NCBI GenBank assembly: GCA_963718515.1
Contig: OY970354.1
Location: 110,363 to 174,362, forward strand
Source of the DNA: an uncultured bacterium
Lineage (GTDB): Bacteria > Patescibacteriota > Minisyncoccia > UBA6257 > 2-01-FULL-56-20
DNA: 64,000 nt
Direction of reading: 5' to 3'
Position numbers and translations under genes: made by a program. This document shows positions 1 to 64,000 of the stretch, in pieces. The notes under the pieces are model-generated. The model had not been told where the DNA came from and did no database searches. It saw nothing but the letters and a program-made list of their open reading frames with translations. Each line of letters begins with the position of its first letter. Position 1 is the first letter of the stretch.

Positions 1-775
1 CGCCCGGGGTTTTTGTGTAATGGATATTTTTTTGCTCGGTGGCGAATACGCTTGCGGCGGCACCGGCCGGATCGAAATCCCCGACGATCTTTCCTTCCAC
101 GTTGCGGTTGAAGCCAAAATCGATGACGAGCGCGCCCGGTTTTAAATGGAGCGCATTGAACAGGCCCGCGTGGCCGGCGCCGGCGATAACGATGTCCGCG
201 TCACCTAACTTTTCGTGGATGTTTTTGACGCTCGCATCGAGCACCACGAGTTCCGCCACTTTATTCTGTAGCCAGAATCCCACCGGCTTGCCTATTAAAA
301 ATCCTGCACCGACAACGACAACGGTCAGGTCGCGTAGCGTGCGGTTATCGCACGCCAAGATCTCTTCCACCGCCGCAACCGATGGCGGCACGATCTTCCC
401 ACGCTCGGTATAGAACGCGCCGAGCGCCGGCTCACTCAAGCAATCGACATCTTTTTCCTTCGGGATCGCGTTCAAAACATAATAACGATTGATCGCGTCC
501 GGAAGCGGGAGCTGGACGATGAACCCGCCGCACGCCTTCGGTTCCGCAAGCCGCCCGATCTCCGCGCGCAGATCGTCAGTCGTGATGGTCGACGGCAATT
601 GGTAAAGCCGGAACTCAATGCCGAGATCGCGTGCCACCTTCTCTTTTTGTTTTAAAAAATTGAGCGATGCGGGGTCATCACCCACAAGCGCCGCGCCAAG
701 GAATGCGCCAGGCTTAGGCGCGGCGCGTAATCGCTCTATAATGTTATCCGCAATGGCTTTGCCGTCGATGATCAT
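1..775 (-). CDS. folD: Bifunctional methylenetetrahydrofolate dehydrogenase/cyclohydrolase FolD (C-terminus runs off left edge)
   Basis: Absent from the ORF track because the frame stays open to position 1. Hand translation from ATG (775-773) gives MIIDGKAIADNIIERL...GGFIVQLPLPDAINRYYVLNAIPKEKDVDCL...VVVVGAGFLIGKPV...IVIAGAGHAGL...YTKTPG. This shows the FolD QLPLP motif, the Rossmann GxGxxxG and the start of the TPGGVG motif. Confidence 0.85.
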   Translation of the reverse strand, partial: MIIDGKAIADNIIERLRAAPKPGAFLGAALVGDDPASLNFLKQKEKVARDLGIEFRLYQLPSTITTDDLRAEIGRLAEPKACGGFIVQLPLPDAINRYYVLNAIPKEKDVDCLSEPALGAFYTERGKIVPPSVAAVEEILACDNRTLRDLTVVVVGAGFLIGKPVGFWLQNKVAELVVLDASVKNIHEKLGDADIVIAGAGHAGLFNALHLKPGALVIDFGFNRNVEGKIVGDFDPAGAAASVFATEQKNIHYTKTPG

Positions 776-827
776 ATTGAGTATTGTGCCGCAAAACGCG
801 GCGCGGGGCAATCGCACGCGTGCGTCG

Positions 828-1439
828 TTATTTATTATCCAAGCTCGCCCATAGATAGCGCGACCCGAGGCTCCGGTACGGCTTCCACTTGGCGGTGATC
901 TTTTCTGCCTGCGCAGGCGTCGGGGTCTTTTTCATCTTATATATGCGCTGGATCGCGTTCCGCAGACCAAGGTCGCCGTAGGAAAAGATGTCGTCGCGTC
1001 GCAGGCAAAATATCAGGAACATTTCCGCCGTCCACCGCCCGATGCCCTTCACGGCCACAAGGTGTTCGATCACCTCTTCGTCGCTCATCGTGTCGACATG
1101 TTTTAAGTCGAGCGACCCGTCCAATATTTTTTTTGCGAGATCTTTTATGAAGCTCACCTTCATGCGAGAGAGTCCGACTTTGCGCATTTTGGGAACCGAC
1201 ATTTTAAGCACCTCACGCGGGATGGGGAATTTGCGGCCCGGCGTGAGCGCGACGAATCGCTTGAAGATGGTATCCGCCGCCTTGATAGAAAGCTGTTGAC
1301 TCACGATCGACTCCACAAGCGCCTCGAAATATCCGCGGGTGTCCGCGATCTCGCGAAGCGTGATCCCCTCTATAATAACCCTCAAGCGCGGGTCGCTCTT
1401 TTTGAGGTGGGCGATTTTTTTGCGACGGGAAGTCGCCAT
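828..1439 (-). CDS. HhH-GPD base-excision DNA glycosylase (AlkA / 3-methyladenine glycosylase II-like)
   Basis: ORF 828..1583 trimmed to the internal Met (MATSRRKK, ATG at 1439) because the upstream part overlaps glyA. Helix-hairpin-helix GPD-type signature LVAVKGIGRWTAEMFLIF...YGDLGLRNA. Confidence 0.75.
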   Translation of the reverse strand: MATSRRKKIAHLKKSDPRLRVIIEGITLREIADTRGYFEALVESIVSQQLSIKAADTIFKRFVALTPGRKFPIPREVLKMSVPKMRKVGLSRMKVSFIKDLAKKILDGSLDLKHVDTMSDEEVIEHLVAVKGIGRWTAEMFLIFCLRRDDIFSYGDLGLRNAIQRIYKMKKTPTPAQAEKITAKWKPYRSLGSRYLWASLDNK

Positions 1440-1441
1440 AC

Positions 1442-2692
1442 CTATTTGATCCCCGGCACGGGAAACCGCAACGAGAACTCCCTGACCTTTTTCTTGATCG
1501 CGCCGAGCGCGGCTTCGTCCTCGCGCGCCGCGAGCGTTTCGTCGAGAAGGTTCGCCACCGTGCGCATATCCCCAACACCGCACCCGCGCGTGGTAAGCGC
1601 CGGCGTTCCGAGCCGAATGCCCGACGGATCAAGCGGCTTCCGCGGATCGAACGGGATCATGTTCTTGTTAATAGAGATGCCGACTTTTTCGAGCGCCTTC
1701 TCCGCCTCTTTGCCCGTGATGTTCTTACTGCCGAAAAGATCCACGAGCATCAGATGATTGTCCGTACCGCCGGAAATGATGCGATATCCTTTCTCTTGCA
1801 ACGCGGCCGCGAGCGCACGCGCGTTCGCGATCACCGCCTTCGAGTACTCGGCAAACTCCGGCTTGAGCGCCTCGCCGTACGCGATCGCCTTTGCCGCATT
1901 AATGTGATCATGTGGCCCGCCCTGCACGCCGGGGAATACCGCTTTGTCGATCGCCGACGCGAATTGCTCGCGGCACATGATCATCGCGCCGCGCGGGCCG
2001 CGCAACGTCTTGTGCGTGGTCGTTGAAACAACGTCACAGAACGGCACAGGGTTCTCTAACTGTTTTCCCGCTACGAGCCCGGCGATGTGCGCGATGTCGG
2101 CGAAAAGAAGTGCGCCGCACTTGTCCGCGATCGCGCGGAAGCGGGCCCAGTCGAGCGAGCGCGAGTACGCCGAGAAACCCGCGAGGATCATTTTGGGTTT
2201 TTCGCGAAACGCGATCGCTTCCACTTCGTCCATGTCAATCAGCTCGGTTTTTTTATCAACGAAGTACGGGATGATCGTGTACAGCTTTCCGGAAAAATTG
2301 AGCGGGTGTCCGTGAGAAAGATGTCCGCCCTGGTCGAGAGAAAATCCCAGCACTTTGTCGCCCGGGTTAAGCAACGCCATATACACGGCCAGGTTCGCGG
2401 GCGAGCCCGAAAGCGGTTGCACGTTCACATGCTCCGCACCGAACAACGCCTTCGCGCGCTCGATCGCCAGATTTTCCGCCTGGTCGATCACTTCGTTGCC
2501 GCCGTAGTACCGCTTGCCCGGATATCCTTCACTATATTTATTCGTCAACACCGAACCCATCGCTTCCAGCACCGCAGGCGAAACATAGTTCTCGCTCGCG
2601 ATCAGTTCAATGCCTTCCTTCTGCCGCTGTTCCTCGCGTTTGATGATCTCGTACACCTGCGGGTCTTCTTTTTGTACTGCAGAGTAATCCAT
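1442..2692 (-). CDS. glyA: Serine hydroxymethyltransferase
   Basis: 416 aa. ELIASENYVSPAVLEAMGSVLTNKYSEGYPGKRYYGG and the TTTHKTLRGPRG PLP-lysine motif match the SHMT family. Confidence 0.95.
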   Translation of the reverse strand: MDYSAVQKEDPQVYEIIKREEQRQKEGIELIASENYVSPAVLEAMGSVLTNKYSEGYPGKRYYGGNEVIDQAENLAIERAKALFGAEHVNVQPLSGSPANLAVYMALLNPGDKVLGFSLDQGGHLSHGHPLNFSGKLYTIIPYFVDKKTELIDMDEVEAIAFREKPKMILAGFSAYSRSLDWARFRAIADKCGALLFADIAHIAGLVAGKQLENPVPFCDVVSTTTHKTLRGPRGAMIMCREQFASAIDKAVFPGVQGGPHDHINAAKAIAYGEALKPEFAEYSKAVIANARALAAALQEKGYRIISGGTDNHLMLVDLFGSKNITGKEAEKALEKVGISINKNMIPFDPRKPLDPSGIRLGTPALTTRGCGVGDMRTVANLLDETLAAREDEAALGAIKKKVREFSLRFPVPGIK

Positions 2693-2860
2693 TGGAGTAA
2701 TTAAAAATAGTTAAAATTAGCTTAATAATAGTGGCGCCCAAAGCTACAAGAAGTATTACACCATGCCATAATAATACTCCCAAAATGTTGAAAAAACAGC
2801 CAAAGCCGTGTACATTAATGATGCAATGAACCGCCCGCGATGGGCGGCGCATTCAATGAT

Positions 2861-2932
2861 GGTGCCCATAGCTTAATGGTAAAGCTCTACTCTGTGGCAG
2901 TAGCAATCCGGGTTCAATTCCCGGTGGGCACC
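2861..2932 (+). tRNA. tRNA-His (anticodon GTG) with encoded G-1
   Basis: Hand-folded cloverleaf. G-1 followed by acceptor GTGCCCA/TGGGCAC, anticodon stem CTACT/AGTAG with loop CTGTGGC, T-arm CCGGG-TTCAATT-CCCGG, discriminator C pairing G-1. No encoded CCA. Confidence 0.9.
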
Positions 2933-2990
2933 CTGACAGGAATTGAACCCGCGATGCTTGCTTGAGACCCCACCTCTTTTTGCGCACACC

Positions 2991-3031
2991 AAATAAGAAC
3001 GGCATCCTAATACGGGTGCCGTTCTTATTTT
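2991..3031. terminator. Bidirectional hairpin terminator
   Basis: AAATAAGAACGGCA ... TGCCGTTCTTATTT: a 14-bp stem with A/T runs on both sides, downstream of the minus-strand gene ending at 3060. Confidence 0.5.
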
Positions 3032-3059
3032 CCGAATCCGCTGCTTCACCGAGAAAGCT

Positions 3060-3482
3060 CTATGCTGGCTGTTTTTCTCTCTTACTGGATATGAAAGAAT
3101 CGATTAACACCGACTCCAACTCCGGGACGATCTTCTTTGTCTCGCTGGTTTTGAAGGTGACTACCGACGATGTTTCTCCTTTTTTCTTAATCTCCTTAGT
3201 CAGATCCTTTTTGAGATTCTTAACGTCGTCCATGTGGGTAACGAAGTTGGTCATGAAGTACTCGATAAATACTCCTTCCACTTTGTTATCGCGATTGAGG
3301 TAAAAAGCGAACTCGTCGTTCACATATTTCTTTTTAGCAGAAGATGACAAATGAGGCATGCGGACAGCAATGCTGTCCGTCTCCGTATCGTAATTCGAAA
3401 TCCATCCTTCCTTCTTGGCTATTGAAGAGAAGTTCCGTGCGAAATCCACGATATTCTTTTTTTGTTTAAGGTTGAGTTCCAT
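3060..3482 (-). CDS. Hypothetical protein (second gene of a 2-gene cassette)
   Basis: 140-aa ORF in the 40% GC islet. Its start overlaps the stop of the upstream ORF by 1 nt (3482). No family recognised. Confidence 0.5.
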   Translation of the reverse strand: MELNLKQKKNIVDFARNFSSIAKKEGWISNYDTETDSIAVRMPHLSSSAKKKYVNDEFAFYLNRDNKVEGVFIEYFMTNFVTHMDDVKNLKKDLTKEIKKKGETSSVVTFKTSETKKIVPELESVLIDSFISSKREKQPA

Positions 3483-3826
3483 TAGACAATGCGCTTTAGG
3501 GTTTTGTATTTTTTCTCTTTAACGTAATCAATAGAATAAGCAGATATGACCCTGCATGGCTCCCCTTTTGCCACCCCAACATATACTACTACTTTAGCAT
3601 ACATATAAGTTTCATACCTGCCGTAATAGCAATGTTTGTGGGTGTCGAAATAGTCGGGCCACACCTCCTCCGGGGCGGTGATAGCATCTTTTACAGCGCG
3701 AATGAACTGGACCAGATCGAGCTCCGGGTGGTCAGCGCGTTTCTCCTTCAGTTTCTTCTTCGTAAAAATTACCCTCCTTCCCCTGTAATCCTTTACGTCG
3801 AAAACAAGAGGTTCCGGCTGTGCCAT
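3482..3826 (-). CDS. Hypothetical small protein (possible RelE/barnase-fold toxin-like; weak)
   Basis: 114-aa ORF translationally coupled to 3060..3482. The C-terminal beta-rich YAKVVVYVG...CRVISAYSIDY resembles small toxin folds, but I cannot name a family. Confidence 0.45.
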   Translation of the reverse strand: MAQPEPLVFDVKDYRGRRVIFTKKKLKEKRADHPELDLVQFIRAVKDAITAPEEVWPDYFDTHKHCYYGRYETYMYAKVVVYVGVAKGEPCRVISAYSIDYVKEKKYKTLKRIV

Positions 3827-3893
3827 TGGTATGGAGAGATTATTGCTCTGTCCGGAAATTTAGTCAACTGAAATTTAATGATTGCTTAATGAT

Positions 3894-4541
3894 TTATTTC
3901 TTTGAATTGAGTATGAGCTTCTTGCCCGGCCCGATGATCGTTCTCTTTTTCCCATTGATAATGATTGCCTGCTTATCCGTAAGCGCGATCACTTCATATT
4001 TTACCCCTTCGGCTTCCTTAGTAACGATGGCCTGATATTTTTCTTCGTAATGCGCGGTCACCAAAAACGGCACGAGATTCAATCCAGTGAGATCTTTCAA
4101 GCCGGGAGTATTACGGTCGGGATGCTTCCATGATGCAGCAGCTATGGTCGGGCAGACGACATAGCTCCCCGCGCTCAATCCAAGATAGAGGCCTCCCTTT
4201 TGGACAAACTTTTTTATCGCTGTGCCAAGTCCAGTTTTCCGAATACCGTTCAAATATTCAAATGTGTTGCCGCCAAAGACGAAGACGACATCGATGCCTT
4301 TTAGGTCGGCGTTTGTGATCTTTCTGTCCAGCTGGAAGAAGGTGATATTCCGCTCTGGGATGCGAATCCCTTTGAACTGCCGAAGCTGTCTCACTATGTA
4401 TTTATTCCGTTTCAGATATTTGGTCGGCGTAATCACTAAAAACACCTTAATGTCGGCAGGTTTCTTGCCGACCAACTTCACGAGCTCTTTCCCAATCTTC
4501 GGATTTTTCCACCAACCTGCGGATGTTAAAAGTAGCTTCAT
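3894..4541 (-). CDS. Peptidase S51 family (dipeptidase E-like)
   Basis: 215 aa. VFVFGGNTFEYL ... LYLGLSAGS matches the S51 GGNT and SAG (nucleophile Ser) motifs. Confidence 0.75.
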   Translation of the reverse strand: MKLLLTSAGWWKNPKIGKELVKLVGKKPADIKVFLVITPTKYLKRNKYIVRQLRQFKGIRIPERNITFFQLDRKITNADLKGIDVVFVFGGNTFEYLNGIRKTGLGTAIKKFVQKGGLYLGLSAGSYVVCPTIAAASWKHPDRNTPGLKDLTGLNLVPFLVTAHYEEKYQAIVTKEAEGVKYEVIALTDKQAIIINGKKRTIIGPGKKLILNSKK

Positions 4542-4543
4542 AT

Positions 4544-5059
4544 TTATATTCTCATCTTCCTTAAAATGACCTCCGCTATCTTTGCCGTATCTTGATTCGC
4601 ATCAACCTCGGTAAAATCTTTTATTTTCTTTAAGAGCTCCCTACTGTGTTCCAACACAAAAACTTGCTCATCTTCATTTTTGGCGAAGTGATTATTACTG
4701 CGTTTCGAAAGCCGGTCTTTGATCACGGTGTCATCGGCGGTTAATATAAAAACTTTATCAAATTCACGGATGACGTCTTCGATATTTTCCGTGATGCCAG
4801 ATACAAACACATCCTTATCTTCACGCATTGAAGAGAGGAGGGTTTTGAGGGTGGAGATGTCGCAATACCACCCATGCTCGGTCAGCCACTGATAATCCCT
4901 GCCGACTGGTCCATATTCAGTGATTTCTCCCGATGCCTTATTTTTCCATCGGCACATTCCTGTGGCATCGAGGTCGATGACAACATATCCGTGCTTTTGT
5001 AATTCAGCGAGTGTCGTCGTTTTGCCCGTTCCTGATATTCCCGTGATGAAAACCTTCAT
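4544..5059 (-). CDS. P-loop NTPase / small-molecule kinase-like ATPase
   Basis: 171 aa. N-terminal Walker A, MKVFITGISGTGKTT. Size and layout resemble the AAA_18 / shikimate-adenylate kinase superfamily. Confidence 0.7.
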   Translation of the reverse strand: MKVFITGISGTGKTTTLAELQKHGYVVIDLDATGMCRWKNKASGEITEYGPVGRDYQWLTEHGWYCDISTLKTLLSSMREDKDVFVSGITENIEDVIREFDKVFILTADDTVIKDRLSKRSNNHFAKNEDEQVFVLEHSRELLKKIKDFTEVDANQDTAKIAEVILRKMRI

Positions 5060-5150
5060 GGTTATAGTATAGCGGAAAATGTTTATAGTGTTGTAATAAA
5101 AAAACTGCGCCGATTATTGCAATCGACGCAGAAAAATGAAACTGGATACA

Positions 5151-6350
5151 TCATGCCATAGCTCTCAACCTCGAAGGCCACGGACATCCGGGCTGGGAGT
5201 TGGGTTCTCCGGTATGAATGCCCTCACACTGCTCACAGCGAAAGGAAATGCCGCAGGGAACGAGGATCAAATCCTTGATTTCCTGAAGGCCTATCTTCCC
5301 TATGTGCTTGGTGTGGAGGATCTGATTTTCCGTGTGGCTGATCAGATCGCCGAGAGTCGTGATGCTCGCGTGAGCCAGGTTGCTTTCCGTCCGCGCCGAT
5401 AACCCGAACTGTACGAGTCCGGTCCGAAGCAGCTCGGAAAGCTTGATACCAGATGCCACGCCAGTCGGAACGCCGCCGGATTCCTGCTTGTATTCCTGGA
5501 GCAGTTGAGTGAGCAACTGGCCCATGGCAGCAATCGGTTTCTCGGTGATCCAGCGAAGCCGACTCACGTTGTGATGTTTCCGAAGATCGAGCAGAGCTTT
5601 CCGTTCGGTTTCCCGAACAGCCGAGGGGCCCATGCCGAGGCGTTCTGCACATTCCTCAAGGGTTAATGGTTTCCGATCGATCAGGCCGAACCGCATCCTG
5701 ATCACATCCCTCTTCTTCGAGCTCAATGTTTCAAGCACGCGATCCACAAGAATCCTTCCGGTTTCAAACAGAGGAAGTCGGTGGCAGTTGCGGTAACAGC
5801 GAAGTGCCCACTTCTGCATGTCCATGTCGAGATCGTGACGAGCCGGAACGTTTTCGCGCTGGAGCACTCCCACGTGGTGGAGGTATTCCTTCACGAGCCG
5901 TTCGCCGGAGAGACGTTCGACATTGTCCTCGTCCCATTCGCCGACAACAGCGATCAGAAGCTGTCGATATGGGAAAAGTTCGCGATCGTTGGGATAGGCG
6001 AGGGCATGGATCATGTGAGCGGTGGCCGTTGCCGTGGCGAGAAGCGAAGGAATGTCGAGAAATGTTTCGAGCAAAGCTCGCAACACCGCCCATTCTTCTT
6101 CGCTGTTGATGTGGGTGGAATTGATCTCGTGAGCATAGTTCAAGAGCGCCAGGGAATAGATCATACTCCGCGGGCGAGGGGTCTTTCCAAAACTCTCTTT
6201 ACCACCCAATGCGAGAAACTCTTTGTAGACTGCCGCTCGCGAGCGACCGGTTGCGGTTACGATGTCTTGCACGGAGTAACCGATGAAAAACAATCTGCGC
6301 ATGATCTCGAAGCGTTCTCGACGATCCAAATCCATCAAACCCATTGGCAT
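5151..6350 (-). CDS. Putative transcription regulator: N-terminal HTH, sigma-70 region-4-like segment and RNA polymerase alpha-CTD-like HhH segment
   Basis: 399 aa with RBS AGGAGAA 5 nt upstream. LSSKKRDVIRMRFGL...PLTLEECAERLGMGPSAVRETERKALLDLRK resembles sigma70 region 4. LSARTESNLAHASITTLGDLISHTENQILHTKHIGKIGLQEIKDLI resembles the RpoA C-terminal domain. Confidence 0.6.
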   Translation of the reverse strand: MPMGLMDLDRRERFEIMRRLFFIGYSVQDIVTATGRSRAAVYKEFLALGGKESFGKTPRPRSMIYSLALLNYAHEINSTHINSEEEWAVLRALLETFLDIPSLLATATATAHMIHALAYPNDRELFPYRQLLIAVVGEWDEDNVERLSGERLVKEYLHHVGVLQRENVPARHDLDMDMQKWALRCYRNCHRLPLFETGRILVDRVLETLSSKKRDVIRMRFGLIDRKPLTLEECAERLGMGPSAVRETERKALLDLRKHHNVSRLRWITEKPIAAMGQLLTQLLQEYKQESGGVPTGVASGIKLSELLRTGLVQFGLSARTESNLAHASITTLGDLISHTENQILHTKHIGKIGLQEIKDLILVPCGISFRCEQCEGIHTGEPNSQPGCPWPSRLRAMA

Positions 6351-6499
6351 GATGTTCTCCTTTCAAAGTAGTGTGGATGCTCTGTGAAACAGGGCTCCAA
6401 GGCACCTACAGAGCTGCCCGTATAATATCATTTGACGCACATTTTGTAAAGTGATATTATATGCGCAGTAACTGCCAAAACCATATTCAAGGAGAACAC

Positions 6500-7345
6500 A
6501 TGACCGCTCATCACGCACATATCAGCCCTACCGCCAAGCTCGTCGCATTTCTTTGCGCGGAGAGCGGCATTCCGTATTGCCGCGAGATCGCAACCCTGTG
6601 CGACGCCAATACGGCGACGCAGAAACTGATTGACGGAGATCCGAACTGGATCGCAAACCGTCGGGCTCAGGTGGAACTGCGCTTCAAGTGCATCAACGAA
6701 CTCATCCGAAGGGTCGGCTACACGCAGGTGCTCGAACTCGCGTCGGGCGTTTCCCCGCGTGGTCTCATTCTTTCGGAAGATCCTTCGATGACGGTCATCG
6801 AGACCGACCTGCCGGAGATGCTCGCGGAGAAGGTTGAGATTGTGAGTTCACTGATCAATCTCAGCGAACGGAAGAACTATCACCTGTGGGCCGCGAACGC
6901 GTTGCATGCCAATGAACTCTGGAATGCGTCCGCTGTATTCCACCAGCAGAGACCCATCACCGTCGTGCAGTCAGGTCTTCTCCAGTACCTCGATGAGCCG
7001 GAGAGGAAACAACTCACTGATAATGTCGCCGCCCTGCTTCGCCATTTCGGCGGCGTATGGATCAACCCTGACATCAATGTGCGCAAGCGGTATGATCGCT
7101 ATTACGCCAACAAGTCCGAGGCCCACATTCTGAAGTCGGTGAATGAATCGACCGGGCGCGACCTCGTCCAAAACTGTTTCGCTGACTGGGACGCTGCGGT
7201 GAAGTTCTTTGAAGAAGAAGGGTTTACCGTAGAGCGCCTCAAACAACTCGACCTCGTGCCCGAGCTTCGGGATCGGGTTTCCGATCCAGACACGCTCGAA
7301 CGCATGGAGTTCGAAGAAATCTGGGCGCTACGCCTCAAGGGATAG
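6500..7345 (+). CDS. Class I SAM-dependent methyltransferase-like protein
   Basis: ORF 6461..7345 trimmed to the ATG at 6500, which is preceded by AAGGAGAA. VLELASGVSPRG is motif-I-like (compare VLxLGxGxxxR of carboxyl/O-methyltransferases). Confidence 0.6.
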   Translation: MTAHHAHISPTAKLVAFLCAESGIPYCREIATLCDANTATQKLIDGDPNWIANRRAQVELRFKCINELIRRVGYTQVLELASGVSPRGLILSEDPSMTVIETDLPEMLAEKVEIVSSLINLSERKNYHLWAANALHANELWNASAVFHQQRPITVVQSGLLQYLDEPERKQLTDNVAALLRHFGGVWINPDINVRKRYDRYYANKSEAHILKSVNESTGRDLVQNCFADWDAAVKFFEEEGFTVERLKQLDLVPELRDRVSDPDTLERMEFEEIWALRLKG

Positions 7346-7371
7346 TCAAGGGCCATAATATGGCTACACAT

Positions 7372-7414
7372 GGGCACTAATCTCACCACGAGATTGCTGC
7401 CCATTTTCTTATTT
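7372..7414 (+). terminator. Rho-independent terminator
   Basis: GGGCActAATCTC-accac-GAGATTgcTGCCC followed by ATTTTCTTATTT. Confidence 0.5.
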
Positions 7415-7561
7415 GACCGCCAAACAGGTTCTGACTTCCTTCACCCAGGCACCCAGCGATTCGAGGGGTATGCGGTGGAGGTATTTGACTGAAAGTTTTA
7501 AAACTGATATTGTTTGGCCAGCAATAATATTGACTAGTGACTCAATAAGAAAGGAGTTGTA

Positions 7562-8074
7562 ATGAAAGCGTCCACATGGGCCAAGCAACGATGGATTGTC
7601 AGGACGCTCACCACAGAAGACTGGCAGGCGCTGGAAGCCATTTTCCCAAATGTCGCAACCAGACAACGTCATCTCGTTGAAGTTTTACGAAAGGAACTTG
7701 AGAATCCCGCATACGAGAGGCGTTGGGAATTGGCACAATGGGGCCAATTCGCGCACGCCAAAGATTCAGTGAATACTGCGCTTCGTCTCGGGAGTCACCC
7801 ATATCGGATTTCCAAGATTCGTCGTGGAGAGAGGTCTCAAATCCTTACCCTCACACAAGAACCATCAGTAGGTCTTACTGAAGGATTCGAGCTAGTCGGA
7901 TCGGGCCGTATTCCCCAACCAGGCTTTGTGGTAATAGAGCTCCATGCGCCGATGTCCACCATCGGCATCGACGAAATCGGCCGGCTGATGAATTTCGAAG
8001 ATCGAGACGTTACCGCCCATTTGAGCTGGCGGCCGGGTCAACACGAACTCGCAATCAGAATTCTAGGGATATGA
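7562..8074 (+). CDS. Hypothetical protein
   Basis: 170-aa ORF with RBS AAAGGAG 6 nt upstream and a clean terminator downstream. No family recognised. Confidence 0.55.
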   Translation: MKASTWAKQRWIVRTLTTEDWQALEAIFPNVATRQRHLVEVLRKELENPAYERRWELAQWGQFAHAKDSVNTALRLGSHPYRISKIRRGERSQILTLTQEPSVGLTEGFELVGSGRIPQPGFVVIELHAPMSTIGIDEIGRLMNFEDRDVTAHLSWRPGQHELAIRILGI

Positions 8075-8097
8075 ATCATCAACTCTGAAATTAGCAA

Positions 8098-8125
8098 GCC
8101 GGGCGAAAAGCCCGGCATTTTTATT
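8098..8125 (+). terminator. Rho-independent terminator
   Basis: GCCGGGC-GAAAA-GCCCGGC followed by ATTTTTATT. Confidence 0.7.
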
Positions 8126-8228
8126 CCCGCAGATTATTGCGAAAATAGAATCGCTGAGGAATTAATTTAATTTTCCAGCACTCAAGTCGGTTCTGGGGGG
8201 GGGTATTAGCCACCCAACGTAGAAAAAT

Positions 8229-8546
8229 CTATATTACCGACTTACGCGCGAGGTCCGTCGCGAGCGAGGGATTTGTTGCGGTTTTTATTTTCTCGATCAA
8301 TTCTTTCACCGCACTGTTGTAGGCATCAATATCCTGCTTCTCTTCCAAAATCTGCGCCTGCTTCTTTACCAACGCAAGCTCCTCTTTTGTGATGGGGACA
8401 AACTGCAAGAAGGCGATGTTCTTCTTCGGGGTTTTGAGCGATGGAATCCTGTCGTCAGGCACGAACAAGCCTCCGACGAACGCGCTCGAGATATCGGTGT
8501 CGAGATGACCGTCATCGATCGAAAAAATACAGGCGGGAGTTCCCAT
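8229..8546 (-). CDS. Hypothetical protein (possible C-terminal fragment of a SUFU-like domain)
   Basis: 105-aa ORF. AFLQFVPITKEELALVKK resembles the C-terminal motif of bacterial suppressor-of-fused-like proteins. There is no RBS and the ORF is short for that family. Confidence 0.35.
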   Translation of the reverse strand: MGTPACIFSIDDGHLDTDISSAFVGGLFVPDDRIPSLKTPKKNIAFLQFVPITKEELALVKKQAQILEEKQDIDAYNSAVKELIEKIKTATNPSLATDLARKSVI

Positions 8547-8570
8547 AAGAGAACTTCGGATAACTTCAAT

Positions 8571-8611
8571 AATAAAAAGAAGCCCGCCGGGATGTTTCCC
8601 GGACAGGCTTC
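8571..8611 (-). terminator. Rho-independent terminator of gene 8620..9495
   Basis: Minus strand reads GAAGCCtgtCCGGGA-aaca-TCCCGGcggGCTTC followed by TTTTTATT. Confidence 0.6.
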
Positions 8612-8619
8612 ATGAGAGT

Positions 8620-9495
8620 TTAAAGCGGCGAAAATTCAAATGCCAGATTGCCGGGCAATGGCAATTCGGGCTTGCGCTCCACGGCAAGGCCGACACGCCA
8701 ACCGTTGCGCATGCCTGGGTATTCCGGACCGAAATCGATACTGACGCCCTCGCCGGGGATGCTCCCGACCCGAATTCGCTTATTGCCCAAGACGGGGTCG
8801 GAGGTTTCGATACGGTCGGAAGTGTTGGCATAGAGATCGGGATTTGGATATTTTCCCGTAACCTCGGAGACTATCAAATTTTTCAGGGCCTCAAGCGCGG
8901 CAGGAGCAACCTTGTATTCCTTGGGAAGCGATCTTACCTGCTCGTCATAGGTTAATGGTTCAGAAAAACGTAACGGCATCTCGATAAGAACGAGATGCCA
9001 GCCAAGAGAAATGCTCACCAACCTTGCAAACGCCTCCTCTCTATACCATGCCTCGCGCCCATATTTGTAGAAACGGGGTGTGCCGTGTGCCGGGTAAAAC
9101 TCATGGAGCTTCATGATGGTCGTGTTGTCGGGAGCCATTATCATTCCATGGGTTTCGCGAACCATCTTTCCGGAATGAAACGGGCAGGGTGAATCAAGTG
9201 TTCTTTCGCCCCAAAGCTTAACTTCCATTGCTTGTTTTTGTTCGTGGATGAACGGAAGCCCGTGATAGGCTTCCCATTCGGGAAGGGCGAAAGATAATAT
9301 ATTCCGGGACTCGACCGAAAGGCGCTGGAGGACGTCCAGAATATTATAGGTGAGATCACCCATGCGGCCTTTTATGCGCTCCACGCTCTCGAGAGAAAGC
9401 TTCATGAGTCGAATTCGTGTCGCATCCGTGACCACATTGATGATTTCATCTGCACTCGCGCTTCTTTTTCCAGGGGCCGTCAATTTGGTTTTCAT
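8620..9495 (-). CDS. Hypothetical protein
   Basis: 291-aa ORF with a strong RBS (AGGAGGGG) upstream of the ATG and its own terminator. No family recognised. Confidence 0.55.
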   Translation of the reverse strand: MKTKLTAPGKRSASADEIINVVTDATRIRLMKLSLESVERIKGRMGDLTYNILDVLQRLSVESRNILSFALPEWEAYHGLPFIHEQKQAMEVKLWGERTLDSPCPFHSGKMVRETHGMIMAPDNTTIMKLHEFYPAHGTPRFYKYGREAWYREEAFARLVSISLGWHLVLIEMPLRFSEPLTYDEQVRSLPKEYKVAPAALEALKNLIVSEVTGKYPNPDLYANTSDRIETSDPVLGNKRIRVGSIPGEGVSIDFGPEYPGMRNGWRVGLAVERKPELPLPGNLAFEFSPL

Positions 9496-9668
9496 CCTTC
9501 ACCCCTCCTTTCATTTGAAATTGTCCGCCGTGCCCGATTGTTAAAGGACTCCTATTTTTTAGCAGATATGCATGGTTTGTCAACGAGCGAGATCCCATGC
9601 CACTTCACGTGTTCTTCATAAAACTATGGGCATAATGGGAGATATTCTCCCACTCCACTATTATTATC

Positions 9669-10082
9669 ATGCCCACAAAGAAGAACAATGAATGTCACGC
9701 GAGCATCTTGATCGTTGACGATAACAAGTATGCCGCGCTTGCGCTCGGAAAGCTCTTGGAGCGCGATGGCCACACCGTAGAGATCGCCTACGACGGAGAA
9801 GCGGCGCTTCGCATGGCACATCAATCACCTCCGGATGCGGTTGTTCTCGATATCAGCCTGCCGGGAAGGAGTGGCTACGAAATAGCACGCCTCTTAAGAC
9901 AGACCATGCAGTCTCCAGCGCTCCTTATCGCACTTACCGGCCACGGCCAGGAAGAAGACAGGCTTATGGCACGAGAAGCGGGTTTTGATCATCACATCAC
10001 GAAACCGGTCCTCTCCGCGGAGATAGAGGAGCTTATATTCGCCCATAAGGCGAATATTGAAAAAAGCCGGATGGGACGATAA
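9669..10082 (+). CDS. Single-domain response regulator (CheY-like receiver)
   Basis: 137 aa. ILIVDDN...DAVVLDISLPGRSGYEIA...LIALTGHGQEEDR...HHITKPV is the receiver-domain signature with the phospho-acceptor Asp. Confidence 0.85.
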   Translation: MPTKKNNECHASILIVDDNKYAALALGKLLERDGHTVEIAYDGEAALRMAHQSPPDAVVLDISLPGRSGYEIARLLRQTMQSPALLIALTGHGQEEDRLMAREAGFDHHITKPVLSAEIEELIFAHKANIEKSRMGR

Positions 10083-10094
10083 TATGCAATTGCA

Positions 10095-12167
10095 ATGATG
10101 AGAAAGCTTTTTACGCCGCGTATGCCGACGGCGCGGCAGTGGATCATGGGATGCGTCCTTTTTTTGGCCTATTTCTGCGCAAGTATTTTTGGTTCGCGCG
10201 CGTTCACGCCTCCGGCCGTCATTTCCGCCTCCGCGGGAATCGCGCTCGCAGGACTTGTTCTTGAAGGAACCATGCTGTGGCCCGCGGTATATTTAGGTGC
10301 GCTCCTTTCATACCTATTCGATCACTCCGGAAATTTCCAAATCTTTGTCTTGGCGCTCCTCCCCGCCGCGCAGGCCGCGCAGGCGATCATCGGCGCAACA
10401 CTCCTGAAAAAATTTGGGTTTGATCCGATGTTCAACCACATGCGCGATGCGCTCGCGATATTTTTTGTGGGAATCGGCATTGCGAGCATCACCCCGGCGG
10501 TCGGCATGCTCGCGTATTCGCTCAACCGATATTTTTTCCATACTTCGATCCCGGCGCTTACCTGGGGTTCCTGGTGGGGCGGCGTCATCGTGAGCACGGT
10601 GGTGGTAGCTCCCTTTTTAATCCGGTGGCTCTACCGTCCGTTCTTCCGTAGGACATGGGATGATGTGCGCGAAATCGCCATTATTTTTGCGGTGCTCCTC
10701 GTGATCAGCATCACCCTCTTCTTTACTCCCATGCACGAGATCGGCGACATCTCGCTTGTGTACTTCCTGCTTGTTCCGCTGTTCTGGATCGCGATCCGCC
10801 TTGGGCCACGCTTCATGACCCTCGCCATCGCTTTGATCGGCGTGATGGGTATTTCGGGGATATTTTGGGGAACGGCCATACCTCCCGCCGCGCTCGCAGG
10901 ACAAGCTATCTTTCAGACGCAAATGCTTATTATCACCCTTGCCGGCATTTTCCTGATCCTTGTGGCCAGCGAAGAGGAACGGAAGGAGGCGCTAAAACAC
11001 CTGCAATCGCACATTGCAAAGCTGGAAGACGAGTTCGGCGTGCTCAGTTTTCGGGATCGCACCAAGAGCGAGTTCCTCGCCATCCTTGCGCACGAGCTCC
11101 GCAATCCGCTCGCGCCGCTCGTAAGCTCGATCGAACTTCTGCGCCTTCAAGGCCTTGTCTCGACCGAAAATCTCCCCATCCTGGACGACATCGATGATCG
11201 CATCAAGACCATCCGGCGCCTCCTCGATGACATCCTGGATATTTCGCGGCTCTCGCAAAATAAATTCCATTTGCAAAGGGAATATATAGAACTCCAAAAG
11301 ATCATCGCACACGCCGTCCACTCCGTAGAAAAACAACTCGAGGAGCGCGAGCAAACCATCTCCATTAACATACGAAAGGAGCCAATGGCGCTCAACGTCG
11401 ACGCGGTGCGGATCGAGCAGGTCATTACGAACCTTCTCAATAATGCCTCGAAGTTCACGGGGGTAAAGGGAAATATCTCCATCTCAGCACAACAACTGGG
11501 CGGCACCGCGGAGATACGCATAAAAGACAATGGCATCGGCATCGATCCCATGATGCTCGACCAGATATTCGAGCCGTTCCGACAGGTCGAGGGAAGACGC
11601 ATGAACGACGGCCTGGGCATCGGCTTATCACTTGCAAAACAGCTCGTGGAAATACATGGCGGCACGATCGAGGCGCGAAGCAAGGGGCACGGGCATGGCA
11701 GTGAATTCATCATCCGGCTCCCCATCCTCATCTCCCCCGCACCGCAACAAGGAGATCCTGCGCGCGATATTTTTTCCAAGCCCGTTGCTAAAATAAAGGC
11801 GGCACACCGCGTGCTCGTTGTGGATGATAATACGGCGGCCGCGCATGGCGTGGGAAAACTTCTCCGGTTGATGGGCTACGCGGTGGATTATGCGTACACC
11901 GGCGCGGAGGCGATCCGGCAGGCCGAACAGCTCCACCCCGACAGCATCATCCTCGACATCGGCCTCCCGGACATGGACGGATACCAAGCCGCCGACAGCA
12001 TCCGGGAAAAAGCGAAGTTTTCGGGGATGCTGATCGCACTTACCGGTTATGGCCAGGACGAAGATAAACAAAAAGCCTACGCCGCGGGATTCAACCACCA
12101 CCTTACGAAGCCGATCGGCATCGCCGATCTTCAACGCATTCTCAATTCCCCGCCCATACAACCCTAG
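10095..12167 (+). CDS. Hybrid sensor histidine kinase (multi-TM MASE1-like sensor, HisKA, HATPase_c, C-terminal receiver)
   Basis: 690 aa. About 8 predicted TM helices, H-box FLAILAHELRNPL, N/G boxes NLLNNASKFT ... DNGIGI ... GLGIGLSL, and the receiver VLVVDDN...IILDIGLPDMDG...TKP. Confidence 0.9.
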   Translation: MMRKLFTPRMPTARQWIMGCVLFLAYFCASIFGSRAFTPPAVISASAGIALAGLVLEGTMLWPAVYLGALLSYLFDHSGNFQIFVLALLPAAQAAQAIIGATLLKKFGFDPMFNHMRDALAIFFVGIGIASITPAVGMLAYSLNRYFFHTSIPALTWGSWWGGVIVSTVVVAPFLIRWLYRPFFRRTWDDVREIAIIFAVLLVISITLFFTPMHEIGDISLVYFLLVPLFWIAIRLGPRFMTLAIALIGVMGISGIFWGTAIPPAALAGQAIFQTQMLIITLAGIFLILVASEEERKEALKHLQSHIAKLEDEFGVLSFRDRTKSEFLAILAHELRNPLAPLVSSIELLRLQGLVSTENLPILDDIDDRIKTIRRLLDDILDISRLSQNKFHLQREYIELQKIIAHAVHSVEKQLEEREQTISINIRKEPMALNVDAVRIEQVITNLLNNASKFTGVKGNISISAQQLGGTAEIRIKDNGIGIDPMMLDQIFEPFRQVEGRRMNDGLGIGLSLAKQLVEIHGGTIEARSKGHGHGSEFIIRLPILISPAPQQGDPARDIFSKPVAKIKAAHRVLVVDDNTAAAHGVGKLLRLMGYAVDYAYTGAEAIRQAEQLHPDSIILDIGLPDMDGYQAADSIREKAKFSGMLIALTGYGQDEDKQKAYAAGFNHHLTKPIGIADLQRILNSPPIQP

Positions 12168-12422
12168 ATGATTCCGTCAAAGATTGCGTCAATGACATCC
12201 ACGAGCTCATAGAGGCTTTCGCGATTCCGAAAAAAATCGGGGGAAGCGACGTGAGTGCTGTGAGCGCGCCGGCTTCTTCTCGCGGCAACGCTCACGCTTG
12301 CCGACTTTTTCCCGCGGATTGAAAAAGATATTCTCTTATCCCTCGCGGTTGCAGTGGGAGTAGTATTTGTGATCGTTCTGTTCATAGGATCACTATATAC
12401 GCAGGACCGTGAACTTATTATG

Positions 12423-12462
12423 AAAAAGACCGCCTACTTCATAAGTAGTAAGTGGTCTTTTT
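12423..12462. terminator. Bidirectional hairpin terminator
   Basis: AAAAAGACC...GGTCTTTTT outer stem with an inner CTACTT/AAGTAG stem, immediately downstream of the small minus-strand gene ending at 12484. Confidence 0.5.
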
Positions 12463-12483
12463 GCGACTCGATACAATAAAAGC

Positions 12484-12636
12484 CTATTTTACCGGATTCT
12501 CCCCACGGATGATCCGGATAAGAAACAGTATGATCGCGGCAACAAGAAGGATGTAAATGAATCCTCCTAACGTATACGAGGTCACGAGACCCAAAACCCA
12601 AAGTACCAAAAGAATAACAGCGATAGTAACAAGCAT
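12484..12636 (-). CDS. Small membrane protein, lmo0937/DUF5670-like (50 aa)
   Basis: Below the ORF-track length cutoff. Hand translation: MLVTIAVILLVLWVLGLVTSYTLGGFIYILLVAAIILFLIRIIRGENPVK. The two TM helices around a GG motif follow this family's pattern. Confidence 0.6.
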   Translation of the reverse strand: MLVTIAVILLVLWVLGLVTSYTLGGFIYILLVAAIILFLIRIIRGENPVK

Positions 12637-12785
12637 GATGGTGATAATTAATTAATGATCGCTCCCAAAAAGCTCCGACCTTTTTGTATCATAGGTAGTA
12701 TATTTCCCCGCCCGTGATTTTATTATGAAGTCTGAATCAGATTCGAGAACACCTCTGCGGGGCCGCTTTCTGTATACTTAGTACG

Positions 12786-13562
12786 ATGGATCAAAAATGG
12801 AATCTTCAACGGATACTCACGGTATCTCTCGGCGGGCTTTGGCTCTTGGACGGCGTATTACAACTCCAGCCTGCAATGTTCACGAGCGCGTTTGTAACCA
12901 CCGTCCTTGCGCCGAATCTACAAAGTCAGCCACTACTCATTGAAAATATCGTCGCGTTTGGGATCAAGATCTTCAGCCTGAATATTTTTTGGTGCAACCT
13001 CGCGTCGGCGCTCATCCAGCTTGCGATCGGGATACTGCTCATATTTCCCTTTCACAACAGCATACTCCGCTTCGGGCTTTGGCTCTCCGTGGTATGGGCA
13101 CTTATCATTTGGATATTCGGAGAAGGGTTTGGCAACCTCTTCACTGGCAGTGCCATTTTTTATACCGGCGCTCCTGGCTCAGCACTCTTGTATTTGATCA
13201 TCGCCCTCTTCTTGTTGTTTTCGTGGCATAAAAAACTGCCGCTCGCGGCAGGGATACTTTTTCTTTTATGCGCGTTGTTGCCATCCACTCCCATCTGGCA
13301 ATTGTGCGCACTCATATGCCTCGGCGCATTGCTGATATTCGTTCCCCGACGCCCCGTGGCGTGGGCTACGATCATATTCCTGCTCGTCGCCTGGTGGCTC
13401 GGCCAAAGCTTTGGGGGCCTCGCAACATTCCCGAGTGGCACGGCAACGGATCCGAATTCAGCGCCACTCTTTATATTATTCCTGATTCCGATATTTTTCG
13501 CCGCCGCTAATGCAGATCCGCTAGAAAAGCATCAACATCGCGATACATCTTCTCACAGATGA
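12786..13562 (+). CDS. Integral membrane protein, function unknown
   Basis: 258 aa with about 7 hydrophobic helices. No catalytic motif recognised. Confidence 0.6.
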   Translation: MDQKWNLQRILTVSLGGLWLLDGVLQLQPAMFTSAFVTTVLAPNLQSQPLLIENIVAFGIKIFSLNIFWCNLASALIQLAIGILLIFPFHNSILRFGLWLSVVWALIIWIFGEGFGNLFTGSAIFYTGAPGSALLYLIIALFLLFSWHKKLPLAAGILFLLCALLPSTPIWQLCALICLGALLIFVPRRPVAWATIIFLLVAWWLGQSFGGLATFPSGTATDPNSAPLFILFLIPIFFAAANADPLEKHQHRDTSSHR

Positions 13563-13920
13563 GATAAAACACTTCCGGCTTCTCGACTTCCCCCACGATC
13601 GCTACCCGCTTGCCTGCGCCATAGCCGATTCCCGCCTCGATGAGCGACGAATGGCCGGCGGGCAGGAGCACCACCACCATATCACTGCTCTTAAGCCCTT
13701 CAAGCTCGGAGTCGAAAATGCGCTTTATGTTCGGGTCGTTCTCCCAATTCTCCAGAGCGGCGCTGAAGGTTCGAAGCTCGTCCGCAATGGAACTACCCGT
13801 CGAAAGGTTCGCCCCGTTTTGTAAAAAAGAATATACCTCGTGTCCGGCTTTGGTAAGACCATCAGCCAACGTGAGCACCTGTTCCTGATTCCTCCATGGG
13901 GAGGCGATAAATATTTTCAT
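13507..13920 (-). CDS. Nucleoside 2-deoxyribosyltransferase-like protein
   Basis: 137 aa. MKIFIASPW ... SDMVVVLLPAGHSSLIEAGIGYGAGKRVAIVG follows the layout of this family (N-terminal IxxAGP-like strand, catalytic E in xxExGxAxxxGK). Confidence 0.55.
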   Translation of the reverse strand: MKIFIASPWRNQEQVLTLADGLTKAGHEVYSFLQNGANLSTGSSIADELRTFSAALENWENDPNIKRIFDSELEGLKSSDMVVVLLPAGHSSLIEAGIGYGAGKRVAIVGEVEKPEVFYLICEKMYRDVDAFLADLH

Positions 13921-13988
13921 GCTTTAATTATACACTTTTTACTATGAAGTCCAGTCTGCCTGTTAGCGCCACAAACGACTGTTTTTAT

Positions 13989-15023
13989 TTATGGGAGCAA
14001 AAACCACCGGGCAAATCCGCGCGGGAAGCGCACATTGATCGTGGTGCCCCGGCCAAGCTCGCTCTCCACCACGATGGTTGCACCGTGAAATGCCACGATC
14101 TCCTTTACGATCGCGAGTCCGAGACCAACGCTACCGTTCTTTTTTATGCTCACCACATTGTCCCCGCGATAGAACGCCTCGAAAATATTTGCGATGTCCT
14201 TGGGAGAGATGCCGACACCGGTATCTTTGACCGAAACGGTGACTGCGCCGAATTTTTTAACCACCGCGACCGTCACCGAACCGCGCTCCGGCGTATATGC
14301 GATCGCATTCTTCACAAGATTCACGACCATCTCTTCTATGGCGGTGGCATTTCCCGAAACGGTTGCCGTGCGCGGCGCCACGAGCGTGAGCGCGATAGCC
14401 TTTTCGTCTGCAAATTGCTTCATGAGGGTAATGGCCTTCTGCGCCACCTCCACAGCGTCGACGGCGGTGAAGGTGAGGCGGGTAAGTCGATTCTCGATAT
14501 TAGAAAAATTCAACAGAAACTCAATGATCTTCGCCATCCGGTCGAGCTCTTCAAGATTGCTTTGCATGCCCTCGATCAGTTCATCGCGCGAGAGCGCTTC
14601 GGCGCCGAGCAGGGTCGCTTCGGTATTGGTCCGCATCACGGAGATCGGTGTGCGAAGCTCATGGGAGATATTCGCCATAAAGCGCTTTTGCCGCAGCATC
14701 GCGCGCTTGACTGGCCGGAGCGTGATCCCTGCCAGCAGGTATGCGGAGAAGACCATTGCGATGATGAGGCATATCCCGATCGTAAGATCCATCTGCCCGA
14801 TCTGCATATCGATGACCTGCGTTATGACCACCGCCGCCGCATTCTGGTTCACCGGCACGCCGCCCGTAAGCATCTGCTGTAATATCCTGAGCACATTTTG
14901 CACGATCTCGGTAAGATCTACATAAATGAAAGATCCCGCGATCGCGACGATCACGATGCCGAGTAAAAAATAGAGGAATGTTATCTTGAGCCGCGCTTTC
15001 GTAAAAAGATCCATCGGCGCCAT
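13989..15023 (-). CDS. Sensor histidine kinase (HisKA + HATPase_c)
   Basis: 344 aa. TM segments, H-box FMANISHELRTPIS, N box VNLVKNAIAYT, and G boxes DTGVGI / GLGLAIVKEIV. Confidence 0.9.
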   Translation of the reverse strand: MAPMDLFTKARLKITFLYFLLGIVIVAIAGSFIYVDLTEIVQNVLRILQQMLTGGVPVNQNAAAVVITQVIDMQIGQMDLTIGICLIIAMVFSAYLLAGITLRPVKRAMLRQKRFMANISHELRTPISVMRTNTEATLLGAEALSRDELIEGMQSNLEELDRMAKIIEFLLNFSNIENRLTRLTFTAVDAVEVAQKAITLMKQFADEKAIALTLVAPRTATVSGNATAIEEMVVNLVKNAIAYTPERGSVTVAVVKKFGAVTVSVKDTGVGISPKDIANIFEAFYRGDNVVSIKKNGSVGLGLAIVKEIVAFHGATIVVESELGRGTTINVRFPRGFARWFLLP

Positions 15024-15697
15024 TATGCCGCAACGCGATACCCCACGCCGCGGACGGTCTCGATTGTGGTCGCATGATCAGCAACATCAAGCTTGCGCCG
15101 CAAATTTTTGACGTGCGCATCGATGATATTGCTCATGGCATTATCGGCAAAATCCCAAAGGTGGAGATAGAGATCCTCGCGATTGATCGCTTCGCCCGGA
15201 TGACGCATGAGGTAGTGAAGCAGTTCAAATTCCTTGAGGGTGAGATCGATCTTCTTTTCCTCCTGAACAACCTCCCGCTCGGCAAGCTTCATGACGATCG
15301 TGCCGACCCGGAGCTCATTGTTCAGACTCGCCGGCGGCCGGCGAAGGAGCGCGCGCACCCGCGCGAGCAATTCCTCGATGGAGAAAGGTTTTACCAGATA
15401 GTCATCGGCCCCGCTGTCGAGCGCGAGCACTTTGTCATCCGTCATGTCGCGCGCGGTGAGTATCAATATCGGAATGTTGAAGCCGCGTTCCCGTACGCCA
15501 CGGCATACTTCAAAGCCGTTCTTTTTGGGCAACATAAGATCCAGAATGACGATGTCGTAATCCTTGTGGTAGAGCTCGATGCGCCGCTCACCCGCCTCGC
15601 CATCAAGGACGTAATCAGCGGCATATCCGCTCCGCTCAAGCCCTTTTTTGAGGGAAAGCGCCAGTTTTTCTTCGTCCTCGATAATTAATATTCTCAT
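15023..15697 (-). CDS. OmpR/PhoB-family response regulator
   Basis: 224 aa. Receiver MRILIIEDE...IVILDLMLPKKNG...KPF plus a winged-helix output domain (LTLKEFELLHYLMRHPGEA...VRGVGYRV). Start-stop coupled with the kinase gene. Confidence 0.92.
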   Translation of the reverse strand: MRILIIEDEEKLALSLKKGLERSGYAADYVLDGEAGERRIELYHKDYDIVILDLMLPKKNGFEVCRGVRERGFNIPILILTARDMTDDKVLALDSGADDYLVKPFSIEELLARVRALLRRPPASLNNELRVGTIVMKLAEREVVQEEKKIDLTLKEFELLHYLMRHPGEAINREDLYLHLWDFADNAMSNIIDAHVKNLRRKLDVADHATTIETVRGVGYRVAA

Positions 15698-15997
15698 GAT
15701 ATTGATTACACCAGGAGTCTCATGAAATTATCATGAAGCGCAATTTCACTGAGATTTCATCCTATTTACGTAATATGGAACCATACCCATCGTTCGCCAA
15801 AGGTCGGCTACATAAAAAAATTATACACTACACAACCTATTGCGCTAAACAAAACATAACACAATTAAAACCCACGCGATAAAGAGTCTATAAAAAGAGA
15901 GTAACAACGCGCGTTGTTGGGATTGCCACGGGTCGCGAATGACGGCCTCACCGCGTACGATCGGAACAATCCCCGGCAGCAGCTCTTTGCGAACCGT

Positions 15998-16034
15998 CAT
16001 CAAAAATCTCCGCCCCATGCGGAGATTTTTGATG
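15998..16034. terminator. 16-bp perfect hairpin (terminator-like) upstream of ftsH
   Basis: CATCAAAAATCTCCGC-CCCAT-GCGGAGATTTTTGATG. Confidence 0.4.
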
Positions 16035-16106
16035 TAATGCCATCGCTCGCTTTGACCGTGATGAAGAATTCTTCTATAATTGTATTACATAAATTAACTC
16101 CATCCC

Positions 16107-17936
16107 ATGTCCAACCTTACTAAGAATATCATCTGGGCCATCATCACGCTTATCATCGTCTCGCTCATCTTTTCATATTTCATAGGACCACAAACTCCGA
16201 CGACGACGCTCAACCTCAACCAAGTGGTGACTGACGTGAACGCCGGTACCATAAAACAGATCAAAGTGAACGGCGACGAGCTCGATATCACGATGACGAA
16301 CGGCAGTGCGGCGACCGCGCAGAAAGAGGATGAATCCGGCATAACCGATACCCTGAAGAATTTGGGAGTGAATCAGCAGGCCCTCCAAAATGTTGACCTT
16401 GAGGTCGTGAATCAATCCGGCTGGGAATACTGGGCAACCATTTTGGTCGATCCGATCCTGACGCTTCTTATCATTGGCGTTCTTTTCTGGTTCATGTTCC
16501 GCCAGGCAAAGAGCGGTGTCAACCAGGCATTCAATTTCGGCCGGTCGAACCTTAAGCTCTCCAACATAAAGGATAAAGTCTTATTTAAAGATGTTGCCGG
16601 CCTCAAAGAGGCGAAGGAGGAGCTGATCGAGGTCGTCGATTTCTTAAAAAATCCTCAAAAATTCCTTGACTTGGGCGCGCGCATCCCCCGCGGTATATTG
16701 CTGATGGGCCCTCCCGGCACCGGCAAGACGCTCGTCGCCCGCGCCGTCGCCGGCGAAAGCAACGTCCCCTTCTTCTATATATCTGCATCCGAGTTCGTGG
16801 AAATGTTCGTCGGCGTCGGCGCCTCACGCACCCGCGACGCCTTCATGCAGGCCAAGCGGGCCTCGCCCGCTATCCTGTTCATCGATGAGATCGATGCCGT
16901 CGGGCGCCAGCGCGGCGCCGGCATGGGCGGTGGCAGTGATGAACGCGAACAGACACTGAACCAGATCCTCGTCGAGATGGACGGCTTTGACCGCGATACC
17001 CGCGTGATCGTTTTGGCCGCCACGAACCGCCCGGATATTTTGGATCCGGCCCTACTCCGACCAGGCCGCTTTGACCGCCGCGTCATCCTCGATCTTCCCG
17101 ACATGAACGACCGCGAAGCGATCCTCAAAATCCACGCGGAAGGCAAGAGCCTCGAAAAGAACGTCGACCTGCGCCGCGTCGCGGGACGCACCCCGGGATT
17201 CTCCGGCGCGGACCTTGCGAACTTAATGAACGAGGCCGCAATCGCCTCCGCGCGGCACAACAAAAAAGTGATCGGCCAGCCGGAACTTTTCGAAGCCGCA
17301 GAGAAAGTGATCATGGGACCGGAGCGCAAGAGCCGCGTCATCTCGCAGAAAGAAAAAGAGATCACCGCATACCACGAAGGCGGGCACGCTCTCGTTGCCG
17401 CTTCCGTAAAAGATGCCGACCCGGTGCAGAAAGTTTCCATCATTTCCCGCGGCTTCGCCGGCGGCTACACGATGAAGTTGCCGAACGAAGACCAGCATCT
17501 CAAGACGCGCAACCAGTTCCTCGCCGACCTCGCGATGATGATGGGCGGCTACGCCTCGGAAAAATTGACGTTTGGCGATATCTCGACCGGCGCATCGAAT
17601 GATCTTAAAGAAGCGTCCGAGCTCGCGCGCCGCATGGTCGTCAAATACGGCATGAGCGACCTCGGCCCGATCGTCTTCGGCAAAAGCGAGCAGATGATGT
17701 TCCTCGGCCAGGAGATCTCGAACGACAAGAATTATTCCGATCGCGTTGCGTCGGATATCGACGAACAGATCAAAAAATTCCTCATGCACTCCTACGACGT
17801 CGCCGAAAGGATCTTGAAAACCCATAAGAACGCGCTCAAAAAAATCGCCGATACGCTCATGGACAAAGAAGTACTCGAACAAGATGACTTTAATGCGGTA
17901 TTGAAGCCATTCAGGATCAAACCCATCGCGGCATAA
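16107..17936 (+). CDS. ftsH: ATP-dependent zinc metalloprotease FtsH
   Basis: 609 aa. N-terminal TM pair, Walker A GPPGTGKT, Walker [32 protein letters not shown], and zinc site HEGGHA. Confidence 0.97.
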
Positions 17937-18058
17937 CAAATAGCCTCCTGCATCGTCTCTCGGGCACGGTGTCGCGATCTGCTGATCGCGCACCTCTTGC
18001 CTCGCCGCCTTCGCGGCTCCGGCTGTCCCTCGATCCTATGCAGGAGGCTATTTGTTAT
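17933..18058 (-). ncRNA. Candidate structured RNA / repeat element, copy 1 of 3 (21-bp outer hairpin enclosing the conserved two-hairpin core; core reads on the minus strand)
   Basis: Arms 17933-17953 and 18038-18058 are perfect complements. Reverse-complemented interior: GCC-GGA-GCCGC-GAAG-GCGGC-GA-GGC ... GGUG-C-GCGAUC-AGCA-GAUCGC-GA-CACC, which aligns with copies 2 and 3 with compensatory changes. Confidence 0.4.
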
Positions 18059-18132
18059 TCAGCACCATGGTTCACTTTGATATACTTAAATGTATCGGGA
18101 AAGGTCGATGTAAAGAGTAGTTTTTATACCCA

Positions 18133-18336
18133 ATGAAAACCATCCATATCATCGCGTTCGTCCTCCTTATCGTCGGAGGTTTGAACTGGCTCCTCGTCGG
18201 CTTCGGCTTCAACCTGGTTGATTATCTCTTCGGCGTCGGTTCGGTCCTTTCGAGGATCATCTATATTCTCGTCGGCCTCTCGGCAATCATCGAGCTCTTC
18301 ACCCACAGGAAGAATTGCAAGATGTGCAGTATATAG
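18133..18336 (+). CDS. DUF378-family small membrane protein
   Basis: 67 aa. LLIVGGLNWLLVGFGFNLVDYLFG...LSRIIYILVGLSAI matches the conserved DUF378 pattern. Confidence 0.8.
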   Translation: MKTIHIIAFVLLIVGGLNWLLVGFGFNLVDYLFGVGSVLSRIIYILVGLSAIIELFTHRKNCKMCSI

Positions 18337-18341
18337 GAAAT

Positions 18342-18371
18342 AAAAAATCGCCCAATGTTGGGCGGTTTTTT
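18342..18371. terminator. Bidirectional rho-independent terminator
   Basis: AAAAAA-T-CGCCCAA-TG-TTGGGCG-G-TTTTTT between convergent genes. Confidence 0.7.
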
Positions 18372-18383
18372 ATTTGACGCTAT

Positions 18384-18752
18384 CTATTTATCTTCAAGAA
18401 CGCCGATTCTATCTTCCAGTTTATTCGTGCGCTCATTCAACGAACCGAATCCTTCTAAGCAAAGATCAAATTTATCCTCAAGCCGATCAAGTTGGACGCC
18501 CATTTTGCGCTGAGATTCCTCAAGCTTTTTTACACTGCCATCGAGGACTTCCACCTTCTCGTCAAGATTTTCTATCTTGTTATCGAGGCTTTCTACCTTC
18601 TTATCAAGGCCTTGCACTTTTTTATCAAGATTTTCTACTTTTTTATCGAGGCCTTCCACTTTGTTATCAAGGCTTTCTACCTTCTTATCAAGGCCTTCTA
18701 CTTTCTTATCAAGACTTTCTAAGGAAACTTTCTTTTGTAATCTTTTTATCAT
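18384..18752 (-). CDS. Coiled-coil protein built from tandem heptads (VExLDKK)
   Basis: 122 aa with nine consecutive heptads, LDKKVEGLDKKVESLDNKVEGLDKKVENLDKKVQGLDKKVESLDNKIENLDEKVEVLD. Confidence 0.6.
   Translation of the reverse strand: MIKRLQKKVSLESLDKKVEGLDKKVESLDNKVEGLDKKVENLDKKVQGLDKKVESLDNKIENLDEKVEVLDGSVKKLEESQRKMGVQLDRLEDKFDLCLEGFGSLNERTNKLEDRIGVLEDK
18538..18726. repeat. Nine tandem 21-bp repeats (in-frame heptad repeats inside CDS 18384..18752)
   Basis: Units such as TTATCAAGGCCTTCTACTTTC recur head-to-tail every 21 nt with a few substitutions. Confidence 0.75.
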
Positions 18753-18820
18753 CCTCCTATTCTAGAAGTTATATCAAAAACGTCAAAAGTTCTTTAATGA
18801 TTTTTTAATCATTACGAGGG

Positions 18821-18892
18821 TGCGCCCGCCAGGATTCGAACCTGGGACCAGCCGTGTATAAGACGGCGGCTCTACCGCTGAGCTACAGGCGC
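18821..18892 (-). tRNA. tRNA with anticodon TAT (tRNA-Ile, AUA-reading)
   Basis: Hand-folded on the minus strand. Acceptor GCGCCTG/CGGGCGC, D-arm GCTC-AGCGGTA-GAGC, anticodon stem GCCGT/ACGGC with loop CTTATAC, T-arm CCAGG-TTCGAAT-CCTGG, discriminator A. Confidence 0.8.
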
Positions 18893-18912
18893 ATATATTT
18901 CTGTCTCATTGT

Positions 18913-19033
18913 GCCCGAAAGATTCCGTGATGGTTTGAGGGGTGTCACGGAGGCGCGTAGGCGCCGAGTGCCAAGGGGCGCGTTCAGTAGAACGCGACCC
19001 CGTCCCCGAAAGCCATCACGGAATCTTTCGGGC
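18913..19033 (+). ncRNA. Candidate structured RNA / repeat element, copy 2 of 3 (21-bp outer hairpin plus extension; core reads on the plus strand)
   Basis: Arms 18913-18933 and 19013-19033 are perfect complements. The extension UUUGAGGGG/CCCCGAAAG has a tandem G-A/A-G. Core: CAC-GGA-GGCGC-GUAG-GCGCC-GA-GUG (18946-18970) and GGGG-C-GCGUUC-AGUA-GAACGC-GA-CCCC (18975-19001). Confidence 0.4.
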
Positions 19034-19635
19034 TACTCGTTATTCTTCTCTATAGTATCAAACTTTGTCATTGCTTGCCCGGCCTGCGCGTTGAAGTTGT
19101 TGATCGCGTTCACGTCGGTGTTGATCTGATTCACGATGCCCGTCACGTCGCCGTTTGGCACCCACGTGCCATTGAATCGCGTCTGAAGCACCGCGAGCAA
19201 GCGGTCGAGATCGTTGCTGTAGGTGATGAGCTCGTTGATGAGCGCGAGTTGGCTCGAGATCGATTCGAGCGCGGCCTGCTGTGCGGAGGGTGACGTGATG
19301 TCCGGCAGATCGCTCGTCATCTGGCTCACCTGCGCGGAAAGTTGGACCGCTTCGTTGCGAAGCCCGGCGCTCTGGTTGATAAGATCCGTCGTCGAAGCGA
19401 GCGCGGCTTTGTAGTTCCCTTCCTCATCGAACTGGCTGATCCCGTCGAGCTCGGCGGTGGACTGGTTGGAACTGCTCACGATCGTTTGCGAGATGATGGC
19501 CCCCTGAAGCCGCGCGGCGGTAAAGTCCGCAGGCACTTTGTTCTCGTGCTGCCAGAACTTGGCAATGCCATAGCCCACCGCTACGACGATAACAAAAGCC
19601 GCGATAGTCTTTGTGCGACGGGAAAATTTAGCCAT
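19033..19635 (-). CDS. Membrane-anchored hypothetical protein
   Basis: ORF 19033..20010 trimmed to the internal Met (MAKFSRRTKTIAAFVIVVAVGYGIAKF, ATG at 19635) because the upstream part runs through tRNA-Gly. One N-terminal TM helix, then a Q/S/N/A-rich helical ectodomain. Confidence 0.6.
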   Translation of the reverse strand: MAKFSRRTKTIAAFVIVVAVGYGIAKFWQHENKVPADFTAARLQGAIISQTIVSSSNQSTAELDGISQFDEEGNYKAALASTTDLINQSAGLRNEAVQLSAQVSQMTSDLPDITSPSAQQAALESISSQLALINELITYSNDLDRLLAVLQTRFNGTWVPNGDVTGIVNQINTDVNAINNFNAQAGQAMTKFDTIEKNNE

Positions 19636-19740
19636 ATTGGAATACCTATTTTTAGCAAAAATCATTGAAAAATGCAAGGAGGAATGGTAGATTAAGAGCG
19701 CACTGCGGGTACGATAAGCGCTGGCGCACCAAACAAAACC

Positions 19741-19811
19741 GCGGGTATTGTATAACGGTATTACGTCACCCTTCCAAGGTGAAGTCAGGGGTTCGACTCC
19801 CCTTACCCGCT
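19741..19811 (+). tRNA. tRNA-Gly (anticodon TCC)
   Basis: Acceptor GCGGGTA/TACCCGC, anticodon stem TCACC/GGTGA with loop CTTCCAA, T-arm AGGGG-TTCGACT-CCCCT. Confidence 0.9.
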
Positions 19812-19836
19812 CAGAATAAGGTGTTACAATACACCC

Positions 19837-20100
19837 ATGGCAACCATCCATAAAAAAATATGGCCCGAATATTTTGACCTCGTGGTATCGGGCAAAAAAC
19901 GCTTTGAATTGCGCCTGGCCGATTTTGATGTCAAAGAGGGCGACACGCTCGTCCTTGAAGAGTGGGATCCCACAACCAAGGCATACACCGGCAGGACGAT
20001 ACAAAAGCAAGTGGATTATGTTTTAAAGTTCGATCTCGACAAACACGGCCAAAAAGAAGAAATCCTTGAAAAGGGGTTGTATGTGATTCAAATCATTTGA
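19837..20100 (+). CDS. DUF3850 / ASCH-like (PUA-fold) small protein
   Basis: 87 aa. HKKIWPEYFDLVVSGKKRFELRLADFDVKEGDTLVLEEWDP...YTGR follows the DUF3850 consensus. Confidence 0.75.
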   Translation: MATIHKKIWPEYFDLVVSGKKRFELRLADFDVKEGDTLVLEEWDPTTKAYTGRTIQKQVDYVLKFDLDKHGQKEEILEKGLYVIQII

Positions 20101-20154
20101 GACGCAAAATAAAAAGGGCGAAGCATTTCTGCTCCGCCCAACGTGTTGTGGCCG

Positions 20155-20796
20155 CTACGCGGCTGGTGGATAAGGCTTTTTCGTCGCATTCCATCCGATG
20201 CGAATCTCGGAAGCGCGGCGCTGGCCTCTGCCCTCGGCCTTTTCTTTCTCGTGGGTGCGGCGATAAGCACTACGAGCTTTTCCCACGACCTTTTTCCCTT
20301 TAGGGCCAAGGCCACAATCCCAGTCCTTAGATGTACGCCGCCTATTCGCATGGCGATCGATCAGAGTGCACTCCCAAAATGTTGCGCCGCTAGGCTTTCG
20401 GCGTATCTTCATAAAAGTGGAGTACTGTTCGCAAAGCGGACGGTTCTGGACTTTCTGGGCGGTTATCATCGCGCGCTGAAGAAGATTTTTGACAAAATTC
20501 TTCGTACGCTTTGTTGAGCGAGCAAAATACTCGGCGTTGTTATGGGCATCGGTCAAAACTACCCACCCAAAATCGGTGCCGACTGGCTTGCTGACAACGA
20601 CATCCTGGGAGATAAGCGGCTCGCGACGGCATTGTGCTACTTCGGCCCGGAAACAGCTCGTCCATACCTTAACGACGTAGCCATTGCGGAAATATTTGAA
20701 ACCCACTTCAGCTCCCAAATTAGGACGCTTATTCTCCAAGCCGTGAACTTCCATTACCTGCCACATCTCTTGCCTTGAGGTTTCCAAAAAAACCAT
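20155..20796 (-). CDS. Hypothetical protein (possible nuclease-like N-terminal region plus degenerate topoisomerase-type zinc-finger-like segment)
   Basis: 213-aa ORF. A GTG at 20860 with a strong GAGGAGG RBS lies upstream in another frame, and a 7-nt homopolymer (20786-20792) sits between the two starts. The true N-terminus may therefore be about 21 aa longer, with one frameshift. Confidence 0.5.
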   Translation of the reverse strand: MVFLETSRQEMWQVMEVHGLENKRPNLGAEVGFKYFRNGYVVKVWTSCFRAEVAQCRREPLISQDVVVSKPVGTDFGWVVLTDAHNNAEYFARSTKRTKNFVKNLLQRAMITAQKVQNRPLCEQYSTFMKIRRKPSGATFWECTLIDRHANRRRTSKDWDCGLGPKGKKVVGKARSAYRRTHEKEKAEGRGQRRASEIRIGWNATKKPYPPAA

Positions 20797-21120
20797 GCCT
20801 TCGAAGTTTTGCTTCTATTGCAAGGAAGTCTTTGAAGGTCACCGGGACTGCTTTCGGCACTGGTACCACCTCCTCGTACTGGAATAGAACTGCCTATGTT
20901 ATATATGAATTCGCTAGAAAAAGAAAGGGTCCGTCACGTAAAGTGAGGACCCAGGAGATGAAAACTGTGGTGCATTATGCACGAAATGTGTGGCAAGGCC
21001 ACGAGGTGTCGCTATATATAGCGATTTGTTATTGATAATTTAGTTCTAAAAGAAACCTTAATAAATATAGCAGGGTGGCGGGATAGCGCAAGCCACCCCT
21101 GTGGATAACTTAGTGTATAA

Positions 21121-22311
21121 CTATAGGACTACTCTAAAAAACCGCTTTTTACCTATCTTTACGACCTCCCCGCCTTTAAGGATGAGTGGTATTTGAGGAT
21201 CCCGGTGCGGGCGGTTATCCACATCAAATCCCCCTTGTTCAACCAGCCGGCGCGCCTCCCCGCGGCTCTTGAAGACGCCGGACGCCACAACAATATCCAC
21301 CGGCGAGATCGTGGCGTCGCGCAATTTCAATCCGGGGATCACGTCCGGGATCTCCTTGCGCGAAAAAGTTTTATTGAACCGTTCCCCTGCCGCCCGCGCC
21401 TTCTTTTCTCCATGATAGCGCCGGACAACTTCGAATGCCAAAATCTCCTTCACCTTCTTAGGATTATCGCCTCCTTTTATGCCATCGATATATTTTTTTA
21501 TCGATGCCTCCGGCACATCCGTGGCCAAGTGGAAATAGTTTGGGATCTGGTCATCACGTACGGACATCACTTTGCCGTATTGGTCATCCGGTGCATCCAT
21601 AATATTGATCACATTCCCCCAACTGGTGGACATCTTACGGCCGTCGGTGCCCAAGAGCATCTGGGTCGTCAAAATATCCTGGGGTTTTTGCTTATAGCGC
21701 TCCTGGATCTTACGTCCCGCCAAAAGATTGAAAAGCTGGTCGGTGCCGCCGAGCTCGACGTCGGCGCGAACCGCCACGGAATCGTATCCCTGCATCAGTG
21801 GATACAAAAATTCGCGCACGCTGATCTCTTTGTGCGCATCCCAACGGTCTTTGAAATTGCGGCGCTCCACCATTTGCTGAACGGTAAAAACCTCTGCGAG
21901 CGCCGAAATCTCCTGAAAATCCAGCTTTTTAAGCCATTCGCTATTGTAGCGGATCTCGGTTTTCTTGAGGTCAAGAATGCGCCCGATCTGCGGGAGATAG
22001 TTTTTTAGATTTTTCTTGACCTGCGCCGCCGTGATGAACGGGCGCTTTTCCAGCTTGTCCGAAGGATCCCCCACCTGCGCGGTAAAGTCGCCGATGATGA
22101 GCACGATCGTATGCCCCAGATCTTGCAGTTCTCTCAGTTTCCAAAGCACCACCGCGCGGCCGATGTGGATCTTGTCCCCCGTCGGATCGATGCCATGCTT
22201 TACGCGCAATTTTTTGCCCGAAACGAGCGCCGCGCGCAGATGTTTTCCGTCGATGGCGTCCTCGACGTTTCGCGAGAGCAGTTGTTCTATTTTCTCTTTA
22301 TGCACCGCCAT
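21121..22311 (-). CDS. tyrS: Tyrosine--tRNA ligase
   Basis: 396 aa. HIGRAV (HIGH), KMSTSWGN (KMSKS), and a C-terminal S4-like domain (SRGEARRLVEQGG). Confidence 0.95.
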   Translation of the reverse strand: MAVHKEKIEQLLSRNVEDAIDGKHLRAALVSGKKLRVKHGIDPTGDKIHIGRAVVLWKLRELQDLGHTIVLIIGDFTAQVGDPSDKLEKRPFITAAQVKKNLKNYLPQIGRILDLKKTEIRYNSEWLKKLDFQEISALAEVFTVQQMVERRNFKDRWDAHKEISVREFLYPLMQGYDSVAVRADVELGGTDQLFNLLAGRKIQERYKQKPQDILTTQMLLGTDGRKMSTSWGNVINIMDAPDDQYGKVMSVRDDQIPNYFHLATDVPEASIKKYIDGIKGGDNPKKVKEILAFEVVRRYHGEKKARAAGERFNKTFSRKEIPDVIPGLKLRDATISPVDIVVASGVFKSRGEARRLVEQGGFDVDNRPHRDPQIPLILKGGEVVKIGKKRFFRVVL

Positions 22312-22700
22312 GATAATTCATTCTAACACGCTTCCGGTGGTATGATAAAGGCAGTATCGCGTTCGAAATCCGCAACACATGGGAGGCTTTATGCAATCAG
22401 AGAAGTTGCAGCAGCCGACGGTGCATCTCCCGATAGGATGGATCCCGGAAAAAATGGCGCCGGGAACCGTCTTCGCCTTTGAAAGGCTATGCCCCAATCT
22501 CAATGCGCACCACGAGTTCTTTGCGGGAACCATGGCCTGTCTTAGATGTGAATCGCTTATTCTCATAACACTGAGACAAGCCTGGGGATGGGATTCTGTG
22601 ATCTGCGGCTCAGATACATGTTCCGCGGAAGGCTACTTTTCCGGCCCACCCGACTCAGACGATTTTCAATTCAATCTGCGGCTACCCATGTAGCCATTTA

Positions 22701-22734
22701 TGCAAACGGCCTCACTCTTCATGAGTCGGGCCGT
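22701..22734 (-). terminator. Probable clpP terminator hairpin
   Basis: Minus strand reads ACGGCCcgACTC-atgaa-GAGTgaGGCCGT followed by TTGCATAAAT. The U-tract is weak. Confidence 0.4.
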
Positions 22735-22761
22735 CTCTTTTTCGCTGAATTTCTTTCGGCG

Positions 22762-23370
22762 CTACGATTTCTTTATGATCTCGTCCACCACGCCATATTC
22801 TTTTGCCTCTTCCGCGGAAAGCCAGAAGTCGCGCTCGGTATCTTTTTCTACTTTTGCCAAGCTTTGTCCGGTGCTCTTTGCCAATATCTGATTCAAGCGC
22901 GCTTTCGTTTTGAGAATTTGCCGCGCAGAAATTTCTATCTCCGTCGCCTGGCCGCCGATCGAATCCACCGCGACTTGATGCAGAAGGATTTCCGAATTTG
23001 GCAGTGTAAGACGCTTTCCTTTTTTGCCGGCGGCGAGGAGAAATGCCCCCATCGATGCCGCGATGCCCACGCACATCGTCGCCACATCGGGTTTTACGAA
23101 TTGCATCGTATCGTAGATCGCAAGACCTGCGGTAACCGATCCGCCCGGACTGTTAATATAGAGCTGGATATCTTTCTTGGAATCCTCGTGCGCCAAAAAT
23201 AAAAGTTGCGCGATGACCGTATTTGCAACCGCATCATTGATCGGTCCGCCCAAAAAAATGATCCGCTCCTTGAGCAGCCGCGAATAGATATCGTAGGCGC
23301 GCTCGCCATTCGAGGTCTTCTCGATGACGGTCGGGATCAAATATTGATTTTCGTATTCAAGTTTTTTCAT
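22762..23370 (-). CDS. clpP: ATP-dependent Clp protease proteolytic subunit
   Basis: 202 aa. [19 protein letters not shown]...[18 protein letters not shown]...[11 protein letters not shown]...LHQ with the Ser-His catalytic context. Confidence 0.95.
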
Positions 23371-23454
23371 GTTAGTGTGCCTCCTTTTGATACACCGCCT
23401 GCGCCTTCTTTATTTCTTCCTTTGCCGCCGCGGCATCGCCCCATCCGGAAGTCG

Positions 23455-23908
23455 TCACTTCTTTCTTTTGCAAATCTTGTACGTTTCAAAAAAATTCGCA
23501 ATTTCTTTTAAGAGGTGTGGATTATACATCTCAACATCCTTGATATCTTTGATCGCGCTGAAGCGCGGGTCTTTTGTTTGCACCCCAAGGATCTTCGCGT
23601 CCGGCTCGCCGGAATCGATCATATTAAGCATGCCGATCGGGCGCACCTCCGCAACGCATCCCGTGAATAGCGGATCGCCCCCGAGCACGAGCACATCAAG
23701 ATGATCGCCATCCTCCGAGCGCGTTTCCGGAATAAATCCGTAATCGAGCGGATAGTGGTACGGATCCATAGAGCACGCGATCGAGCTTAAAGATGCCAAG
23801 CTTTTCGTCGAACTCATACTTGTTCTGACTGCCTTTCGGTATCTCAACGATAATGTTGATGACCTCCGGCGCATCCTTTCCGATCGGAATTTTTTCCCAA
23901 GGTGACAT
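23455..23908 (-). pseudogene. ppa: Inorganic pyrophosphatase, one frameshift as assembled
   Basis: N-terminal part in ORF 23696..23908 ([29 protein letters not shown]). The rest is in ORF 23455..23874 ([30 protein letters not shown]...FFETYK). The frames switch near 23770. Confidence 0.85.
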
Positions 23909-23926
23909 TATTTTATTATAGTGATT

Positions 23927-25207
23927 TTATACTGCAATGTCTTCTTTTTCATCGGCCTCTGGCGGTGGGATCTGGTCGGCATCGGAACCCGCGTCAACGA
24001 GCCCGGCGACGCCGCCCTCCACCTCTTCCTCCGGCCGCGTCTGCGAACGAACGTCGATCTTCCAACCCGTAAGCTTCGCCGCAAGCCGCACGTTCTGCCC
24101 GCCCTTGCCGATCGCAAGGCTCAGCTGGCTTTCCGGCACATAGGCGCGCGCTTCGCGTCGAGGCAAAATCTCCACGCGCTCCACCTTCGCCGGTGACAGA
24201 GCCTGCATGATGAACTTCTCCGGATCATCGGACCATTCCGCGATGTCGATCTTTTCATTTCCCAATTCGTTATTGACCGCCATCACGCGCGTGCCGCGCT
24301 GGCCGACGAGCGCACCGACCGGATCAACGCCATCCGCTTTTGATGCCGCCGCGATCTTCGTCCGATTCCCCGGCTCGCGCGCGATCGCTTTGATTTCGAT
24401 CGCATCCTCGACGAGTTCCGGAACTTCCATGCGGAAAAGTTCTGCCACAAATCGCGGATGTGAGCGCGAAAGGATGATGCCCGGAAGCCGCGTGTCTTCT
24501 TGCACCGCAACCACCAAGAATCGCAACCGCTCCCCTGCCCGATAGTGCTCACCAGGAATGGATTCATTGCCAAACATCACGCCGATCGTGCGTCCAAGAT
24601 CCACAAAAATATTTCCACGCTCAAACCGTTGGATGACGCCGCTCACGATCTGGCCTTCGCGTCCACGCCATTCGTTCAATATGGAATCGCGCTCCGACTC
24701 GCGAAGTTTCTGCAAAATAACTTGCTTCGCTGTTTGCGCCGCGATGCGTCCAAAATCTTCATGGGTCTCGAGTGGAAACATCATCTCTTCGCCAAGCTCG
24801 ACATCTTTCTTTATTTTTTTCGCTTCATCTAAAGTAATGTGACGCTCGGAGTTGAATCGCGGAAGTTTCTGTTCGTCATCTTCTCCCATCGGCTTCTCCA
24901 TTGCCGCCGGTGTCGCTCCAGCTGTTCCGCTTGCCGCCGCTGCAGCTGCTTCCGCATTCGCTGCCTCTTCTGCTTCGTCAACAAAACGTACCGTCGTTTC
25001 ATCCACTACGGTTTTGATCTGCCAGAAATTCAGCTCGCCGGTCTTTTGGTCCATCTTACACTTCACCATCTCGCCGCGCTCGCCGTATTCTTTTTTATAC
25101 GCCGCCGCAATCGAAGACTCTATCACATCCAAAACTTTCTCCGGATCTAATCCTTTTTCATCCGCAACTTGCTTGAGGGCTTTTGATAATTCTTTTATGT
25201 TGAGCAT
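23927..25207 (-). CDS. nusA: Transcription termination/antitermination factor NusA
   Basis: ORF 23927..25303 trimmed to [20 protein letters not shown] (ATG at 25207). Contains an N-terminal domain, an S1 domain ([21 protein letters not shown]) and two KH domains ([32 protein letters not shown]). Confidence 0.93.
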
Positions 25208-25299
25208 TTCTTTAAAAAAGACCACGCGGAAGCGGGTCTCTATCACTCCTCTATTGTATTTGAACCGTGCCCTCCATGTCAAGGGCAATTGGCAATCGC

Positions 25300-25674
25300 T
25301 CAAATGTTTTCGTAATGGCGAAGACTCGCCATTTTCCCATCCTGCAAGACGATCGCGATGAGATCGATCTGCCAGCCACCATCCTCTTTTATAAGCTCCG
25401 GGTGTTTGGCAAGAAAAACCATACTCCCGCGGGTGAGCTTCCGGAGTTTTGTTTGGCTAAGGTTATCTTCGGGCATAAATGGCGATATATAGCCCCCTCT
25501 ATTATTAAGGGTCTTTACCTCACAAAATATCAAAGCTCCTTTTGGATGCCTTGCAATGATATCTATCTCATCGAACCGCTCTCTATGGTTTTTAGTCAGT
25601 ATTAAGTATCCCTTTTGAAACAAAAATAATCCGGCAATTCGCTCTCCGGCTTTGCCGGTTTCTTTATTATTCAT
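25300..25674 (-). CDS. YraN-family (UPF0102) endonuclease-like protein
   Basis: ORF trimmed to MNNKETGKAGERIA (ATG at 25674). GYLILTKNHRERFDEIDIIARHPKGALIFCEVKT follows the YraN D...E-V-K nuclease-fold pattern. Confidence 0.8.
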   Translation of the reverse strand: MNNKETGKAGERIAGLFLFQKGYLILTKNHRERFDEIDIIARHPKGALIFCEVKTLNNRGGYISPFMPEDNLSQTKLRKLTRGSMVFLAKHPELIKEDGGWQIDLIAIVLQDGKMASLRHYENI

Positions 25675-25693
25675 AATTAAAAATATGGGTTGA

Positions 25694-25804
25694 ATTTTAA
25701 TTGTGTTTGTCGACAAACATCATTTTAATTCCAAAATGGCAAAAAATGGCATTTTTAATTTAAAATAGGGATAAAAACATTTTAATTGTGTTTGTCGACA
25801 AACA
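25694..25804. promoter_or_regulatory. Two copies of a 26-nt repeat, each containing a perfect 16-bp palindrome (operator-like)
   Basis: ATTTTAATTGTGTTTGTCGACAAACA occurs at 25694-25719 and 25779-25804. The palindrome is TGTTTGTCGACAAACA. Both lie in the divergent intergenic region between the yraN-family gene and dksA. Confidence 0.5.
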
Positions 25805-26072
25805 ATTTTGGGAAACAATTTTGTTTAACAGTAGGTTTTACGGGCTTATCGGGTTTTGCCGCATTATTTCTATTTAATCCGGCAATCCGGCAAAATTGCC
25901 GGATTGCTCATTTATTATTAATAAATAGTTAATAACCATTTAATAATTGCCCTTTTATTTTGCCGGATTAAAACTGCCTAATAGCCGAAATCCAAGGGGG
26001 AGGTAAAATTTTATTTATTAGAAATTCCTAAACATTGCTTTCGGAGGTATAAAACTTTATCCTTAGTGGATT

Positions 26073-26405
26073 ATGAATAACGACCAATTAAAAGAATATA
26101 AAGCGAAGCTAGAAAAAGAGAGGGGACTGATCACCGGCGAGATAAAGCAAGAGGAAAAACCGGTTGATTTCGGATCTGACATTGACCATGGGGATGAGGA
26201 ATCGGACGCCTCGGAGCAAATGGGGAATCAGATGGCTGTCGCGAATGACCTGAAGGACCGCCTTGGCGAGATAGACATCGCACTTGAAAAGATCCGCACG
26301 GGCGGCTACGGGATCTGCGAGAAATGCGGGGGACCAATAGAGCACGATATCCTCGCGATCGATCCGGAATCCCGTTTCTGTAAAGCGTGCAAAGCGCAGA
26401 AATAA
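26073..26405 (+). CDS. DksA/TraR-family C4 zinc-finger protein
   Basis: 110 aa. Coiled-coil N-terminal half, an acidic tip (DHGDEESD), and C-terminal CEKCGGPI...CKAC. Confidence 0.85.
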   Translation: MNNDQLKEYKAKLEKERGLITGEIKQEEKPVDFGSDIDHGDEESDASEQMGNQMAVANDLKDRLGEIDIALEKIRTGGYGICEKCGGPIEHDILAIDPESRFCKACKAQK

Positions 26406-26423
26406 AAACGCGCACCACTCCGT

Positions 26424-26455
26424 AAAACACCCAGCACCACTGGGTGTTTTATTAT
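26424..26455 (+). terminator. Rho-independent terminator
   Basis: AAAACACCCAG-CACCA-CTGGGTGTTTT followed by ATTAT. Confidence 0.7.
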
Positions 26456-26480
26456 CTTTTAATCATCGGCGTGCGATAGT

Positions 26481-28040
26481 ATGCTCATGAGTAAAAAACT
26501 GGGGCGATTATATTCCGCCGCGCTCGAGGGCATTGACGCGAAAATTATTGAAGTGGAAGCAGATGTGAACGTCGGACTCCACTCGTTCAATATCGTTGGG
26601 TTGGGGGACCGGTCATTGAGCGAAGCCAAAGAGCGCGTCAACTCCGCGCTTAAAAACTCCGGCATCAAGCCGCCGAACCGCGAGAACCGGAAAATCACGA
26701 TCAATCTCGCTCCTGCGGATATCAAGAAGACTGGGTCACACTATGACCTCGCGATTGCGATCGGATATCTTCTTGCGACGAAGCAAATAAAAGCGTTCGA
26801 TTGCAGTGATAAATTATTTCTTGGCGAACTCGCGCTTGATGGAAGGTTGCGGCCGGTGAGCGGTGCGCTGAACATTGCACAGCGGGCGGCGCAGGCGGGA
26901 TTTTTATATTTATTCCTGCCGCGACAGAATGCGAACGAGGCGGCGGCGATAGACGGGATAGCGATCATTCCATTGGAAGATCTACATGAAGCGATCGACG
27001 TGCTCGAAGGGAGAAAAGATTTGACACCGGCGAGCTTCGACAAAAGAAATTTCGAGCATCGATCGGCGGGGGACATCTCCGAGATCAAAGGCCAGGAGAA
27101 TACAAAGCGCGCGCTCACGATCGCGGCGGCGGGGCAGCATAACATTCTGCTCTTTGGTCCGCCCGGCGTTGGCAAGACGTTTCTCTCGCACGCACTTGCC
27201 GGCATTATGCCTGATCTTACGACGCCCGAGGCGATCGAGGTGACGAAGATCTGGAGCGCTGCCGGACTAAGCCCCGGATATCTCATACAAAATCGGCCCT
27301 TCCGGGCGCCGCACCATACGGCATCCATCGCCGCACTGATCGGCGGGGGACAAGACCCGAGACCCGGCGAGATCAGCCTCGCACATCGCGGTGTGCTATT
27401 TCTCGATGAACTTCCCGAATTCCAGAAAAATGCGCTTGAGGCATTGCGTCAACCTCTCGAATCCGGAGTCGTCTATGTTGCGCGGACAAAACAGAGCGTG
27501 ATGTTTCCGGCAAAATTCATCCTTGTTGCGGCAATGAACCCGTGCCCGTGCGGATATTACGGCGATACCGAAAAAGAATGTAAATGTTCTGCGTACGAGA
27601 TCATAAAATATCAGAAAAGGATCTCTGGTCCATTACTGGATCGCATCGACCTGCAAGTAAAAGTAGGACGCGTTGCTATCGAAGACCTCCGGAAAGGTGC
27701 GGATGATGAATTCCACGATTTGCAGGAAGCGAGCGGTGCACTGAAGATATCCATCGCCCGGGCACGGGCGGTGCAATACGCACGATTTGCCGCCACTGCG
27801 CACGCCGATTCCAATAAAACGAACGCCGAGATGACTTCGCGCGAGGCGGAGCGGATGACAAAGCTCGATCCAGCCGCCAACGCCTTCTTGGAAACACTGG
27901 GCAAAAGCCATCTCTCGCCGCGCGGATACTACCGCTTAATAAAAGTGGCCCGCACCATTGCGGACCTGGAAGAAACAGAATGCGTTTCCTCCGCACACCT
28001 CGCGGAGGCCTTCAGCTATCGATTGAAAGAGATATTTTAG
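26481..28040 (+). CDS. YifB/ComM-family Mg-chelatase-like ATPase
   Basis: 519 aa. Lon-like N-domain, Walker A LFGPPGVGKT, Walker B GVLFLDELPEF, and the zinc-ribbon insert CPCGYYGDTEKECKCS. Confidence 0.92.
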   Translation: MLMSKKLGRLYSAALEGIDAKIIEVEADVNVGLHSFNIVGLGDRSLSEAKERVNSALKNSGIKPPNRENRKITINLAPADIKKTGSHYDLAIAIGYLLATKQIKAFDCSDKLFLGELALDGRLRPVSGALNIAQRAAQAGFLYLFLPRQNANEAAAIDGIAIIPLEDLHEAIDVLEGRKDLTPASFDKRNFEHRSAGDISEIKGQENTKRALTIAAAGQHNILLFGPPGVGKTFLSHALAGIMPDLTTPEAIEVTKIWSAAGLSPGYLIQNRPFRAPHHTASIAALIGGGQDPRPGEISLAHRGVLFLDELPEFQKNALEALRQPLESGVVYVARTKQSVMFPAKFILVAAMNPCPCGYYGDTEKECKCSAYEIIKYQKRISGPLLDRIDLQVKVGRVAIEDLRKGADDEFHDLQEASGALKISIARARAVQYARFAATAHADSNKTNAEMTSREAERMTKLDPAANAFLETLGKSHLSPRGYYRLIKVARTIADLEETECVSSAHLAEAFSYRLKEIF

Positions 28041-28042
28041 CC

Positions 28043-28678
28043 CTACCCGGCAAAGACATTGATATCGTCTTCGCCCGGAATGACGATCGATATCCCCGGA
28101 ACAAGCGATGAAAAATTTACAGATGGGTTAAATTGAACTATCTTACTCATAGGAACCCCGAAGGCGGACGAGATCGACTGGAGGGTGTCTCCGGTGCTCA
28201 CTTGATAGATAATTCCGGACATAAGCACCTTTTGGCCGTTATTGGCCGAGGGCGGCGATGTCTTAAATTTAACGAACCCTCCAGGATCTTTAAGCGCTCC
28301 CTCTGCATAAAGAACATTGGTATCTTCCACTGGGTTCAAGCCGGTCGTGCCGTTATTAATAGACGCCAGGAATGGCGCGCTTTGCACGGCAAGGGCGGCA
28401 CTATCTACCTCGGCGCCCTCGGCCTGGGGGATCAAGCTAGATCCTTCGGAAACCCTCTTTTCTTGTATCCCGGCCGTCTTGCCGGAAACGAAAAAAGATC
28501 CGAGGAGTAGTCCTCCAACCACCAAAAAAACAGCCACGGTTAATGGCTTATATTCTTTATTAAACTTTAACGCGATAGTACTAATACCCTTAAGATTAGC
28601 ATAATGATCCCAAAATCTCAAACACCCTATAAAGCCGGACAGCACCCACTGAACCCCGCCCAAGATGCCGCAGCGCAT
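28043..28678 (-). CDS. LysM-domain membrane-anchored protein
   Basis: 211 aa. TM helix LTVAVFLVVGGLLLGSFFV and a C-terminal LysM domain, YQVSTGDTLQSISSAFGVPMSKIVQFNP. The annotated ATG overlaps the divergent helicase gene by 75 nt, so the true start is uncertain. Confidence 0.7.
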   Translation of the reverse strand: MRCGILGGVQWVLSGFIGCLRFWDHYANLKGISTIALKFNKEYKPLTVAVFLVVGGLLLGSFFVSGKTAGIQEKRVSEGSSLIPQAEGAEVDSAALAVQSAPFLASINNGTTGLNPVEDTNVLYAEGALKDPGGFVKFKTSPPSANNGQKVLMSGIIYQVSTGDTLQSISSAFGVPMSKIVQFNPSVNFSSLVPGISIVIPGEDDINVFAG

Positions 28679-30543
28679 GCCCCCGGAACCCCTCTATTAA
28701 TAGTGGCGGGGGCTGGAACGGGCAAAACCAAGACATTAACGAGTCGAATCATCCATTTAATGGAGACCGGAACCCCTCCGGAGCGCATTTGTGCTATCAC
28801 TTTTACCAATAAAGCAGCAAAAGAGATGGCAAAACGGGTGCGAGAGGGCTATCCACTGCCAAAAAGCTCGGAAAAATCACCATTTTTGGGGACTTTTCAC
28901 TCGCTTGGGGCAAAAATACTGAGAAAAGAGTGCCGTTTAGTAGGCCGAGACCCCAATTTTGCCATTTTTGATGACCACGACTCTTTTGATCTGGTTAAAA
29001 AAGCCGTCAAAGCCGTCCTGCCCCCCAAAAAGAGCGATGAGGATGAGGGCCTCCTTGCCAAGAAAAATAAAAAAGACACGCCGGTGTATTTTGCCAAGAA
29101 GATCTCCGAGCTGAAGAATCTGGGGAAGTTGTTGCCTGAGGCACGGCCGAATGTGGAAAAAGAAGCGCAGGCGCGCCGGGTATTTGAAAAATATGAAGCC
29201 GCGCTCGAGCGCAACAATGCGTTCGACTTTGACGACCTGATCGAAAAAGTGGTGACGATATTCAAAACCCATCCCGAGGTGCTAAAAAAATATCAGCGGA
29301 TGTTCGACGCGATCCTTGTTGATGAGTATCAGGACATCAATCCAAAACAATACGAACTCGTTTCATTGCTTGCCGGCGAGCATCGCAACTTGAGCGTGGT
29401 GGGGGATGATGAGCAAACTATTTATAGTTGGCGCTACGCGGATATAAAAACATTTTTGAATTTTGATAAAGAATGGAAAGGTGCGAGCGTACATTTTTTG
29501 GAAGAAAATTATCGTTCGACGGGAACGATCATCCGCGCGGCGGCGGCCGTTGCAAAAAACAACCGTTTCCGCACGCCAAAAAATTTATGGACGCAGAATC
29601 CGGACGGTGAGCGCATCACGCTCTTCGAAGCATGGGGCGAGAACGAGGAAGCTGAATGGATCGCAACGCAGATCCAATCACTGCGCGATAAAGATAAAAA
29701 TGCCGACATCGGAATCTTATACCGCACGAACGCACAGTCGCGTGCCGATTGAACAGTCGCTCATCCGCAACAATATTCCGTATCGCATCTTTGGCGGCCT
29801 TAAATTTTACGAACGACGCGAAATAAAAGATGCAGTTTCGGCGTTGCGCTATATCTCGAATCCCAAAGATGAACCGGCGCGCGAGCGTTTGGAAAAAAAT
29901 CTTACGAAGCGGAGATTTGCGGAATTTCGAGATGGAGGTGCAGAGATTGCAGATCCTGAATGAAGCTGGAAAGATTGCACCACTCGCCGCGCTCAAATTA
30001 TTTTTGGAGACGTTTGGCTACTTTGAATATCTCGAGACAAATTTTATAAACTCTGACGAGCGCGAAGAGAACATTGCAGAGCTCATCACCTTCGCGACCG
30101 ATTTTGCGAGTCTCGATGAACTGCTCGAACGGTTAAGCTTACTGCAGGCCGCGGACGAGATAGGCGCAAAACCCGTTGATGGACGCGAGGTGAATCTCAT
30201 GACCATCCACTTGGCGAAAGGGCTCGAGTTTGATTCGGTATTCATTGCCGGCGTTGCCGAAGGACTTCTGCCGCACGGCCGCTCACTCGACGATGAGGCA
30301 TCTCTTGAGGAAGAGCGGCGCCTGATGTACGTCGCCATGACACGCGCGCGAAAAAAATTATATCTTAGCTTCTATGGCATTCCATCGCGATTCATAAGCG
30401 AGATCCCGGAAGATTTCATCACGCTCGAGACGAGCGGGGACGCCGCGGCAGGCGATGATCACGATGCGGTGTTAAAAAGTGATAAGTGGTATCGTGACGA
30501 TAGCGACGGTAGCGATGAAGAGAATTTTGTCTCGCTTGATTAA
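28604..30543 (+). pseudogene. UvrD/PcrA-type superfamily-1 DNA helicase, about 2 frameshifts as assembled
   Basis: Motifs I (VAGAGTGKT), II (ILVDEYQD) and III (VVGDDEQTIYSWR) are in ORF 28604..29752. The middle part (IEQSLIRNNIPYRIFGGLKFYERREIKD) is in ORF 29463..29963. Motifs V/VI (LMTIHLAKGLEFDSVFI, RRLMYVAMTRARKKL) are in ORF 29830..30543. Confidence 0.88.
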
Positions 30544-30560
30544 AACCAGTAATTATTTCC

Positions 30561-31385
30561 ATGCAAAAACTCGGCCAACATTTTTTGAGGAATGAAAAAA
30601 TAAACGAGGCGATCATTAGCGCGCTCGATGTGCAGCATGGTGAGCGCGTGATAGAGATCGGTCCAGGGCACGGCGAACTCACGGTGCCACTTTTGCAAAC
30701 CGTGGAGAAGCTTGACGGGGAAGCCGCGCCGAAATCCGGCTCCACTATAATAAGCATAGAAAAGGATCACGCATTGATAGCCAGCCTCGAAGGGCTCGCC
30801 AAAAAGGAAAGGGCGGGGCGGCTCTCTATTATAGAGGGGGATGCGCTGAAGCTTTTGTCGGGTATCGTCCGCGAATTCCGAACGGCGACCTATAAGGTCG
30901 CGGGGAATATTCCTTATTATATAACTGGCAAATTACTGCGAGTGCTCAGCGAACTCGAGCACAAACCAGCTCGCGCGGTGCTCATGATACAGAAAGAGGT
31001 TGCCGAGCGGATCTGCGCCGCGCCGCCCGGGATGAACCGGCTCGCGGCGAGCGTGCAATTTTGGGCGGACGCCACGATCGTCGCGCACGTTCCCCGAAAA
31101 GATTTTTCTCCGCCACCGGAAGTGGACTCAGCGGTGATTGCGCTCGTTGCAAAAAATCCGGTAGCGATCAACCCTGCGCAATACTATAAAACCGTACGCG
31201 GAATCTTTTCTCAGCCTCGAAAGACACTTTTGAACAACATTGCCGCAATGGGCGGCAATCTGGGTGGACAAAAAGAAAAAATCACTCTCCACCTCAAAAA
31301 ACTCGGCATAGATCCGGGCGCGCGACCCCAGGATCTCAGCATCGAAGAGATCATCGCCGTAGCAGACGCGGCGTTGTGGGGATAA
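30561..31385 (+). CDS. rsmA: 16S rRNA (adenine1518/1519-N6)-dimethyltransferase RsmA/KsgA
   Basis: 274 aa. LGQHFL ... VIEIGPGHGELT ... VAGNIPYYIT are the signature motifs. Confidence 0.92.
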   Translation: MQKLGQHFLRNEKINEAIISALDVQHGERVIEIGPGHGELTVPLLQTVEKLDGEAAPKSGSTIISIEKDHALIASLEGLAKKERAGRLSIIEGDALKLLSGIVREFRTATYKVAGNIPYYITGKLLRVLSELEHKPARAVLMIQKEVAERICAAPPGMNRLAASVQFWADATIVAHVPRKDFSPPPEVDSAVIALVAKNPVAINPAQYYKTVRGIFSQPRKTLLNNIAAMGGNLGGQKEKITLHLKKLGIDPGARPQDLSIEEIIAVADAALWG

Positions 31386-31427
31386 CCTGGTAGCAACTGC
31401 TTTCCTTTGGCGCTATAATTTGAATTA

Positions 31428-33599
31428 ATGATAGATGTAAAGAAGCTGATCACTGGGTTCCTGATTTTGGCTACGGCCGCCGTCTGTTCGGGGCTCGTAT
31501 TATCACTCGTCAGCAACTCATCTACCGCAACAGCAACCGTGACGCCGCAGGCGACGATCGCGGAAAACACAACGTCTTCCACTGCCGCCGCGAACGCATT
31601 CCTTCCAAATGAGCCGACGCAGATACAAAGCGATTTCACCCCCGCGCAGGTTGCGTCATCTACTATGATGGAAAGCTCGACTGACCCCGGTAATCTCACC
31701 GATGCGCTCGCGACCGAATTTGTGAACGGCGTCGTGTCCGCAAATCCGGACGGTCCGGCAAACACCGACGCGAACGGGAATCCGATCATCGCTTCGCCAA
31801 ACGTGAGCGCTATCGCGGACGAGGTCGCGGATACCACGAGCACACAAAACCTTGTCATTCCCAATTGGGACATCGAGGCCGAAGCGATTCCCGTGACGGT
31901 CGTCGCTACCGCTAACGCATCATCGGTATTCCAATACGGCACCGATGTGAATAATATATTCAACAACCACATCAATGCGCAGGTACAACAGATCCTTAGC
32001 GAAACCGACGATGCAAGTCCGAGCGACATCGCATATGTAGGATCGGAGATCCAAAGCGCACTCGGAGATGCCGCGGCGCTAGAAACCCCAACGCCCGTCG
32101 TAGCATACCAAAAAAGTTTATTGAAGGTCCTTGTGTATGACAAGAATATGATCGCGCTAAACACACTCGCCCAGACGGACCCGGTGAAAGCATCGATCCT
32201 TTTCCAGGACGAAGATCCAAAATTCAATCAGGCAGAGGAAGACCTCGAAACCCAGGCGCAGGTGATTGAAAACCAAAGCGTTTCATTGCAAGAAAATGTG
32301 CCGAATAATGCGAATCCATTTTTATCTTTTGTCGACAACACCTTCGGCATTCCCCAAGCCCATGCCCAGTTGGCGGTCTTCGACGCCGCAACGTGGGGCG
32401 CGGTAACGACCGGCAATGTACAGCGGGTTCAAGACCAGCTCGAAGCGCTTCTCAAAAATACCCTTTTGCAAATTCTTAAAAACACGCTTATCGCGCTCAT
32501 CCAACAGAAAGTACTCGCATGGGTCCAAGGAAGCGGTGCGCCGCGATTCATCACCAACTGGGCAACCGTTCTCGTGAATTCTGCGCAGACGAGCGCTCTT
32601 AATGCCATCAACGCCCAAATGTCCTGCGGCGTCTATCCCGCTTTCATTCCACAGGTCAAAGTAACTCTCAAATCGTACTATCTTCCCGGCGCCAACTCAT
32701 GCGCCAACCAATTTGCCGCCGCGCTCGGATCACACAGCTTCCAGCAATTCTATAATAACTTCAAAAATGGGGGATTTATCGCCTTCGGCGCAAGCACGCT
32801 CCCAAGCGGCAACCCGTATGGACAGCAATTCTTCAGCGCCCAAACCGTCGGCCTCGCCGTCCAAAACGCCCAACAGGCAACTGCATTAAAAACCCAAACC
32901 TCCCAGGGATTCACCGGGGACCAGGTCTGTGATGATGGCAGTAACCCTAGCACCGGCGAGCATACTGTGTGCGAAAACCCGGATGGCCCAGACTATACTA
33001 TTCAGGGGAGCGAAAGCTGCGGCCCGGGTGACACGCCGGTCGTTTATGCAAATAATGGCACAAGTTGCAATGACGGAACCAATCCCCTCACCGCCACTCC
33101 TGCCGCCGTCACCGCATTCACATTGAATACCGCCAATGGCGCAAGCACGCAACAGCTCACTGCGGCAAACGACATTGTGGGTGTTCTTAACTCCATTCTC
33201 AGCTCGCTTCTGCTGCAACTCGCAAACACGGCGGTCAATGCCGCAGGGCAGGCGGTCAACACTCTGTTATCAACCACCCCATCAAATATTACGAATGGCG
33301 GTGGCACGCCGCCCGCGCCACAGCCGCTTGGGTGTAATCCATCTTCGCAAACTTTCCCTGCGGGATCCGGCATTCCGGGAGCTTCGTCAACCAGTGTTTA
33401 TCCCGCAAGCCTTTCGGCATCTGGTGGCACGACCGATGCAAATGGCAATCTGCCCACGTATAGCTGGATCGCTTCAAATGGCTTAACAGGCACCGGCTCG
33501 ATCTTCTCTCCGACATTTACGAGTGCCGGATCTTATACCGTCACCCTCACCGACTCCGTAGCCGACGCACCGGCAACATGCAGTGTCAACATCCAATAG
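31428..33599 (+). CDS. Large membrane-anchored surface protein with C-terminal PKD-like domain (first gene of the T4SS-like locus)
   Basis: 723 aa. N-terminal TM helix, T/S/A/N/Q-rich ectodomain, and a C-terminal segment YSWIASNGLTGTGSIFSPTFTSAGSYTVTLTDS resembling a PKD/Ig repeat. Confidence 0.65.
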   Translation: MIDVKKLITGFLILATAAVCSGLVLSLVSNSSTATATVTPQATIAENTTSSTAAANAFLPNEPTQIQSDFTPAQVASSTMMESSTDPGNLTDALATEFVNGVVSANPDGPANTDANGNPIIASPNVSAIADEVADTTSTQNLVIPNWDIEAEAIPVTVVATANASSVFQYGTDVNNIFNNHINAQVQQILSETDDASPSDIAYVGSEIQSALGDAAALETPTPVVAYQKSLLKVLVYDKNMIALNTLAQTDPVKASILFQDEDPKFNQAEEDLETQAQVIENQSVSLQENVPNNANPFLSFVDNTFGIPQAHAQLAVFDAATWGAVTTGNVQRVQDQLEALLKNTLLQILKNTLIALIQQKVLAWVQGSGAPRFITNWATVLVNSAQTSALNAINAQMSCGVYPAFIPQVKVTLKSYYLPGANSCANQFAAALGSHSFQQFYNNFKNGGFIAFGASTLPSGNPYGQQFFSAQTVGLAVQNAQQATALKTQTSQGFTGDQVCDDGSNPSTGEHTVCENPDGPDYTIQGSESCGPGDTPVVYANNGTSCNDGTNPLTATPAAVTAFTLNTANGASTQQLTAANDIVGVLNSILSSLLLQLANTAVNAAGQAVNTLLSTTPSNITNGGGTPPAPQPLGCNPSSQTFPAGSGIPGASSTSVYPASLSASGGTTDANGNLPTYSWIASNGLTGTGSIFSPTFTSAGSYTVTLTDSVADAPATCSVNIQ

Positions 33600-33611
33600 C
33601 ACGCGATCTTC

Positions 33612-35360
33612 ATGAAAAAAAAGAATTGCTACAAAAAAATATTCATCGTTGCGGCGGCGCTTTTTGTTCTTTTTGCGCCGGTGGGGGTCAAGACAAATAG
33701 TGGCGCAGTTGATTCCGTCCTCACCCAAACTTCGTCCGGTCATTTTGCTTTTTCTAACGCCTTTAATTTAAATGTTGCCGTCGCCGCAACGAGCACTTCA
33801 GGAACGCCAAATACACCCGCCCAACCAAGTTTCTTTAACTGCGCAACCAGCGTGGCGACCTGCGGTGTTTACTATGTGGCTCTTTTTTCGAACAGCGTCA
33901 TAGCGCTCCTTATAAGCATCGGTGCGGCCCTCGTGCGATTTGGCCTCCAGATCAACGATAATGTGTTCAACTCGCCCGCAGTGCAAACGGGATTTTCCGT
34001 TTCGCTCGCGATCGCTAACCTTGGATTCGTGCTGGGCATCATTGTGATCGCTATCGCTACCATTATTAGAAATCAAACCTATGGGATAAAGCAATTGTTG
34101 TGGAAATTGATCGTCATGGCGATTCTCGTTAACTTTGGTCTCGTGATTACCGCTCCTATCGTGGGCTTTGCGAGTAGTATGAGTAATTATTTTATTAGCG
34201 CCACAAGCCCTGGCAGTGCCACGGGCGGATATGTGGCGTATGTTACGACTATGACGCAGGCCTTTGCCCCACAGCAAACCATAAACGCAGGAGGGGCCAG
34301 CAATACCAACGCCACGGGAGTTGCTAATGGAGTGAGCGTGGGATGTAACGCCGTCGTCGGGGCTTATTTGCCGAGCGCCGGCGTCGATGCTTTGTGCGCG
34401 CTTGTAGGAAATGCTGCGGGGGCGATGACGCCTGCCGATGACTTCTCGCAAATGTCGCTCGCGCTTGTGTTTGGTATGGCTTTTTCTTCCCTCATCGCTT
34501 TTACATTCCTTTGCCTCGCTATATTGCTCATCGTTCGCTATCTTATGCTCGCTGGGCTTCTTATCGTTCTGCCACTCGCATGGCTTACATTTATATTTCC
34601 CAAATTCGATAACAGCTTTAGCAAATGGTGGAATAATTTCATCAAGTGGACACTCTTCCCTCCACTCGCGCTCTTCTTTATTTATCTTGCATTCATCACG
34701 GCCGCCAACACTGGAAGCGGTACCACTCCTCCCGGTGGGACGACAAGTTATCTCTCCACGGCCGCAGGTCTTCCCGGTGGGGTCGCCAATGGTCCGGAAG
34801 CTTCGATCGCTGCAGAGACCGGACTCGCCGCCCCGATCCAACAAGCCGCAGATGAAGTGCTCTTGGTGGGTCTCACTATCATGGGATTGATGTTCGCAAA
34901 TTCGCTCTCTGGGAAAGCAGGCAAAGCTACCGTAGGAGCAGTGCAAGGAGGAGCAAAAGCTTTTGGAACCTGGGCCGGAAAAACGGGCAGGCGAGCTGGT
35001 TATAGCGCCGCCGCACGGGCCACTCGGCCAAAGCCGAGAGTAGATCCCGCGACGGGAAATTTGTATTCTCCAATAACCGGGCCACGGGCAAATGTTTCCC
35101 GTTGGTTCCGGCAACAGGCAAATAGAGCCGATCTCAGAACTCCAGGAGCCGGAGTGGTGGGTAAATCGGCCGGATTGGCCGGAGCTGTTTGGGGTGGAGC
35201 AAAAAAGGGATCCGGGCTCTTTAAGGCAAAGGGCGGAGCGAAAGACTGGGAATGTCAGAACTGCCACTTCGTCCAGCGAAGCACCAAAAAGCCCACGATG
35301 GATTGTCCTAACTGCCACGTTCCTGTCGCTACCGCGAAATGGACCGAACTACACTCATAA
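33612..35360 (+). CDS. VirB6/TrbL-like polytopic membrane protein with C-terminal zinc-ribbon tail
   Basis: 582 aa with at least 6 TM helices in the central region, as in TrbL/VirB6. Basic G/A-rich tail ending in WECQNCHF...DCPNCHVP (CxxC-x13-CxxC). Confidence 0.6.
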   Translation: MKKKNCYKKIFIVAAALFVLFAPVGVKTNSGAVDSVLTQTSSGHFAFSNAFNLNVAVAATSTSGTPNTPAQPSFFNCATSVATCGVYYVALFSNSVIALLISIGAALVRFGLQINDNVFNSPAVQTGFSVSLAIANLGFVLGIIVIAIATIIRNQTYGIKQLLWKLIVMAILVNFGLVITAPIVGFASSMSNYFISATSPGSATGGYVAYVTTMTQAFAPQQTINAGGASNTNATGVANGVSVGCNAVVGAYLPSAGVDALCALVGNAAGAMTPADDFSQMSLALVFGMAFSSLIAFTFLCLAILLIVRYLMLAGLLIVLPLAWLTFIFPKFDNSFSKWWNNFIKWTLFPPLALFFIYLAFITAANTGSGTTPPGGTTSYLSTAAGLPGGVANGPEASIAAETGLAAPIQQAADEVLLVGLTIMGLMFANSLSGKAGKATVGAVQGGAKAFGTWAGKTGRRAGYSAAARATRPKPRVDPATGNLYSPITGPRANVSRWFRQQANRADLRTPGAGVVGKSAGLAGAVWGGAKKGSGLFKAKGGAKDWECQNCHFVQRSTKKPTMDCPNCHVPVATAKWTELHS

Positions 35361-35366
35361 ATACTC

Positions 35367-36338
35367 ATGGTAGAGAAAGAACCGGTAGATAAAAAAGAGG
35401 CGAAGGAGGCAGAACAAGAACAGGAAGAGTCGTTTCCCGCCATCCCCGATGATTACTATGAGCGCCTCCGCGTTTCCCGAGACGCAACCGAAGCTCAAAT
35501 AAATTCCGCCTTCAAGAGAAGGATCATGGAATTTCATCCTGATAAATTTAACAAACAGAGCGCTGAAAAACAGGAGGCGGCCAATGAATGGACACGGGCC
35601 CTGAACGAAGCGCGGGGCACTTTGGGAAATAAGGACAAGCGGGAGACTTACGATAAGGCGCACCCCGACATGGCCGAAGAAAAAAAGAAGGAAGACGAGA
35701 AAAAAACTTCTGAAGCACGAGACGAGGTGGTCAAAACCTATGGCATGACCGCGCCACGGGAGAAAGGTGCGGGTGGGGAAAACAATGTAGGCCGCTCCCG
35801 AGAAGATGGACCGGATGAGACGATCTACGAAATGGCTTCTGCAAAACAAGACAAGATAGGTTGGTTTGTCTTTGTGGATGGCTTTAAAGTGTATATTAAT
35901 GAGAAAGGGCCTGGTCGCGGAACAGCATTAAATCCTTTCTGGCGAAAACAGACCGATCTCCTCACTCCCAGCGAAAAATTTTTTGAAAAGACTCCGTCAA
36001 AGATAGAAGAGGCTAGGCAAGGATTTAGGGATTTTACCCGTTCATTACTTGGCCGCAACGAAGATCCTGCGAAAGAAAGAAAGATCCTGGAGGAGTATGA
36101 AAAGATGGTCAAGGAGGGCAAGGCCGAATTCGTGCGTGAATTGGCTGCAATAAAAGAGGCGCCGATCAATCACCCCCAAAAGAATCTTCCGGACGAGCGC
36201 CTCTACAAGGTTATGAAAAAAAGATATAACCGCGCGGGTTCTTTTGATGAACACGAATTCAAACTCATCGGTATCTATGATGAGAAGGGACGCTTTACGG
36301 GCAAAACACGACTCTATCGCCTAAAAAAGAAGAGGTAA
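35367..36338 (+). CDS. J-domain (DnaJ-like) protein
   Basis: 323 aa. DYYERLRVSRDATEAQINSAFKRRIMEFHPDKF contains the HPD tripeptide. The remainder is unassigned. Confidence 0.8.
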   Translation: MVEKEPVDKKEAKEAEQEQEESFPAIPDDYYERLRVSRDATEAQINSAFKRRIMEFHPDKFNKQSAEKQEAANEWTRALNEARGTLGNKDKRETYDKAHPDMAEEKKKEDEKKTSEARDEVVKTYGMTAPREKGAGGENNVGRSREDGPDETIYEMASAKQDKIGWFVFVDGFKVYINEKGPGRGTALNPFWRKQTDLLTPSEKFFEKTPSKIEEARQGFRDFTRSLLGRNEDPAKERKILEEYEKMVKEGKAEFVRELAAIKEAPINHPQKNLPDERLYKVMKKRYNRAGSFDEHEFKLIGIYDEKGRFTGKTRLYRLKKKR

Positions 36339-36371
36339 TGCTATAATTATCCTAAATAAAGCACACCATAA

Positions 36372-37796
36372 ATGATTCCTGTTGACTCCATCACCGAAAA
36401 AGAATTGGATAGGCGATTCGAAACATTGCCGGCCAAACTGAAAGAGGCGCTCACCTCCGAGCGTAATCTGAGCGTCGTTAATGAAGTCTGCCAGAAAAAC
36501 AAGATCGGCGATGAAGACAAGGTAGTAACCCTACAGCAAATCGTGGGACTTGTGATGCTCGGCGTTGTGCACTACTACGACGTTGGGCCGGAGATCAACG
36601 AGGCGCTGTCGCTCAATAATCAAAAATTTTCTTCCGCCATCGCCGAGGAATTGAATGCAAAGGTATTTTCCCCGATCAAGACCGACCTTGAAAACAATTA
36701 TCAACCTCTCGTATCCGCTCTTTCGCAAAAGGATAGCGGAGCTCCTGCCGTGCTGCCTATATCGCCAAAACCAATATCCACCGTGCCGCCCGCCCAGCCG
36801 TTAGTAAAAACTCCCTCAACTCCGACATTAATTTCCACGCTCCCCGCAAACCAGCCGCCAGCTTCTTCCATGACCGGACCCGCCAAGCCCGCACCCCTGC
36901 CAGTGAATAAGATGGCCCCTCCCGCACCAACCGCCGCTGCGCGGCCCGCACAACCGGTGCCACCCCCGCAAAAACCCGTGACCACTTCGGATATTGGGTG
37001 GTCAAAGACGCAAACCTCCGGCCCGGTCATAAAGCTCGACACCTCAAACCTACCGCCAACTCCGCCGACTGCCGCGCCAGCGTCAACACTGTCTCGTTCT
37101 TCTCAAGGCGCGACAGTGACACCACGGCCGACTGCGTTCATCACTCCGGGCCCTGTAAGCGAATTTGATCGCTTAAATATAAAAGATAAGTCACCACTGA
37201 CCGGGGCCCAGCCAGGGGCTGCCACGGCGGCGGCCTCATCGCCCACCGCCTCCGCTACTCCTACTCCGACCAAGCCGGCCGGTGACCCACCGCCCGTGAT
37301 GCTCCATCAGGATACTTCTTTTAAAGCCCCAGAAAAAAATGCGGGATTCACTTTGGCGAGGCCGGGCAGTACGGCGGAGATAAAACTAACCCCTGGTGGA
37401 CCACAGACACCGACCCGATCCGCGGTTTTAGAGTTGGGAGGTTCAAATCCGTCCGCGCCGAAACCTCCGGCGGCAGGTTCTTCGGGTGTTGTGCACTACA
37501 CAGAATTCAAGCCGTCGCTCTCTTCCGTGCCGACCGCAAATTCCGGGCCAAGAAATGTGAGCCAGATCACGCCGCCATCGGCAAAACCACTCACGCCACT
37601 GGCACCGATGCCGACCACAACACCTATGCCGCCCACTCCGCCGCGCGCGCAAGCGGCGCCATCAAGCGCCACTATACCTCCTTCCGTCCCGCGTCCGCCG
37701 CAAGCGCCGGTAGCACCGGGGAAAAGCGCACCCGTACCGTCATCCGCGCCAACCGCGCCACAAGGCGAGAAAGTGATCGTTAAAGATTTTATATAG
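36372..37796 (+). CDS. Proline/threonine/alanine-rich low-complexity protein with globular N-terminal domain
   Basis: 474 aa. About 110 aa of structured N-terminus, then about 360 aa of P/T/A/S-rich sequence. Confidence 0.6.
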   Translation: MIPVDSITEKELDRRFETLPAKLKEALTSERNLSVVNEVCQKNKIGDEDKVVTLQQIVGLVMLGVVHYYDVGPEINEALSLNNQKFSSAIAEELNAKVFSPIKTDLENNYQPLVSALSQKDSGAPAVLPISPKPISTVPPAQPLVKTPSTPTLISTLPANQPPASSMTGPAKPAPLPVNKMAPPAPTAAARPAQPVPPPQKPVTTSDIGWSKTQTSGPVIKLDTSNLPPTPPTAAPASTLSRSSQGATVTPRPTAFITPGPVSEFDRLNIKDKSPLTGAQPGAATAAASSPTASATPTPTKPAGDPPPVMLHQDTSFKAPEKNAGFTLARPGSTAEIKLTPGGPQTPTRSAVLELGGSNPSAPKPPAAGSSGVVHYTEFKPSLSSVPTANSGPRNVSQITPPSAKPLTPLAPMPTTTPMPPTPPRAQAAPSSATIPPSVPRPPQAPVAPGKSAPVPSSAPTAPQGEKVIVKDFI

Positions 37797-37834
37797 TTGG
37801 TAAATGGGGCGTGCGGGACTTACAATGATTAAAT

Positions 37835-38353
37835 ATGCAATATCAGGTCCCACAATTTATCGAGACGGAAGATAAGGTCGTTGGGCCGTTCTCGCTTCGG
37901 CAGTTCGCGTATGTCGGCGTTGCGGCCCTCATCACCGGAGTCTGTTATTTTTTATTACAGACGTGGCTTTTTGCCATTGTGGCGATCATTCTCCTTGGTA
38001 GCTCGCTCGCACTGTCGTTCATAAAAATAAACGGCAGGCCGGTCACTAAAGTGATCTTCTCTGCCTTTAATTTCTATTGGCATCCGCAGACGTATGTGTG
38101 GAAACCCGACCATCCGGTCGAGCAACGTCACACAGCTCCTGTTGTGCGGGAGATGGCACCGATCGAGGCGATCGCCTCCGGCAATGCGCTCCATAAAAGC
38201 TGGCAGAATCTCCAGACTGGCACTCCTCCCGCTGCCGAGGCAAAAAAAGAATCGGCTCGCCAATTCGTTGAGAAAAAGATGGCAGAGCGGTATCAGATAT
38301 TCCGTCGGCAGAGCGGGGAACGCGATGCCGCGCGGCGCGTGGATTATCGCTAG
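37835..38353 (+). CDS. PrgI-family (VirB3-like) T4SS membrane protein
   Basis: 172 aa. MQYQVPQFIETEDKVVGPFSLRQFAYVGVAALITGVCYFLL matches the PrgI N-terminal consensus followed by two TM helices. Confidence 0.75.
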   Translation: MQYQVPQFIETEDKVVGPFSLRQFAYVGVAALITGVCYFLLQTWLFAIVAIILLGSSLALSFIKINGRPVTKVIFSAFNFYWHPQTYVWKPDHPVEQRHTAPVVREMAPIEAIASGNALHKSWQNLQTGTPPAAEAKKESARQFVEKKMAERYQIFRRQSGERDAARRVDYR

Positions 38354-38356
38354 GAA

Positions 38357-40827
38357 TTGTGGGAAAATAACAGTATGGCACTACCTTCAAAGCAGGATCT
38401 GGGAAATTCCCTTGATCTTGTCGATATTAAAGAGATAAAACAGAACACCGTGATCGTTAAGGATGGCAGCCTTCGCCAGGTCATCATGGTGGGTGGCGTT
38501 AATTTTTCATTAAAATCGGAGACAGAGCAGAATATTATACCCAGGGGTACCAGACATTTTTAAATAGCATCGATTTCCCCTTGCAGATATTGATCCATTC
38601 ACGCAAGGTGAACATCGAAAAATATATTGAGACGCTCACGGCCCGAAAGGAAGTGGAGCAATCGCCGATCTTGCAAAACCAAATCGAGGAATACGGAAAA
38701 TTTATAGAGGGGTTCGTGCAAAAGAACGCGATCATGGAAAAAGTGTTTCTCGTGGTCGTCTCGTTCTATGCGGCGTCGGTGCTCCCGAGCGCCAAGAGCG
38801 TTTCATCGATGATCCCGTTCCTGGGGAAAAAGAAACCGGATGCGGCGGCCGTGGCCCAGCGGGCAGGCGAGGAAGAAAAGATATTCGGCGAGAGCCTCGC
38901 CCAGCTTACCCAACGAACCGCGCAGATCACGAGCGGCCTCTTAAACATCGGCCTTGAGGCGACGGTGCTTGACGACGAACAGCTCATCGAGCTCTTTTAT
39001 AACTTCTACAACCCACAGACGATCGAACGTCAAAAAGTGCCAGGGCCACGGCAATAATATCCGCACTATCATCACCCATGCCAGCGAACCAGCAAAAAAT
39101 AATTTTGGCAGCCCAGAGGACGTGAAGAAGATCATCGCACCCGCGGGCGCGCGAGGTGTTTCCTAATTATTTAAAGATCGGCGACAAGCTCGCAAAAACA
39201 TTCTTTGTTTTTTCCTATCCGCGCTATCTTTCGACCGGCTGGTTCGAGCCGCTCATCAACCTGCCCAATCTTTTTGATATTTCGATTTTCATAAACCCGA
39301 TCGACACCGGCAGCGCGCTCAAAAATCTCCGCAAAAAAGCCGGCCAGCTTGAATCGCAAATGAACGAAGAGCAGGAAAAGGGCTTAGTGCGAAACCCCGT
39401 GCTCGAAACGGCCATCAACGACGTGGAGGGTCTGCGCGATTCGCTCCAGCAGTCCGAAGAAAAACTTTTCGACACCGGCGTTTACATCACGATCTATGCC
39501 GACACCACGGAAGAGCTCGCGCGGCTCGAGAGCAAGCTCGTCACCATGATGGAAGCGAAGCTCATCTATATAAAGCCCGCGCTTTTTGAACAGCTCGAGG
39601 GACTTTCTTCCATACTTGCCCATCAACGAGGACAAATTGCAGATCTACACGCCGATGAACACGAGTCCGATCTCGTCGTTCTTCCCGTTTGTTTCGGAAG
39701 ATCTTTCTTCCAACGAGGGCATTATGTACGGCATCAATCTGCACAACAGCAATCTCGTGATCTTCGACCGCTTCTCGCTTGAGAACGCGAACGAGGTGGT
39801 CTTCGCAAAGTCCGGTTCGGGAAAATCGTATACCACAAAGCTCGAGATCATCCGCTCGCTCATGGCCGGCATCGACATGGTGATCGTGATCGACCCGGAA
39901 AATGAATATGAACGGCTCGCCAAGACATTCGGCGGAAGCATGTTCAATATTTCACTGTCGTCGCACGAACACATCAATCCGTTCGACATCCCGCTCATCC
40001 CCGAAGGCGAAACGCCGTCGGATGTTTTGCGTTCCCATATCGTGACGCTCGCGAGCTTGCTCAAACTTATGGTTGGCAAGCTCACGCCGGAGGAGGACTG
40101 CGATCCTCGACCGCGCGATCACCGAAACCTACGCCTCGCGCGAGATCGTGGCGGATACTGACTTTACCGGCAAAGAGCCGCCGGTGCTTGAGGATCTTGG
40201 AAACCGTTCTGCGCAATCTGGAAGGCGGGCACGACCTTGCGGAAAAGCTCTATAAATATACCAAAGGAAGTTTTGCCGGATTTTTGAATCAGCCGACAAA
40301 CATTGATGTCGAAAATCGCCTTATTGTTTTCTCCATCCGCGACCTGGAAGAAGAATTGCGCCCGATCGGCATGTTCGTCGTGCTGAACTTTATCTGGAAC
40401 CTTATCCGCGCAAAGCTCGCCAAGCGCCTGCTCTTCATTGACGAAGCGTGGATCATGATGAAGAACGAGGACAGCGCGACATTCTTGTTCGGTCTCGTAA
40501 AGCGCGCGCGCAAATATTATCTGGGCGTTACGACGATCACGCAGGACGTGGAAGATTTTTTGCGCTCGCCGTACGGCCGCCCGATCATCACAAACTCTTC
40601 ATTGCAGTTGCTGTTAAAACAGGCGCCCGCCACGATCGATATCGTTGCAAAAGCGTTCGACCTGACCGATGCGGAAAAGAACTTTCTTGCTCGGCGCAGA
40701 AGTCGGCACCGGCATCTTCTTTGCCGGCAAGCGCCACGTGGCCATCCAGATCGTGCCGTCGTACTACGAAGACCAGATCATCACGACAAATCCCGAACAG
40801 CTGCTGGAGGAAAAAAGTGCGCTGTAA
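38357..40827 (+). pseudogene. VirB4/TrbE-like T4SS ATPase, at least 7 frameshifts as assembled
   Basis: Fragments across ORFs 38357..38563, 38581..39057, 38954..39166, 39156..39782, 39586..40161, 40073..40255 and 40188..40850. Walker A VVFAKSGSGKSYTTK, Walker B LLFIDEAWIMM. The true C-terminus, GAEVGTGIFFAGKRHVAIQIVPSYYEDQIITTNPEQLLEEKSAL, ends at TAA 40825-40827. Confidence 0.85.
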
Positions 40828-40836
40828 TACCTTCCC

Positions 40837-41712
40837 ATGGAGGAAAATAAAATAGATTTTTTTAACCCGAGCACGATATTGTTCTTTATCATGGCCTTCA
40901 TGGCGGACCTTTGCTTTATGGGGATGGTCGGATTGCTCATCCCCGGCGTAGGGCTCGCGATAGCGATGTTCGTGCTCGGCGCGCATTATCTTATTGGTCT
41001 CATTATAGTCGTCTATTTTTGGGGAAAGACGCACGGATTACTTCCGAAGGCTCTTCTCGTTTGGGGCTGGATAGTTCCACTCCCGGCGCTGACCATTGGG
41101 TTGATACTTACGATTATTGCCTCAAATAAAATTGGGGAGACTCTTCTCGAAGCCGGGGCACTCCTCGTTGAAACGGTCGTGATCCAGGGTATCGCCATTG
41201 GAACAGGCGGCGCAGGCGAAGCTCTTGAGCTGGGCGCGGTGGCCGCCGAGGGAGTCGAAGTGGGTGCCGAAGTGGCCGAGGTAGGGGCAACGGCGGCGGA
41301 AGGAGTGGCGGCGGCGGGCGAAGCGGTAGGGGCTGGTGAAGCGGCGGGAACCGCTGGCGAGGTGGGGGCAGGAGTTGGCGAAGCTGGAACAGAGGCGGGC
41401 GAAGGCGCCGCTCAAGCAGGAGGGGGAGTGGACCTGGAGCCCGAGGAGGAGAAAAATCCAATCGAAAATCTCGGGAGGGATCTCGATCAACCCCAGGAAA
41501 ATGAATTCCGCGAAGGATCCCAAACCCAAGCGACCGAAGCAGAGGAGGAAGAGGATGCTGAAAGAGCAAGGCGGAAAAAGACCGCGGAAAGGATTAAGAA
41601 AGGCATCCATCTCGTTACTTCGGAAGACGAGGAAAATGAGGAGGAAAATATCGACGAGCCACCCCGGCGGGTTGATGAAAGTGAGGACGAAGAGTTGGAG
41701 GATGCGGCATAA
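40837..41712 (+). CDS. Membrane protein with G/A/E/V-rich repeat region and highly acidic tail
   Basis: 291 aa with 4 TM helices. Followed by GAGEALELGAVAAEGVEVGAEVAEVGATAAEGVAAAGEAVGAGEAAGTAGEVGAGVGEAGTEAGEG and then an E/D-rich C-terminus. Confidence 0.6.
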   Translation: MEENKIDFFNPSTILFFIMAFMADLCFMGMVGLLIPGVGLAIAMFVLGAHYLIGLIIVVYFWGKTHGLLPKALLVWGWIVPLPALTIGLILTIIASNKIGETLLEAGALLVETVVIQGIAIGTGGAGEALELGAVAAEGVEVGAEVAEVGATAAEGVAAAGEAVGAGEAAGTAGEVGAGVGEAGTEAGEGAAQAGGGVDLEPEEEKNPIENLGRDLDQPQENEFREGSQTQATEAEEEEDAERARRKKTAERIKKGIHLVTSEDEENEEENIDEPPRRVDESEDEELEDAA

Positions 41713-41756
41713 TGGCCACACGAACAATTCTCGATTTGGTATACTAAAGCAAAGAC

Positions 41757-42476
41757 ATGCCTTCCCGAATGAGCTCTAAAAAAATCGCGGCCCTGGGACT
41801 TGTGACAATTGCTTTTGCTGTTTTCTTTTCTTTTAATGGGGCGAGTGCCCAAACTGCCGCCTCGGCGCCGCAGTTTCTTATCACATGGCAAACGACGGGG
41901 AGTTATATCCCATCATTCTATCAGGGCAAAGCACTGCCGACCTATGGCTCAAAGATAACCGCATCGCTCGTGCTCGTCTCGGCGAACGGCCAAGTGCTCA
42001 ACCTTAGCGGACAAACGATCTATTGGTATCTTGACGATAACCTGGTCGGCGGCGGCACGGGCGTCCAGCAAGTGACGTTCTCGCCACTCGGCGAAGCACC
42101 GAGTTCGCTCAATCTGCGCGTAACACTGCCGAATTACAGCGGCGGTTACCTGGTACACGCGATAAATATCCCGATGGTCCTGCCGGAGGCCGTGATTCTC
42201 GCGCCGTATCCGAACGGCCAGTTCTCCGAAAACCCTCTTACCATAAAGGCATTGCCATATTTTTTTAATGTCCAGGACGCTTCCGATCTTTCGTACACCT
42301 GGTCGGTGAATAGCCAAAGCGGATCCAATACCGAAAATCCCGAAGAGGCGCAGGTGACGCTTCCGCAGGGGACGCAATCCGGCACCGCTCTCGCCGTGTC
42401 GCTCAGCATTGAGAATCCGAATGATTCGACGATCGGCACGGCGTCGGAAAACCTGACTTACGAAAGCCAATTATAA
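41757..42476 (+). CDS. Secreted hypothetical protein (signal peptide)
   Basis: 239 aa. The N-terminus KKIAALGLVTIAFAVFFSFNGASAQ looks like a Sec signal peptide. The body is beta-rich. Confidence 0.6.
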   Translation: MPSRMSSKKIAALGLVTIAFAVFFSFNGASAQTAASAPQFLITWQTTGSYIPSFYQGKALPTYGSKITASLVLVSANGQVLNLSGQTIYWYLDDNLVGGGTGVQQVTFSPLGEAPSSLNLRVTLPNYSGGYLVHAINIPMVLPEAVILAPYPNGQFSENPLTIKALPYFFNVQDASDLSYTWSVNSQSGSNTENPEEAQVTLPQGTQSGTALAVSLSIENPNDSTIGTASENLTYESQL

Positions 42477-42853
42477 TGATGAACTTCTTATTTATTCCTG
42501 TTGCGCACGCGGTCACGATCAGCATGTCCATTCCGGGGAACAATCCGAACTCTAGCACCACGCCGCCCGGCGCGTTTGTCGCAAATCTCTATCAGTTCGC
42601 ATTGATGATCGGCGGCGTGCTCGCGTTCGGCGTGATCGTCTATGGCGGCGTAAAATATATGACATCCTCCGGCAACCCTTCCGGGCAAGGCGATGCGAAG
42701 GAGTGGATCGAGGCGGCGCTCCTTGGGCTTTTATTGTTGGCAGGGGCATATTTTATCCTCTACATCGTAAATCCCCAACTCGTGAACCTTAATTTACCGG
42801 CGCCAAGCAGCCTCCCGCAGACAAATATACAAAGTCCTCCTCCGAACCAATAA
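42476..42853 (+). CDS. T4SS pilin-like protein (TrbC/VirB2-type)
   Basis: 125 aa. Leader, then two hydrophobic helices flanking YGGVKYMTSSGNPSGQGDAKEWI. This is the layout I associate with the T4SS_pilin family common in CPR genomes. Confidence 0.65.
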   Translation: MMNFLFIPVAHAVTISMSIPGNNPNSSTTPPGAFVANLYQFALMIGGVLAFGVIVYGGVKYMTSSGNPSGQGDAKEWIEAALLGLLLLAGAYFILYIVNPQLVNLNLPAPSSLPQTNIQSPPPNQ

Positions 42854-42859
42854 CATCCC

Positions 42860-44146
42860 ATGAAGCGCTATATCTACATCATCATCGGCATCGTCGTCGT
42901 AGCCGCACTCGCGATCGCGGCGCTCCTCTATATTAAGGACCGATCCGCTGTGTCGGGCGGCGGAACGACCACAACCACCGGCTCCCTTCCCCCGGTAGGC
43001 ACGCAGGGGACGACCGGCTCCGGCGGTAACGGCACCACGACAACAGGCTCGGGATCATCGGGCACAACTGGCCCAGGCGGCACAAGCGCCTCCGCAGGGA
43101 CGGGCGTCCAAGCATTCGGCATGCTTTCAAACGACCCCGTTCTTGACTACTTCGTCGGCGCGGGAAACACGATCACCGCGATCGAGCCGACGGGCGAAAT
43201 TGTTTCGATCGCTGGCGGGCAATCCACCACTATTAATTCATCGACGATCAATGACATCATCTCCGCCAGCTTCTCCTATGACGGAAGAAAGATATTGGTA
43301 AGCTTCGGAGATCCCGCGAACCCGCAGTCGAGCGTCTTTGATATTATTTCGGAAACATGGACGGCACTCCCACAAGGCCTGCAGTCGCCGCGATGGTCGT
43401 CGAGCAGCTACCAGATCGCATATTTCTCAACAACGGCCGGCGGAAAGCTCGCGCTTTCAATATTGAACGCGGCGAATCTTAAGACGGCGCCATCGACACT
43501 TCTTACCCTTGCCGCAAGCGACCTTGACCTCCAGTGGGTTTCCAAGAACCAATTCGTGCTTTCCGACAAGCCGACGTCATATGACAATGGCTCCATCTGG
43601 CTATTCAATGCCCAAACCAATGCGCTCTCGGCGCTCGTTTACGAGGCCCCCGGCCTAGAAGGCCTCTGGAGTAATAATACGAGCACGCCGTATGGACTGG
43701 TATTTTTTGATGGCCCGGCGGGGCAGAGCCCAACGCTCCAGTTGCAAGCTCTCTACGGTAATGCGCCGACACAAGCACTCAGCCTCCTCACGCTCCCTTC
43801 TAAGTGTCTTTTTAATACGGAACCCACGCCGTCATCCACCGCCCTCGCCGCAACCTCGACAGCGACGAAGGCGGCGGGTTCCTCCACTTACCTTGCACTC
43901 TATTGCGGCATCCCGCGTACTTCGTCGGGATTCTCTTCGGCGCGCCTGCCGGACGATTACGAGACAATGGCACTTTTTACCTCTGATGATATTTATAAAA
44001 TAAATACCGCAACGGGCGACACGCAAGTGTTATGGAGTGACCAGACGCAGAATATGGATGTCTCCGACATGAAGCTCTTCAATGGCACGTTATTCTTCAT
44101 AAACCGCTACGACCAAAAGTTGTACGGCCTTACGTTCTCTCAATAA
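42860..44146 (+). CDS. Membrane-anchored protein with G/T-rich linker and probable beta-propeller ectodomain
   Basis: 428 aa. TM helix, GGGTTTTTGSLPPVGTQGTTGSGGNGTTTTGSGSSGTTGPGG linker, and a repetitive beta-strand-rich body. The propeller assignment is inference. Confidence 0.55.
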   Translation: MKRYIYIIIGIVVVAALAIAALLYIKDRSAVSGGGTTTTTGSLPPVGTQGTTGSGGNGTTTTGSGSSGTTGPGGTSASAGTGVQAFGMLSNDPVLDYFVGAGNTITAIEPTGEIVSIAGGQSTTINSSTINDIISASFSYDGRKILVSFGDPANPQSSVFDIISETWTALPQGLQSPRWSSSSYQIAYFSTTAGGKLALSILNAANLKTAPSTLLTLAASDLDLQWVSKNQFVLSDKPTSYDNGSIWLFNAQTNALSALVYEAPGLEGLWSNNTSTPYGLVFFDGPAGQSPTLQLQALYGNAPTQALSLLTLPSKCLFNTEPTPSSTALAATSTATKAAGSSTYLALYCGIPRTSSGFSSARLPDDYETMALFTSDDIYKINTATGDTQVLWSDQTQNMDVSDMKLFNGTLFFINRYDQKLYGLTFSQ

Positions 44147-44175
44147 CCCCAGCGGAATAATTAAACTTGTGCGCA

Positions 44176-44245
44176 AATAAAAATAGCTTTTGTATTGTGC
44201 CGAATTATTCTTATCACGAGGCACAATACAAAAGCTATTTTTATT
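44176..44245. terminator. 26-bp perfect hairpin between convergent genes; overlaps the jag stop codon
   Basis: AATAAAAATAGCTTTTGTATTGTGCC (44176-44201) and its exact reverse complement (44220-44245), with an 18-nt loop. Confidence 0.6.
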
Positions 44246-44678
44246 CGAGTATGGGTTTAATAATCACGTATCGCTCTTTTCCTTCGCCTGCACTTTCGGT
44301 TTTTACTTCGGGATGGATCGCGAGTTCCACGTGCACCAACCGACGCTCGTATGAATTCATCGCGGGGAGTGCCACTTCCGTTTTTGTGGTGGACGCTTTC
44401 TTTGCCGCCGCGCGCGCGAGCTCCGCGATCAGGTTCTCACGATCGTGGCGATAGTTGTTGACGTCCAAAAATATCGTCTCGGTCTGGTTCTTTTTTGCGA
44501 CCATCTGGAGAATGTGGTTCACCGCCTCCACGATCGCAGGAAGGTTCTCTTTGAGCATCTCCTGATCCTCATAGATGAATACCGAGCCGCGGCGATCCTC
44601 TATCTTTATCTCGAGGTTATAGTCAGTGAAGCCGATGAGCTCCAATGTTTTTTTAATGAATGATTCCCAGTTGTCCAT
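44241..44678 (-). CDS. jag: Jag/KhpB-like RNA-binding protein (KH + R3H)
   Basis: 145 aa. C-terminal R3H motif LPAMNSYERRLVHVELAIHPEVKTESAGEGKERYVIIKP. Lies in the conserved position downstream of yidC. Confidence 0.85.
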   Translation of the reverse strand: MDNWESFIKKTLELIGFTDYNLEIKIEDRRGSVFIYEDQEMLKENLPAIVEAVNHILQMVAKKNQTETIFLDVNNYRHDRENLIAELARAAAKKASTTKTEVALPAMNSYERRLVHVELAIHPEVKTESAGEGKERYVIIKPILE

Positions 44679-44815
44679 GCGTTCCCGTAACTATTCCATA
44701 ATATGCCTGCAAAATCAAGCGGTGCCGGTAAAATCAGCCATGGCAAAAATAAAGACGCCGTCTTCGTCGAACTATCATCTGCCGGGAGACGAAGACGGCG
44801 TCTTTGTTTTTGCCG

Positions 44816-45529
44816 CTACGCGCCGTATTTCGTGCGAAGATGCTTGTTCACAAAATATTGCTGGGCGGCGGAGAAGAGCGAGCTCATAAGCCAGTAGAGG
44901 CCGAGTGCGGCGGGAAAGTTATAGAAAACGAGAATGGTGATGAGCGGCCCGACGAACACCATCTGGCGCGCGATCTTTTCCGCCTGCGTGGGCGCGCTCG
45001 TGTTGGATGGGTTGCGATAGATAGCAAGCTTTGCTTGAAGGAATTGCCCGGCCGCGGCGGCAAAGATAAGGATGATGTTCGGCTTGGTAAGATTGATGAT
45101 CCCCAAAAACATCGTGTTGATGTTCTGTGGCACGGCGATGAAAGAATATAATCCCGTGATCGCGGTCGTGCCGATCCCGGCGCGGACCACCCAATAGAAC
45201 GTGAGGAGGATCGGTATCTGAATGATAAGAAGAAGAATGCCAGAAAACGGGTTCACTCCGTGCTCTTTATATAATTCCATAAGCGCCTTCGCCTGTTGGT
45301 CGCGGTCATCTTTGTGCTTTGTCTGGATCTCCTTCACCTTCGGCTGGATGCGTTGCATGAGCATCTGCTGTTTCGCGCCGGTGTGGAAAAACGGATAGAG
45401 TATAAGACGAATAAAAAGCGTGACCAATATGATCGCGACGCCAAGGTCATGGAACGCGATTGTTTGGTAAAAAAAAATAAGAAGGTTGAGGATCGGCCGG
45501 TAAAATATCTGCTGATAGAGATACACCAT
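44816..45529 (-). CDS. yidC: Membrane protein insertase YidC (short form)
   Basis: 237 aa. LGVAIILVTLFIRLILYPF ... MQRIQPKVKEIQTKHKDDRDQQAKALMELYKEHGVNPFSG matches YidC/Oxa1. Confidence 0.92.
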   Translation of the reverse strand: MVYLYQQIFYRPILNLLIFFYQTIAFHDLGVAIILVTLFIRLILYPFFHTGAKQQMLMQRIQPKVKEIQTKHKDDRDQQAKALMELYKEHGVNPFSGILLLIIQIPILLTFYWVVRAGIGTTAITGLYSFIAVPQNINTMFLGIINLTKPNIILIFAAAAGQFLQAKLAIYRNPSNTSAPTQAEKIARQMVFVGPLITILVFYNFPAALGLYWLMSSLFSAAQQYFVNKHLRTKYGA

Positions 45530-45542
45530 TGGTTTTTATTAT

Positions 45543-45872
45543 TTATATTTTTGCCGTTGCTATTGTGAGCTCTTCCTGAAATCTTTTTTTTGTGAGGCCG
45601 TTCACCCCGGCAGAGAGGATCATAAGAATGTCCATTCCTTTTCCGCCGCCGTGCTCGCGATTTGCGAGAGATAGAAGCGCCGCCTTCGCCTGACGTTTCC
45701 AAAAATTCCTTTTTGCGGCGCTTTTATGGACGGATTTTCCGGCAACCACTCCGATCCGCACCCTACCGATAGTGTTCATTTTGATTTTCAAAGAAAATAA
45801 TGGATTTCTGATCGTCCTATACCCACGGGCGTGGAACTCATCCCGAGGAAGGCGCGCTACTTTGGGAATCAT
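45543..45872 (-). CDS. rnpA: Ribonuclease P protein component
   Basis: 109 aa. Basic RNR-like stretch KSAAKRNFWKRQAKAA. Lies in the conserved position between rpmH and yidC. Confidence 0.85.
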   Translation of the reverse strand: MIPKVARLPRDEFHARGYRTIRNPLFSLKIKMNTIGRVRIGVVAGKSVHKSAAKRNFWKRQAKAALLSLANREHGGGKGMDILMILSAGVNGLTKKRFQEELTIATAKI

Positions 45873-45910
45873 ATACCTAAAAGATGGTGATGGGGTGCCA
45901 AAAACGACGG

Positions 45911-46045
45911 CTAAACGGTCAATTTCCGCCTGCCTTTTGCCCTTCTTCGGGAAAGAACGCGCCTGCCCGTCGGAGTGGCCTGGCGCTTAAGGAACCCATG
46001 GGTATTCCTCCGCTTCTTTTTCTTTGGATTGTACGTAAACGACAT
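45911..46045 (-). CDS. rpmH: 50S ribosomal protein L34
   Basis: Below the ORF-track cutoff. Hand translation: [44 protein letters not shown] (44 aa), the L34 signature. Confidence 0.9.
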
Positions 46046-46224
46046 TCCCTAGATGGTATCACACTGTTTTTAAAAAGCAAAGCTTCTTTTTTGATCCAGC
46101 GACACCTAAAAAAAGCTGTGCACACGTAATCCCCAGAAAAAGAACTTTTGTTATTTATATGGCTCTTTGACTTGTGGAACGGAAGAGATAATAATGAATC
46201 AACGAACTTAATTATTTTTTAACT

Positions 46225-47583
46225 ATGGACCTTGAGCAAATGTGGCAGTCGACGTTAGGCGAGATGGAGGTTCAATTAACGAAGGCGCATTTTCGACGTG
46301 GTTAAAAAATAGCCGATTGATCGAAAAAAAGGATGATACGTTGTTCGTGGCCCTCCCGAGCAACTTTGCGAAGACGTGGGTGGAAGAAAAATATCAGAAA
46401 AATATCATTGGCATCGTCCGAAATATGGATAACTCGGTCAAGAAGATCGAATTTGTGGTAGGAAACAAGAATTTCCCGACCGCGAAGACGGCTCCCGAAG
46501 TCCAAGAGGCGCAAAAGCCGAACGAGGGCACGCTTGATTTCAATAAGACCGACCCGGAAACGGGTCTGAACCCAAAATATACCCTCGCTTCATTCGTCGT
46601 CGGTCCCTCGAACGAGCTCGCATTCGCCGCGGCGAATGCGATCACCGAAGAGCATCGGAAAAAAATATAATCCGTTCTTTATTTATGGCGGCGTCGGCCT
46701 CGGAAAGACGCATCTTATCCAAGCGATCGGCAACGAGATCATCGCAAAATATAAAGGCAAGGTGAAGCCGAAGTATGTTGCTTCGGAACAGTTCACGCGC
46801 GACATCGTATGGGGTCTCCGCAACGACCGCATCGAGAGCGTGAAGAAGAAATATCGCGACGTTGATGTTCTTATCATCGACGATATTCAATTCATCGGCG
46901 GAAAAGAAAAAACGGAAGAAGAATTTTTCCATACCTTCAACGCGCTCTACGAAAACAATAAACAGATCATTATTTCCTCCGACCGGCCGCCACAATCACT
47001 CCCCACGCTCGAGGAACGCCTCCGCTCGCGCTTTGAGGGCGGCCTCATCGCCGACGTGAGCCTATCCCGGAATATGAGATGCGCGTGGCGATCATCAGGA
47101 GCAAGCTCCAGGATATGAACCGGCAGCTGAGCGATCCCGTAGTGGACCTCATTGCCAAGAAGCTGAGGAAGAATATCCGTGAGTTGGAGGGGGTACTTAA
47201 AAAGATCATCTTCTATGAGGAGCGGAAGCAGACCGAGATCAACGTAAAGATGGCCGAGGAGATCATTGAAAAAGCCACGCAAAACCTCTCAAAGCGGGTC
47301 AATGACGTCGCAGATCCTTAAGGCAGTGGCGGAATTCTTTAATATCACCGTCGAAGACCTCGTGAGCCACAACCGCCGCAAAGAAGTGGTGGAACCGCGC
47401 CAGATCGCCATCTATCTTCTTCGGGATATCTCCGAGCTTTCCTATCCGTATATTGGTGAAAAGCTGGGGAGAGATCACACCACCGCCATCCATTCCTACG
47501 AAAAGATCAACCATGAGATCAACAGAAATCCAGCACTTAACCAGAAGATATTAATGATTAAGGATGTGATTTATAAGAGTTAA
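46225..47583 (+). pseudogene. dnaA: Chromosomal replication initiator DnaA, at least 4 frameshifts as assembled
   Basis: Starts MDLEQMWQSTLGEMEVQLTKAHF at ATG 46225, then continues through ORFs 46242..46670, 46636..47118 ([17 protein letters not shown], Walker B LIIDDIQF), 47079..47321 and 47266..47583 (domain IV: RRKEVVEPRQIAIYLLRD...GRDHTTAIHSYEKI). Confidence 0.9.
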
Positions 47584-47719
47584 TCCCGTCGCTATCCCCA
47601 GATGAAATTACAATGAAGGCTTGTATATATTGAATAAATAAAAAGTTATCCCCTAAAAATCACATTCCTAATAGTAATCTTAGTAGTAAGTATTTAATAT
47701 AAAACTATAATTAAGAGAG
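47584..47719. promoter_or_regulatory. Candidate oriC segment (dnaA-dnaN spacer with DnaA-box-like 9-mers and an AT-rich stretch)
   Basis: CTATCCCCA (47592-47600) and TTATCCCCT (47646-47654) each differ from TTATCCACA at 2 of 9 positions. The flanking sequence is more than 75% AT (TGTATATATTGAATAAATAAAAAG...). A third box, TAATCCCCA, lies at 46127-46135 between rpmH and dnaA. Confidence 0.4.
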
Positions 47720-48836
47720 ATGAAATTTATCGCGATACGATCAAATATTAAAGATGCTATTTCCGTGATTGAGAAAGCGGTCGGGGAAAATAGCAATCTT
47801 CCGATATTAAAAAATATCCTCATTGAGGCGGAAGATAATACTATTACATTCAGCGCCACCAATCTCGAGATCGCGATAAGCCATAAGGTTGCGGGGAAGA
47901 TCATTGAGAACGGAAAAATAACCGCCCCACTCTCACTTTTTTCGAGCCTCATCAACAATATCCAGAGCGACCGGCTGAATTTTGAGAAAAAAGGGAATAA
48001 CCTCGAGATCGCGACGGATAATTACAGCGCAGTTATAAATGGATTGCCAGCGGAGGATTTTCCCATTACCCCAAAGATAAAAAATGCCGAAGGGTATCAT
48101 AGAGATAAAAAGCGCATTTCTTCGGGAAGCGATCCAGCAGGTTACCGTGGCGTCGCAATATTCTGACCTGCGACCGGAGTTGAATAGCGTCCTTTTCAAT
48201 TTTTCCCTCGAGAGTCTTGTGCTTGCCTCTACGGACGGCTTCCGGTTGGCGGAAAAAGCGATTTCCGCAAGTCTTTTCACCACAAAAAATAAAGAAGCCA
48301 TTCAGAATCCTCGTTCCGCTCCGCACAAGCCTCGAGATCGCCCGGATCATAAAAGACGATGAGGTGGTGCGGATATACCAGGACGAAAACCAGATATTAT
48401 TTAAAACAGACCAGACGGAGATGATATCGCGCCTCATCGAGGGAAGCTTTCCCGGACTATTCCGCCATCGTACCGCACGAATTTGCGGCAGAAATTGTGG
48501 TGGAGCGGGATGAGTTCACGAATGCCATAAAACTTGCCGGCGTCTTTGGCCAGAAAAATAGCGAAGTTAAGCATTAAGATTCACGAGAATAAAAAGGCGA
48601 TCGAGATAAGTTCCGCCGACCAGGCGCTCGGCGAAAATAACAATATCCTTCCTGCAAAGATAAAAGGCGAGATCCCCGAAATATTTTTTAATTGGCGCTA
48701 TCTTTCCGATCCAATGAAGAGCATCAAAACCGCGGATGTGTTCATTGGGCTTCAAGAAGACGCAGGCCCTGCACTCATCCGCTCAACGAGCGACAGTTCG
48801 TATTATTACGTCCTGAAGCCGATCTTAAAATCCTAG
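47720..48836 (+). pseudogene. dnaN: DNA polymerase III beta sliding clamp, at least 4 frameshifts as assembled
   Basis: MKFIAIRSNIKDAISVIEKAV...LPILKNILIEA, then continued in ORFs 48084..48362, 48217..48513 and 48534..48836 plus one unlisted frame (DYSAIVPHEFAAEIVVERDEF). Confidence 0.88.
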
Positions 48837-48851
48837 CGCCCACTCCGCGTA

Positions 48852-51031
48852 CTAATTTGTGGCGCTGGTAGAAGTGGTTGCCGGAGTGCTCGTCGTCACC
48901 GTCGTTTCCGGAACATCCAGGCTCGTGTAGCCGTTCGCCGTCGCCCATCGATCGACGCCGGTTTCCCAATTATGATATTGCGGATCCTCTGAAGGATCCG
49001 TGGGATCCGGCCCGTTCGGATCATTTTTATTTACATAGTAGAGAATGTCGTGCACCTGTCCATCAATGACGTATTGGCCGTTCATCACCGGTTTTGTGGA
49101 TGTGGTCGGCTCCGGTTGGATGAATGTGGTGTTTGGTACCTCCGGGAGTGCCTGCGTCATGAACGCATTCCACATCGGGACTGCGGCCAAAATACTCGAA
49201 CCGGCTTTTTGCATCGGCGCGTCGTCGTTATTGCCCGCCCAAACGCCCACAACGAGCGACGGCGTGTAGCCCATCGCCCACGCATCAACGTAGCTATTTG
49301 ATGTTCCCGTCTTCAGCGCCACATCGTAGCCGGGGAACACGGTGAGGTCCTTGGCTTCCACCCATGAGCGGCGCTCGTGCCGCCGCGTCGGATAAGATGT
49401 CGTTCACGAGTTCCACCGACTGCGCATCTGCCACTTGCGTCGATTGATCCTGGTATGACTCGAGCGTATTGCCATTCGCATCTTGTACGGACAAGATCAT
49501 CGTCTGCGCATTCTTTACACCGTTGTTTGCGAGCACAGAATACGCTTCAGTGAGGTCGATAAGATGCACCGCGCCGCCGCCGAGCACGAGCGACAAGCCG
49601 TAGCTTGCGGGATCGGTCAGCGTGGTGAGGCCAAAGTTATACGCGTTGTTGATCGCGTTCGTTTCGCCCACGAGATAGAGCATCTTCACGGCGGGCACGT
49701 TCACCGATTGCGCAAGCGCGTCGCGGATGGTGAGCGGGCCGGCAAAGGTGCCTTCAAAATCCTGCGGGTGGAAACATTTTGTGTTCGTCGAGTTGAAATC
49801 GGGGATCGCCGGGCACGAAGGATCCGTGCTGAACTCGGTGGGCACATCGAATAGTATTGTGTCGGGCGTGTAGCCCATCTGGAACGCGGTCAGATAGACA
49901 AAGGGCTTGAGCGATGATCCCGGCTGGCGCAGACCCTGGGTGGCCACGTCAAAATTTCCGTCGTTCGCGGCGTCGAAGTAATTTGCGGAGCCAACGAGGG
50001 CAAGTATTTGCCCCGTCGCGGGGTCTTCGGCCACAAGCGCGGCGTTCGTCGCCTGATAGAGCTGTGTGTTCCGCACGACGCCCTGCGCAACGGCCGTCTC
50101 GGCTTGTTGTTGCATCGTCCAGTTGAGCGTCGTGATCACTTTGAGGCCGCCGTTATCAACCTCATTCTCGCCATATTTCTGGACGAGATAGTTTTCTACG
50201 GCCATCACGAAGTGCGGCGCCTTTATGCCATCTTCCGATTGCGGTTGGAAGACGATCTTAAAGTTCTGCGCATCCGTTAGCTGGTCTTTTGTGATCTTGC
50301 CGGTGTTATACATCTGCTGGAGCACTAATTGTTGGCGCGCAAGCAGTTCGCTCACGTGCGTGCCCCACGGCGAATAGTATGTGGGCGCCTGGGGAAGCGC
50401 GGCGAGCACGGCGCTCTGCGCAATGTTAAGGTTCTGCACCGGTACGCCGAAATAATCTTCTGCTGCTTCGCCAACGCCCGAGATGTTCGGGCCGTAGGGA
50501 ACTTCGTTCAGATAGAGCGCAAGGATCTGCGACTTGGAATAATATTCATTCAGCTTGACTGCAAGGATGAACTCGCGGATTTTGCGAGAGAGTGTCTGGT
50601 TGAGGGTAAGGAACGCGGTTCGCGCGAGTTGTTGGGTGAGCGTTGAGCCGCCCTCTGCGAATGAATGCGTAGTGATGTCCACAAAGAGCGCGCGGATGAT
50701 GCCTTTTATGTCGAACGCCGGTTCATTATAAAAATTTTGGTCCTCGATCGCGATCGTGGCATCTTGCACGCTTTGAGGGATTTCGGTCGAGCGGCACGAT
50801 GGTGCGGCGTTGGCCGTTATTGATGTCATACAAAAGCACGGTGCCGGTCCGGTCATATATTTTTGTGGATTGGCTGATCTGCTGGCTCCCGATCTCCTGG
50901 ATCGATGGCACGGTTCTTGCGAGATAGAGGACCACCAAACATAACACTATCGCGAGGGACGCTATCACGATCCCCGCAATCTGAAAAATTTTGATATAAC
51001 GTTTTTTACTTCGTTTTATGGGATCCTTCAT
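48852..51031 (-). pseudogene. Class A penicillin-binding protein (glycosyltransferase GT51 + transpeptidase), 2 frameshifts as assembled
   Basis: The N-terminal TM anchor plus STKIYDRTG lie in 50726..51031. IAIEDQNFYNE..., RKIREF and the SxxK region GSSLKPF lie in 49294..50856. KTGTSN lies in 48852..49361. Confidence 0.88.
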
Positions 51032-51060
51032 ACAACCTATACATTTTAACTCTTTTCAAT

Positions 51061-51090
51061 AAAAAAGCCCCGCATGATGGGGCTTTTTTA
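51061..51090. terminator. Bidirectional rho-independent terminator
   Basis: AAAAAA-GCCCCGCATGATGGGGC-TTTTTT. Confidence 0.7.
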
Positions 51091-51110
51091 TTTACAGTAC
51101 GGCGCGTGCG

Positions 51111-51290
51111 CTATTGCTCGAGCGCGCCATCGTCCTGCGGCTCTTCCTCCGCGCCGCCACCGAGGGTTTCCTCTTCTTCGTCTTCATCATCGTCCAGATC
51201 GCCTGGAGTATCAACGACGGTAGGATCTTCATCGTCCTCGTCGCTCAATCCGCGAAAGGCCGACGTTAATGGTAATAATTCAATCGACAT
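51111..51290 (-). CDS. Small highly acidic hypothetical protein (59 aa)
   Basis: Just below the ORF-track cutoff. Hand translation: MSIELLPLTSAFRGLSDEDDEDPTVVDTPGDLDDDEDEEEETLGGGAEEEPQDDGALEQ. Co-oriented with ruvC and followed by a terminator. The listed plus-strand ORF 51106..51306 is its Ser-rich antisense shadow. Confidence 0.4.
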   Translation of the reverse strand: MSIELLPLTSAFRGLSDEDDEDPTVVDTPGDLDDDEDEEEETLGGGAEEEPQDDGALEQ

Positions 51291-51342
51291 AATGAACAGT
51301 AGTTAAACGACCTTTTTATTTTTCAACCAGTATATTGTATCA

Positions 51343-51822
51343 TCATGCGCTGTCAAGTGAGCGCTCGCCTGTGGATAAAATCGCGAGCGCGAGCGCGTCG
51401 CTTGCGTCGTCGATCACCGTAAGATCCTGCTTGCGAAGTATCAGCCGCACCATTTTTAGCACCGATTTCTTATCCGCAAAGCCGTATCCCGCCACGCCGA
51501 GCTTCACTTCGTTCGGGGTGTACTCTTTTATACGAATCCCGCGCTCTTTTGTTGCAAGGAGGACGACGCCGCGCGCCTGCGCCACCGCAAGCGCCGTTTT
51601 GGTGTTTTTGGCAAAGAACAGTTTTTCGATCGCCATCACGTCCGGCTTATATTTTTTGATCAGCGCGTCCAGGCCCTTTTTTGTTTCCTCAAGCGCCGAC
51701 ACGTCGTCGGACGTTTTTATCTCAAGAATCCCGGCCGCCACGAATTCGATCGTCTGGCCATGTGACCGTACGACGCCATATCCAATTCTCCGCGTTCCCG
51801 GATCGATCCCTAATGCGATCAT
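51343..51822 (-). CDS. ruvC: Crossover junction endodeoxyribonuclease RuvC
   Basis: ORF 51343..52119 trimmed to MIALGIDPGTRRIGYGVV (ATG at 51822). Shows the catalytic D...E...D layout with DASDALALA near the C-terminus. Confidence 0.9.
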   Translation of the reverse strand: MIALGIDPGTRRIGYGVVRSHGQTIEFVAAGILEIKTSDDVSALEETKKGLDALIKKYKPDVMAIEKLFFAKNTKTALAVAQARGVVLLATKERGIRIKEYTPNEVKLGVAGYGFADKKSVLKMVRLILRKQDLTVIDDASDALALAILSTGERSLDSA

Positions 51823-51913
51823 AATGTTGTTTGCAGTATATCGTGGGCGGTAAGTAAAAAAAAGCCCGCCAAGAGATGGTGTTCTCTTGGCGGTTTGTTG
51901 CGGCTTCGCGCCG

Positions 51914-52621
51914 TCATTGCGCGAAATATTTATGCACCGTGTCGTTTGCCCCCGGTATCCACTGGGCGTTCGTTCCCCACGCAAGAAATTTCCTGAGGGA
52001 ATTTCTAAGCGAACCCTTGAGAAGGAGCGCATCAAGGTCGTGACTGATCGCAACGCCGATCGTTGAATCCAGGCCACCACTCGAACTGCTTTGGTAGTTT
52101 CCTCCACCATTCCGTCCATAACTGGACGACCATTCGCTTCCGCTTCCTGCGGGGGCGAGACAGGTCGCGTCTCCCAATGGGATGGTCGGCCTGGTCACTC
52201 CGTCGTTGTAGACAACGAGAAAGACGTGGAGGGTGATGGGATACAGTTGTCCGTTGAACGAACCGCTAGCGGAAAAGCCACCCCGTCCTCCGTAACTAGA
52301 AGTTGTGCCATAAGAGGTGGACTGTATGGGGCTCTCTTGGCTGAAGCGGACGCAGATCACGTTCTCGGGCGCGATGCACGGATTGCTTCCCACATTGAAG
52401 CGATTCGCACCGAGCCGGCGGAACATCGCGGTCGCGGTCTCAGCGGCTGTCCCGGAAAAATCGATTGCGATGAGCGTGTTCGTAAAATCGGGCCGCTTCG
52501 AGCTCGCATCCGACTTGCCCTCATAGGTGACGATGTGGGATTCCTGCGCGGACGTTGCGCCCGTGCTGAAAAACACTGCGATTACCGCCATTGCGACGAT
52601 CATAAACTGTTTCATGACCAA
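51914..52621 (-). CDS. Secreted hypothetical protein (signal peptide; G/S-rich segments)
   Basis: 235 aa. MKQFMIVAMAVIAVFFSTGATSAQE resembles a Sec signal peptide. No family recognised. Confidence 0.6.
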   Translation of the reverse strand: MVMKQFMIVAMAVIAVFFSTGATSAQESHIVTYEGKSDASSKRPDFTNTLIAIDFSGTAAETATAMFRRLGANRFNVGSNPCIAPENVICVRFSQESPIQSTSYGTTSSYGGRGGFSASGSFNGQLYPITLHVFLVVYNDGVTRPTIPLGDATCLAPAGSGSEWSSSYGRNGGGNYQSSSSGGLDSTIGVAISHDLDALLLKGSLRNSLRKFLAWGTNAQWIPGANDTVHKYFAQ

Positions 52622-52771
52622 CTCCTTCTCGCCACACGGGCGGGTACTCGGAAATTTGATGCCAACGTTCTGGACACATTATAACACTAATATTGTCAAT
52701 TTGTCAATATTCATTAAAAACCTGTTAAAACCGGCTTGAATGCGGGCTTTTTAGGGGGTATTATCATATAA

Positions 52772-54448
52772 ATGGCGGAAGCACCTCGAGACGACCTTAA
52801 AAGCAGGATCGCCAAGCTCCATCGGGAAGGCGAAGAGCGCGCCGCTGAGCGGCTGGCCGCAAAGCTCGGGCTCAACTATGTGGACCTGGTGAAGGTTCCC
52901 GTTTCGCTTGACGCGGTGAGGATATTGACCGAGAGCGAGGCAAAGGATGCAAAAGTGGCGGCGATCGAACTGAAGGCGAATAAAGTGGCGCTCGCGGCAA
53001 TTGATCCGGAGCTCCCGGCCACAAAGAAGATCGTCGAGGAGTTGGCTATAAAAAAATATGAAGTAAAGGTGGTCGTGGTTTCGCCGTCCAGCATGGATAC
53101 GGCGTGGCATTTTTATCAATTTATAAAACCGGAATCGGCGTCGGTGACGGGCAAGGTGAGCATCACAAAAGAGCATCTCGATGAATTGCGCGGGCGCCTG
53201 ACGACGATCGATGCGGTGCACGAAGAGATCGCGTCGCTTGAATCCTCGAAGGCGTCGCCCACGGAATTGATCGATGTTATCCTGGCTGGCTCGATGGCCC
53301 TGCGCGCGTCGGACATCCATACCGAGGCAGGAGAGAAAAAAGCGAAGATCCGGTTTCGCGTCGACGGATTACTTCACGATATTTTTGATGACATTCCGCT
53401 CGATTCATATCACATGTTCGTGTCGCGCATAAAATTATTATCCGCGATGAAATTGAACGTGCGCGACGCGGCGCAGGACGGTCGCTTTACGATCGGCCTT
53501 GGTGATAAGGATATTGAGATGCGCGTATCCGTGATCCCGGCGGAGTTCGGCGAGACGATCGTCATGAGAATTTTGGACCCGTCGGCCACGATGGTGGGAT
53601 TGCCGGATCTTGGTTTGCGCGAAGATAATCTTGAGCTCGTCAAAAAACAGATCGCGCGGCCGAACGGATTGATATTGAACACCGGCCCCACCGGATCCGG
53701 AAAAACGACCACGCTCTATGCGTTTTTGCGCACCATGAACGATCCGACGATGAAGATCATCACGCTTGAGGATCCGATAGAATATCGTATTGATGGCGTG
53801 GAGCAGACGCAGGTGGATGAGGAATCAGGCTACACATTTGCGAACGGCCTGCGCGCGATCGTGCGGCAGGATCCGGATGTGATCCTTGTGGGCGAGGTGC
53901 GCGATTTGGAAACTGCGGACATCGCCCTGCAGGCGGCGCTGACCGGGCACTTGGTGCTTTCTACTTTGCATACGAACGACGCCGTCGGCGCGGTGCCGCG
54001 TCTCATCAATCTTGGCGTGAAGGCCGTGAGCATCGGCCCGGCGCTCTCGCTCGCGATCGCGCAACGCCTCGTGCGCGTGCTTTGCAAAGAGTGCAAAAAA
54101 CCGGCCGACGTCGATGCTTCGACCGCGGAGAAAATAAAAAAATTTCTCGCGGCATTACCCGCCAAGGTTGATAAGACGAAATACGATAATTATAAGATCT
54201 ACGCTCCGGTGGGTTGTGATAAGTGCAACGGCATCGGGTACAAAGGTCGCATCGGCGTTTTCGAGTTTTTGGAAGGCGGCCCGGACCTGGAGAAAACGAT
54301 CTTGCACGAAGCCTCGGAGATATCATTGCGCGAGGTCGCGCAACGCCAGGAGATGGTGACGATGCAGCAGGACGGGGTGTTGAAGGTGCTGTTGGGGCAG
54401 ACGACATTTGAAGAGGTCGCAGAAGCAACGGGAGAGATCGCCTGGTAG
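52772..54448 (+). CDS. pilB: GspE/PilB-family secretion ATPase (type IV pilus assembly ATPase-like)
   Basis: 558 aa. Walker A TGPTGSGKTTT, Asp box, Walker B ILVGEVRD, His box LVLSTLHTN, and tetracysteine CKEC...CDKC. Confidence 0.93.
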   Translation: MAEAPRDDLKSRIAKLHREGEERAAERLAAKLGLNYVDLVKVPVSLDAVRILTESEAKDAKVAAIELKANKVALAAIDPELPATKKIVEELAIKKYEVKVVVVSPSSMDTAWHFYQFIKPESASVTGKVSITKEHLDELRGRLTTIDAVHEEIASLESSKASPTELIDVILAGSMALRASDIHTEAGEKKAKIRFRVDGLLHDIFDDIPLDSYHMFVSRIKLLSAMKLNVRDAAQDGRFTIGLGDKDIEMRVSVIPAEFGETIVMRILDPSATMVGLPDLGLREDNLELVKKQIARPNGLILNTGPTGSGKTTTLYAFLRTMNDPTMKIITLEDPIEYRIDGVEQTQVDEESGYTFANGLRAIVRQDPDVILVGEVRDLETADIALQAALTGHLVLSTLHTNDAVGAVPRLINLGVKAVSIGPALSLAIAQRLVRVLCKECKKPADVDASTAEKIKKFLAALPAKVDKTKYDNYKIYAPVGCDKCNGIGYKGRIGVFEFLEGGPDLEKTILHEASEISLREVAQRQEMVTMQQDGVLKVLLGQTTFEEVAEATGEIAW

Positions 54449-54504
54449 CGAGCGCATTCTCGCCTCCTGGCAGGTGATAATTCGGCGAGAATGTGCTCGC
54501 TACC
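54444..54504. terminator. 21-bp hairpin overlapping the pilB stop codon
   Basis: GGTAGCGAGCGCATTCTCGCC (54444-54464) pairs with GGCGAGAATGTGCTCGCTACC (54484-54504). One position pairs as G-U on the plus strand. The loop is 19 nt. Confidence 0.55.
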
Positions 54505-54562
54505 ATCGTCCCTTGTTAATAAAAATAAAAACAGCGCAAGAATCTCTTGCACTGTTTCACTA

Positions 54563-54732
54563 CAAAGTAGTAGGCTCAGACCTGGGGGCAATTCCTCGCG
54601 AAAGGATAATGATCTCTTTTATCTAATGATAAAAGAGGCTAGAATTACTCAAAGGATAGAACCAGCCGAAACCGGTTCGTCCTGTAGTTTTTAGAAATAA
54701 CTCCCGCCCCCAGATCTGAATCAGCTACTTTG
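54563..54732 (+). ncRNA. Candidate ~170-nt structured RNA (long closing helix, internal hairpins; 6S-like architecture, identity unknown)
   Basis: The 5' end CAAAGTAGTAGGCTCAGACCTGGGGG pairs with the 3' end CCCCCAGATCTGAATCAGCTACTTTG: 26 positions, 3 mismatches and 2 G-U pairs that are valid only on the plus strand. Internal perfect hairpin CTCTTTTATC-TAAT-GATAAAAGAG (54614-54637), plus GAACCAG-CCGAAA-CCGGTTC. Confidence 0.35.
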
Positions 54733-54806
54733 AAGGAGCTTGCCATCACGTCTTATATATTGAGCACTGGGATATGTTAGCATATAGTTTATTTATTGTC
54801 AAGGCC

Positions 54807-55816
54807 ATGCCAAAACCCTCCTCAAATCCCCAAAAAGAAGACCTCAATATCGACCTTACCCTCCGGCCAACCGAGTGGGATGAATATATTGGCCAGGAAA
54901 AAATAAAAGATAATTTAAAAACCATTTTAGGCGCCGCAAAGAAGCGCGGCGAGTCGGCGGACCATCTTTTATTCTCCGGCCCCGCCGGTCTCGGCAAAAC
55001 GACGCTCGCATATTTGGTCGCGCGCGAACTGGGCGGACTCATCAAGACGACATCCGGCCCGGCGTTGGAAAAAGCGGGCGACTTGGCGGCGGTGCTGACC
55101 AATCTTACGCCCGGCGAAATATTATTCATCGACGAAGCGCATCGCGATCAACCCGATGATCGAAGAGGTGTTATATCCGGCGATGGAGGCGCGCAAGTTG
55201 CACTTGGTGGTGGGCAAAGGGCCGTCGGCGCGGACGCTCTCGCTTGATCTGCCGCCGTTCACGTTGATCGCCGCGACGACGCGCGAGAATTTACTGTCGC
55301 AGCCGTTGCGCTCGCGTTTCGGTGCGACGCTCCGCCTCGGCTATTACACGCCGGATGATATTAAAAAAATATTAGCGCGCTCGGCGAAGATTTTAGGGCA
55401 TTGAAGCCGCAGCCCGGCGCCGATGGATATCCTTGCGCGTGCGTCGCGCGGAACGCCGCGCGTGGCGAATCGGTTGCTGCGCCGCGCCCGTGACTTTGCG
55501 GAAGTGCACGGCGACGAACGTGATCGACGAGGATGCCGCGCGCCGAAGACGCTCGCAATGCTCGAGATCGATGAGGTCGGCCTTGAGCCGCAGGATCGCC
55601 AGCTTCTTGATGACGATCATCGAAAAGTTCCACGGCGGCCCCGTCGGCATCAACACCATCGCCGCCGCGCTCGCGGAAGACCGCGGCGTGATCGAAGACA
55701 TCTACGAGCCGTATTTGATGACGCTTGGATTCCTTCAGCGCTCATCCGCCGGCCGCATTGTTCTGCCAGCGGCATATCGGCATTTAAAGATAAAGGGGCA
55801 CGAGGAGTTGTTGTAG
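54807..55816 (+). pseudogene. ruvB: Holliday junction branch-migration ATPase RuvB, at least 5 frameshifts as assembled
   Basis: [19 protein letters not shown], Walker [10 protein letters not shown] and Walker B LFIDEAHR are in 54774..55247. [20 protein letters not shown] is in 55156..55404. [21 protein letters not shown] and EKFHGGPVG...[18 protein letters not shown] alternate between ORFs 55423..55830 and 55433..55816. Confidence 0.9.
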
Positions 55817-55859
55817 GGGCGCAGCTATAACGGCGGCGCAGGATTTTTTAGGCGGGTGG

Positions 55860-56504
55860 CTACGGCAACGCGAGCGCGGTGATCGTGATAGTTCCCGTGT
55901 AAGCGGTTGCGCGTTGAGTGCTGGGTGCATTCGCGCGAACCTCCATCACCACCGTGTCTGCAGATCCCTGATAGGTGCTCGTGCTCGCATAGACTTGGGC
56001 GGAAGTGGGAAACCCCGCGTACAAAGCATTTGGATCAACATCGTTTGTTCCCCAGGTGGAGGTGCTGTAGATGCCGGAAGTGGTGCCTGTGGCATTCTCG
56101 CGGAAGCTTAAGTTGGCTCCGATATTTGTTGCCGATGTGGCATTACTACCATTGAACGATGTCGCGTCGGGGAAGGTAATTGTTCCCGAAGCAATAGTTG
56201 AGGTCGCACTGTTACGGTTAATCTCCAGCTCCCATCCTTGGGTGGCGTTGGTCGTGACGGTGGCGCTTGAGGAGGCAAATACCGCAATCCCCGGAGTCAA
56301 TGCCGGAAGATTGAGCGTTGAACTCGCGAGCGAGAGGGTGATTGTCTCACTCACTGAAACGGTGAGGGTCTGGACGGTGGAGGTCGACACGGACGCCCAG
56401 GCTTGCTGGGCGAATTTCACGTTATCGAAAACGAATCCCGAGAGAGCGATGATCACCACTATCAGGGCAAACAAGTACATTATTTTTTGTGATCCTTCGG
56501 CCAT
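55860..56504 (-). CDS. Secreted/surface hypothetical protein (T/S/A-rich beta protein)
   Basis: 214 aa. N-terminal hydrophobic anchor or signal IMYLFALIVVIIALSGFVF. No family recognised. Confidence 0.55.
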   Translation of the reverse strand: MAEGSQKIMYLFALIVVIIALSGFVFDNVKFAQQAWASVSTSTVQTLTVSVSETITLSLASSTLNLPALTPGIAVFASSSATVTTNATQGWELEINRNSATSTIASGTITFPDATSFNGSNATSATNIGANLSFRENATGTTSGIYSTSTWGTNDVDPNALYAGFPTSAQVYASTSTYQGSADTVVMEVRANAPSTQRATAYTGTITITALALP

Positions 56505-56574
56505 GCCCTCTTATAATCCTTATATTATTAATTATTTTATCATATTTTAATTATGATGTCTTATTATTGGAGGT

Positions 56575-57150
56575 ATGCTTTATATCAACGAGTGGCTTCC
56601 GAACCCCGTTGGCAATGACGCCGCCGGAGAATTTATCGAGCTTTATAATAGCGGCAATGCGTCCACGCCGCTCGACGGCTACGCGCTAAGCGACGGCGCG
56701 AAGAAAAGATTTTCCCTCGCCGGCTATGCCATCTCGCCGCAAGGCTATTTGATTTTGAAACACGCGCAAACCAAACTGACTTTGAAAAACACGGACGGGG
56801 CATTATTGTTATACGGTCCGGACGGACAGGTCGTGGACCAGGCGAATTTTGCCGGTATGGCGCCGGAAGGGAAAAGTTTTTCGCGCGTCAATTATAGCAC
56901 GGCGGCGATCGGACATTTTGCTTTTGAGTATCCGACGCCGGGCGCGGCAAACAAGACGATCGATACATCCGTGGCCACGCAAACGTATCCGCTGGACGTT
57001 TCGCTCTCGCCGCATCTTGCGCCCGCGGGGTTCGTGGCGCTCATGTTCGGCGTATCGACGTCATTTCTGCTATTCTTTGTGTATGTCACGCGCAATAACC
57101 GAAACATATCGCACTTCCTCTTCGGAGGAGACGAAAAAACTGGGGTATGA
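56575..57150 (+). CDS. Lamin-tail-domain (LTD) protein with C-terminal TM anchor
   Basis: 191 aa. [24 protein letters not shown]...LDGYALSD matches the LTD consensus. C-terminal hydrophobic helix [19 protein letters not shown]. Confidence 0.75.
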
Positions 57151-57564
57151 CCTCGGCCGGTCGCTCGCCCGCGGCACGGCAAAAAGCATCCGCGCCGCCG
57201 GCCCGATCGTGCTTGCGCTTCAGGGTGATCTTGGCGCGGGGAAGACCACGTTTGTGCAAGGATTTTTAAAAGGGCTTGGTTCGAAGAAGCGTGTCGCGAG
57301 TCCGACGTTCGTGCTCATGCGGCGGCATGCGCTTGCGCGGCGCGAAAAAAGTTTTTGAATGTCTACCATATCGACGCCTATCGTTTAAAAAAACCGGAGC
57401 ACCTGGCGATATTAAAATTTGATGAAATCTTGGCCGAACCTCGCAATGTGGTATTAATAGAGTGGCCGGAACAGGCGAAGGGTCTGATTCCCAAAAAAGC
57501 GTTGTGGCTAAAATTCACTTACGGCAAAAAAGAGAACGAACGGACGATCACGATAAAACGATAA
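57083..57564 (+). pseudogene. tsaE: tRNA t6A37 biosynthesis ATPase TsaE, 1 frameshift as assembled
   Basis: MSRAITETY...[18 protein letters not shown]...SPTF is in ORF 56849..57358 (from the ATG at 57083). VYHIDAYRL...VLIEWPE is in ORF 57355..57564. Confidence 0.8.
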
Positions 57565-57574
57565 GAATCGAACG

Positions 57575-58546
57575 ATGAAAAAATTATTATTAATAGACGC
57601 GAACTCGATCATTCATCGATCCTTCCACGCATTGCCGCCATTCACGGCGCCGGATGGGAAGCCGTCGGGCGCCATCTATGGGATTGCGAGTATCTTGCTC
57701 AAGCTGTGGCGCGAGGAAAAACCGGATTACGCCGCCGCGCTTTTTGATCGCCCCGAGCCGACGTTCCGCGACGAAAAATATGCCGAATACAAAGCGCAAC
57801 GTCCGCCGACCGCGGATGAACTGATCTCGCAGATCATCGAAGCGCACAATTTATTCAACGCGTTCGGAATAAAAACATTCGAGAAGGCGCGCTATGAAGC
57901 GGATGATCTCATCGCTACGCTGGCAGAAAAATTCAAAACATTGCCGGACGTGCAGGTCGTGATCCTGACCGGCGACCGTGACACCCTGCAGATGGTGGAG
58001 GGCGACAAGCTGGTCGTGAAAACTTTTAACAAGGGCGTGAGTGACACCACTATATATAACGAAGCCGCGGTCATCGCAAAGTATGGCCTCGCGCCGAACC
58101 AGCTTATAGATTACAAAGCGCTCGTCGGTGATTCGTCCGACAACATAAAAGGGGTGCCGGGCATTGGGCCGAAGACGGCGCTCGATCTGATAAAAAGATT
58201 TGGCACCGTGAAGGAAATGTATAAACAGCTAAACGGCCCTGCGTTCCAAAAAAATAACGAACTCACAAAGCTCCGTGAAAAATTCGGGCCGTTCCAAAAG
58301 GACGCAGAACTTTCAGAGATGCTCGTGACGCTCGAACGGCATGCGCCGATAGAGATGCCAAGCATCGAGGAACTGTCGACGGGCGACGGGCTTGAGAGCC
58401 CCGTCAAATATTTTGAAAATATGGGATTCAGCACGCTCATTAAAAGACTTCACTCGCCGGTTGTGGATATGATGGCCAAGCCGACTAGCCGGAGGGGAAA
58501 AGTCCCCAAAGCACAGCCAAGAGATAATCAAGCGTCCCTCTTTTAG
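57575..58546 (+). CDS. 5'-3' exonuclease (stand-alone Pol I N-terminal / FEN-like domain)
   Basis: 323 aa. LLLIDANSIIHRSFHAL ... FDRPEPTFRDEKYAEYKAQR ... YEADDLIATL ... LTGDRDTLQ ... LVGDSSDNIKGVPGIGPKTA. Confidence 0.9.
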   Translation: MKKLLLIDANSIIHRSFHALPPFTAPDGKPSGAIYGIASILLKLWREEKPDYAAALFDRPEPTFRDEKYAEYKAQRPPTADELISQIIEAHNLFNAFGIKTFEKARYEADDLIATLAEKFKTLPDVQVVILTGDRDTLQMVEGDKLVVKTFNKGVSDTTIYNEAAVIAKYGLAPNQLIDYKALVGDSSDNIKGVPGIGPKTALDLIKRFGTVKEMYKQLNGPAFQKNNELTKLREKFGPFQKDAELSEMLVTLERHAPIEMPSIEELSTGDGLESPVKYFENMGFSTLIKRLHSPVVDMMAKPTSRRGKVPKAQPRDNQASLF

Positions 58547-58585
58547 CCTTTTAATACTGGGCTTAGGCGGTGTATAATAAACCCA

Positions 58586-59920
58586 ATGAAAGGTTCCGCA
58601 TCGAAGATCAAAAACGTCCTGTTCTGGCCGGAGTTCCAGGTGGTGTGGGTATTGCTCGCGATCATCATCGCTATATTCGTCCTCGACCTGAATACGCTCA
58701 ATTCCTGGGTGGCGTATGTCGATGGCGCCCTGCTATTCATTGTTTTTGCGCTCGTCGTGGCAAGCATCTACCGCGCCGCATCAAGCGATCGCAGTACCAG
58801 TATTGAACGCAACGAACTAAAGAGCATTCTCGAAAGCCTCGGCGATGCGCTCATCCTCTACGAAGACGACTTCCGCGCGATATTCTTTAATCCCGCGGCG
58901 GAGAGGCTTTTTAAGCTCGATAAAAAATCCGTGATCGGGCACGTCTTTTCCCCGCGCGATGTGGAAAAAGAGGGATGGCGCATACTCACCCAGGTGATAT
59001 TCCCATCGCTCGCGCCGCGCGTCGTTGCGCGCACGAAAGAAAATGAGTATCCGCAGGTCGTCGACATTTCTTTCACCGACCCGCCGCTCGAGTTCCGGGT
59101 GACGACGGCACCCGTCGCCGATAACGGCGGCCACCCGCTCGCGTTCATGAAAATTATCCGCGACCGGACGCCGCAGATCCTTGCCCTGCGTTCAAAGAGC
59201 GAGTTCGTCGAAGTCGCCTCGCATCAGTTGCGTGGGCCGGTGACGGATATCAACTGGGCGCTCCAGACGCTCGAGAAGGTGGAAGGGTTGGACGAGACCA
59301 ACAAATCCATCGTCGACAATGCATTTGAGGCGAGCCAGAGCCTTCTACAGCGCATTGAAGATCTTTTGAACATCGCAAAGATGGAGGACGGACAGTTTGG
59401 ATATAAGTTCGAGGACGCCGACATTTCGGACTTCATTGCCAAGGTGCTTAACGACGTTCTCCCCGGCGCGCAAAAGGCCGGGGTCAAAATATATTTCGAT
59501 CGCCCCGCCGAAGCGCTTCCGCACGTCACGATCGATCCCAGGCGCCTCTCGCTCGCGCTCGTGAATCTTCTCGAGAATAGCATCCGCTACAACGTGGATA
59601 ATGGCACGATAACGGTGAAAGCGGACAAGATGGAGGGAAAGCCGTTCGTCGTGATAAGCGTGAAGGATACGGGCATCGGCATCCCTCCCGAATCCATGGA
59701 AAAGCTTTTCAACAAGTTCTATCGTGCCGATAATGCGCAAAAGCGGCAAACGGAAGGCTCCGGCCTCGGACTCTATATTGCAAAAGGCATCGTGAACGCC
59801 CACGGCGGCCAGATCTGGGCGGAATCCGAGCTCAATCGCGGCACCACGATCTCGTTCGCGCTCCCGACCGACCCCACGCTCGTGCCTCATACCGAGGTCG
59901 GCTCCGAAGACGTCATCTAA
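58586..59920 (+). CDS. Sensor histidine kinase (2 TM, PAS-like, HisKA, HATPase_c)
   Basis: 444 aa. H-box FVEVASHQLRGPVT, N box NLLENSIRYN, and G boxes DTGIGI / GLGLYIAKGIV. Confidence 0.88.
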   Translation: MKGSASKIKNVLFWPEFQVVWVLLAIIIAIFVLDLNTLNSWVAYVDGALLFIVFALVVASIYRAASSDRSTSIERNELKSILESLGDALILYEDDFRAIFFNPAAERLFKLDKKSVIGHVFSPRDVEKEGWRILTQVIFPSLAPRVVARTKENEYPQVVDISFTDPPLEFRVTTAPVADNGGHPLAFMKIIRDRTPQILALRSKSEFVEVASHQLRGPVTDINWALQTLEKVEGLDETNKSIVDNAFEASQSLLQRIEDLLNIAKMEDGQFGYKFEDADISDFIAKVLNDVLPGAQKAGVKIYFDRPAEALPHVTIDPRRLSLALVNLLENSIRYNVDNGTITVKADKMEGKPFVVISVKDTGIGIPPESMEKLFNKFYRADNAQKRQTEGSGLGLYIAKGIVNAHGGQIWAESELNRGTTISFALPTDPTLVPHTEVGSEDVI

Positions 59921-60005
59921 GTTCGCACCCGCAGCTTGACCTTTTTGTAATTTAATGTTTTACTGAACGCGGTTCACCCCATCTCAATATTTGGAGGTTT
60001 CCAGT

Positions 60006-60788
60006 ATGGAAACGAAGAAAATTGCCCTTGCTTGTTCTATCGGTGCTATGTTGTTTTGCGCGGTAGCTCTGGTGGTTGCTCCGCATTACACCTGGCTGGC
60101 TCTCTTTGCGGGAATTGCTGGAGGATATTTCAGCTACGAATTCCGCGAGGTCTGCAAAGGGGTTCCCGTTGCGTTGGGCTCTGCGGCGGGAGAATTTGCG
60201 GATGGCATTTCTGAAATAATGCAGGAGGTCGGAACCTATCTGCACAAGCCACACCCATTTGCGTTCCCGCCGCTGATCTGCGAAGGTTTCGTCCTGGCAT
60301 GGGTGAGCGTGCGTTGCTACCACAAATTCGGTCTGGGCAGAGAGTTTTTTGGGATTCTCTTCCCGTCGGCTATCCTTTTTGCGGTCCTCGCGACAGTGCT
60401 GGGATGTATGCTCGGCATCGTTGCCCTCTTCGGTGCGATAAGGGAAAGGTGTTCGTGGTGGAAGGACGACGACCCCGAGAGGCCATTTGCGCAGAAGGGG
60501 AATAGATTGCGTTACGTGCCGCTTTCTTATTCCAATGCCTTCCGCTGGATATTCCTCGGCCTTTTCGTCGACCTGCCGGAAACCATGGGGATCTTTTGCT
60601 GGCGTTCTGTCCGCTACTTCTTCCGACTCATCCATTCCAACAAGCGGTTGCTTTGTGCGACCGACGGGACGCTGGGTGGCATCGTGAGTTATTACTGGCT
60701 CGCGACGTCTTCGGGGTTTTTAATTGGGAGATCGTTTCCAAGCGAATCCTCCACATCAAGACTGCGTGATGGTCGGCCGGTACAGTAA
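60006..60788 (+). CDS. Integral membrane hypothetical protein
   Basis: ORF 59991..60788 trimmed to the ATG at 60006, which is preceded by GGAGG. Contains several TM helices. No family recognised. Confidence 0.55.
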   Translation: METKKIALACSIGAMLFCAVALVVAPHYTWLALFAGIAGGYFSYEFREVCKGVPVALGSAAGEFADGISEIMQEVGTYLHKPHPFAFPPLICEGFVLAWVSVRCYHKFGLGREFFGILFPSAILFAVLATVLGCMLGIVALFGAIRERCSWWKDDDPERPFAQKGNRLRYVPLSYSNAFRWIFLGLFVDLPETMGIFCWRSVRYFFRLIHSNKRLLCATDGTLGGIVSYYWLATSSGFLIGRSFPSESSTSRLRDGRPVQ

Positions 60789-60856
60789 CGGGGTTGTTCT
60801 TATCCTTTTTAGGACGAGAGCAGCCCCGTTTTTTATTCTCTATCTAAGTAACATTA

Positions 60857-60990
60857 TTTGGCCAGGGGAAGGGGATTGCTTGCTGTTTTCAGGGTATGCC
60901 GGAGGCGCGAAGGCGCCGAGGCGTAGCGCTTTTTGAGCAGAAAAAGACGCGACCCTGAAAACAGCAAGCAATCCCCTTCCCCTGGCCAAA
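60857..60990 (+). ncRNA. Candidate structured RNA / repeat element, copy 3 of 3 (38-bp perfect outer hairpin; core reads on the plus strand)
   Basis: Arms 60857-60894 and 60953-60990 are perfect complements. Core: GCC-GGA-GGCGC-GAAG-GCGCC-GA-GGC (60898-60922) and GCG-CUUUUU-GAGCAG-AAAAAG-A-CGC-GA (60926-60952). Ends 25 nt before the pyrG start. Confidence 0.4.
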
Positions 60991-61015
60991 GGTTTCCCGT
61001 ATACTGATATGCGAA

Positions 61016-62702
61016 ATGGCACCGTCGAACTCCAAGGGTCACCACAAATATATTTTCATTGTTGGAGGAGTAATGTCGGGAGTCGGCAAGGGTGTCGCAT
61101 CGTCATCCATCGGAAAAATAATCCAGTCGCGCGGATTGGAAGTGACCTCCATCAAGATCGATCCCTACATTAACGTCGACGCAGGGACAATGAACCCCAC
61201 CGAACACGGTGAGGTTTTTGTTTTGGATGATGGCACGGAATGCGACCAGGATATGGGCAACTATGAACGCTTTTTGGACCGCGATCTTTCCGGCGCGAAC
61301 TATATGACGACGGGAAGCATCTATAAAACGGTCATCGAGCGCGAGCGGAGTATGGGATATGGCGGAAAATCGGTGAGTCCGGTGCCGCACATCCCGCTCG
61401 AGATCCTCGATCGCATCGATAAGGCCGCGGCGCTCGCAAAAGCGGACGTCGTGATCACCGAAGATCGGCGGTACCGTGGGCGAGTACGAGAACATTTTAT
61501 TTTTGGAAGCGATCCGTATGGCGAAGTTCAAACACCCGAAAGATGTTTTGGTGATCTTGGTGAGCCACTTGCCGATCATGAGCGACGACAATGAACTGAA
61601 GACGAAGCCGACCCAGCACGCGGTGCGCGCGCTGAACGCGACGGGTCTCCAGCCGGACATCATTTTGGCGCGCGCGAAATATCCGCTCGACGAAAAGCGC
61701 AAAGAGAAGATCGCGTTCAACTGCAATCTGCGCGAGGAGGATATTATTTCCGCGCCGGATGTTTCGAGCTTGTACGACATCCCGGTCAATTTTGAAAAAG
61801 ACGAGCTCGGCAATTTGATATTGGAAAAACTTTCCATGCGTCCTCGCAAAAAAGGATATGAAGGAGTGGCGTGCGTTCGCGGAAAAGATCCATAACAGCA
61901 AAAGAAGTCGTGCGCATCGGCATCGTGGGAAAATATTTCTCAAGCGGCAAATTTATTCTGGCGGATTCGTATCTTTCGGTGATCGAATCCATAAAACACA
62001 GCGCCGCGTTCTGGGGCGTAAAGCCGGAGATCAAGTGGCTCGATTCGGGCCAGTTCGAGGATGTAAAGAACGGCGGGCGGGGTGCGGAAGGCCTCAAAGA
62101 ACTCGACAATTATGACGGCATTATCGTTCCCGGCGGCTTTGGCGCGCGTGGCGTAGAGGGTAAATTGAATGCCATCCGGTATTGCCGCGAGAACAAGATC
62201 CCGTATTTTGGGCTTTGCTACGGCATGCAACTGGCCACCGTCGAATTTGCCCGGAACGTGTTGCATATGAAGGGCGCGAACACCACGGAGGTGGATCCCA
62301 AAACAAAATATCCCGATGATCGATATTTTGCCGGAGCAGAAGAAGTTGATGGCGGAAAAGAAATATGGCGCGACCATGCGGCTTGGCGCATACCCGGCGG
62401 TGTTAAAGAAAGGGACGATTGCCGACAAAGCCTATGGCAAATCAGAGATCTCCGAGCGGCACCGGCATCGCTATGAAGTGAATCCTGCGTACGTGGAACG
62501 GCTCGAAAAAGGCGGTATCGTTTTTTCCGGACAGTCGCCGTCGCGGCGCCTGATGGAAGTGATGGAGCTCCCGCGCACGGTTCATCCATTTTTTCTTGGC
62601 ACGCAGTTCCATCCGGAATTGAAGTCGCGCCCCTTGCGCCCGCATCCGCTGTTCAAAGAATTCATGAAGGCCGCGAAGGTGCGCCATGAAGCCGCCGCAT
62701 GA
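61016..62702 (+). pseudogene. pyrG: CTP synthase, at least 3 frameshifts as assembled
   Basis: [16 protein letters not shown]...[16 protein letters not shown] is in 61016..61594, [13 protein letters not shown] in 61476..61895, [12 protein letters not shown]...GLCYGMQ (the glutaminase Cys) in 61871..62476, and HRHRYEVN...FLGTQFHPE in 62316..62702. Confidence 0.92.
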
Positions 62703-63508
62703 TCATTTTTCTCTACGGGCCGGATGATTATCGCCGCTCCGAAAAGAAGCGCTCCATCATCGCCGAATTTTTGAAGAAGCGCTCCGGGATCGGCCTCGGG
62801 ATTTTTGATTTGGAGGAAAAAAACGCGCTTGAGCCGCTTGGCGAATTCTTACGCACGCAATCCATATTCGAAACGACCAAGCTCGCGGTGCTTGAGAACG
62901 CATTCGAGCTTGAGGCGCCAAAGCTTGCAAAATTATTAAAGCCGTTTGTCGGGCAAAAAAATATCACGATCCTCATCGCAGAAAAAGACAAACCGGTGAA
63001 AGCGCTCGCGTTTCTCTTGGAGAAACCAACGATCTCACAAAAATTTGAAAACCTCGCCGGGGTGGAGTGGATGGCATTCATAAACAATGAAGCGAAGAAA
63101 AATGGCGTGGCGCTCGCTCCCGCCGCCGCGCAATTTTTGGGAACTATCTATGAAGGCAATGCATGGGGACTCATCACGGAACTCCAGAAATTGAGCGGAT
63201 ATAAAAACGGCACAAAAAATGGCTCGTCAGGCGCCGCCGTGATCGATAAAAAAGACCTGGACGCATTCGGCCTCGAGGTCGCACCGAACTATTGGGGCTT
63301 GCTGAACGGCCTAAAGAGTTTTGATATCAAAAACCGGCTGTATGCCTTCGAAACGATGCTTGCAAGCAACGACCCGCCGGCAAAGATATTCAACATTCTT
63401 GCATCCCAATGGCAAGAAAAAATTCCGCGCATGGCGGAATACGATCTGGCGGTCAAGTCCGGGAAGGTGGACTACGAAGAGGCCTTGGTGGACTTGTTGA
63501 TAAGCTGA
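62699..63508 (+). CDS. DNA polymerase III delta subunit (HolA)-like
   Basis: 269 aa. [16 protein letters not shown]... is the typical HolA N-terminus. ATGA start-stop overlap with pyrG. Confidence 0.65.
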
Positions 63509-63747
63509 GAGAGGCGCGACTTCAACCGGCTGGCCTTGTTCTTCTCGATGACTTTGGACTTGGCGGCCTTGTCGAGCGCCTTGAATACGAGCGGGAGTGC
63601 GGTCGCGGCCTCATCTATTTTTTTGGCAAGCACGAGCTTGCGGAAAGACGTGACCTGTTTTTTATAGGCGTCCTTGCGAATGACATTGCGCGCGTTTCGC
63701 GTCTTGTTTTGGCGCAGCGCCTTCTTGGCGGAACTGGTGATCGGCAT
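63472..63747 (-). CDS. rpsT: 30S ribosomal protein S20
   Basis: ORF 63472..63795 trimmed to MPITSSAKKALRQNKTRNARN (ATG at 63747). This is the S20 N-terminal signature. Confidence 0.9.
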   Translation of the reverse strand: MPITSSAKKALRQNKTRNARNVIRKDAYKKQVTSFRKLVLAKKIDEAATALPLVFKALDKAAKSKVIEKNKASRLKSRLSQLINKSTKASS

Positions 63748-63881
63748 AAGGGGTAGTATAGCGGAACACACCGGATTTACAAGGGGAATTGACAATTATT
63801 GCATTTTATGTTAGTCTCCTGAAGTAAGGAGTCAAATTCCCCCGCCGCAGAAATGCGGCATTTGCACCTTGAAAGGAAATT

Positions 63882-64000
63882 ATGGTTCGCACGATAGGGA
63901 AGGACTGGATCATGATCGGCATGCTGTGCATTTTCCTCGCCTACGCCATACTCGTGGTTTTGGGACGGGATCCGGACGGGATGCATGCATTCAGCATCGG
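63882..64000 (+). CDS. Partial ORF, probable small membrane protein (runs off right edge)
   Basis: ATG at 63882 is preceded by GAAAGGAAAT. Translation MVRTIGKDWIMIGMLCIFLAYAILVVLGRDPDG is hydrophobic. The frame is open to the window end, so it is not in the ORF track. Confidence 0.3.
   Translation, partial: MVRTIGKDWIMIGMLCIFLAYAILVVLGRDPDGMHAFSI

Follow-up and report, generated by a model that had tools for sequence, protein, structure and literature searches.

The frame breaks that interrupt ten genes in the window, the whole 64,000-nucleotide stretch of uncultured bacterial DNA analysed here, are with a probability of about 0.9 errors of the assembled consensus, that is, an artefact in general and not part of the organism's DNA. 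The breaks show no unusual biology and, being almost certainly errors of a long-read consensus, they leave the ten genes to be treated as intact. As for the specific mechanism, it is probable that reads of related populations were recruited onto conserved segments; mixed reads are favoured over plain poor polishing as the cause, but this is not proven.

Census of the frame breaks

Break positions were set by frameshift-aware alignment to intact orthologues from related loci. The initial annotation had counted about 30 breaks in about 12.7 kb and had proposed a comparison with orthologues to locate them; that comparison, run against the syntenic Paceibacterota relatives, places each break and gives a total of 29-31 in about 12.9 kb, distributed over ppa, a uvrD-like gene, a 234-aa gene, a virB4-like gene, dnaA, dnaN, the PBP1A gene, ruvB, tsaE and pyrG. 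The fragmentation of the named genes consists of true frame changes, not of in-frame stops, and the coordinates of the Pfam profiles run on across the frames. About 26 of the approximately 31 affected bases are inserted, as single extra bases, and 4-5 are missing.

The inorganic pyrophosphatase gene ppa (23375..23926, minus strand; PF00719) carries two breaks, one more than had been claimed: one base is missing near 23475 and one is extra at 23761 (TCC[G]TAC, extra base in brackets), at 82-84% amino acid identity to the orthologues of L096 and L098. The uvrD-like helicase gene (28595..30540, plus strand), whose Pfam UvrD-helicase and UvrD_C domains are spread over two ORFs, also has two: one base is extra at 29747 (GCC[G]ATT), and a second shift, of the +1 type, falls near 29958, where the length of the sequence varies (83-87% identity to L117, L098 and L109). 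At least seven breaks had been assigned to the virB4-like ATPase gene (38945..40824, plus strand; Pfam DUF87/TraG P-loop). The alignment gives five, all of them single extra bases (39152, 39615, 40099, 40196 and 40683) on whose sites six orthologues agree (86-93% amino acid identity), plus one in a separate gene of 234 aa immediately upstream (38354..39054, plus strand), where seven orthologues place the same event, a wobble base missing at 38537 (ATT AT- ACC).

The replication gene dnaA (46198..47580, plus strand) presents four to five breaks, with DnaA_N, Bac_DnaA and Bac_DnaA_C over four ORFs: a missing base at 46294, extra bases at 46653-46656 (CAT[C]) and 47307-47310 (GTC[G]), and, at 47062-47066, two extra bases for which AGC[C]TAT[C] is the best reading (81-90% identity to nine orthologues). 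In dnaN (47717..48833, plus strand), the three beta-clamp domains (Pfam, domains 1-3) also extend over four ORFs, and eight orthologues locate four breaks, single extra bases at 48098, 48297, 48445-48448 and 48572. The PBP1A gene (48921..51028, minus strand), which encodes a 714-aa transglycosylase and transpeptidase (PF00912, PF00905), has one extra base at 49350 and another at 50785 relative to nine orthologues (72-86%).

Four to five breaks fall in ruvB (54780..55813, plus strand), where RuvB_N is split at profile position 96 and RuvB_C lies in a third frame; extra bases are found at 55146, 55510-55516 and 55606 and two at 55544, at 89-93% identity to the orthologues of L121-L123, L003 and L008. 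The tsaE gene (57083..57561, plus strand) has one break within a GC-rich run at 57335-57341, which in comparison with L121-L123 represents two extra bases or one missing base and leaves profile positions 2-64 and 67-127 of TsaE in two frames. Finally, the CTP synthase gene pyrG (61016..62699, plus strand) has its Pfam domains across four ORFs (CTP_synth_N 1-139 then 140-265; GATase 2-101 then 99-189) and four single extra bases, at 61463, 61848, 61894-61897 and 62312. It is 90-92% identical to L121-L123, and 120 homologues, the best of them 89% identical, are intact.

Condition of the repaired genes and of their neighbours

Once the extra bases are removed, the ten genes contain no in-frame stops in the orthologue alignments. 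Window-specific changes at positions that are invariant among the relatives amount to 0.2% in virB4, 0.4% in dnaA and 0.6% in uvrD, compared with 1.0% in ftsH, 1.0% in nusA and 3.0% in pilB, which are intact. For those broken genes that have six or more orthologues the values are 0.2-2% except for ruvB (3.3%), and the range for unique changes at invariant residues in the intact genes is 0.7-4.5%; the 6.9% of ppa comes from three orthologues only. The absence of stops, together with the lack of an excess of unusual residues, indicates that the genes are not decaying, and judging from their sequences they are under normal purifying selection. These results agree with the earlier advice to treat the genes as intact, and the organism very probably has intact and functional dnaA, dnaN, ruvB, pyrG and other genes that appear broken here.

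The neighbouring genes behave as had been described. Interleaved genes totalling about 23 kb are unbroken in comparison with their orthologues, among them nusA, comM (26481-28037), the genes for the 726- and 586-aa proteins, pilB, a histidine kinase gene, a 5'-3' exonuclease gene and others; with a uniform break rate, the probability of zero breaks in them would be about e^-19. The control region (1..23374) contains folD, a HhH-GPD glycosylase gene, glyA, a hybrid kinase gene, ftsH and genes for 400-aa and 205-aa proteins. It was said to be free of breaks, and no frame break is detectable in it: every set of Pfam domains lies complete within one frame, and a single frame holds the full length of folD, of glyA, of the hybrid kinase gene, of ftsH, of the 400-aa gene and of the 205-aa gene, the last three of which align with their orthologues at 81-94% with zero events.

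The breaks follow local conservation. No event was found in the 85 bins of 200 nt with less than 75% local nucleotide identity to the relatives, and 29 events fall in the 131 bins with 75% or more (Mann-Whitney p = 4e-7). Conservation alone is ruled out as a sufficient cause by ftsH, nusA, glyA, pilB and the 205-aa gene, which are break-free though equally conserved (80-83% nucleotide and 83-94% amino acid identity). From these alignments, conservation is necessary but not sufficient for the breaks.

Origin of the breaks

Internal frameshifts were compared across 80 related loci, 6 from Nanopore-only Microflora Danica (MFD) genomes and 74 others. Only three loci show two or more, L006 (13), L051 (4) and L002 (2), and all three belong to fragmentary Nanopore-only MFD MAGs, with breaks that are mostly insertions; this corresponds to three of the six MFD loci and to none of the 74 others (hypergeometric chance about 2e-4). 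They are broken at other sites and in other genes than the window, for instance nine times in the pilB of L006. The insertions of the window were found in no relative, and at the break positions every orthologue used is one uninterrupted ORF. The MFD Nanopore MAGs were assembled with metaFlye followed by one Medaka round (PMC12313526), and in soil assemblies frameshift errors have been reported to be higher for Nanopore than for HiFi (PMC13087279). The window belongs to a metagenome-assembled genome of a candidate-phyla-radiation bacterium in the Paceibacterota (Patescibacteria); by comparison with these relatives, this genome was very probably also built from long noisy reads. The window resembles the errors known from Nanopore-only metagenome assemblies (metaFlye and Medaka MAGs, IDEEL-type protein-length tests) in that single-base indels truncate the predicted proteins, and in that such errors are present in the L006, L051 and L002 fragments of the same clade and absent from short-read MAGs.

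Generic consensus noise of long reads, due to low coverage or unpolished patches and with related populations uninvolved, is nevertheless an unlikely cause. The affected relatives are fragmentary bins and the closed or near-closed MFD Nanopore genomes L007, L012 and L031 have zero events, which points to coverage or quality, and the tests for a second allele described below are marginal (p = 0.012 and p = 0.045). However, random noise would not spare the 17 kb where conservation is lower and cluster at 75% identity or more. Classical Nanopore errors, moreover, are linked to homopolymers and low coverage and are prone to deletion, whereas those of the window are non-homopolymer insertions in its most conserved genes. 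The site statistics (homopolymer, second allele and P-site codon) are based on 22 single-base insertions. A long homopolymer, a run of seven A, surrounds only one of them, that at 61848, in line with the earlier remark that several breaks are not at homopolymers; the homopolymer-only class comprises 2 of the 22, against 32% in random simulation. Real mutations, in a degenerating genome or in a population with dnaA, dnaN, ruvB, pyrG and others as pseudogenes, are very improbable. The breaks do stand in the given sequence, and Patescibacteria are host-dependent organisms with reduced genomes, but about thirty frameshifts without nonsense codons or excess missense changes at invariant sites do not fit this reading. 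Neither does the strong bias towards insertion (about 26 inserted against 4-5 deleted bases), since bacterial gene decay is usually deletion-biased. In addition, the genes are essential, the 120 pyrG homologues are intact without exception, as is every other orthologue, and in a gene with several breaks nothing would lead selection to keep the rest pristine.

Recoding is extremely improbable; in this reading each site would be brought back into frame by programmed +1 ribosomal frameshifting, by transcriptional slippage or by RNA editing. The same +1 correction serves most events, and conservation of the proteins after repair is perfect; in this respect the window is similar to the programmed +1 frameshifting of prfB, or to that pervasive in Euplotes, where a one-base forward shift also restores the frame. 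In a programmed +1 site, a stop or hungry codon comes after a slippery P-site codon. The sites of the window, on the contrary, lack both a shift motif and a stop or rare codon, and they are not conserved in orthologues: 15 different (P-site) codons precede the 22 sites, re-pairing in the +1 frame is impossible in most of them, the next stop in the old frame is 1-104 codons downstream and an A-run is present at one site only. Insertions at these sites are absent from all relatives, and in the affected Nanopore relatives the breaks lie elsewhere. Recoding is therefore unsupported, because the insertions have no shared shift motif and occur in no relative. That the extra bases are truly genomic, with dnaA, dnaN, ruvB, pyrG, virB4 and others expressed by pervasive, motif-independent +1 recoding at the ribosomal or transcript level, is barely credible; if it were true, the Nanopore relatives would show the same biology at other sites.

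Other candidates were also discarded. UGA reassignment occurs in some candidate phyla, but an alternative genetic code does not apply to the window, where every interruption is a frame change and the alignments contain no in-frame stops. Rescue by transcriptional slippage, as in the poly-A tracts of endosymbionts, was rejected with 1 of the 22 sites in a long A/T run. Errors at the GATC methylation motif were rejected as well: many of the breaks seemed to lie near a GATC, but over the whole window the motif is 2.2-fold over-represented (551 observed, 249 expected), and relative to positions drawn at random from these genes there is no clear enrichment in proximity (p = 0.22, 0.12 and 0.04 at 2, 5 and 9 nt). 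A G inserted after a C, as in a CpG-type context, accounts for 5 of the 22 sites against 10.5% in the null (p = 0.07).

The initial annotation had suggested a consensus artefact, with either collapsed reads of related strains or species or a local lack of polishing in long-read sequence as its source. Such an artefact is the best explanation, based on purifying selection, confinement to segments of at least 75% identity, the parallels in Nanopore-only MAGs and the absence of a frameshifting motif. Regarding its mechanism, the extra base and its neighbour give two synonymous codon variants in 17 of the 22 single insertions (for example GAC[T], TAT[C], GAA[G] and TCC[G]), compared with 51% in simulated random insertions (p = 0.012). 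The extra base is the base of the relatives at the adjoining position in 16 of 22 (53% expected, p = 0.045), and 12 of the 17 second-allele insertions correspond to transitions (49% expected, p = 0.06). This resemblance to a second allele at the wobble position is suggestive only. Soil and peat communities contain many related populations. Segments highly similar to related populations of the same sample would recruit the reads of these relatives during assembly or polishing, and at the differences between populations, mostly at third codon positions, the consensus caller could sometimes emit both alleles in tandem, so that one base would be added and the frame shifted. Less conserved neighbouring genes would recruit no foreign reads and would stay clean. 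Consensus errors from collapsed haplotypes or strains, in which both alleles are emitted, are like those of the window in the wobble-adjacent extra base with its two synonymous readings, in the frequent match of that base with the relatives, and in the restriction of the events to segments similar enough for recruitment of foreign reads. They are unlike them in that some equally conserved genes of the window are unaffected, and support for the likeness is modest (p = 0.012 and p = 0.045).

Consequences for annotation

This mode of error selectively strikes the most conserved genes, which are those used as phylogenetic markers and in completeness estimates. At least one public genome that represents a species of the clade, that of L006, shows the same damage, with its 13 internal frameshifts in the syntenic block. 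The ten genes should be annotated as intact pending re-polishing; otherwise, annotation pipelines would label them as pseudogenes or fragments, and a lineage with reduced genomes could appear, falsely, to have lost functions in replication and repair.

Placement of the breaks

In metagenome-assembled genomes of Paceibacterota/Parcubacteria (Patescibacteria), 80 loci syntenic with the window were found with a dnaA fragment; the best match it at about 75% DNA identity across 37.8-58.1 kb. For 16-35 kb, a nusA query added 40 further loci, from metagenomes of peat and soil, and 52-64 kb was covered by three loci obtained via pyrG homologues. Intact orthologues were aligned to the window with a purpose-written protein-to-DNA aligner that allows frameshifts, and gene identities and the continuity of profile coordinates between frames were checked with Pfam.

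The interruptions are true frame changes, with Pfam profile coordinates running on from frame to frame. A total of 29-31 events within about 12.9 kb was found by this frameshift-aware alignment: in ppa (23475, 23761), the uvrD-like gene (29747, ~29958), the 234-aa gene upstream of virB4 (38537), the virB4-like gene (39152, 39615, 40099, 40196, 40683), dnaA (46294, ~46654, 47062-47066 with two bases, ~47308), dnaN (48098, 48297, ~48446, 48572), PBP1A on the minus strand (49350, 50785), ruvB (55146, ~55513, 55544 with two bases, 55606), tsaE (~57338) and pyrG (61463, 61848, ~61895, 62312). The initial annotation had reported about 30 breaks in conserved genes; this observation stands, with the counts for ppa and virB4 slightly corrected. 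The orthologue comparison it proposed for locating each indel gave concordant sites, to a few bases.

In the region 56557-57561, the tsaE frame also shares tens of bases with the end of the lamin-tail-domain gene that precedes it. The same overlap is present in intact relatives (6593-7583 in locus L122, 18883-19906 in locus L008), so it is natural and not a break.

Regarding other features, G+C is about 52% in the window and lowest (0.45) in the intergenic region upstream of dnaA (45540-46197) and the dnaA-dnaN region (46000-48000), likely the vicinity of the replication origin. The related locus L121 carries two IS200/IS605-type Y1 transposase gene copies (4457-4885 and 8539-8967) inside its ruvB-pyrG block; they are missing from the window, which instead has an unassigned stretch with long ORFs on both strands (59955-60785). 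A 125-aa ORF at 3485-3859 (minus strand) weakly matches the toxin-like PBECR2 nuclease domain (26.9 bits; curated cut-off 27.1).

Distribution along the window

Conservation was scored in 200-nt bins over 16.1-63.7 kb as the best local identity to any relative. Twenty-nine events lie in the 131 bins with at least 75% identity and none in the 85 bins below that value (Mann-Whitney p=4e-7). Detection bias does not account for this, as each less conserved gene is one full-length ORF and matches its orthologues from end to end. Conservation alone is insufficient to explain the breaks; ftsH, nusA, glyA, pilB and the 205-aa gene are equally conserved and carry none.

The interleaved genes were confirmed as unbroken, with no events in about 23 kb aligned to orthologues (nusA, comM, the 726-aa, 586-aa and 450-aa genes, pilB, the histidine kinase, the exonuclease, S20 and others), an outcome with a probability of about e^-19 under a uniform break rate. 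The first 23 kb, likewise described as free of breaks, proved clean: glyA, folD, the hybrid kinase, ftsH, the 400-aa gene and the 205-aa gene are each complete in one frame.

Possible causes: decay, recoding, assembly error

Single extra bases make up 22 events and pairs of extra bases 2 or 3 more, and bases are missing in only 4 or 5. Of the 22 single insertions, 17 are of G or C, and only one insertion falls in a long homopolymer, in agreement with the earlier remark that breaks lie off homopolymers. Once the extra bases are removed, the genes contain no in-frame stops and their proteins are 84-92% identical to the orthologues. Changes at sites invariant in all relatives are not commoner in the broken genes (virB4 0.2%, dnaA 0.4%, uvrD 0.6%, dnaN 1.5%, PBP1A 2.0%) than in intact ones (ftsH 1.0%, nusA 1.0%, comM 1.2%, pilB 3.0%). 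Some 30 frameshifts in dnaA, dnaN, pyrG and similar genes, where selection is not otherwise seen to be relaxed, cannot stem from ordinary gene decay. Nor is there support for poly-A slippage, programmed frameshifting or a variant genetic code, since the 22 insertion sites follow 15 different codons, re-pairing in the +1 frame is impossible at most of them, the next old-frame stop lies from 1 to 104 codons downstream, and the orthologue alignments showed no insertions at these positions in relatives.

Sequencing technology was examined by aligning nine proteins of L003, a short-read relative, to all 80 genome loci, leaving out events near protein ends. No internal events were found in 68/80 loci, and nine divergent loci had one each, probably alignment noise. 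Only three had at least two: L006 (13), L051 (4) and L002 (2), all fragmentary bins from the Nanopore-only Microflora Danica catalogue, a product of metaFlye assembly with a single round of Medaka polishing (PMC12313526). No events were seen in three closed or near-closed genomes from this project. L006 (CAWHOC010000012.1, MFD04780.bin.2.65) is a public species-representative Nanopore MAG with its 13 frameshifts in the syntenic block (2226-18282); 10/13 are single insertions, and nine lie in pilB (15705-17268), a gene intact in the window. In L123, another Nanopore assembly (ENA ERZ25039454 contig_5695), the histidine kinase gene lying upstream of pyrG is called as two fragments of 121 and 103 aa (8966-9958); the window, L121 and L122 have a single 443-444-aa gene there, so an assembly error of this kind probably split it. 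An independent benchmark on soil data found frameshift errors commoner with Nanopore than with HiFi (PMC13087279). Like damage at differing sites, in assemblies of one technology, is predicted by an artefact and not by biology. The breaks are very probably an assembly or consensus artefact (probability about 0.9), and the original interpretation is supported by the lack of signs of decay or recoding, the confinement to conserved segments and the parallels in Nanopore bins.

Origin of the extra bases

At most insertions, the extra base (in brackets) and its neighbour form two alternative synonymous codons, such as GAC[T], GAT[C], AAC[T], CAT[C], TAT[C], GAA[G], CAA[G], TCC[G], GCC[G], CGC[G] and CTT[C]. 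Others combine two first-position variants seen in relatives ([C]GAG vs CAG, [G]ATC vs GTC/GTG, [C]TTG vs CTG). Such two-allele cases amount to 17/22, versus 51% for random single-base insertions simulated through the same pipeline (p=0.012), and in 16/22 the inserted base is one that a relative has at the neighbouring position, versus 53% expected (p=0.045). The pattern is suggestive, not decisive: it fits a consensus caller that, given mixed reads from two related populations, would emit both alleles; the presumed mixing would be limited to segments whose similarity lets them recruit foreign reads. Low coverage or plain poor polishing is a serious rival, but it leaves the confinement to conserved segments unexplained. 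In a long-read metagenome assembly, reads of related populations recruited to conserved segments seem, on balance, the most likely source.

As for local context, GATC occurs 551 times in the window (about 249 expected from base composition), a 2.2-fold excess even along its length; proximity to GATC was not clearly enriched after allowing for this high genome-wide frequency. Insertion of G after C was not significant.

Until the sites have been verified in the reads, annotation should treat the ten genes as intact. Conserved marker genes are precisely what this error mode strikes, and public representative genomes of the clade show it too.

Follow-up and report, generated by a model that had tools for sequence, protein, structure and literature searches.

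The window, a stretch of 64,000 nucleotides of DNA from an uncultured bacterium of the Patescibacteria, contains three intergenic hairpins that belong to a family of about 190 copies, distributed over Patescibacteria genomes and peat, soil and groundwater metagenomes. The conserved unit of the family is approximately 95 nt long and consists of a basal stem of about 10 bp enclosing two bulged hairpins, which together form a three-way junction. Our tentative reading is that these hairpins are non-coding, extragenic elements that occur dispersed in genomes of the Patescibacteria (Paceibacteria/Minisyncoccota) only, are functional analogues of REP/REPIN or MITE repeats, and work and evolve at the DNA level. 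Patescibacteria are ultra-small bacteria with genomes of about 1 Mb that are thought to be stripped of repeat DNA, and the family adds to these genomes an abundant, strongly structured and previously undescribed class of repeats.

The three copies in the window and their parts are listed in Table 1. A preliminary description of this DNA had proposed a common architecture for the three loci, and this was confirmed by an inverted-repeat search, by motif occurrences and by folding. The outer inverted repeats measured 39 nt in copy 3 (60857-60895 / 60952-60990, 100% complementary), 37 nt in copy 1 (17928-17964 / 18027-18063, 81% complementary) and 30 nt in copy 2 (18913-18942 / 19004-19033, 90% complementary), with a perfect 21-bp part in each of the latter two; the outer arms of the three copies rank 1, 3 and 4 by length among the inverted repeats found in the window. 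The core motif CGGAGSCGCGWAGGCGSCGAG occurred three times in the window, at 18001-18021 (minus), 18948-18968 (plus) and 60900-60920 (plus), against an expectation of 0.03. For each copy, the minimum free energy (MFE) fold was a three-way junction within a long stem, with z-scores from -9 to -16.

Table 1. Positions of the hairpin elements in the window (CM, covariance model).
Feature	Positions	Strand	Details
Copy 3, whole hairpin element, 134 nt	60857..60990	+	CM score 84.9 bits
Copy 3, 5' arm	60857..60895	+	39/39 pairs with 60952-60990; its final ~9 nt (UUUUCAGGG) form the basal stem, which is conserved
Copy 3, hairpin 1	60898..60922	+	P2 GCC/GGC; internal loop GGA/GA; P3 GGCGC/GCGCC; loop GAAG
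Copy 3, hairpin 2	60926..60950	+	P4 GCG/CGC; internal loop C/GA; P5 UUUUUG/GAAAAA; loop AGCA
Copy 3, 3' arm	60952..60990	+	
Copy 2, whole element, 121 nt	18913..19033	+	CM score 84.3 bits
Copy 1, whole element, 126 nt	17933..18058	- (motif strand)	CM score 76.0 bits

Copy 1 begins within the stop codon of ftsH (TAA, 17934-17936), holds an inverted copy of the ftsH stop region in its far arm, and has its motif antisense to both ftsH and the DUF378 gene. Copy 2 is located between tRNA-Ile(UAU) (18818-18893, minus) and a minus-strand ORF, whose stop codon (19033-19035) shares 1 nt with the arm of the copy; the motif is antisense to both. Copy 3 lies between pyrG and a membrane-protein ORF that has its own terminator-like hairpin, and its motif is sense to both neighbors. 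Such hairpins disrupt short-read assemblies, as in the case of Logan contig L003, which terminates within copy 1.

A covariance model and pattern scans of genomes and metagenomes extended the three copies to the whole family; alongside the 64-kb window, related genomes were represented by blocks of 1-15 kb. The model matched about 70 sites in genome loci and, in metagenome loci, 119; all lie on Patescibacteria-type contigs, with several copies per genome. BLAST searches of phage and plasmid collections with the core gave no match, and an exact 28-mer scan of metagenomes for population variants of copy 3 was likewise without a match. The two matches of the pattern scan in viral contigs, located in GC-rich coding DNA, were rejected as chance, as were matches in the coding DNA of GC-rich Actinobacteria, Proteobacteria and Myxococcota, since all of these were without arms and without a second hairpin. 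Consistent with the earlier suspicion that the element belongs to no known Rfam family, Rfam 15 at the gathering score returned only tRNA, rRNA and one group I intron from the whole window and 19 related loci. Permissive searches (window copies at E<=10; four related loci at E<=1) returned over the elements only chance long-hairpin matches, for example mir-3613, which scored 20.6 bits where the threshold is 91.

The core is built of five helices, namely P1, P2 and P3 around a GGA/GA internal loop and closed by a GNAG loop, and P4 and P5 around a C/GA internal loop and closed by an AGYA loop. A conserved two-hairpin core with compensatory base changes had been proposed from the three window copies alone, and it was upheld in 52 genome-derived and 113 distinct metagenome-derived copies. 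In these two sets, 99.2% and 98.8% of the alignment cells were paired, and 11 and 14 of the 17 pairs, respectively, had changes on both sides; slid controls were 23-54% paired, and the observed values were reached in 0 of 500 shuffles. The unpaired GGA/GA, G-A-G and A---A positions were present in all copies of both alignments, most of them being pre-set by both scan patterns. The only positions not pre-set were the C opposite GA, which was found in 48 of the 52 genome-derived copies, and, among these genome-derived copies, the AGYA loop, whose A, G, Y and A were kept in 52, 51, 51 and 52 of the 52, respectively. Copies found by the covariance model alone mostly kept all of the unpaired bases, with single exceptions such as the AAAG loop of L004 and the AGAA loop of L050, and about 85% of copies scored as intact. 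In our reading, the pairing of the core and its fixed unpaired bases (GGA/GA, GNAG, C/GA, AGYA) are under selection.

The outer helices had been described as unrelated between copies. This holds for the arms, but the basal part is conserved over about 9-10 bp, with the consensus UUUUGAGGGG ... CCCCGAAAA and often a tandem G·A / A·G. The second hairpin of copy 3, previously regarded as deviant, follows the family layout with a 3-bp P4 (GCG-C-UUUUUG-AGCA-GAAAAA-GA-CGC); the register CUUUUU/AAAAAG first given for its P5 is one base off the family alignment, although it is the MFE alternative. Core pairing was almost purely Watson-Crick, one of the two sets having 6 G·U vs 4 A·C and the other 14 G·U vs 24 other mismatches. 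The arms had a median length of 26 bp (up to 50 bp) and 2.8% mismatches, among them 18 G·T vs 15 A·C.

Arms were unrelated between loci and were common only to orthologs. They overlap the stop codons of adjoining genes, and some include copies of gene ends: the arm of L022 contains, in inverted form, a second copy of a gene end that the window has only once, and the arm of L007 is an inverted copy of the last 13 nt of the upstream gene, the window having no element at the corresponding site. In 31 orthologous comparisons, the arm positions showed 178 mirrored double changes, 48 one-sided changes and 5 others. The arms are perfect in copy 3 and also in its L055 ortholog, yet about half of the arm positions differ between the two, and comparison of copy 3 with L212 revealed a mirrored indel. 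At least six other conserved apex sequences occur in variable perfect arms in the same genomes. Orthologous hairpins can even carry different apexes while their arm ends are the same inverted gene-end copy, the inner arms then being about 70% alike by eye. In the sequences read, the flanks of the hairpins were inverted copies and no direct repeats were seen; because the flanks are palindromized, the boundary of the element cannot be fixed. The signature by which a mobile element was to be recognized according to the preliminary description, identical arms elsewhere together with target-site duplications, did not appear. A reading of the arms as acquired anti-phage 'spacers' was also considered, and a scan of IMG/VR with four arm patterns gave one 22-nt identity to viral contig L101 with no further similarity, which we judged to be coincidental (estimated chance, a few per cent); this reading was dropped because the arms are demonstrably local DNA.

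Comparison of orthologous loci revealed gain, loss and inversion. Copy 3 has orthologs in L055 and in L157/L185/L206/L212, and copy 2 has an intact ortholog with unrelated arms in L096 and a degenerate one in L094. Downstream of ftsH, the element was present in the window only, one of the five genomes compared; it was absent in L094, L095 and L099, and L096 has a hairpin of another family at this site. The core is inverted between L211 and L220, where the flanks are 99.5% and 93.6% identical, and also between L104/L086/L220 and L174/L211 and between L008/L124 and L176. All of these inversions are differences between lineages, and the cores were intact afterwards. At orthologous loci the core was more conserved than the arms, compensatory substitutions in it were seen within one locus (the rRNA-spacer cluster), and the same 75-nt core persisted across lineages in which the arms and intergenic DNA were about half diverged or unalignable. 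Since the core remains intact at orthologs, is more conserved than the arms and shows compensatory change at one locus, these findings suggest a function at each locus rather than merely a recently spread parasite.

When the ORFs of about 55 loci with elements were clustered all against all, no transposase, recombinase or other recurrent neighboring protein gene emerged, only syntenic orthologs. No autonomous parent bounded by hairpin 1 on one side and hairpin 2 on the other was detected in about 0.5 Mb of genome loci and the window, the only candidate in this search being one truncated copy, and no transposase was found among the 10 window proteins scanned.

The orientation of the elements bears on a possible role in RNA. 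Elements are intergenic and lie mostly just 3' of stop codons, beside tRNAs and in the 23S-5S spacer. Among 33 informative sites, their motif runs antisense to the adjoining gene in 26 and sense in 7, with 3 further sites showing both orientations, and it is antisense to all 7 adjacent tRNAs and in three orthologous 23S-5S spacers. Replication direction was rejected as the factor that sets orientation, because copies 1 and 2, which are 1 kb apart in one replichore, are oppositely oriented. Transcripts would thus usually carry the reverse complement of the motif, and this placement is what recommends a cis-acting RNA that sits at the 3' end of transcription units and acts on the complement of the strand first chosen. 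Its long stem would be an RNase III-type processing site, a 3'-exonuclease block or a U-tract-poor terminator that separates or ends mRNAs, tRNA precursors and 23S/5S rRNA, with the core as a stable cap or protein-binding site. Conservation of the core at orthologous loci fits such a role, as does the higher frequency of T-rich tails (at least 7 T in the 12 nt after the hairpin) on the reverse, gene-sense strand than on the motif strand (12/57 vs 4/57). We nevertheless consider it unlikely, because about 20% of sites have the opposite orientation, cores flip at orthologous loci and stay intact, and pairs that would be G·U on the reverse-complement strand are not in excess. Moreover, on this strand the unpaired bases are pyrimidines and a U·C mismatch takes the place of the tandem G·A, which weakens the RNA fold by 7-9 kcal/mol. 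No terminator-like call or U-tract was found at the three window copies, T-tails are in the minority, and the T-run sits 5' of the G-rich basal stem, opposite to the terminator order; an intrinsic terminator was therefore rejected. The preliminary description had chosen the purine-loop strand and a stand-alone structured RNA, which would be a small RNA, a ribozyme or a ligand- or protein-binding RNA whose fold is merely closed by the variable outer helix. Unpaired purines such as GGA/GA, GNAG and AGYA are typical of RNA tertiary motifs, and here they are kept in almost all copies, including those found by the model alone. The strong covariation, the more stable fold of the motif strand, and a size and multi-copy spread reminiscent of small self-cleaving ribozymes point the same way, and such an RNA would be new, as no known family matches. 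It is, however, quite improbable in our view, since local transcription units mostly run antisense to the motif strand and no promoter-like sequence lies upstream on this strand at the three window copies, where the variable arms leave no space for a conserved promoter. Perfect G·U-free helices of 20-50 bp are unlike RNA stems, the arms change by mirrored indels and include gene-end copies, and several unrelated short apexes show the same arm behavior. The G·A and U·G pairs had been taken to mark the functional strand, an argument that the family does not support, because G·U is as rare as other mismatches, the motif is mostly antisense and cores are flipped. Template switching is reported to be able to mimic covariation (PMC8794818), so covariation alone is no proof of RNA. 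Taken together, the data do not support an RNA reading of the core; as all elements lie in regions that are likely transcribed, a role in RNA retains some probability.

Two further explanations place the element at the DNA level. It could be a functionless mutational by-product, in which any small stable hairpin seeds palindromes in repair-poor genomes, similarity between cores is kept by gene conversion among copies, and the apparent covariation comes from template switching alone. The Watson-Crick-only covariation and the similar arm behavior of several unrelated apex families are consistent with this, and stems are reported to be created and repaired by template switching without selection on RNA (PMC8794818). 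Template switching, however, would be expected to remove bulges and internal loops. That GGA/GA and C/GA are nevertheless present in nearly all of the copies and in many genera, that most copies score as intact, and that the same core persists where arms and intergenic DNA have diverged makes a pure by-product very unlikely. The core occurs in two orientations at orthologous loci, in one case (L211 vs L220) with flanks that are almost identical, and the short asymmetric segment is bounded by perfect inverted repeats; both observations raise the question of a programmed invertible DNA switch (inverton). The core would then flip via the arms, so that flanking transcripts carry the purine- or the pyrimidine-loop version and a cis effect on the neighboring gene is toggled. 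We regard this as most improbable. Invertons have conserved recombinase repeats and a cognate invertase, whereas the arms here differ at each locus and would not be recognizable by a site-specific invertase, no recombinase gene is linked to the elements, and the inversions were seen between lineages rather than within one population. Inversion of the spacer is, according to a published account, a known by-product of template switching (PMC8604942).

A DNA-level element thus remains our preferred reading, and a route to its arms may be borrowed from published work on inverted repeats. Units would be gained and lost at intergenic sites. Once a unit is placed, its GC-rich stable basal stem would nucleate intrastrand template switching during replication, turning the DNA on one side of the unit into the reverse complement of the other side. 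Such one-sided conversion of the flanks would make the arms local and unrelated between copies, often with an inverted copy of a gene end. Template switching would also keep the arms perfect, let both arms change together and occasionally invert the core. The folded single strand would probably be the form recognized by a structure-specific protein, for example a transposase, a recombinase or another binding factor; an enzyme of this kind may mobilize the element, and the host may draw some benefit from it. Since there are no target-site duplications and no arms in common beyond orthologs, only presence and absence between genomes points to mobility. To account for the orientation bias (26 vs 7), the DNA model needs a further assumption, for example that insertion is oriented or that selection acts. 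A bolder reading, which we think unlikely as it stands, is that the core is the recognition module of a Patescibacteria-specific system, either a ssDNA transposition/recombination machinery or an active RNA, and that the element actively palindromizes its surroundings. If true, self-repairing, self-extending and invertible hairpins would sit at the ends of most transcription units, and the family, together with several sister families that have other apex sequences, would represent a new kind of element that structures bacterial genomes. Should the core have a partner protein or RNA activity, it would be a pointer to new biology in an uncultivated phylum.

Among known RNAs, hammerhead and other self-cleaving ribozymes come closest, having a three-way junction of about 70 nt, conserved unpaired purines, a tandem G·A beside a helix, multiple copies and a variable closing stem. 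The core sequences differ from these, no Rfam match was found even at E<=10, and the G·A motif of the element is an internal loop with a 1-nt bulge rather than a hammerhead junction. A K-turn was rejected because its tandem sheared G·A / A·G comes after a bulge of 3 nt, while C-GGA-G opposite C-GA-G in the element leaves a 1-nt bulge only. Of the features generic to structured RNAs, the element shows helix covariation but neither G·U-tolerant strand asymmetry nor a consistent orientation relative to transcription or, at the window copies, a promoter and terminator of its own. Among DNA systems, integron attC sites and IS200/IS605 ends offer an analogy only: selection acts on hairpin pairing and a few specific unpaired or bulged bases, the sequence of the paired bases is weakly conserved, and function is specific to one DNA strand. 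However, attC sites conserve the outer R/L boxes and vary in the center, whereas the element varies in its outer parts, conserves its center and is dispersed rather than arranged in cassette arrays. The ends of IS608 are two similar hairpins separated by genes, and no integrase or TnpA is linked to the element.

Published accounts of quasipalindrome correction and template switching report homogenization and expansion of inverted-repeat arms, inversion of spacers and Watson-Crick 'compensatory' changes in one step (PMC5941160, PMC8794818, PMC8604942, PMC13100816), all of which are seen here. The systems that these accounts describe are anonymous short inverted repeats, rRNA stems and yeast promoters; in the present case the process would be systematic in a family of conserved structured cores, filling intergenic spacers and copying gene ends, a form in which these accounts do not describe it. 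With its perfect arms, mirrored substitutions and indel, copied gene ends and inverted spacers, the family would be an unusually clear natural case of replication template switching. It is also a warning for RNA-motif discovery, as even very strong 'compensatory' covariation can originate and be maintained in DNA.

MITEs are likewise small, non-autonomous-looking, multi-copy, intergenic and present or absent between relatives. The preliminary description had argued against a MITE from the conserved core within variable outer stems, an argument that is weakened because the basal stem of about 10 bp is conserved like a terminal inverted repeat and could mark the true ends of the element, the variable arms being palindromized host DNA. 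The element differs from MITEs in that no direct target-site duplication and no parental IS were found in the sequences analyzed, the flanks becoming inverted instead of direct duplicates. The resemblance to REP/REPIN-RAYT systems extends to a short, non-coding, extragenic, hairpin-forming unit with tens of copies per genome, sites after genes and between convergent genes, vertical persistence at loci, and a ssDNA structure thought to be the recognition target of the enzyme (PMC3116915, PMC3337134). No RAYT gene was present among the 10 window proteins scanned, and in place of a GTAG/CGTC head and a simple stem the element has a three-way junction core. In REPINs, conservation lies in the arms (REP sequences) around a variable spacer, the reverse of the present layout, in which a conserved apex sits on arms of local DNA.

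Inverted-repeat ranking, motif counting and folding confirmed the presence in the window of the three loci proposed in the preliminary description, each with a conserved core enclosed by long locus-specific arms. The outer inverted repeats of the three copies ranked 1, 3 and 4 by length within the window, with lengths and complementarities of 39 nt (100%), 37 nt (81%) and 30 nt (90%), and the hairpin-1 motif CGGAGSCGCGWAGGCGSCGAG occurred exactly 3 times, against 0.03 expected. Whether folded as RNA or as DNA, and for both strands, every copy was predicted to form a long stem with a three-way-junction cap (z-scores -9 to -16). The motif strand, the purine-loop strand chosen previously, folded more stably by 7-9 kcal/mol as RNA and by 0.3-4.5 kcal/mol as DNA. 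The suggested Rfam check was run with Rfam 15, and no known family matched the window copies at the gathering score or at E<=10. In short-read data from this organism, the assembled 1662-nt Logan contig L003 (window 18004-19665) breaks exactly within hairpin 1 of copy 1; elements of this family fragment such assemblies.

One degenerate pattern was scanned against 185,579 species genomes and returned 90 stretches. About 55 of the 90 were in Patescibacteria MAGs (Paceibacterota, Kaiserbacteria, Minisyncoccia and Parcubacteria labels, some Saccharibacteria); a genome had several matches, and a separate long inverted repeat accompanied each match. The others came from GC-rich phyla, had neither arms nor second hairpin and were rejected as chance matches. 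The covariance-model search proposed previously was run with a model built from 52 copies and recovered many further copies, about 70 in the genome-scan loci with about 15 outside the scan pattern. In peat, soil and groundwater metagenomes, a stricter pattern matched at least 120 loci, 100 of which held at least 119 copies by the covariance model. Phage and plasmid collections held nothing similar to the element, and the only two matches of the viral-contig scan were both judged to be chance. The window FtsH shares 93% identity with its counterpart in a 'Candidatus Paceibacterota' MAG. At some loci, elements were also paired or in triplets (Table).

Table. Parts of the element, as seen in the alignment, and coordinates of features (L handles are related genome, metagenome or viral stretches compared with the window)
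Feature	Location	Description
Copy 1	window 17933-18058 (-)	
Copy 2	window 18913-19033 (+)	
Copy 3	window 60857-60990 (+)	
P1		basal ~10 bp conserved, UUUUGAGGGG/CCCCGAAAA; tandem G·A frequent
J12		between P1 and P2
Hairpin 1		P2, internal loop GGA/GA, P3, loop GNAG
J24		between P2 and P4
Hairpin 2		P4, internal loop C/GA, P5, loop AGYA
J41		GU or GA, then P1'
Back-to-back elements	L064 5634-5868	opposite orientation, between convergent genes
Tandem elements	L060 2613-2950; L089 5364-7011	
Truncated element	L075 2458-2614	abuts a full one
23S-5S spacers	L032 917-1532; L058 5803-8000; L071 271-2624	element plus second long hairpin; three related genomes
Group I intron	L071 271-995	also carried by the 23S rRNA gene
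122-aa ORF	window 18384-18752 (-)	between copies 1 and 2; nearly all 11-residue repeats (LDKKVExLDxKVE...), coiled-coil-like
Other-apex hairpin	window 44157-44264	45-nt arms, between convergent genes; apex GAATTATTCTTATCACGA
Its ortholog	L022 3199-3291	different conserved apex, AATCCCGAAGGGTGAGCCC
Other-apex hairpin	window 44742-44814	27-bp arms (96% complementary); loop GAACTATCATCTGCCGGGA
Other-apex hairpin	window 54443-54505	22-bp arms (95%); loop is reverse complement of a 16/19-identical relative of GAACTATCATCTGCCGGGA
Its ortholog	L055 1826-1894	related loop
R3H/jag-like gene	window 44241-44678	
yidC	window 44816-45529	
pyrG (CTP synthase)	window 61016-62702	broken into four overlapping ORFs that differ in frame: 61016-61594, 61476-61895, 61871-62476, 62316-62702

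Alignment revealed one architecture for all copies, including copy 3, for which a separate form of the second hairpin had been described and is not retained. In the genome copies, 99.2% of cells were paired and 11 of 17 pairs had changed on both sides (184 such cells); in the independent set of 113 distinct metagenome copies, the values were 98.8% and 14 of 17 (405 cells). Shuffles never equalled the observed covariation (0/500 in either set), and sliding the partners by 1-3 columns left 23-54% paired. Most unpaired core positions were prescribed by the scan patterns, but pattern-free positions were nearly fixed, with C opposite GA in 48 of 52 copies and an almost invariant AGYA loop. Model-only copies mostly kept all unpaired bases; departures were isolated, for example the AAAG loop of L004. 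Covariation in two sets and near-complete conservation of unpaired positions thus bear out the earlier claim of conserved pairing with defined unpaired bases. Downstream of copy 3, the split pyrG is either a frameshifted pseudogene or the product of assembly or consensus errors.

The arms abutted or overlapped stop codons at most sites. One arm of copy 1 starts within the stop codon of ftsH, and an inverted copy of that region is carried by the far arm; L094, L095 and L099, whose FtsH is 89-93% identical to the window's, have no element at this site, and the ftsH site of L096 has a hairpin of another family whose far arm again holds the inverted 'GGCATAA' copy. L007 is a close relative of the window, with about 77% nucleotide identity over a 4-kb syntenic block; one arm of its element consists of the conserved basal stem together with the final 13 nt of the gene upstream, the opposite arm is the inverted copy, and the orthologous window site, near 48.84 kb, is empty. 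One L022 arm contains, in inverted form, a second copy of a gene end that occurs only once in the window (44815-44835). Copy 3 and its L055 ortholog share 96% core identity, while about half of the arm positions differ and both arm pairs are perfect, and an indel of ~9 nt relative to L212 is mirrored in both arms. Across 31 orthologous comparisons, arm positions showed 178 mirrored double changes, 48 one-sided and 5 other changes; G·T intermediates were occasional, as in the series L032, L058 and L118. Given the gene-end copies, filled and empty sites and concerted change, the arms are host sequence that became, and stays, palindromic because one arm is copied from the other. The 5' arm of copy 2 (window 18916-18937) is identical over 22 nt to a coding region of L101, an IMG/VR viral contig (11732-11753). 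This match was judged coincidental; the two sequences share no further similarity, and its estimated chance is a few per cent. No match in IMG/VR was found for three other arm patterns.

As outlined in published work, DNA-polymerase template switching between inverted-repeat arms homogenises and expands the arms and inverts the spacer, and one event can yield Watson-Crick 'compensatory' changes (PMC5941160, PMC8794818, PMC8604942, PMC13100816). Because all four signatures are present in this family, the variable outer helix can be read as the result of nucleation of this process by a stable GC-rich hairpin, rather than as a component of a designed RNA. The core, however, is not a mutational by-product, since template switching would erase bulges and loops, yet these persist in nearly all copies; intact copies make up about 85%; and in helices followed at a single locus (the rRNA-spacer cluster) compensatory changes occur with the unpaired bases fixed.

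The structured-RNA reading of the preliminary description was not supported. G·U was not commoner in the core than other mismatches (6 G·U and 4 A·C in the genome set; 14 G·U and 24 others in the metagenome set). The arms were long (median 26 bp, maximum 50 bp) and in majority perfect, with 46 mismatches in 1645 pairs (18 G·T, 15 A·C), and the three window copies had neither a promoter-like site upstream on the motif strand nor a terminator-like tail. Orientation was mixed. Over 72 non-redundant sites, a gene 3' end abutted only the 3' side of the motif (antisense) at 26, only the 5' side (sense) at 7 and both sides at 3. Adjacent tRNAs were antisense in 7 of 7 cases, and in the three orthologous 23S-5S spacers the motif was likewise antisense to the rRNA operon. 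Among the window copies, only copy 3 is sense to the genes beside it; copies 1 and 2 are both antisense. Moreover, the core was found inverted and still intact at orthologous loci: between L211 and L220, the two flanks are 99.5% and 93.6% identical and the arms homologous, but the near-identical core has opposite orientations, and likewise L104/L086/L220 are opposite to L174/L211, and L008/L124 to L176. A serious rival is a cis-RNA role on the strand opposite to that chosen previously, and the roughly 80:20 antisense:sense bias is the main reason to keep it. This bias could reflect RNA-level selection, or oriented insertion followed by occasional inversion. Since the core is not a by-product and elements are gained, lost and dispersed, the simplest model is a REP/MITE-like extragenic repeat whose single-stranded fold would be recognised by some putative protein. 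No recurrent neighbouring protein gene was found among the ORFs of about 55 element-bearing loci, nor a split autonomous form in the ~0.5 Mb of genome loci and the window.

An unbiased search of the genome loci and window for perfect inverted repeats of >=18 bp found 70, of which 44 were the three-way-junction family. The others included at least six other conserved apexes in unrelated arms, among them TCGCTCCAACGTAAGAACGTCCACTCGCTC, TCACGTTCCTACGTGGCATTT, TGCTGTGCGGACACAAC, AATCCCGAAGGGTGAGCCC and GAACTATCATCTGCCGGGA and a group sharing ATTCTTAT. At least four of these families (TCGCTCCAACGTAAGAACGTCCACTCGCTC to AATCCCGAAGGGTGAGCCC) had unrelated perfect arms of 19-41 bp (L022, L024, L026, L027, L063, L066, L092 and L096), and three other-apex hairpins lie in the window (Table). 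Two of the three (44742-44814 and 54443-54505), with the L055 hairpin, represent a second family in which arms vary around a conserved apex. Where the window and L022 carry orthologous hairpins, both have one inverted gene-end copy in common at the distal ends of their arms, and further in the arms look ~70% alike by eye, with apexes of different families; apex sequences appear exchangeable. The cumulative GC skew minimum lies near 44-46 kb, beside yidC and the R3H/jag-like gene, and window ~44000-47700 probably contains the origin of replication; the switch in AT skew and in gene orientation lies elsewhere, near 25.7-26.0 kb, at AT-rich repeats containing TGTTTGTCGACAAACA.

Hairpins of this kind, with a conserved apex between variable arms, occur generally in these genomes. 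The three-way-junction core had no Rfam match, and no description of it was found in the literature. Palindromic repeats outside genes are an established kind, as is the evolution of inverted repeats by template switching. The present element, however, has a conserved apex and local arms, the opposite of the layout in REP/REPIN and attC.
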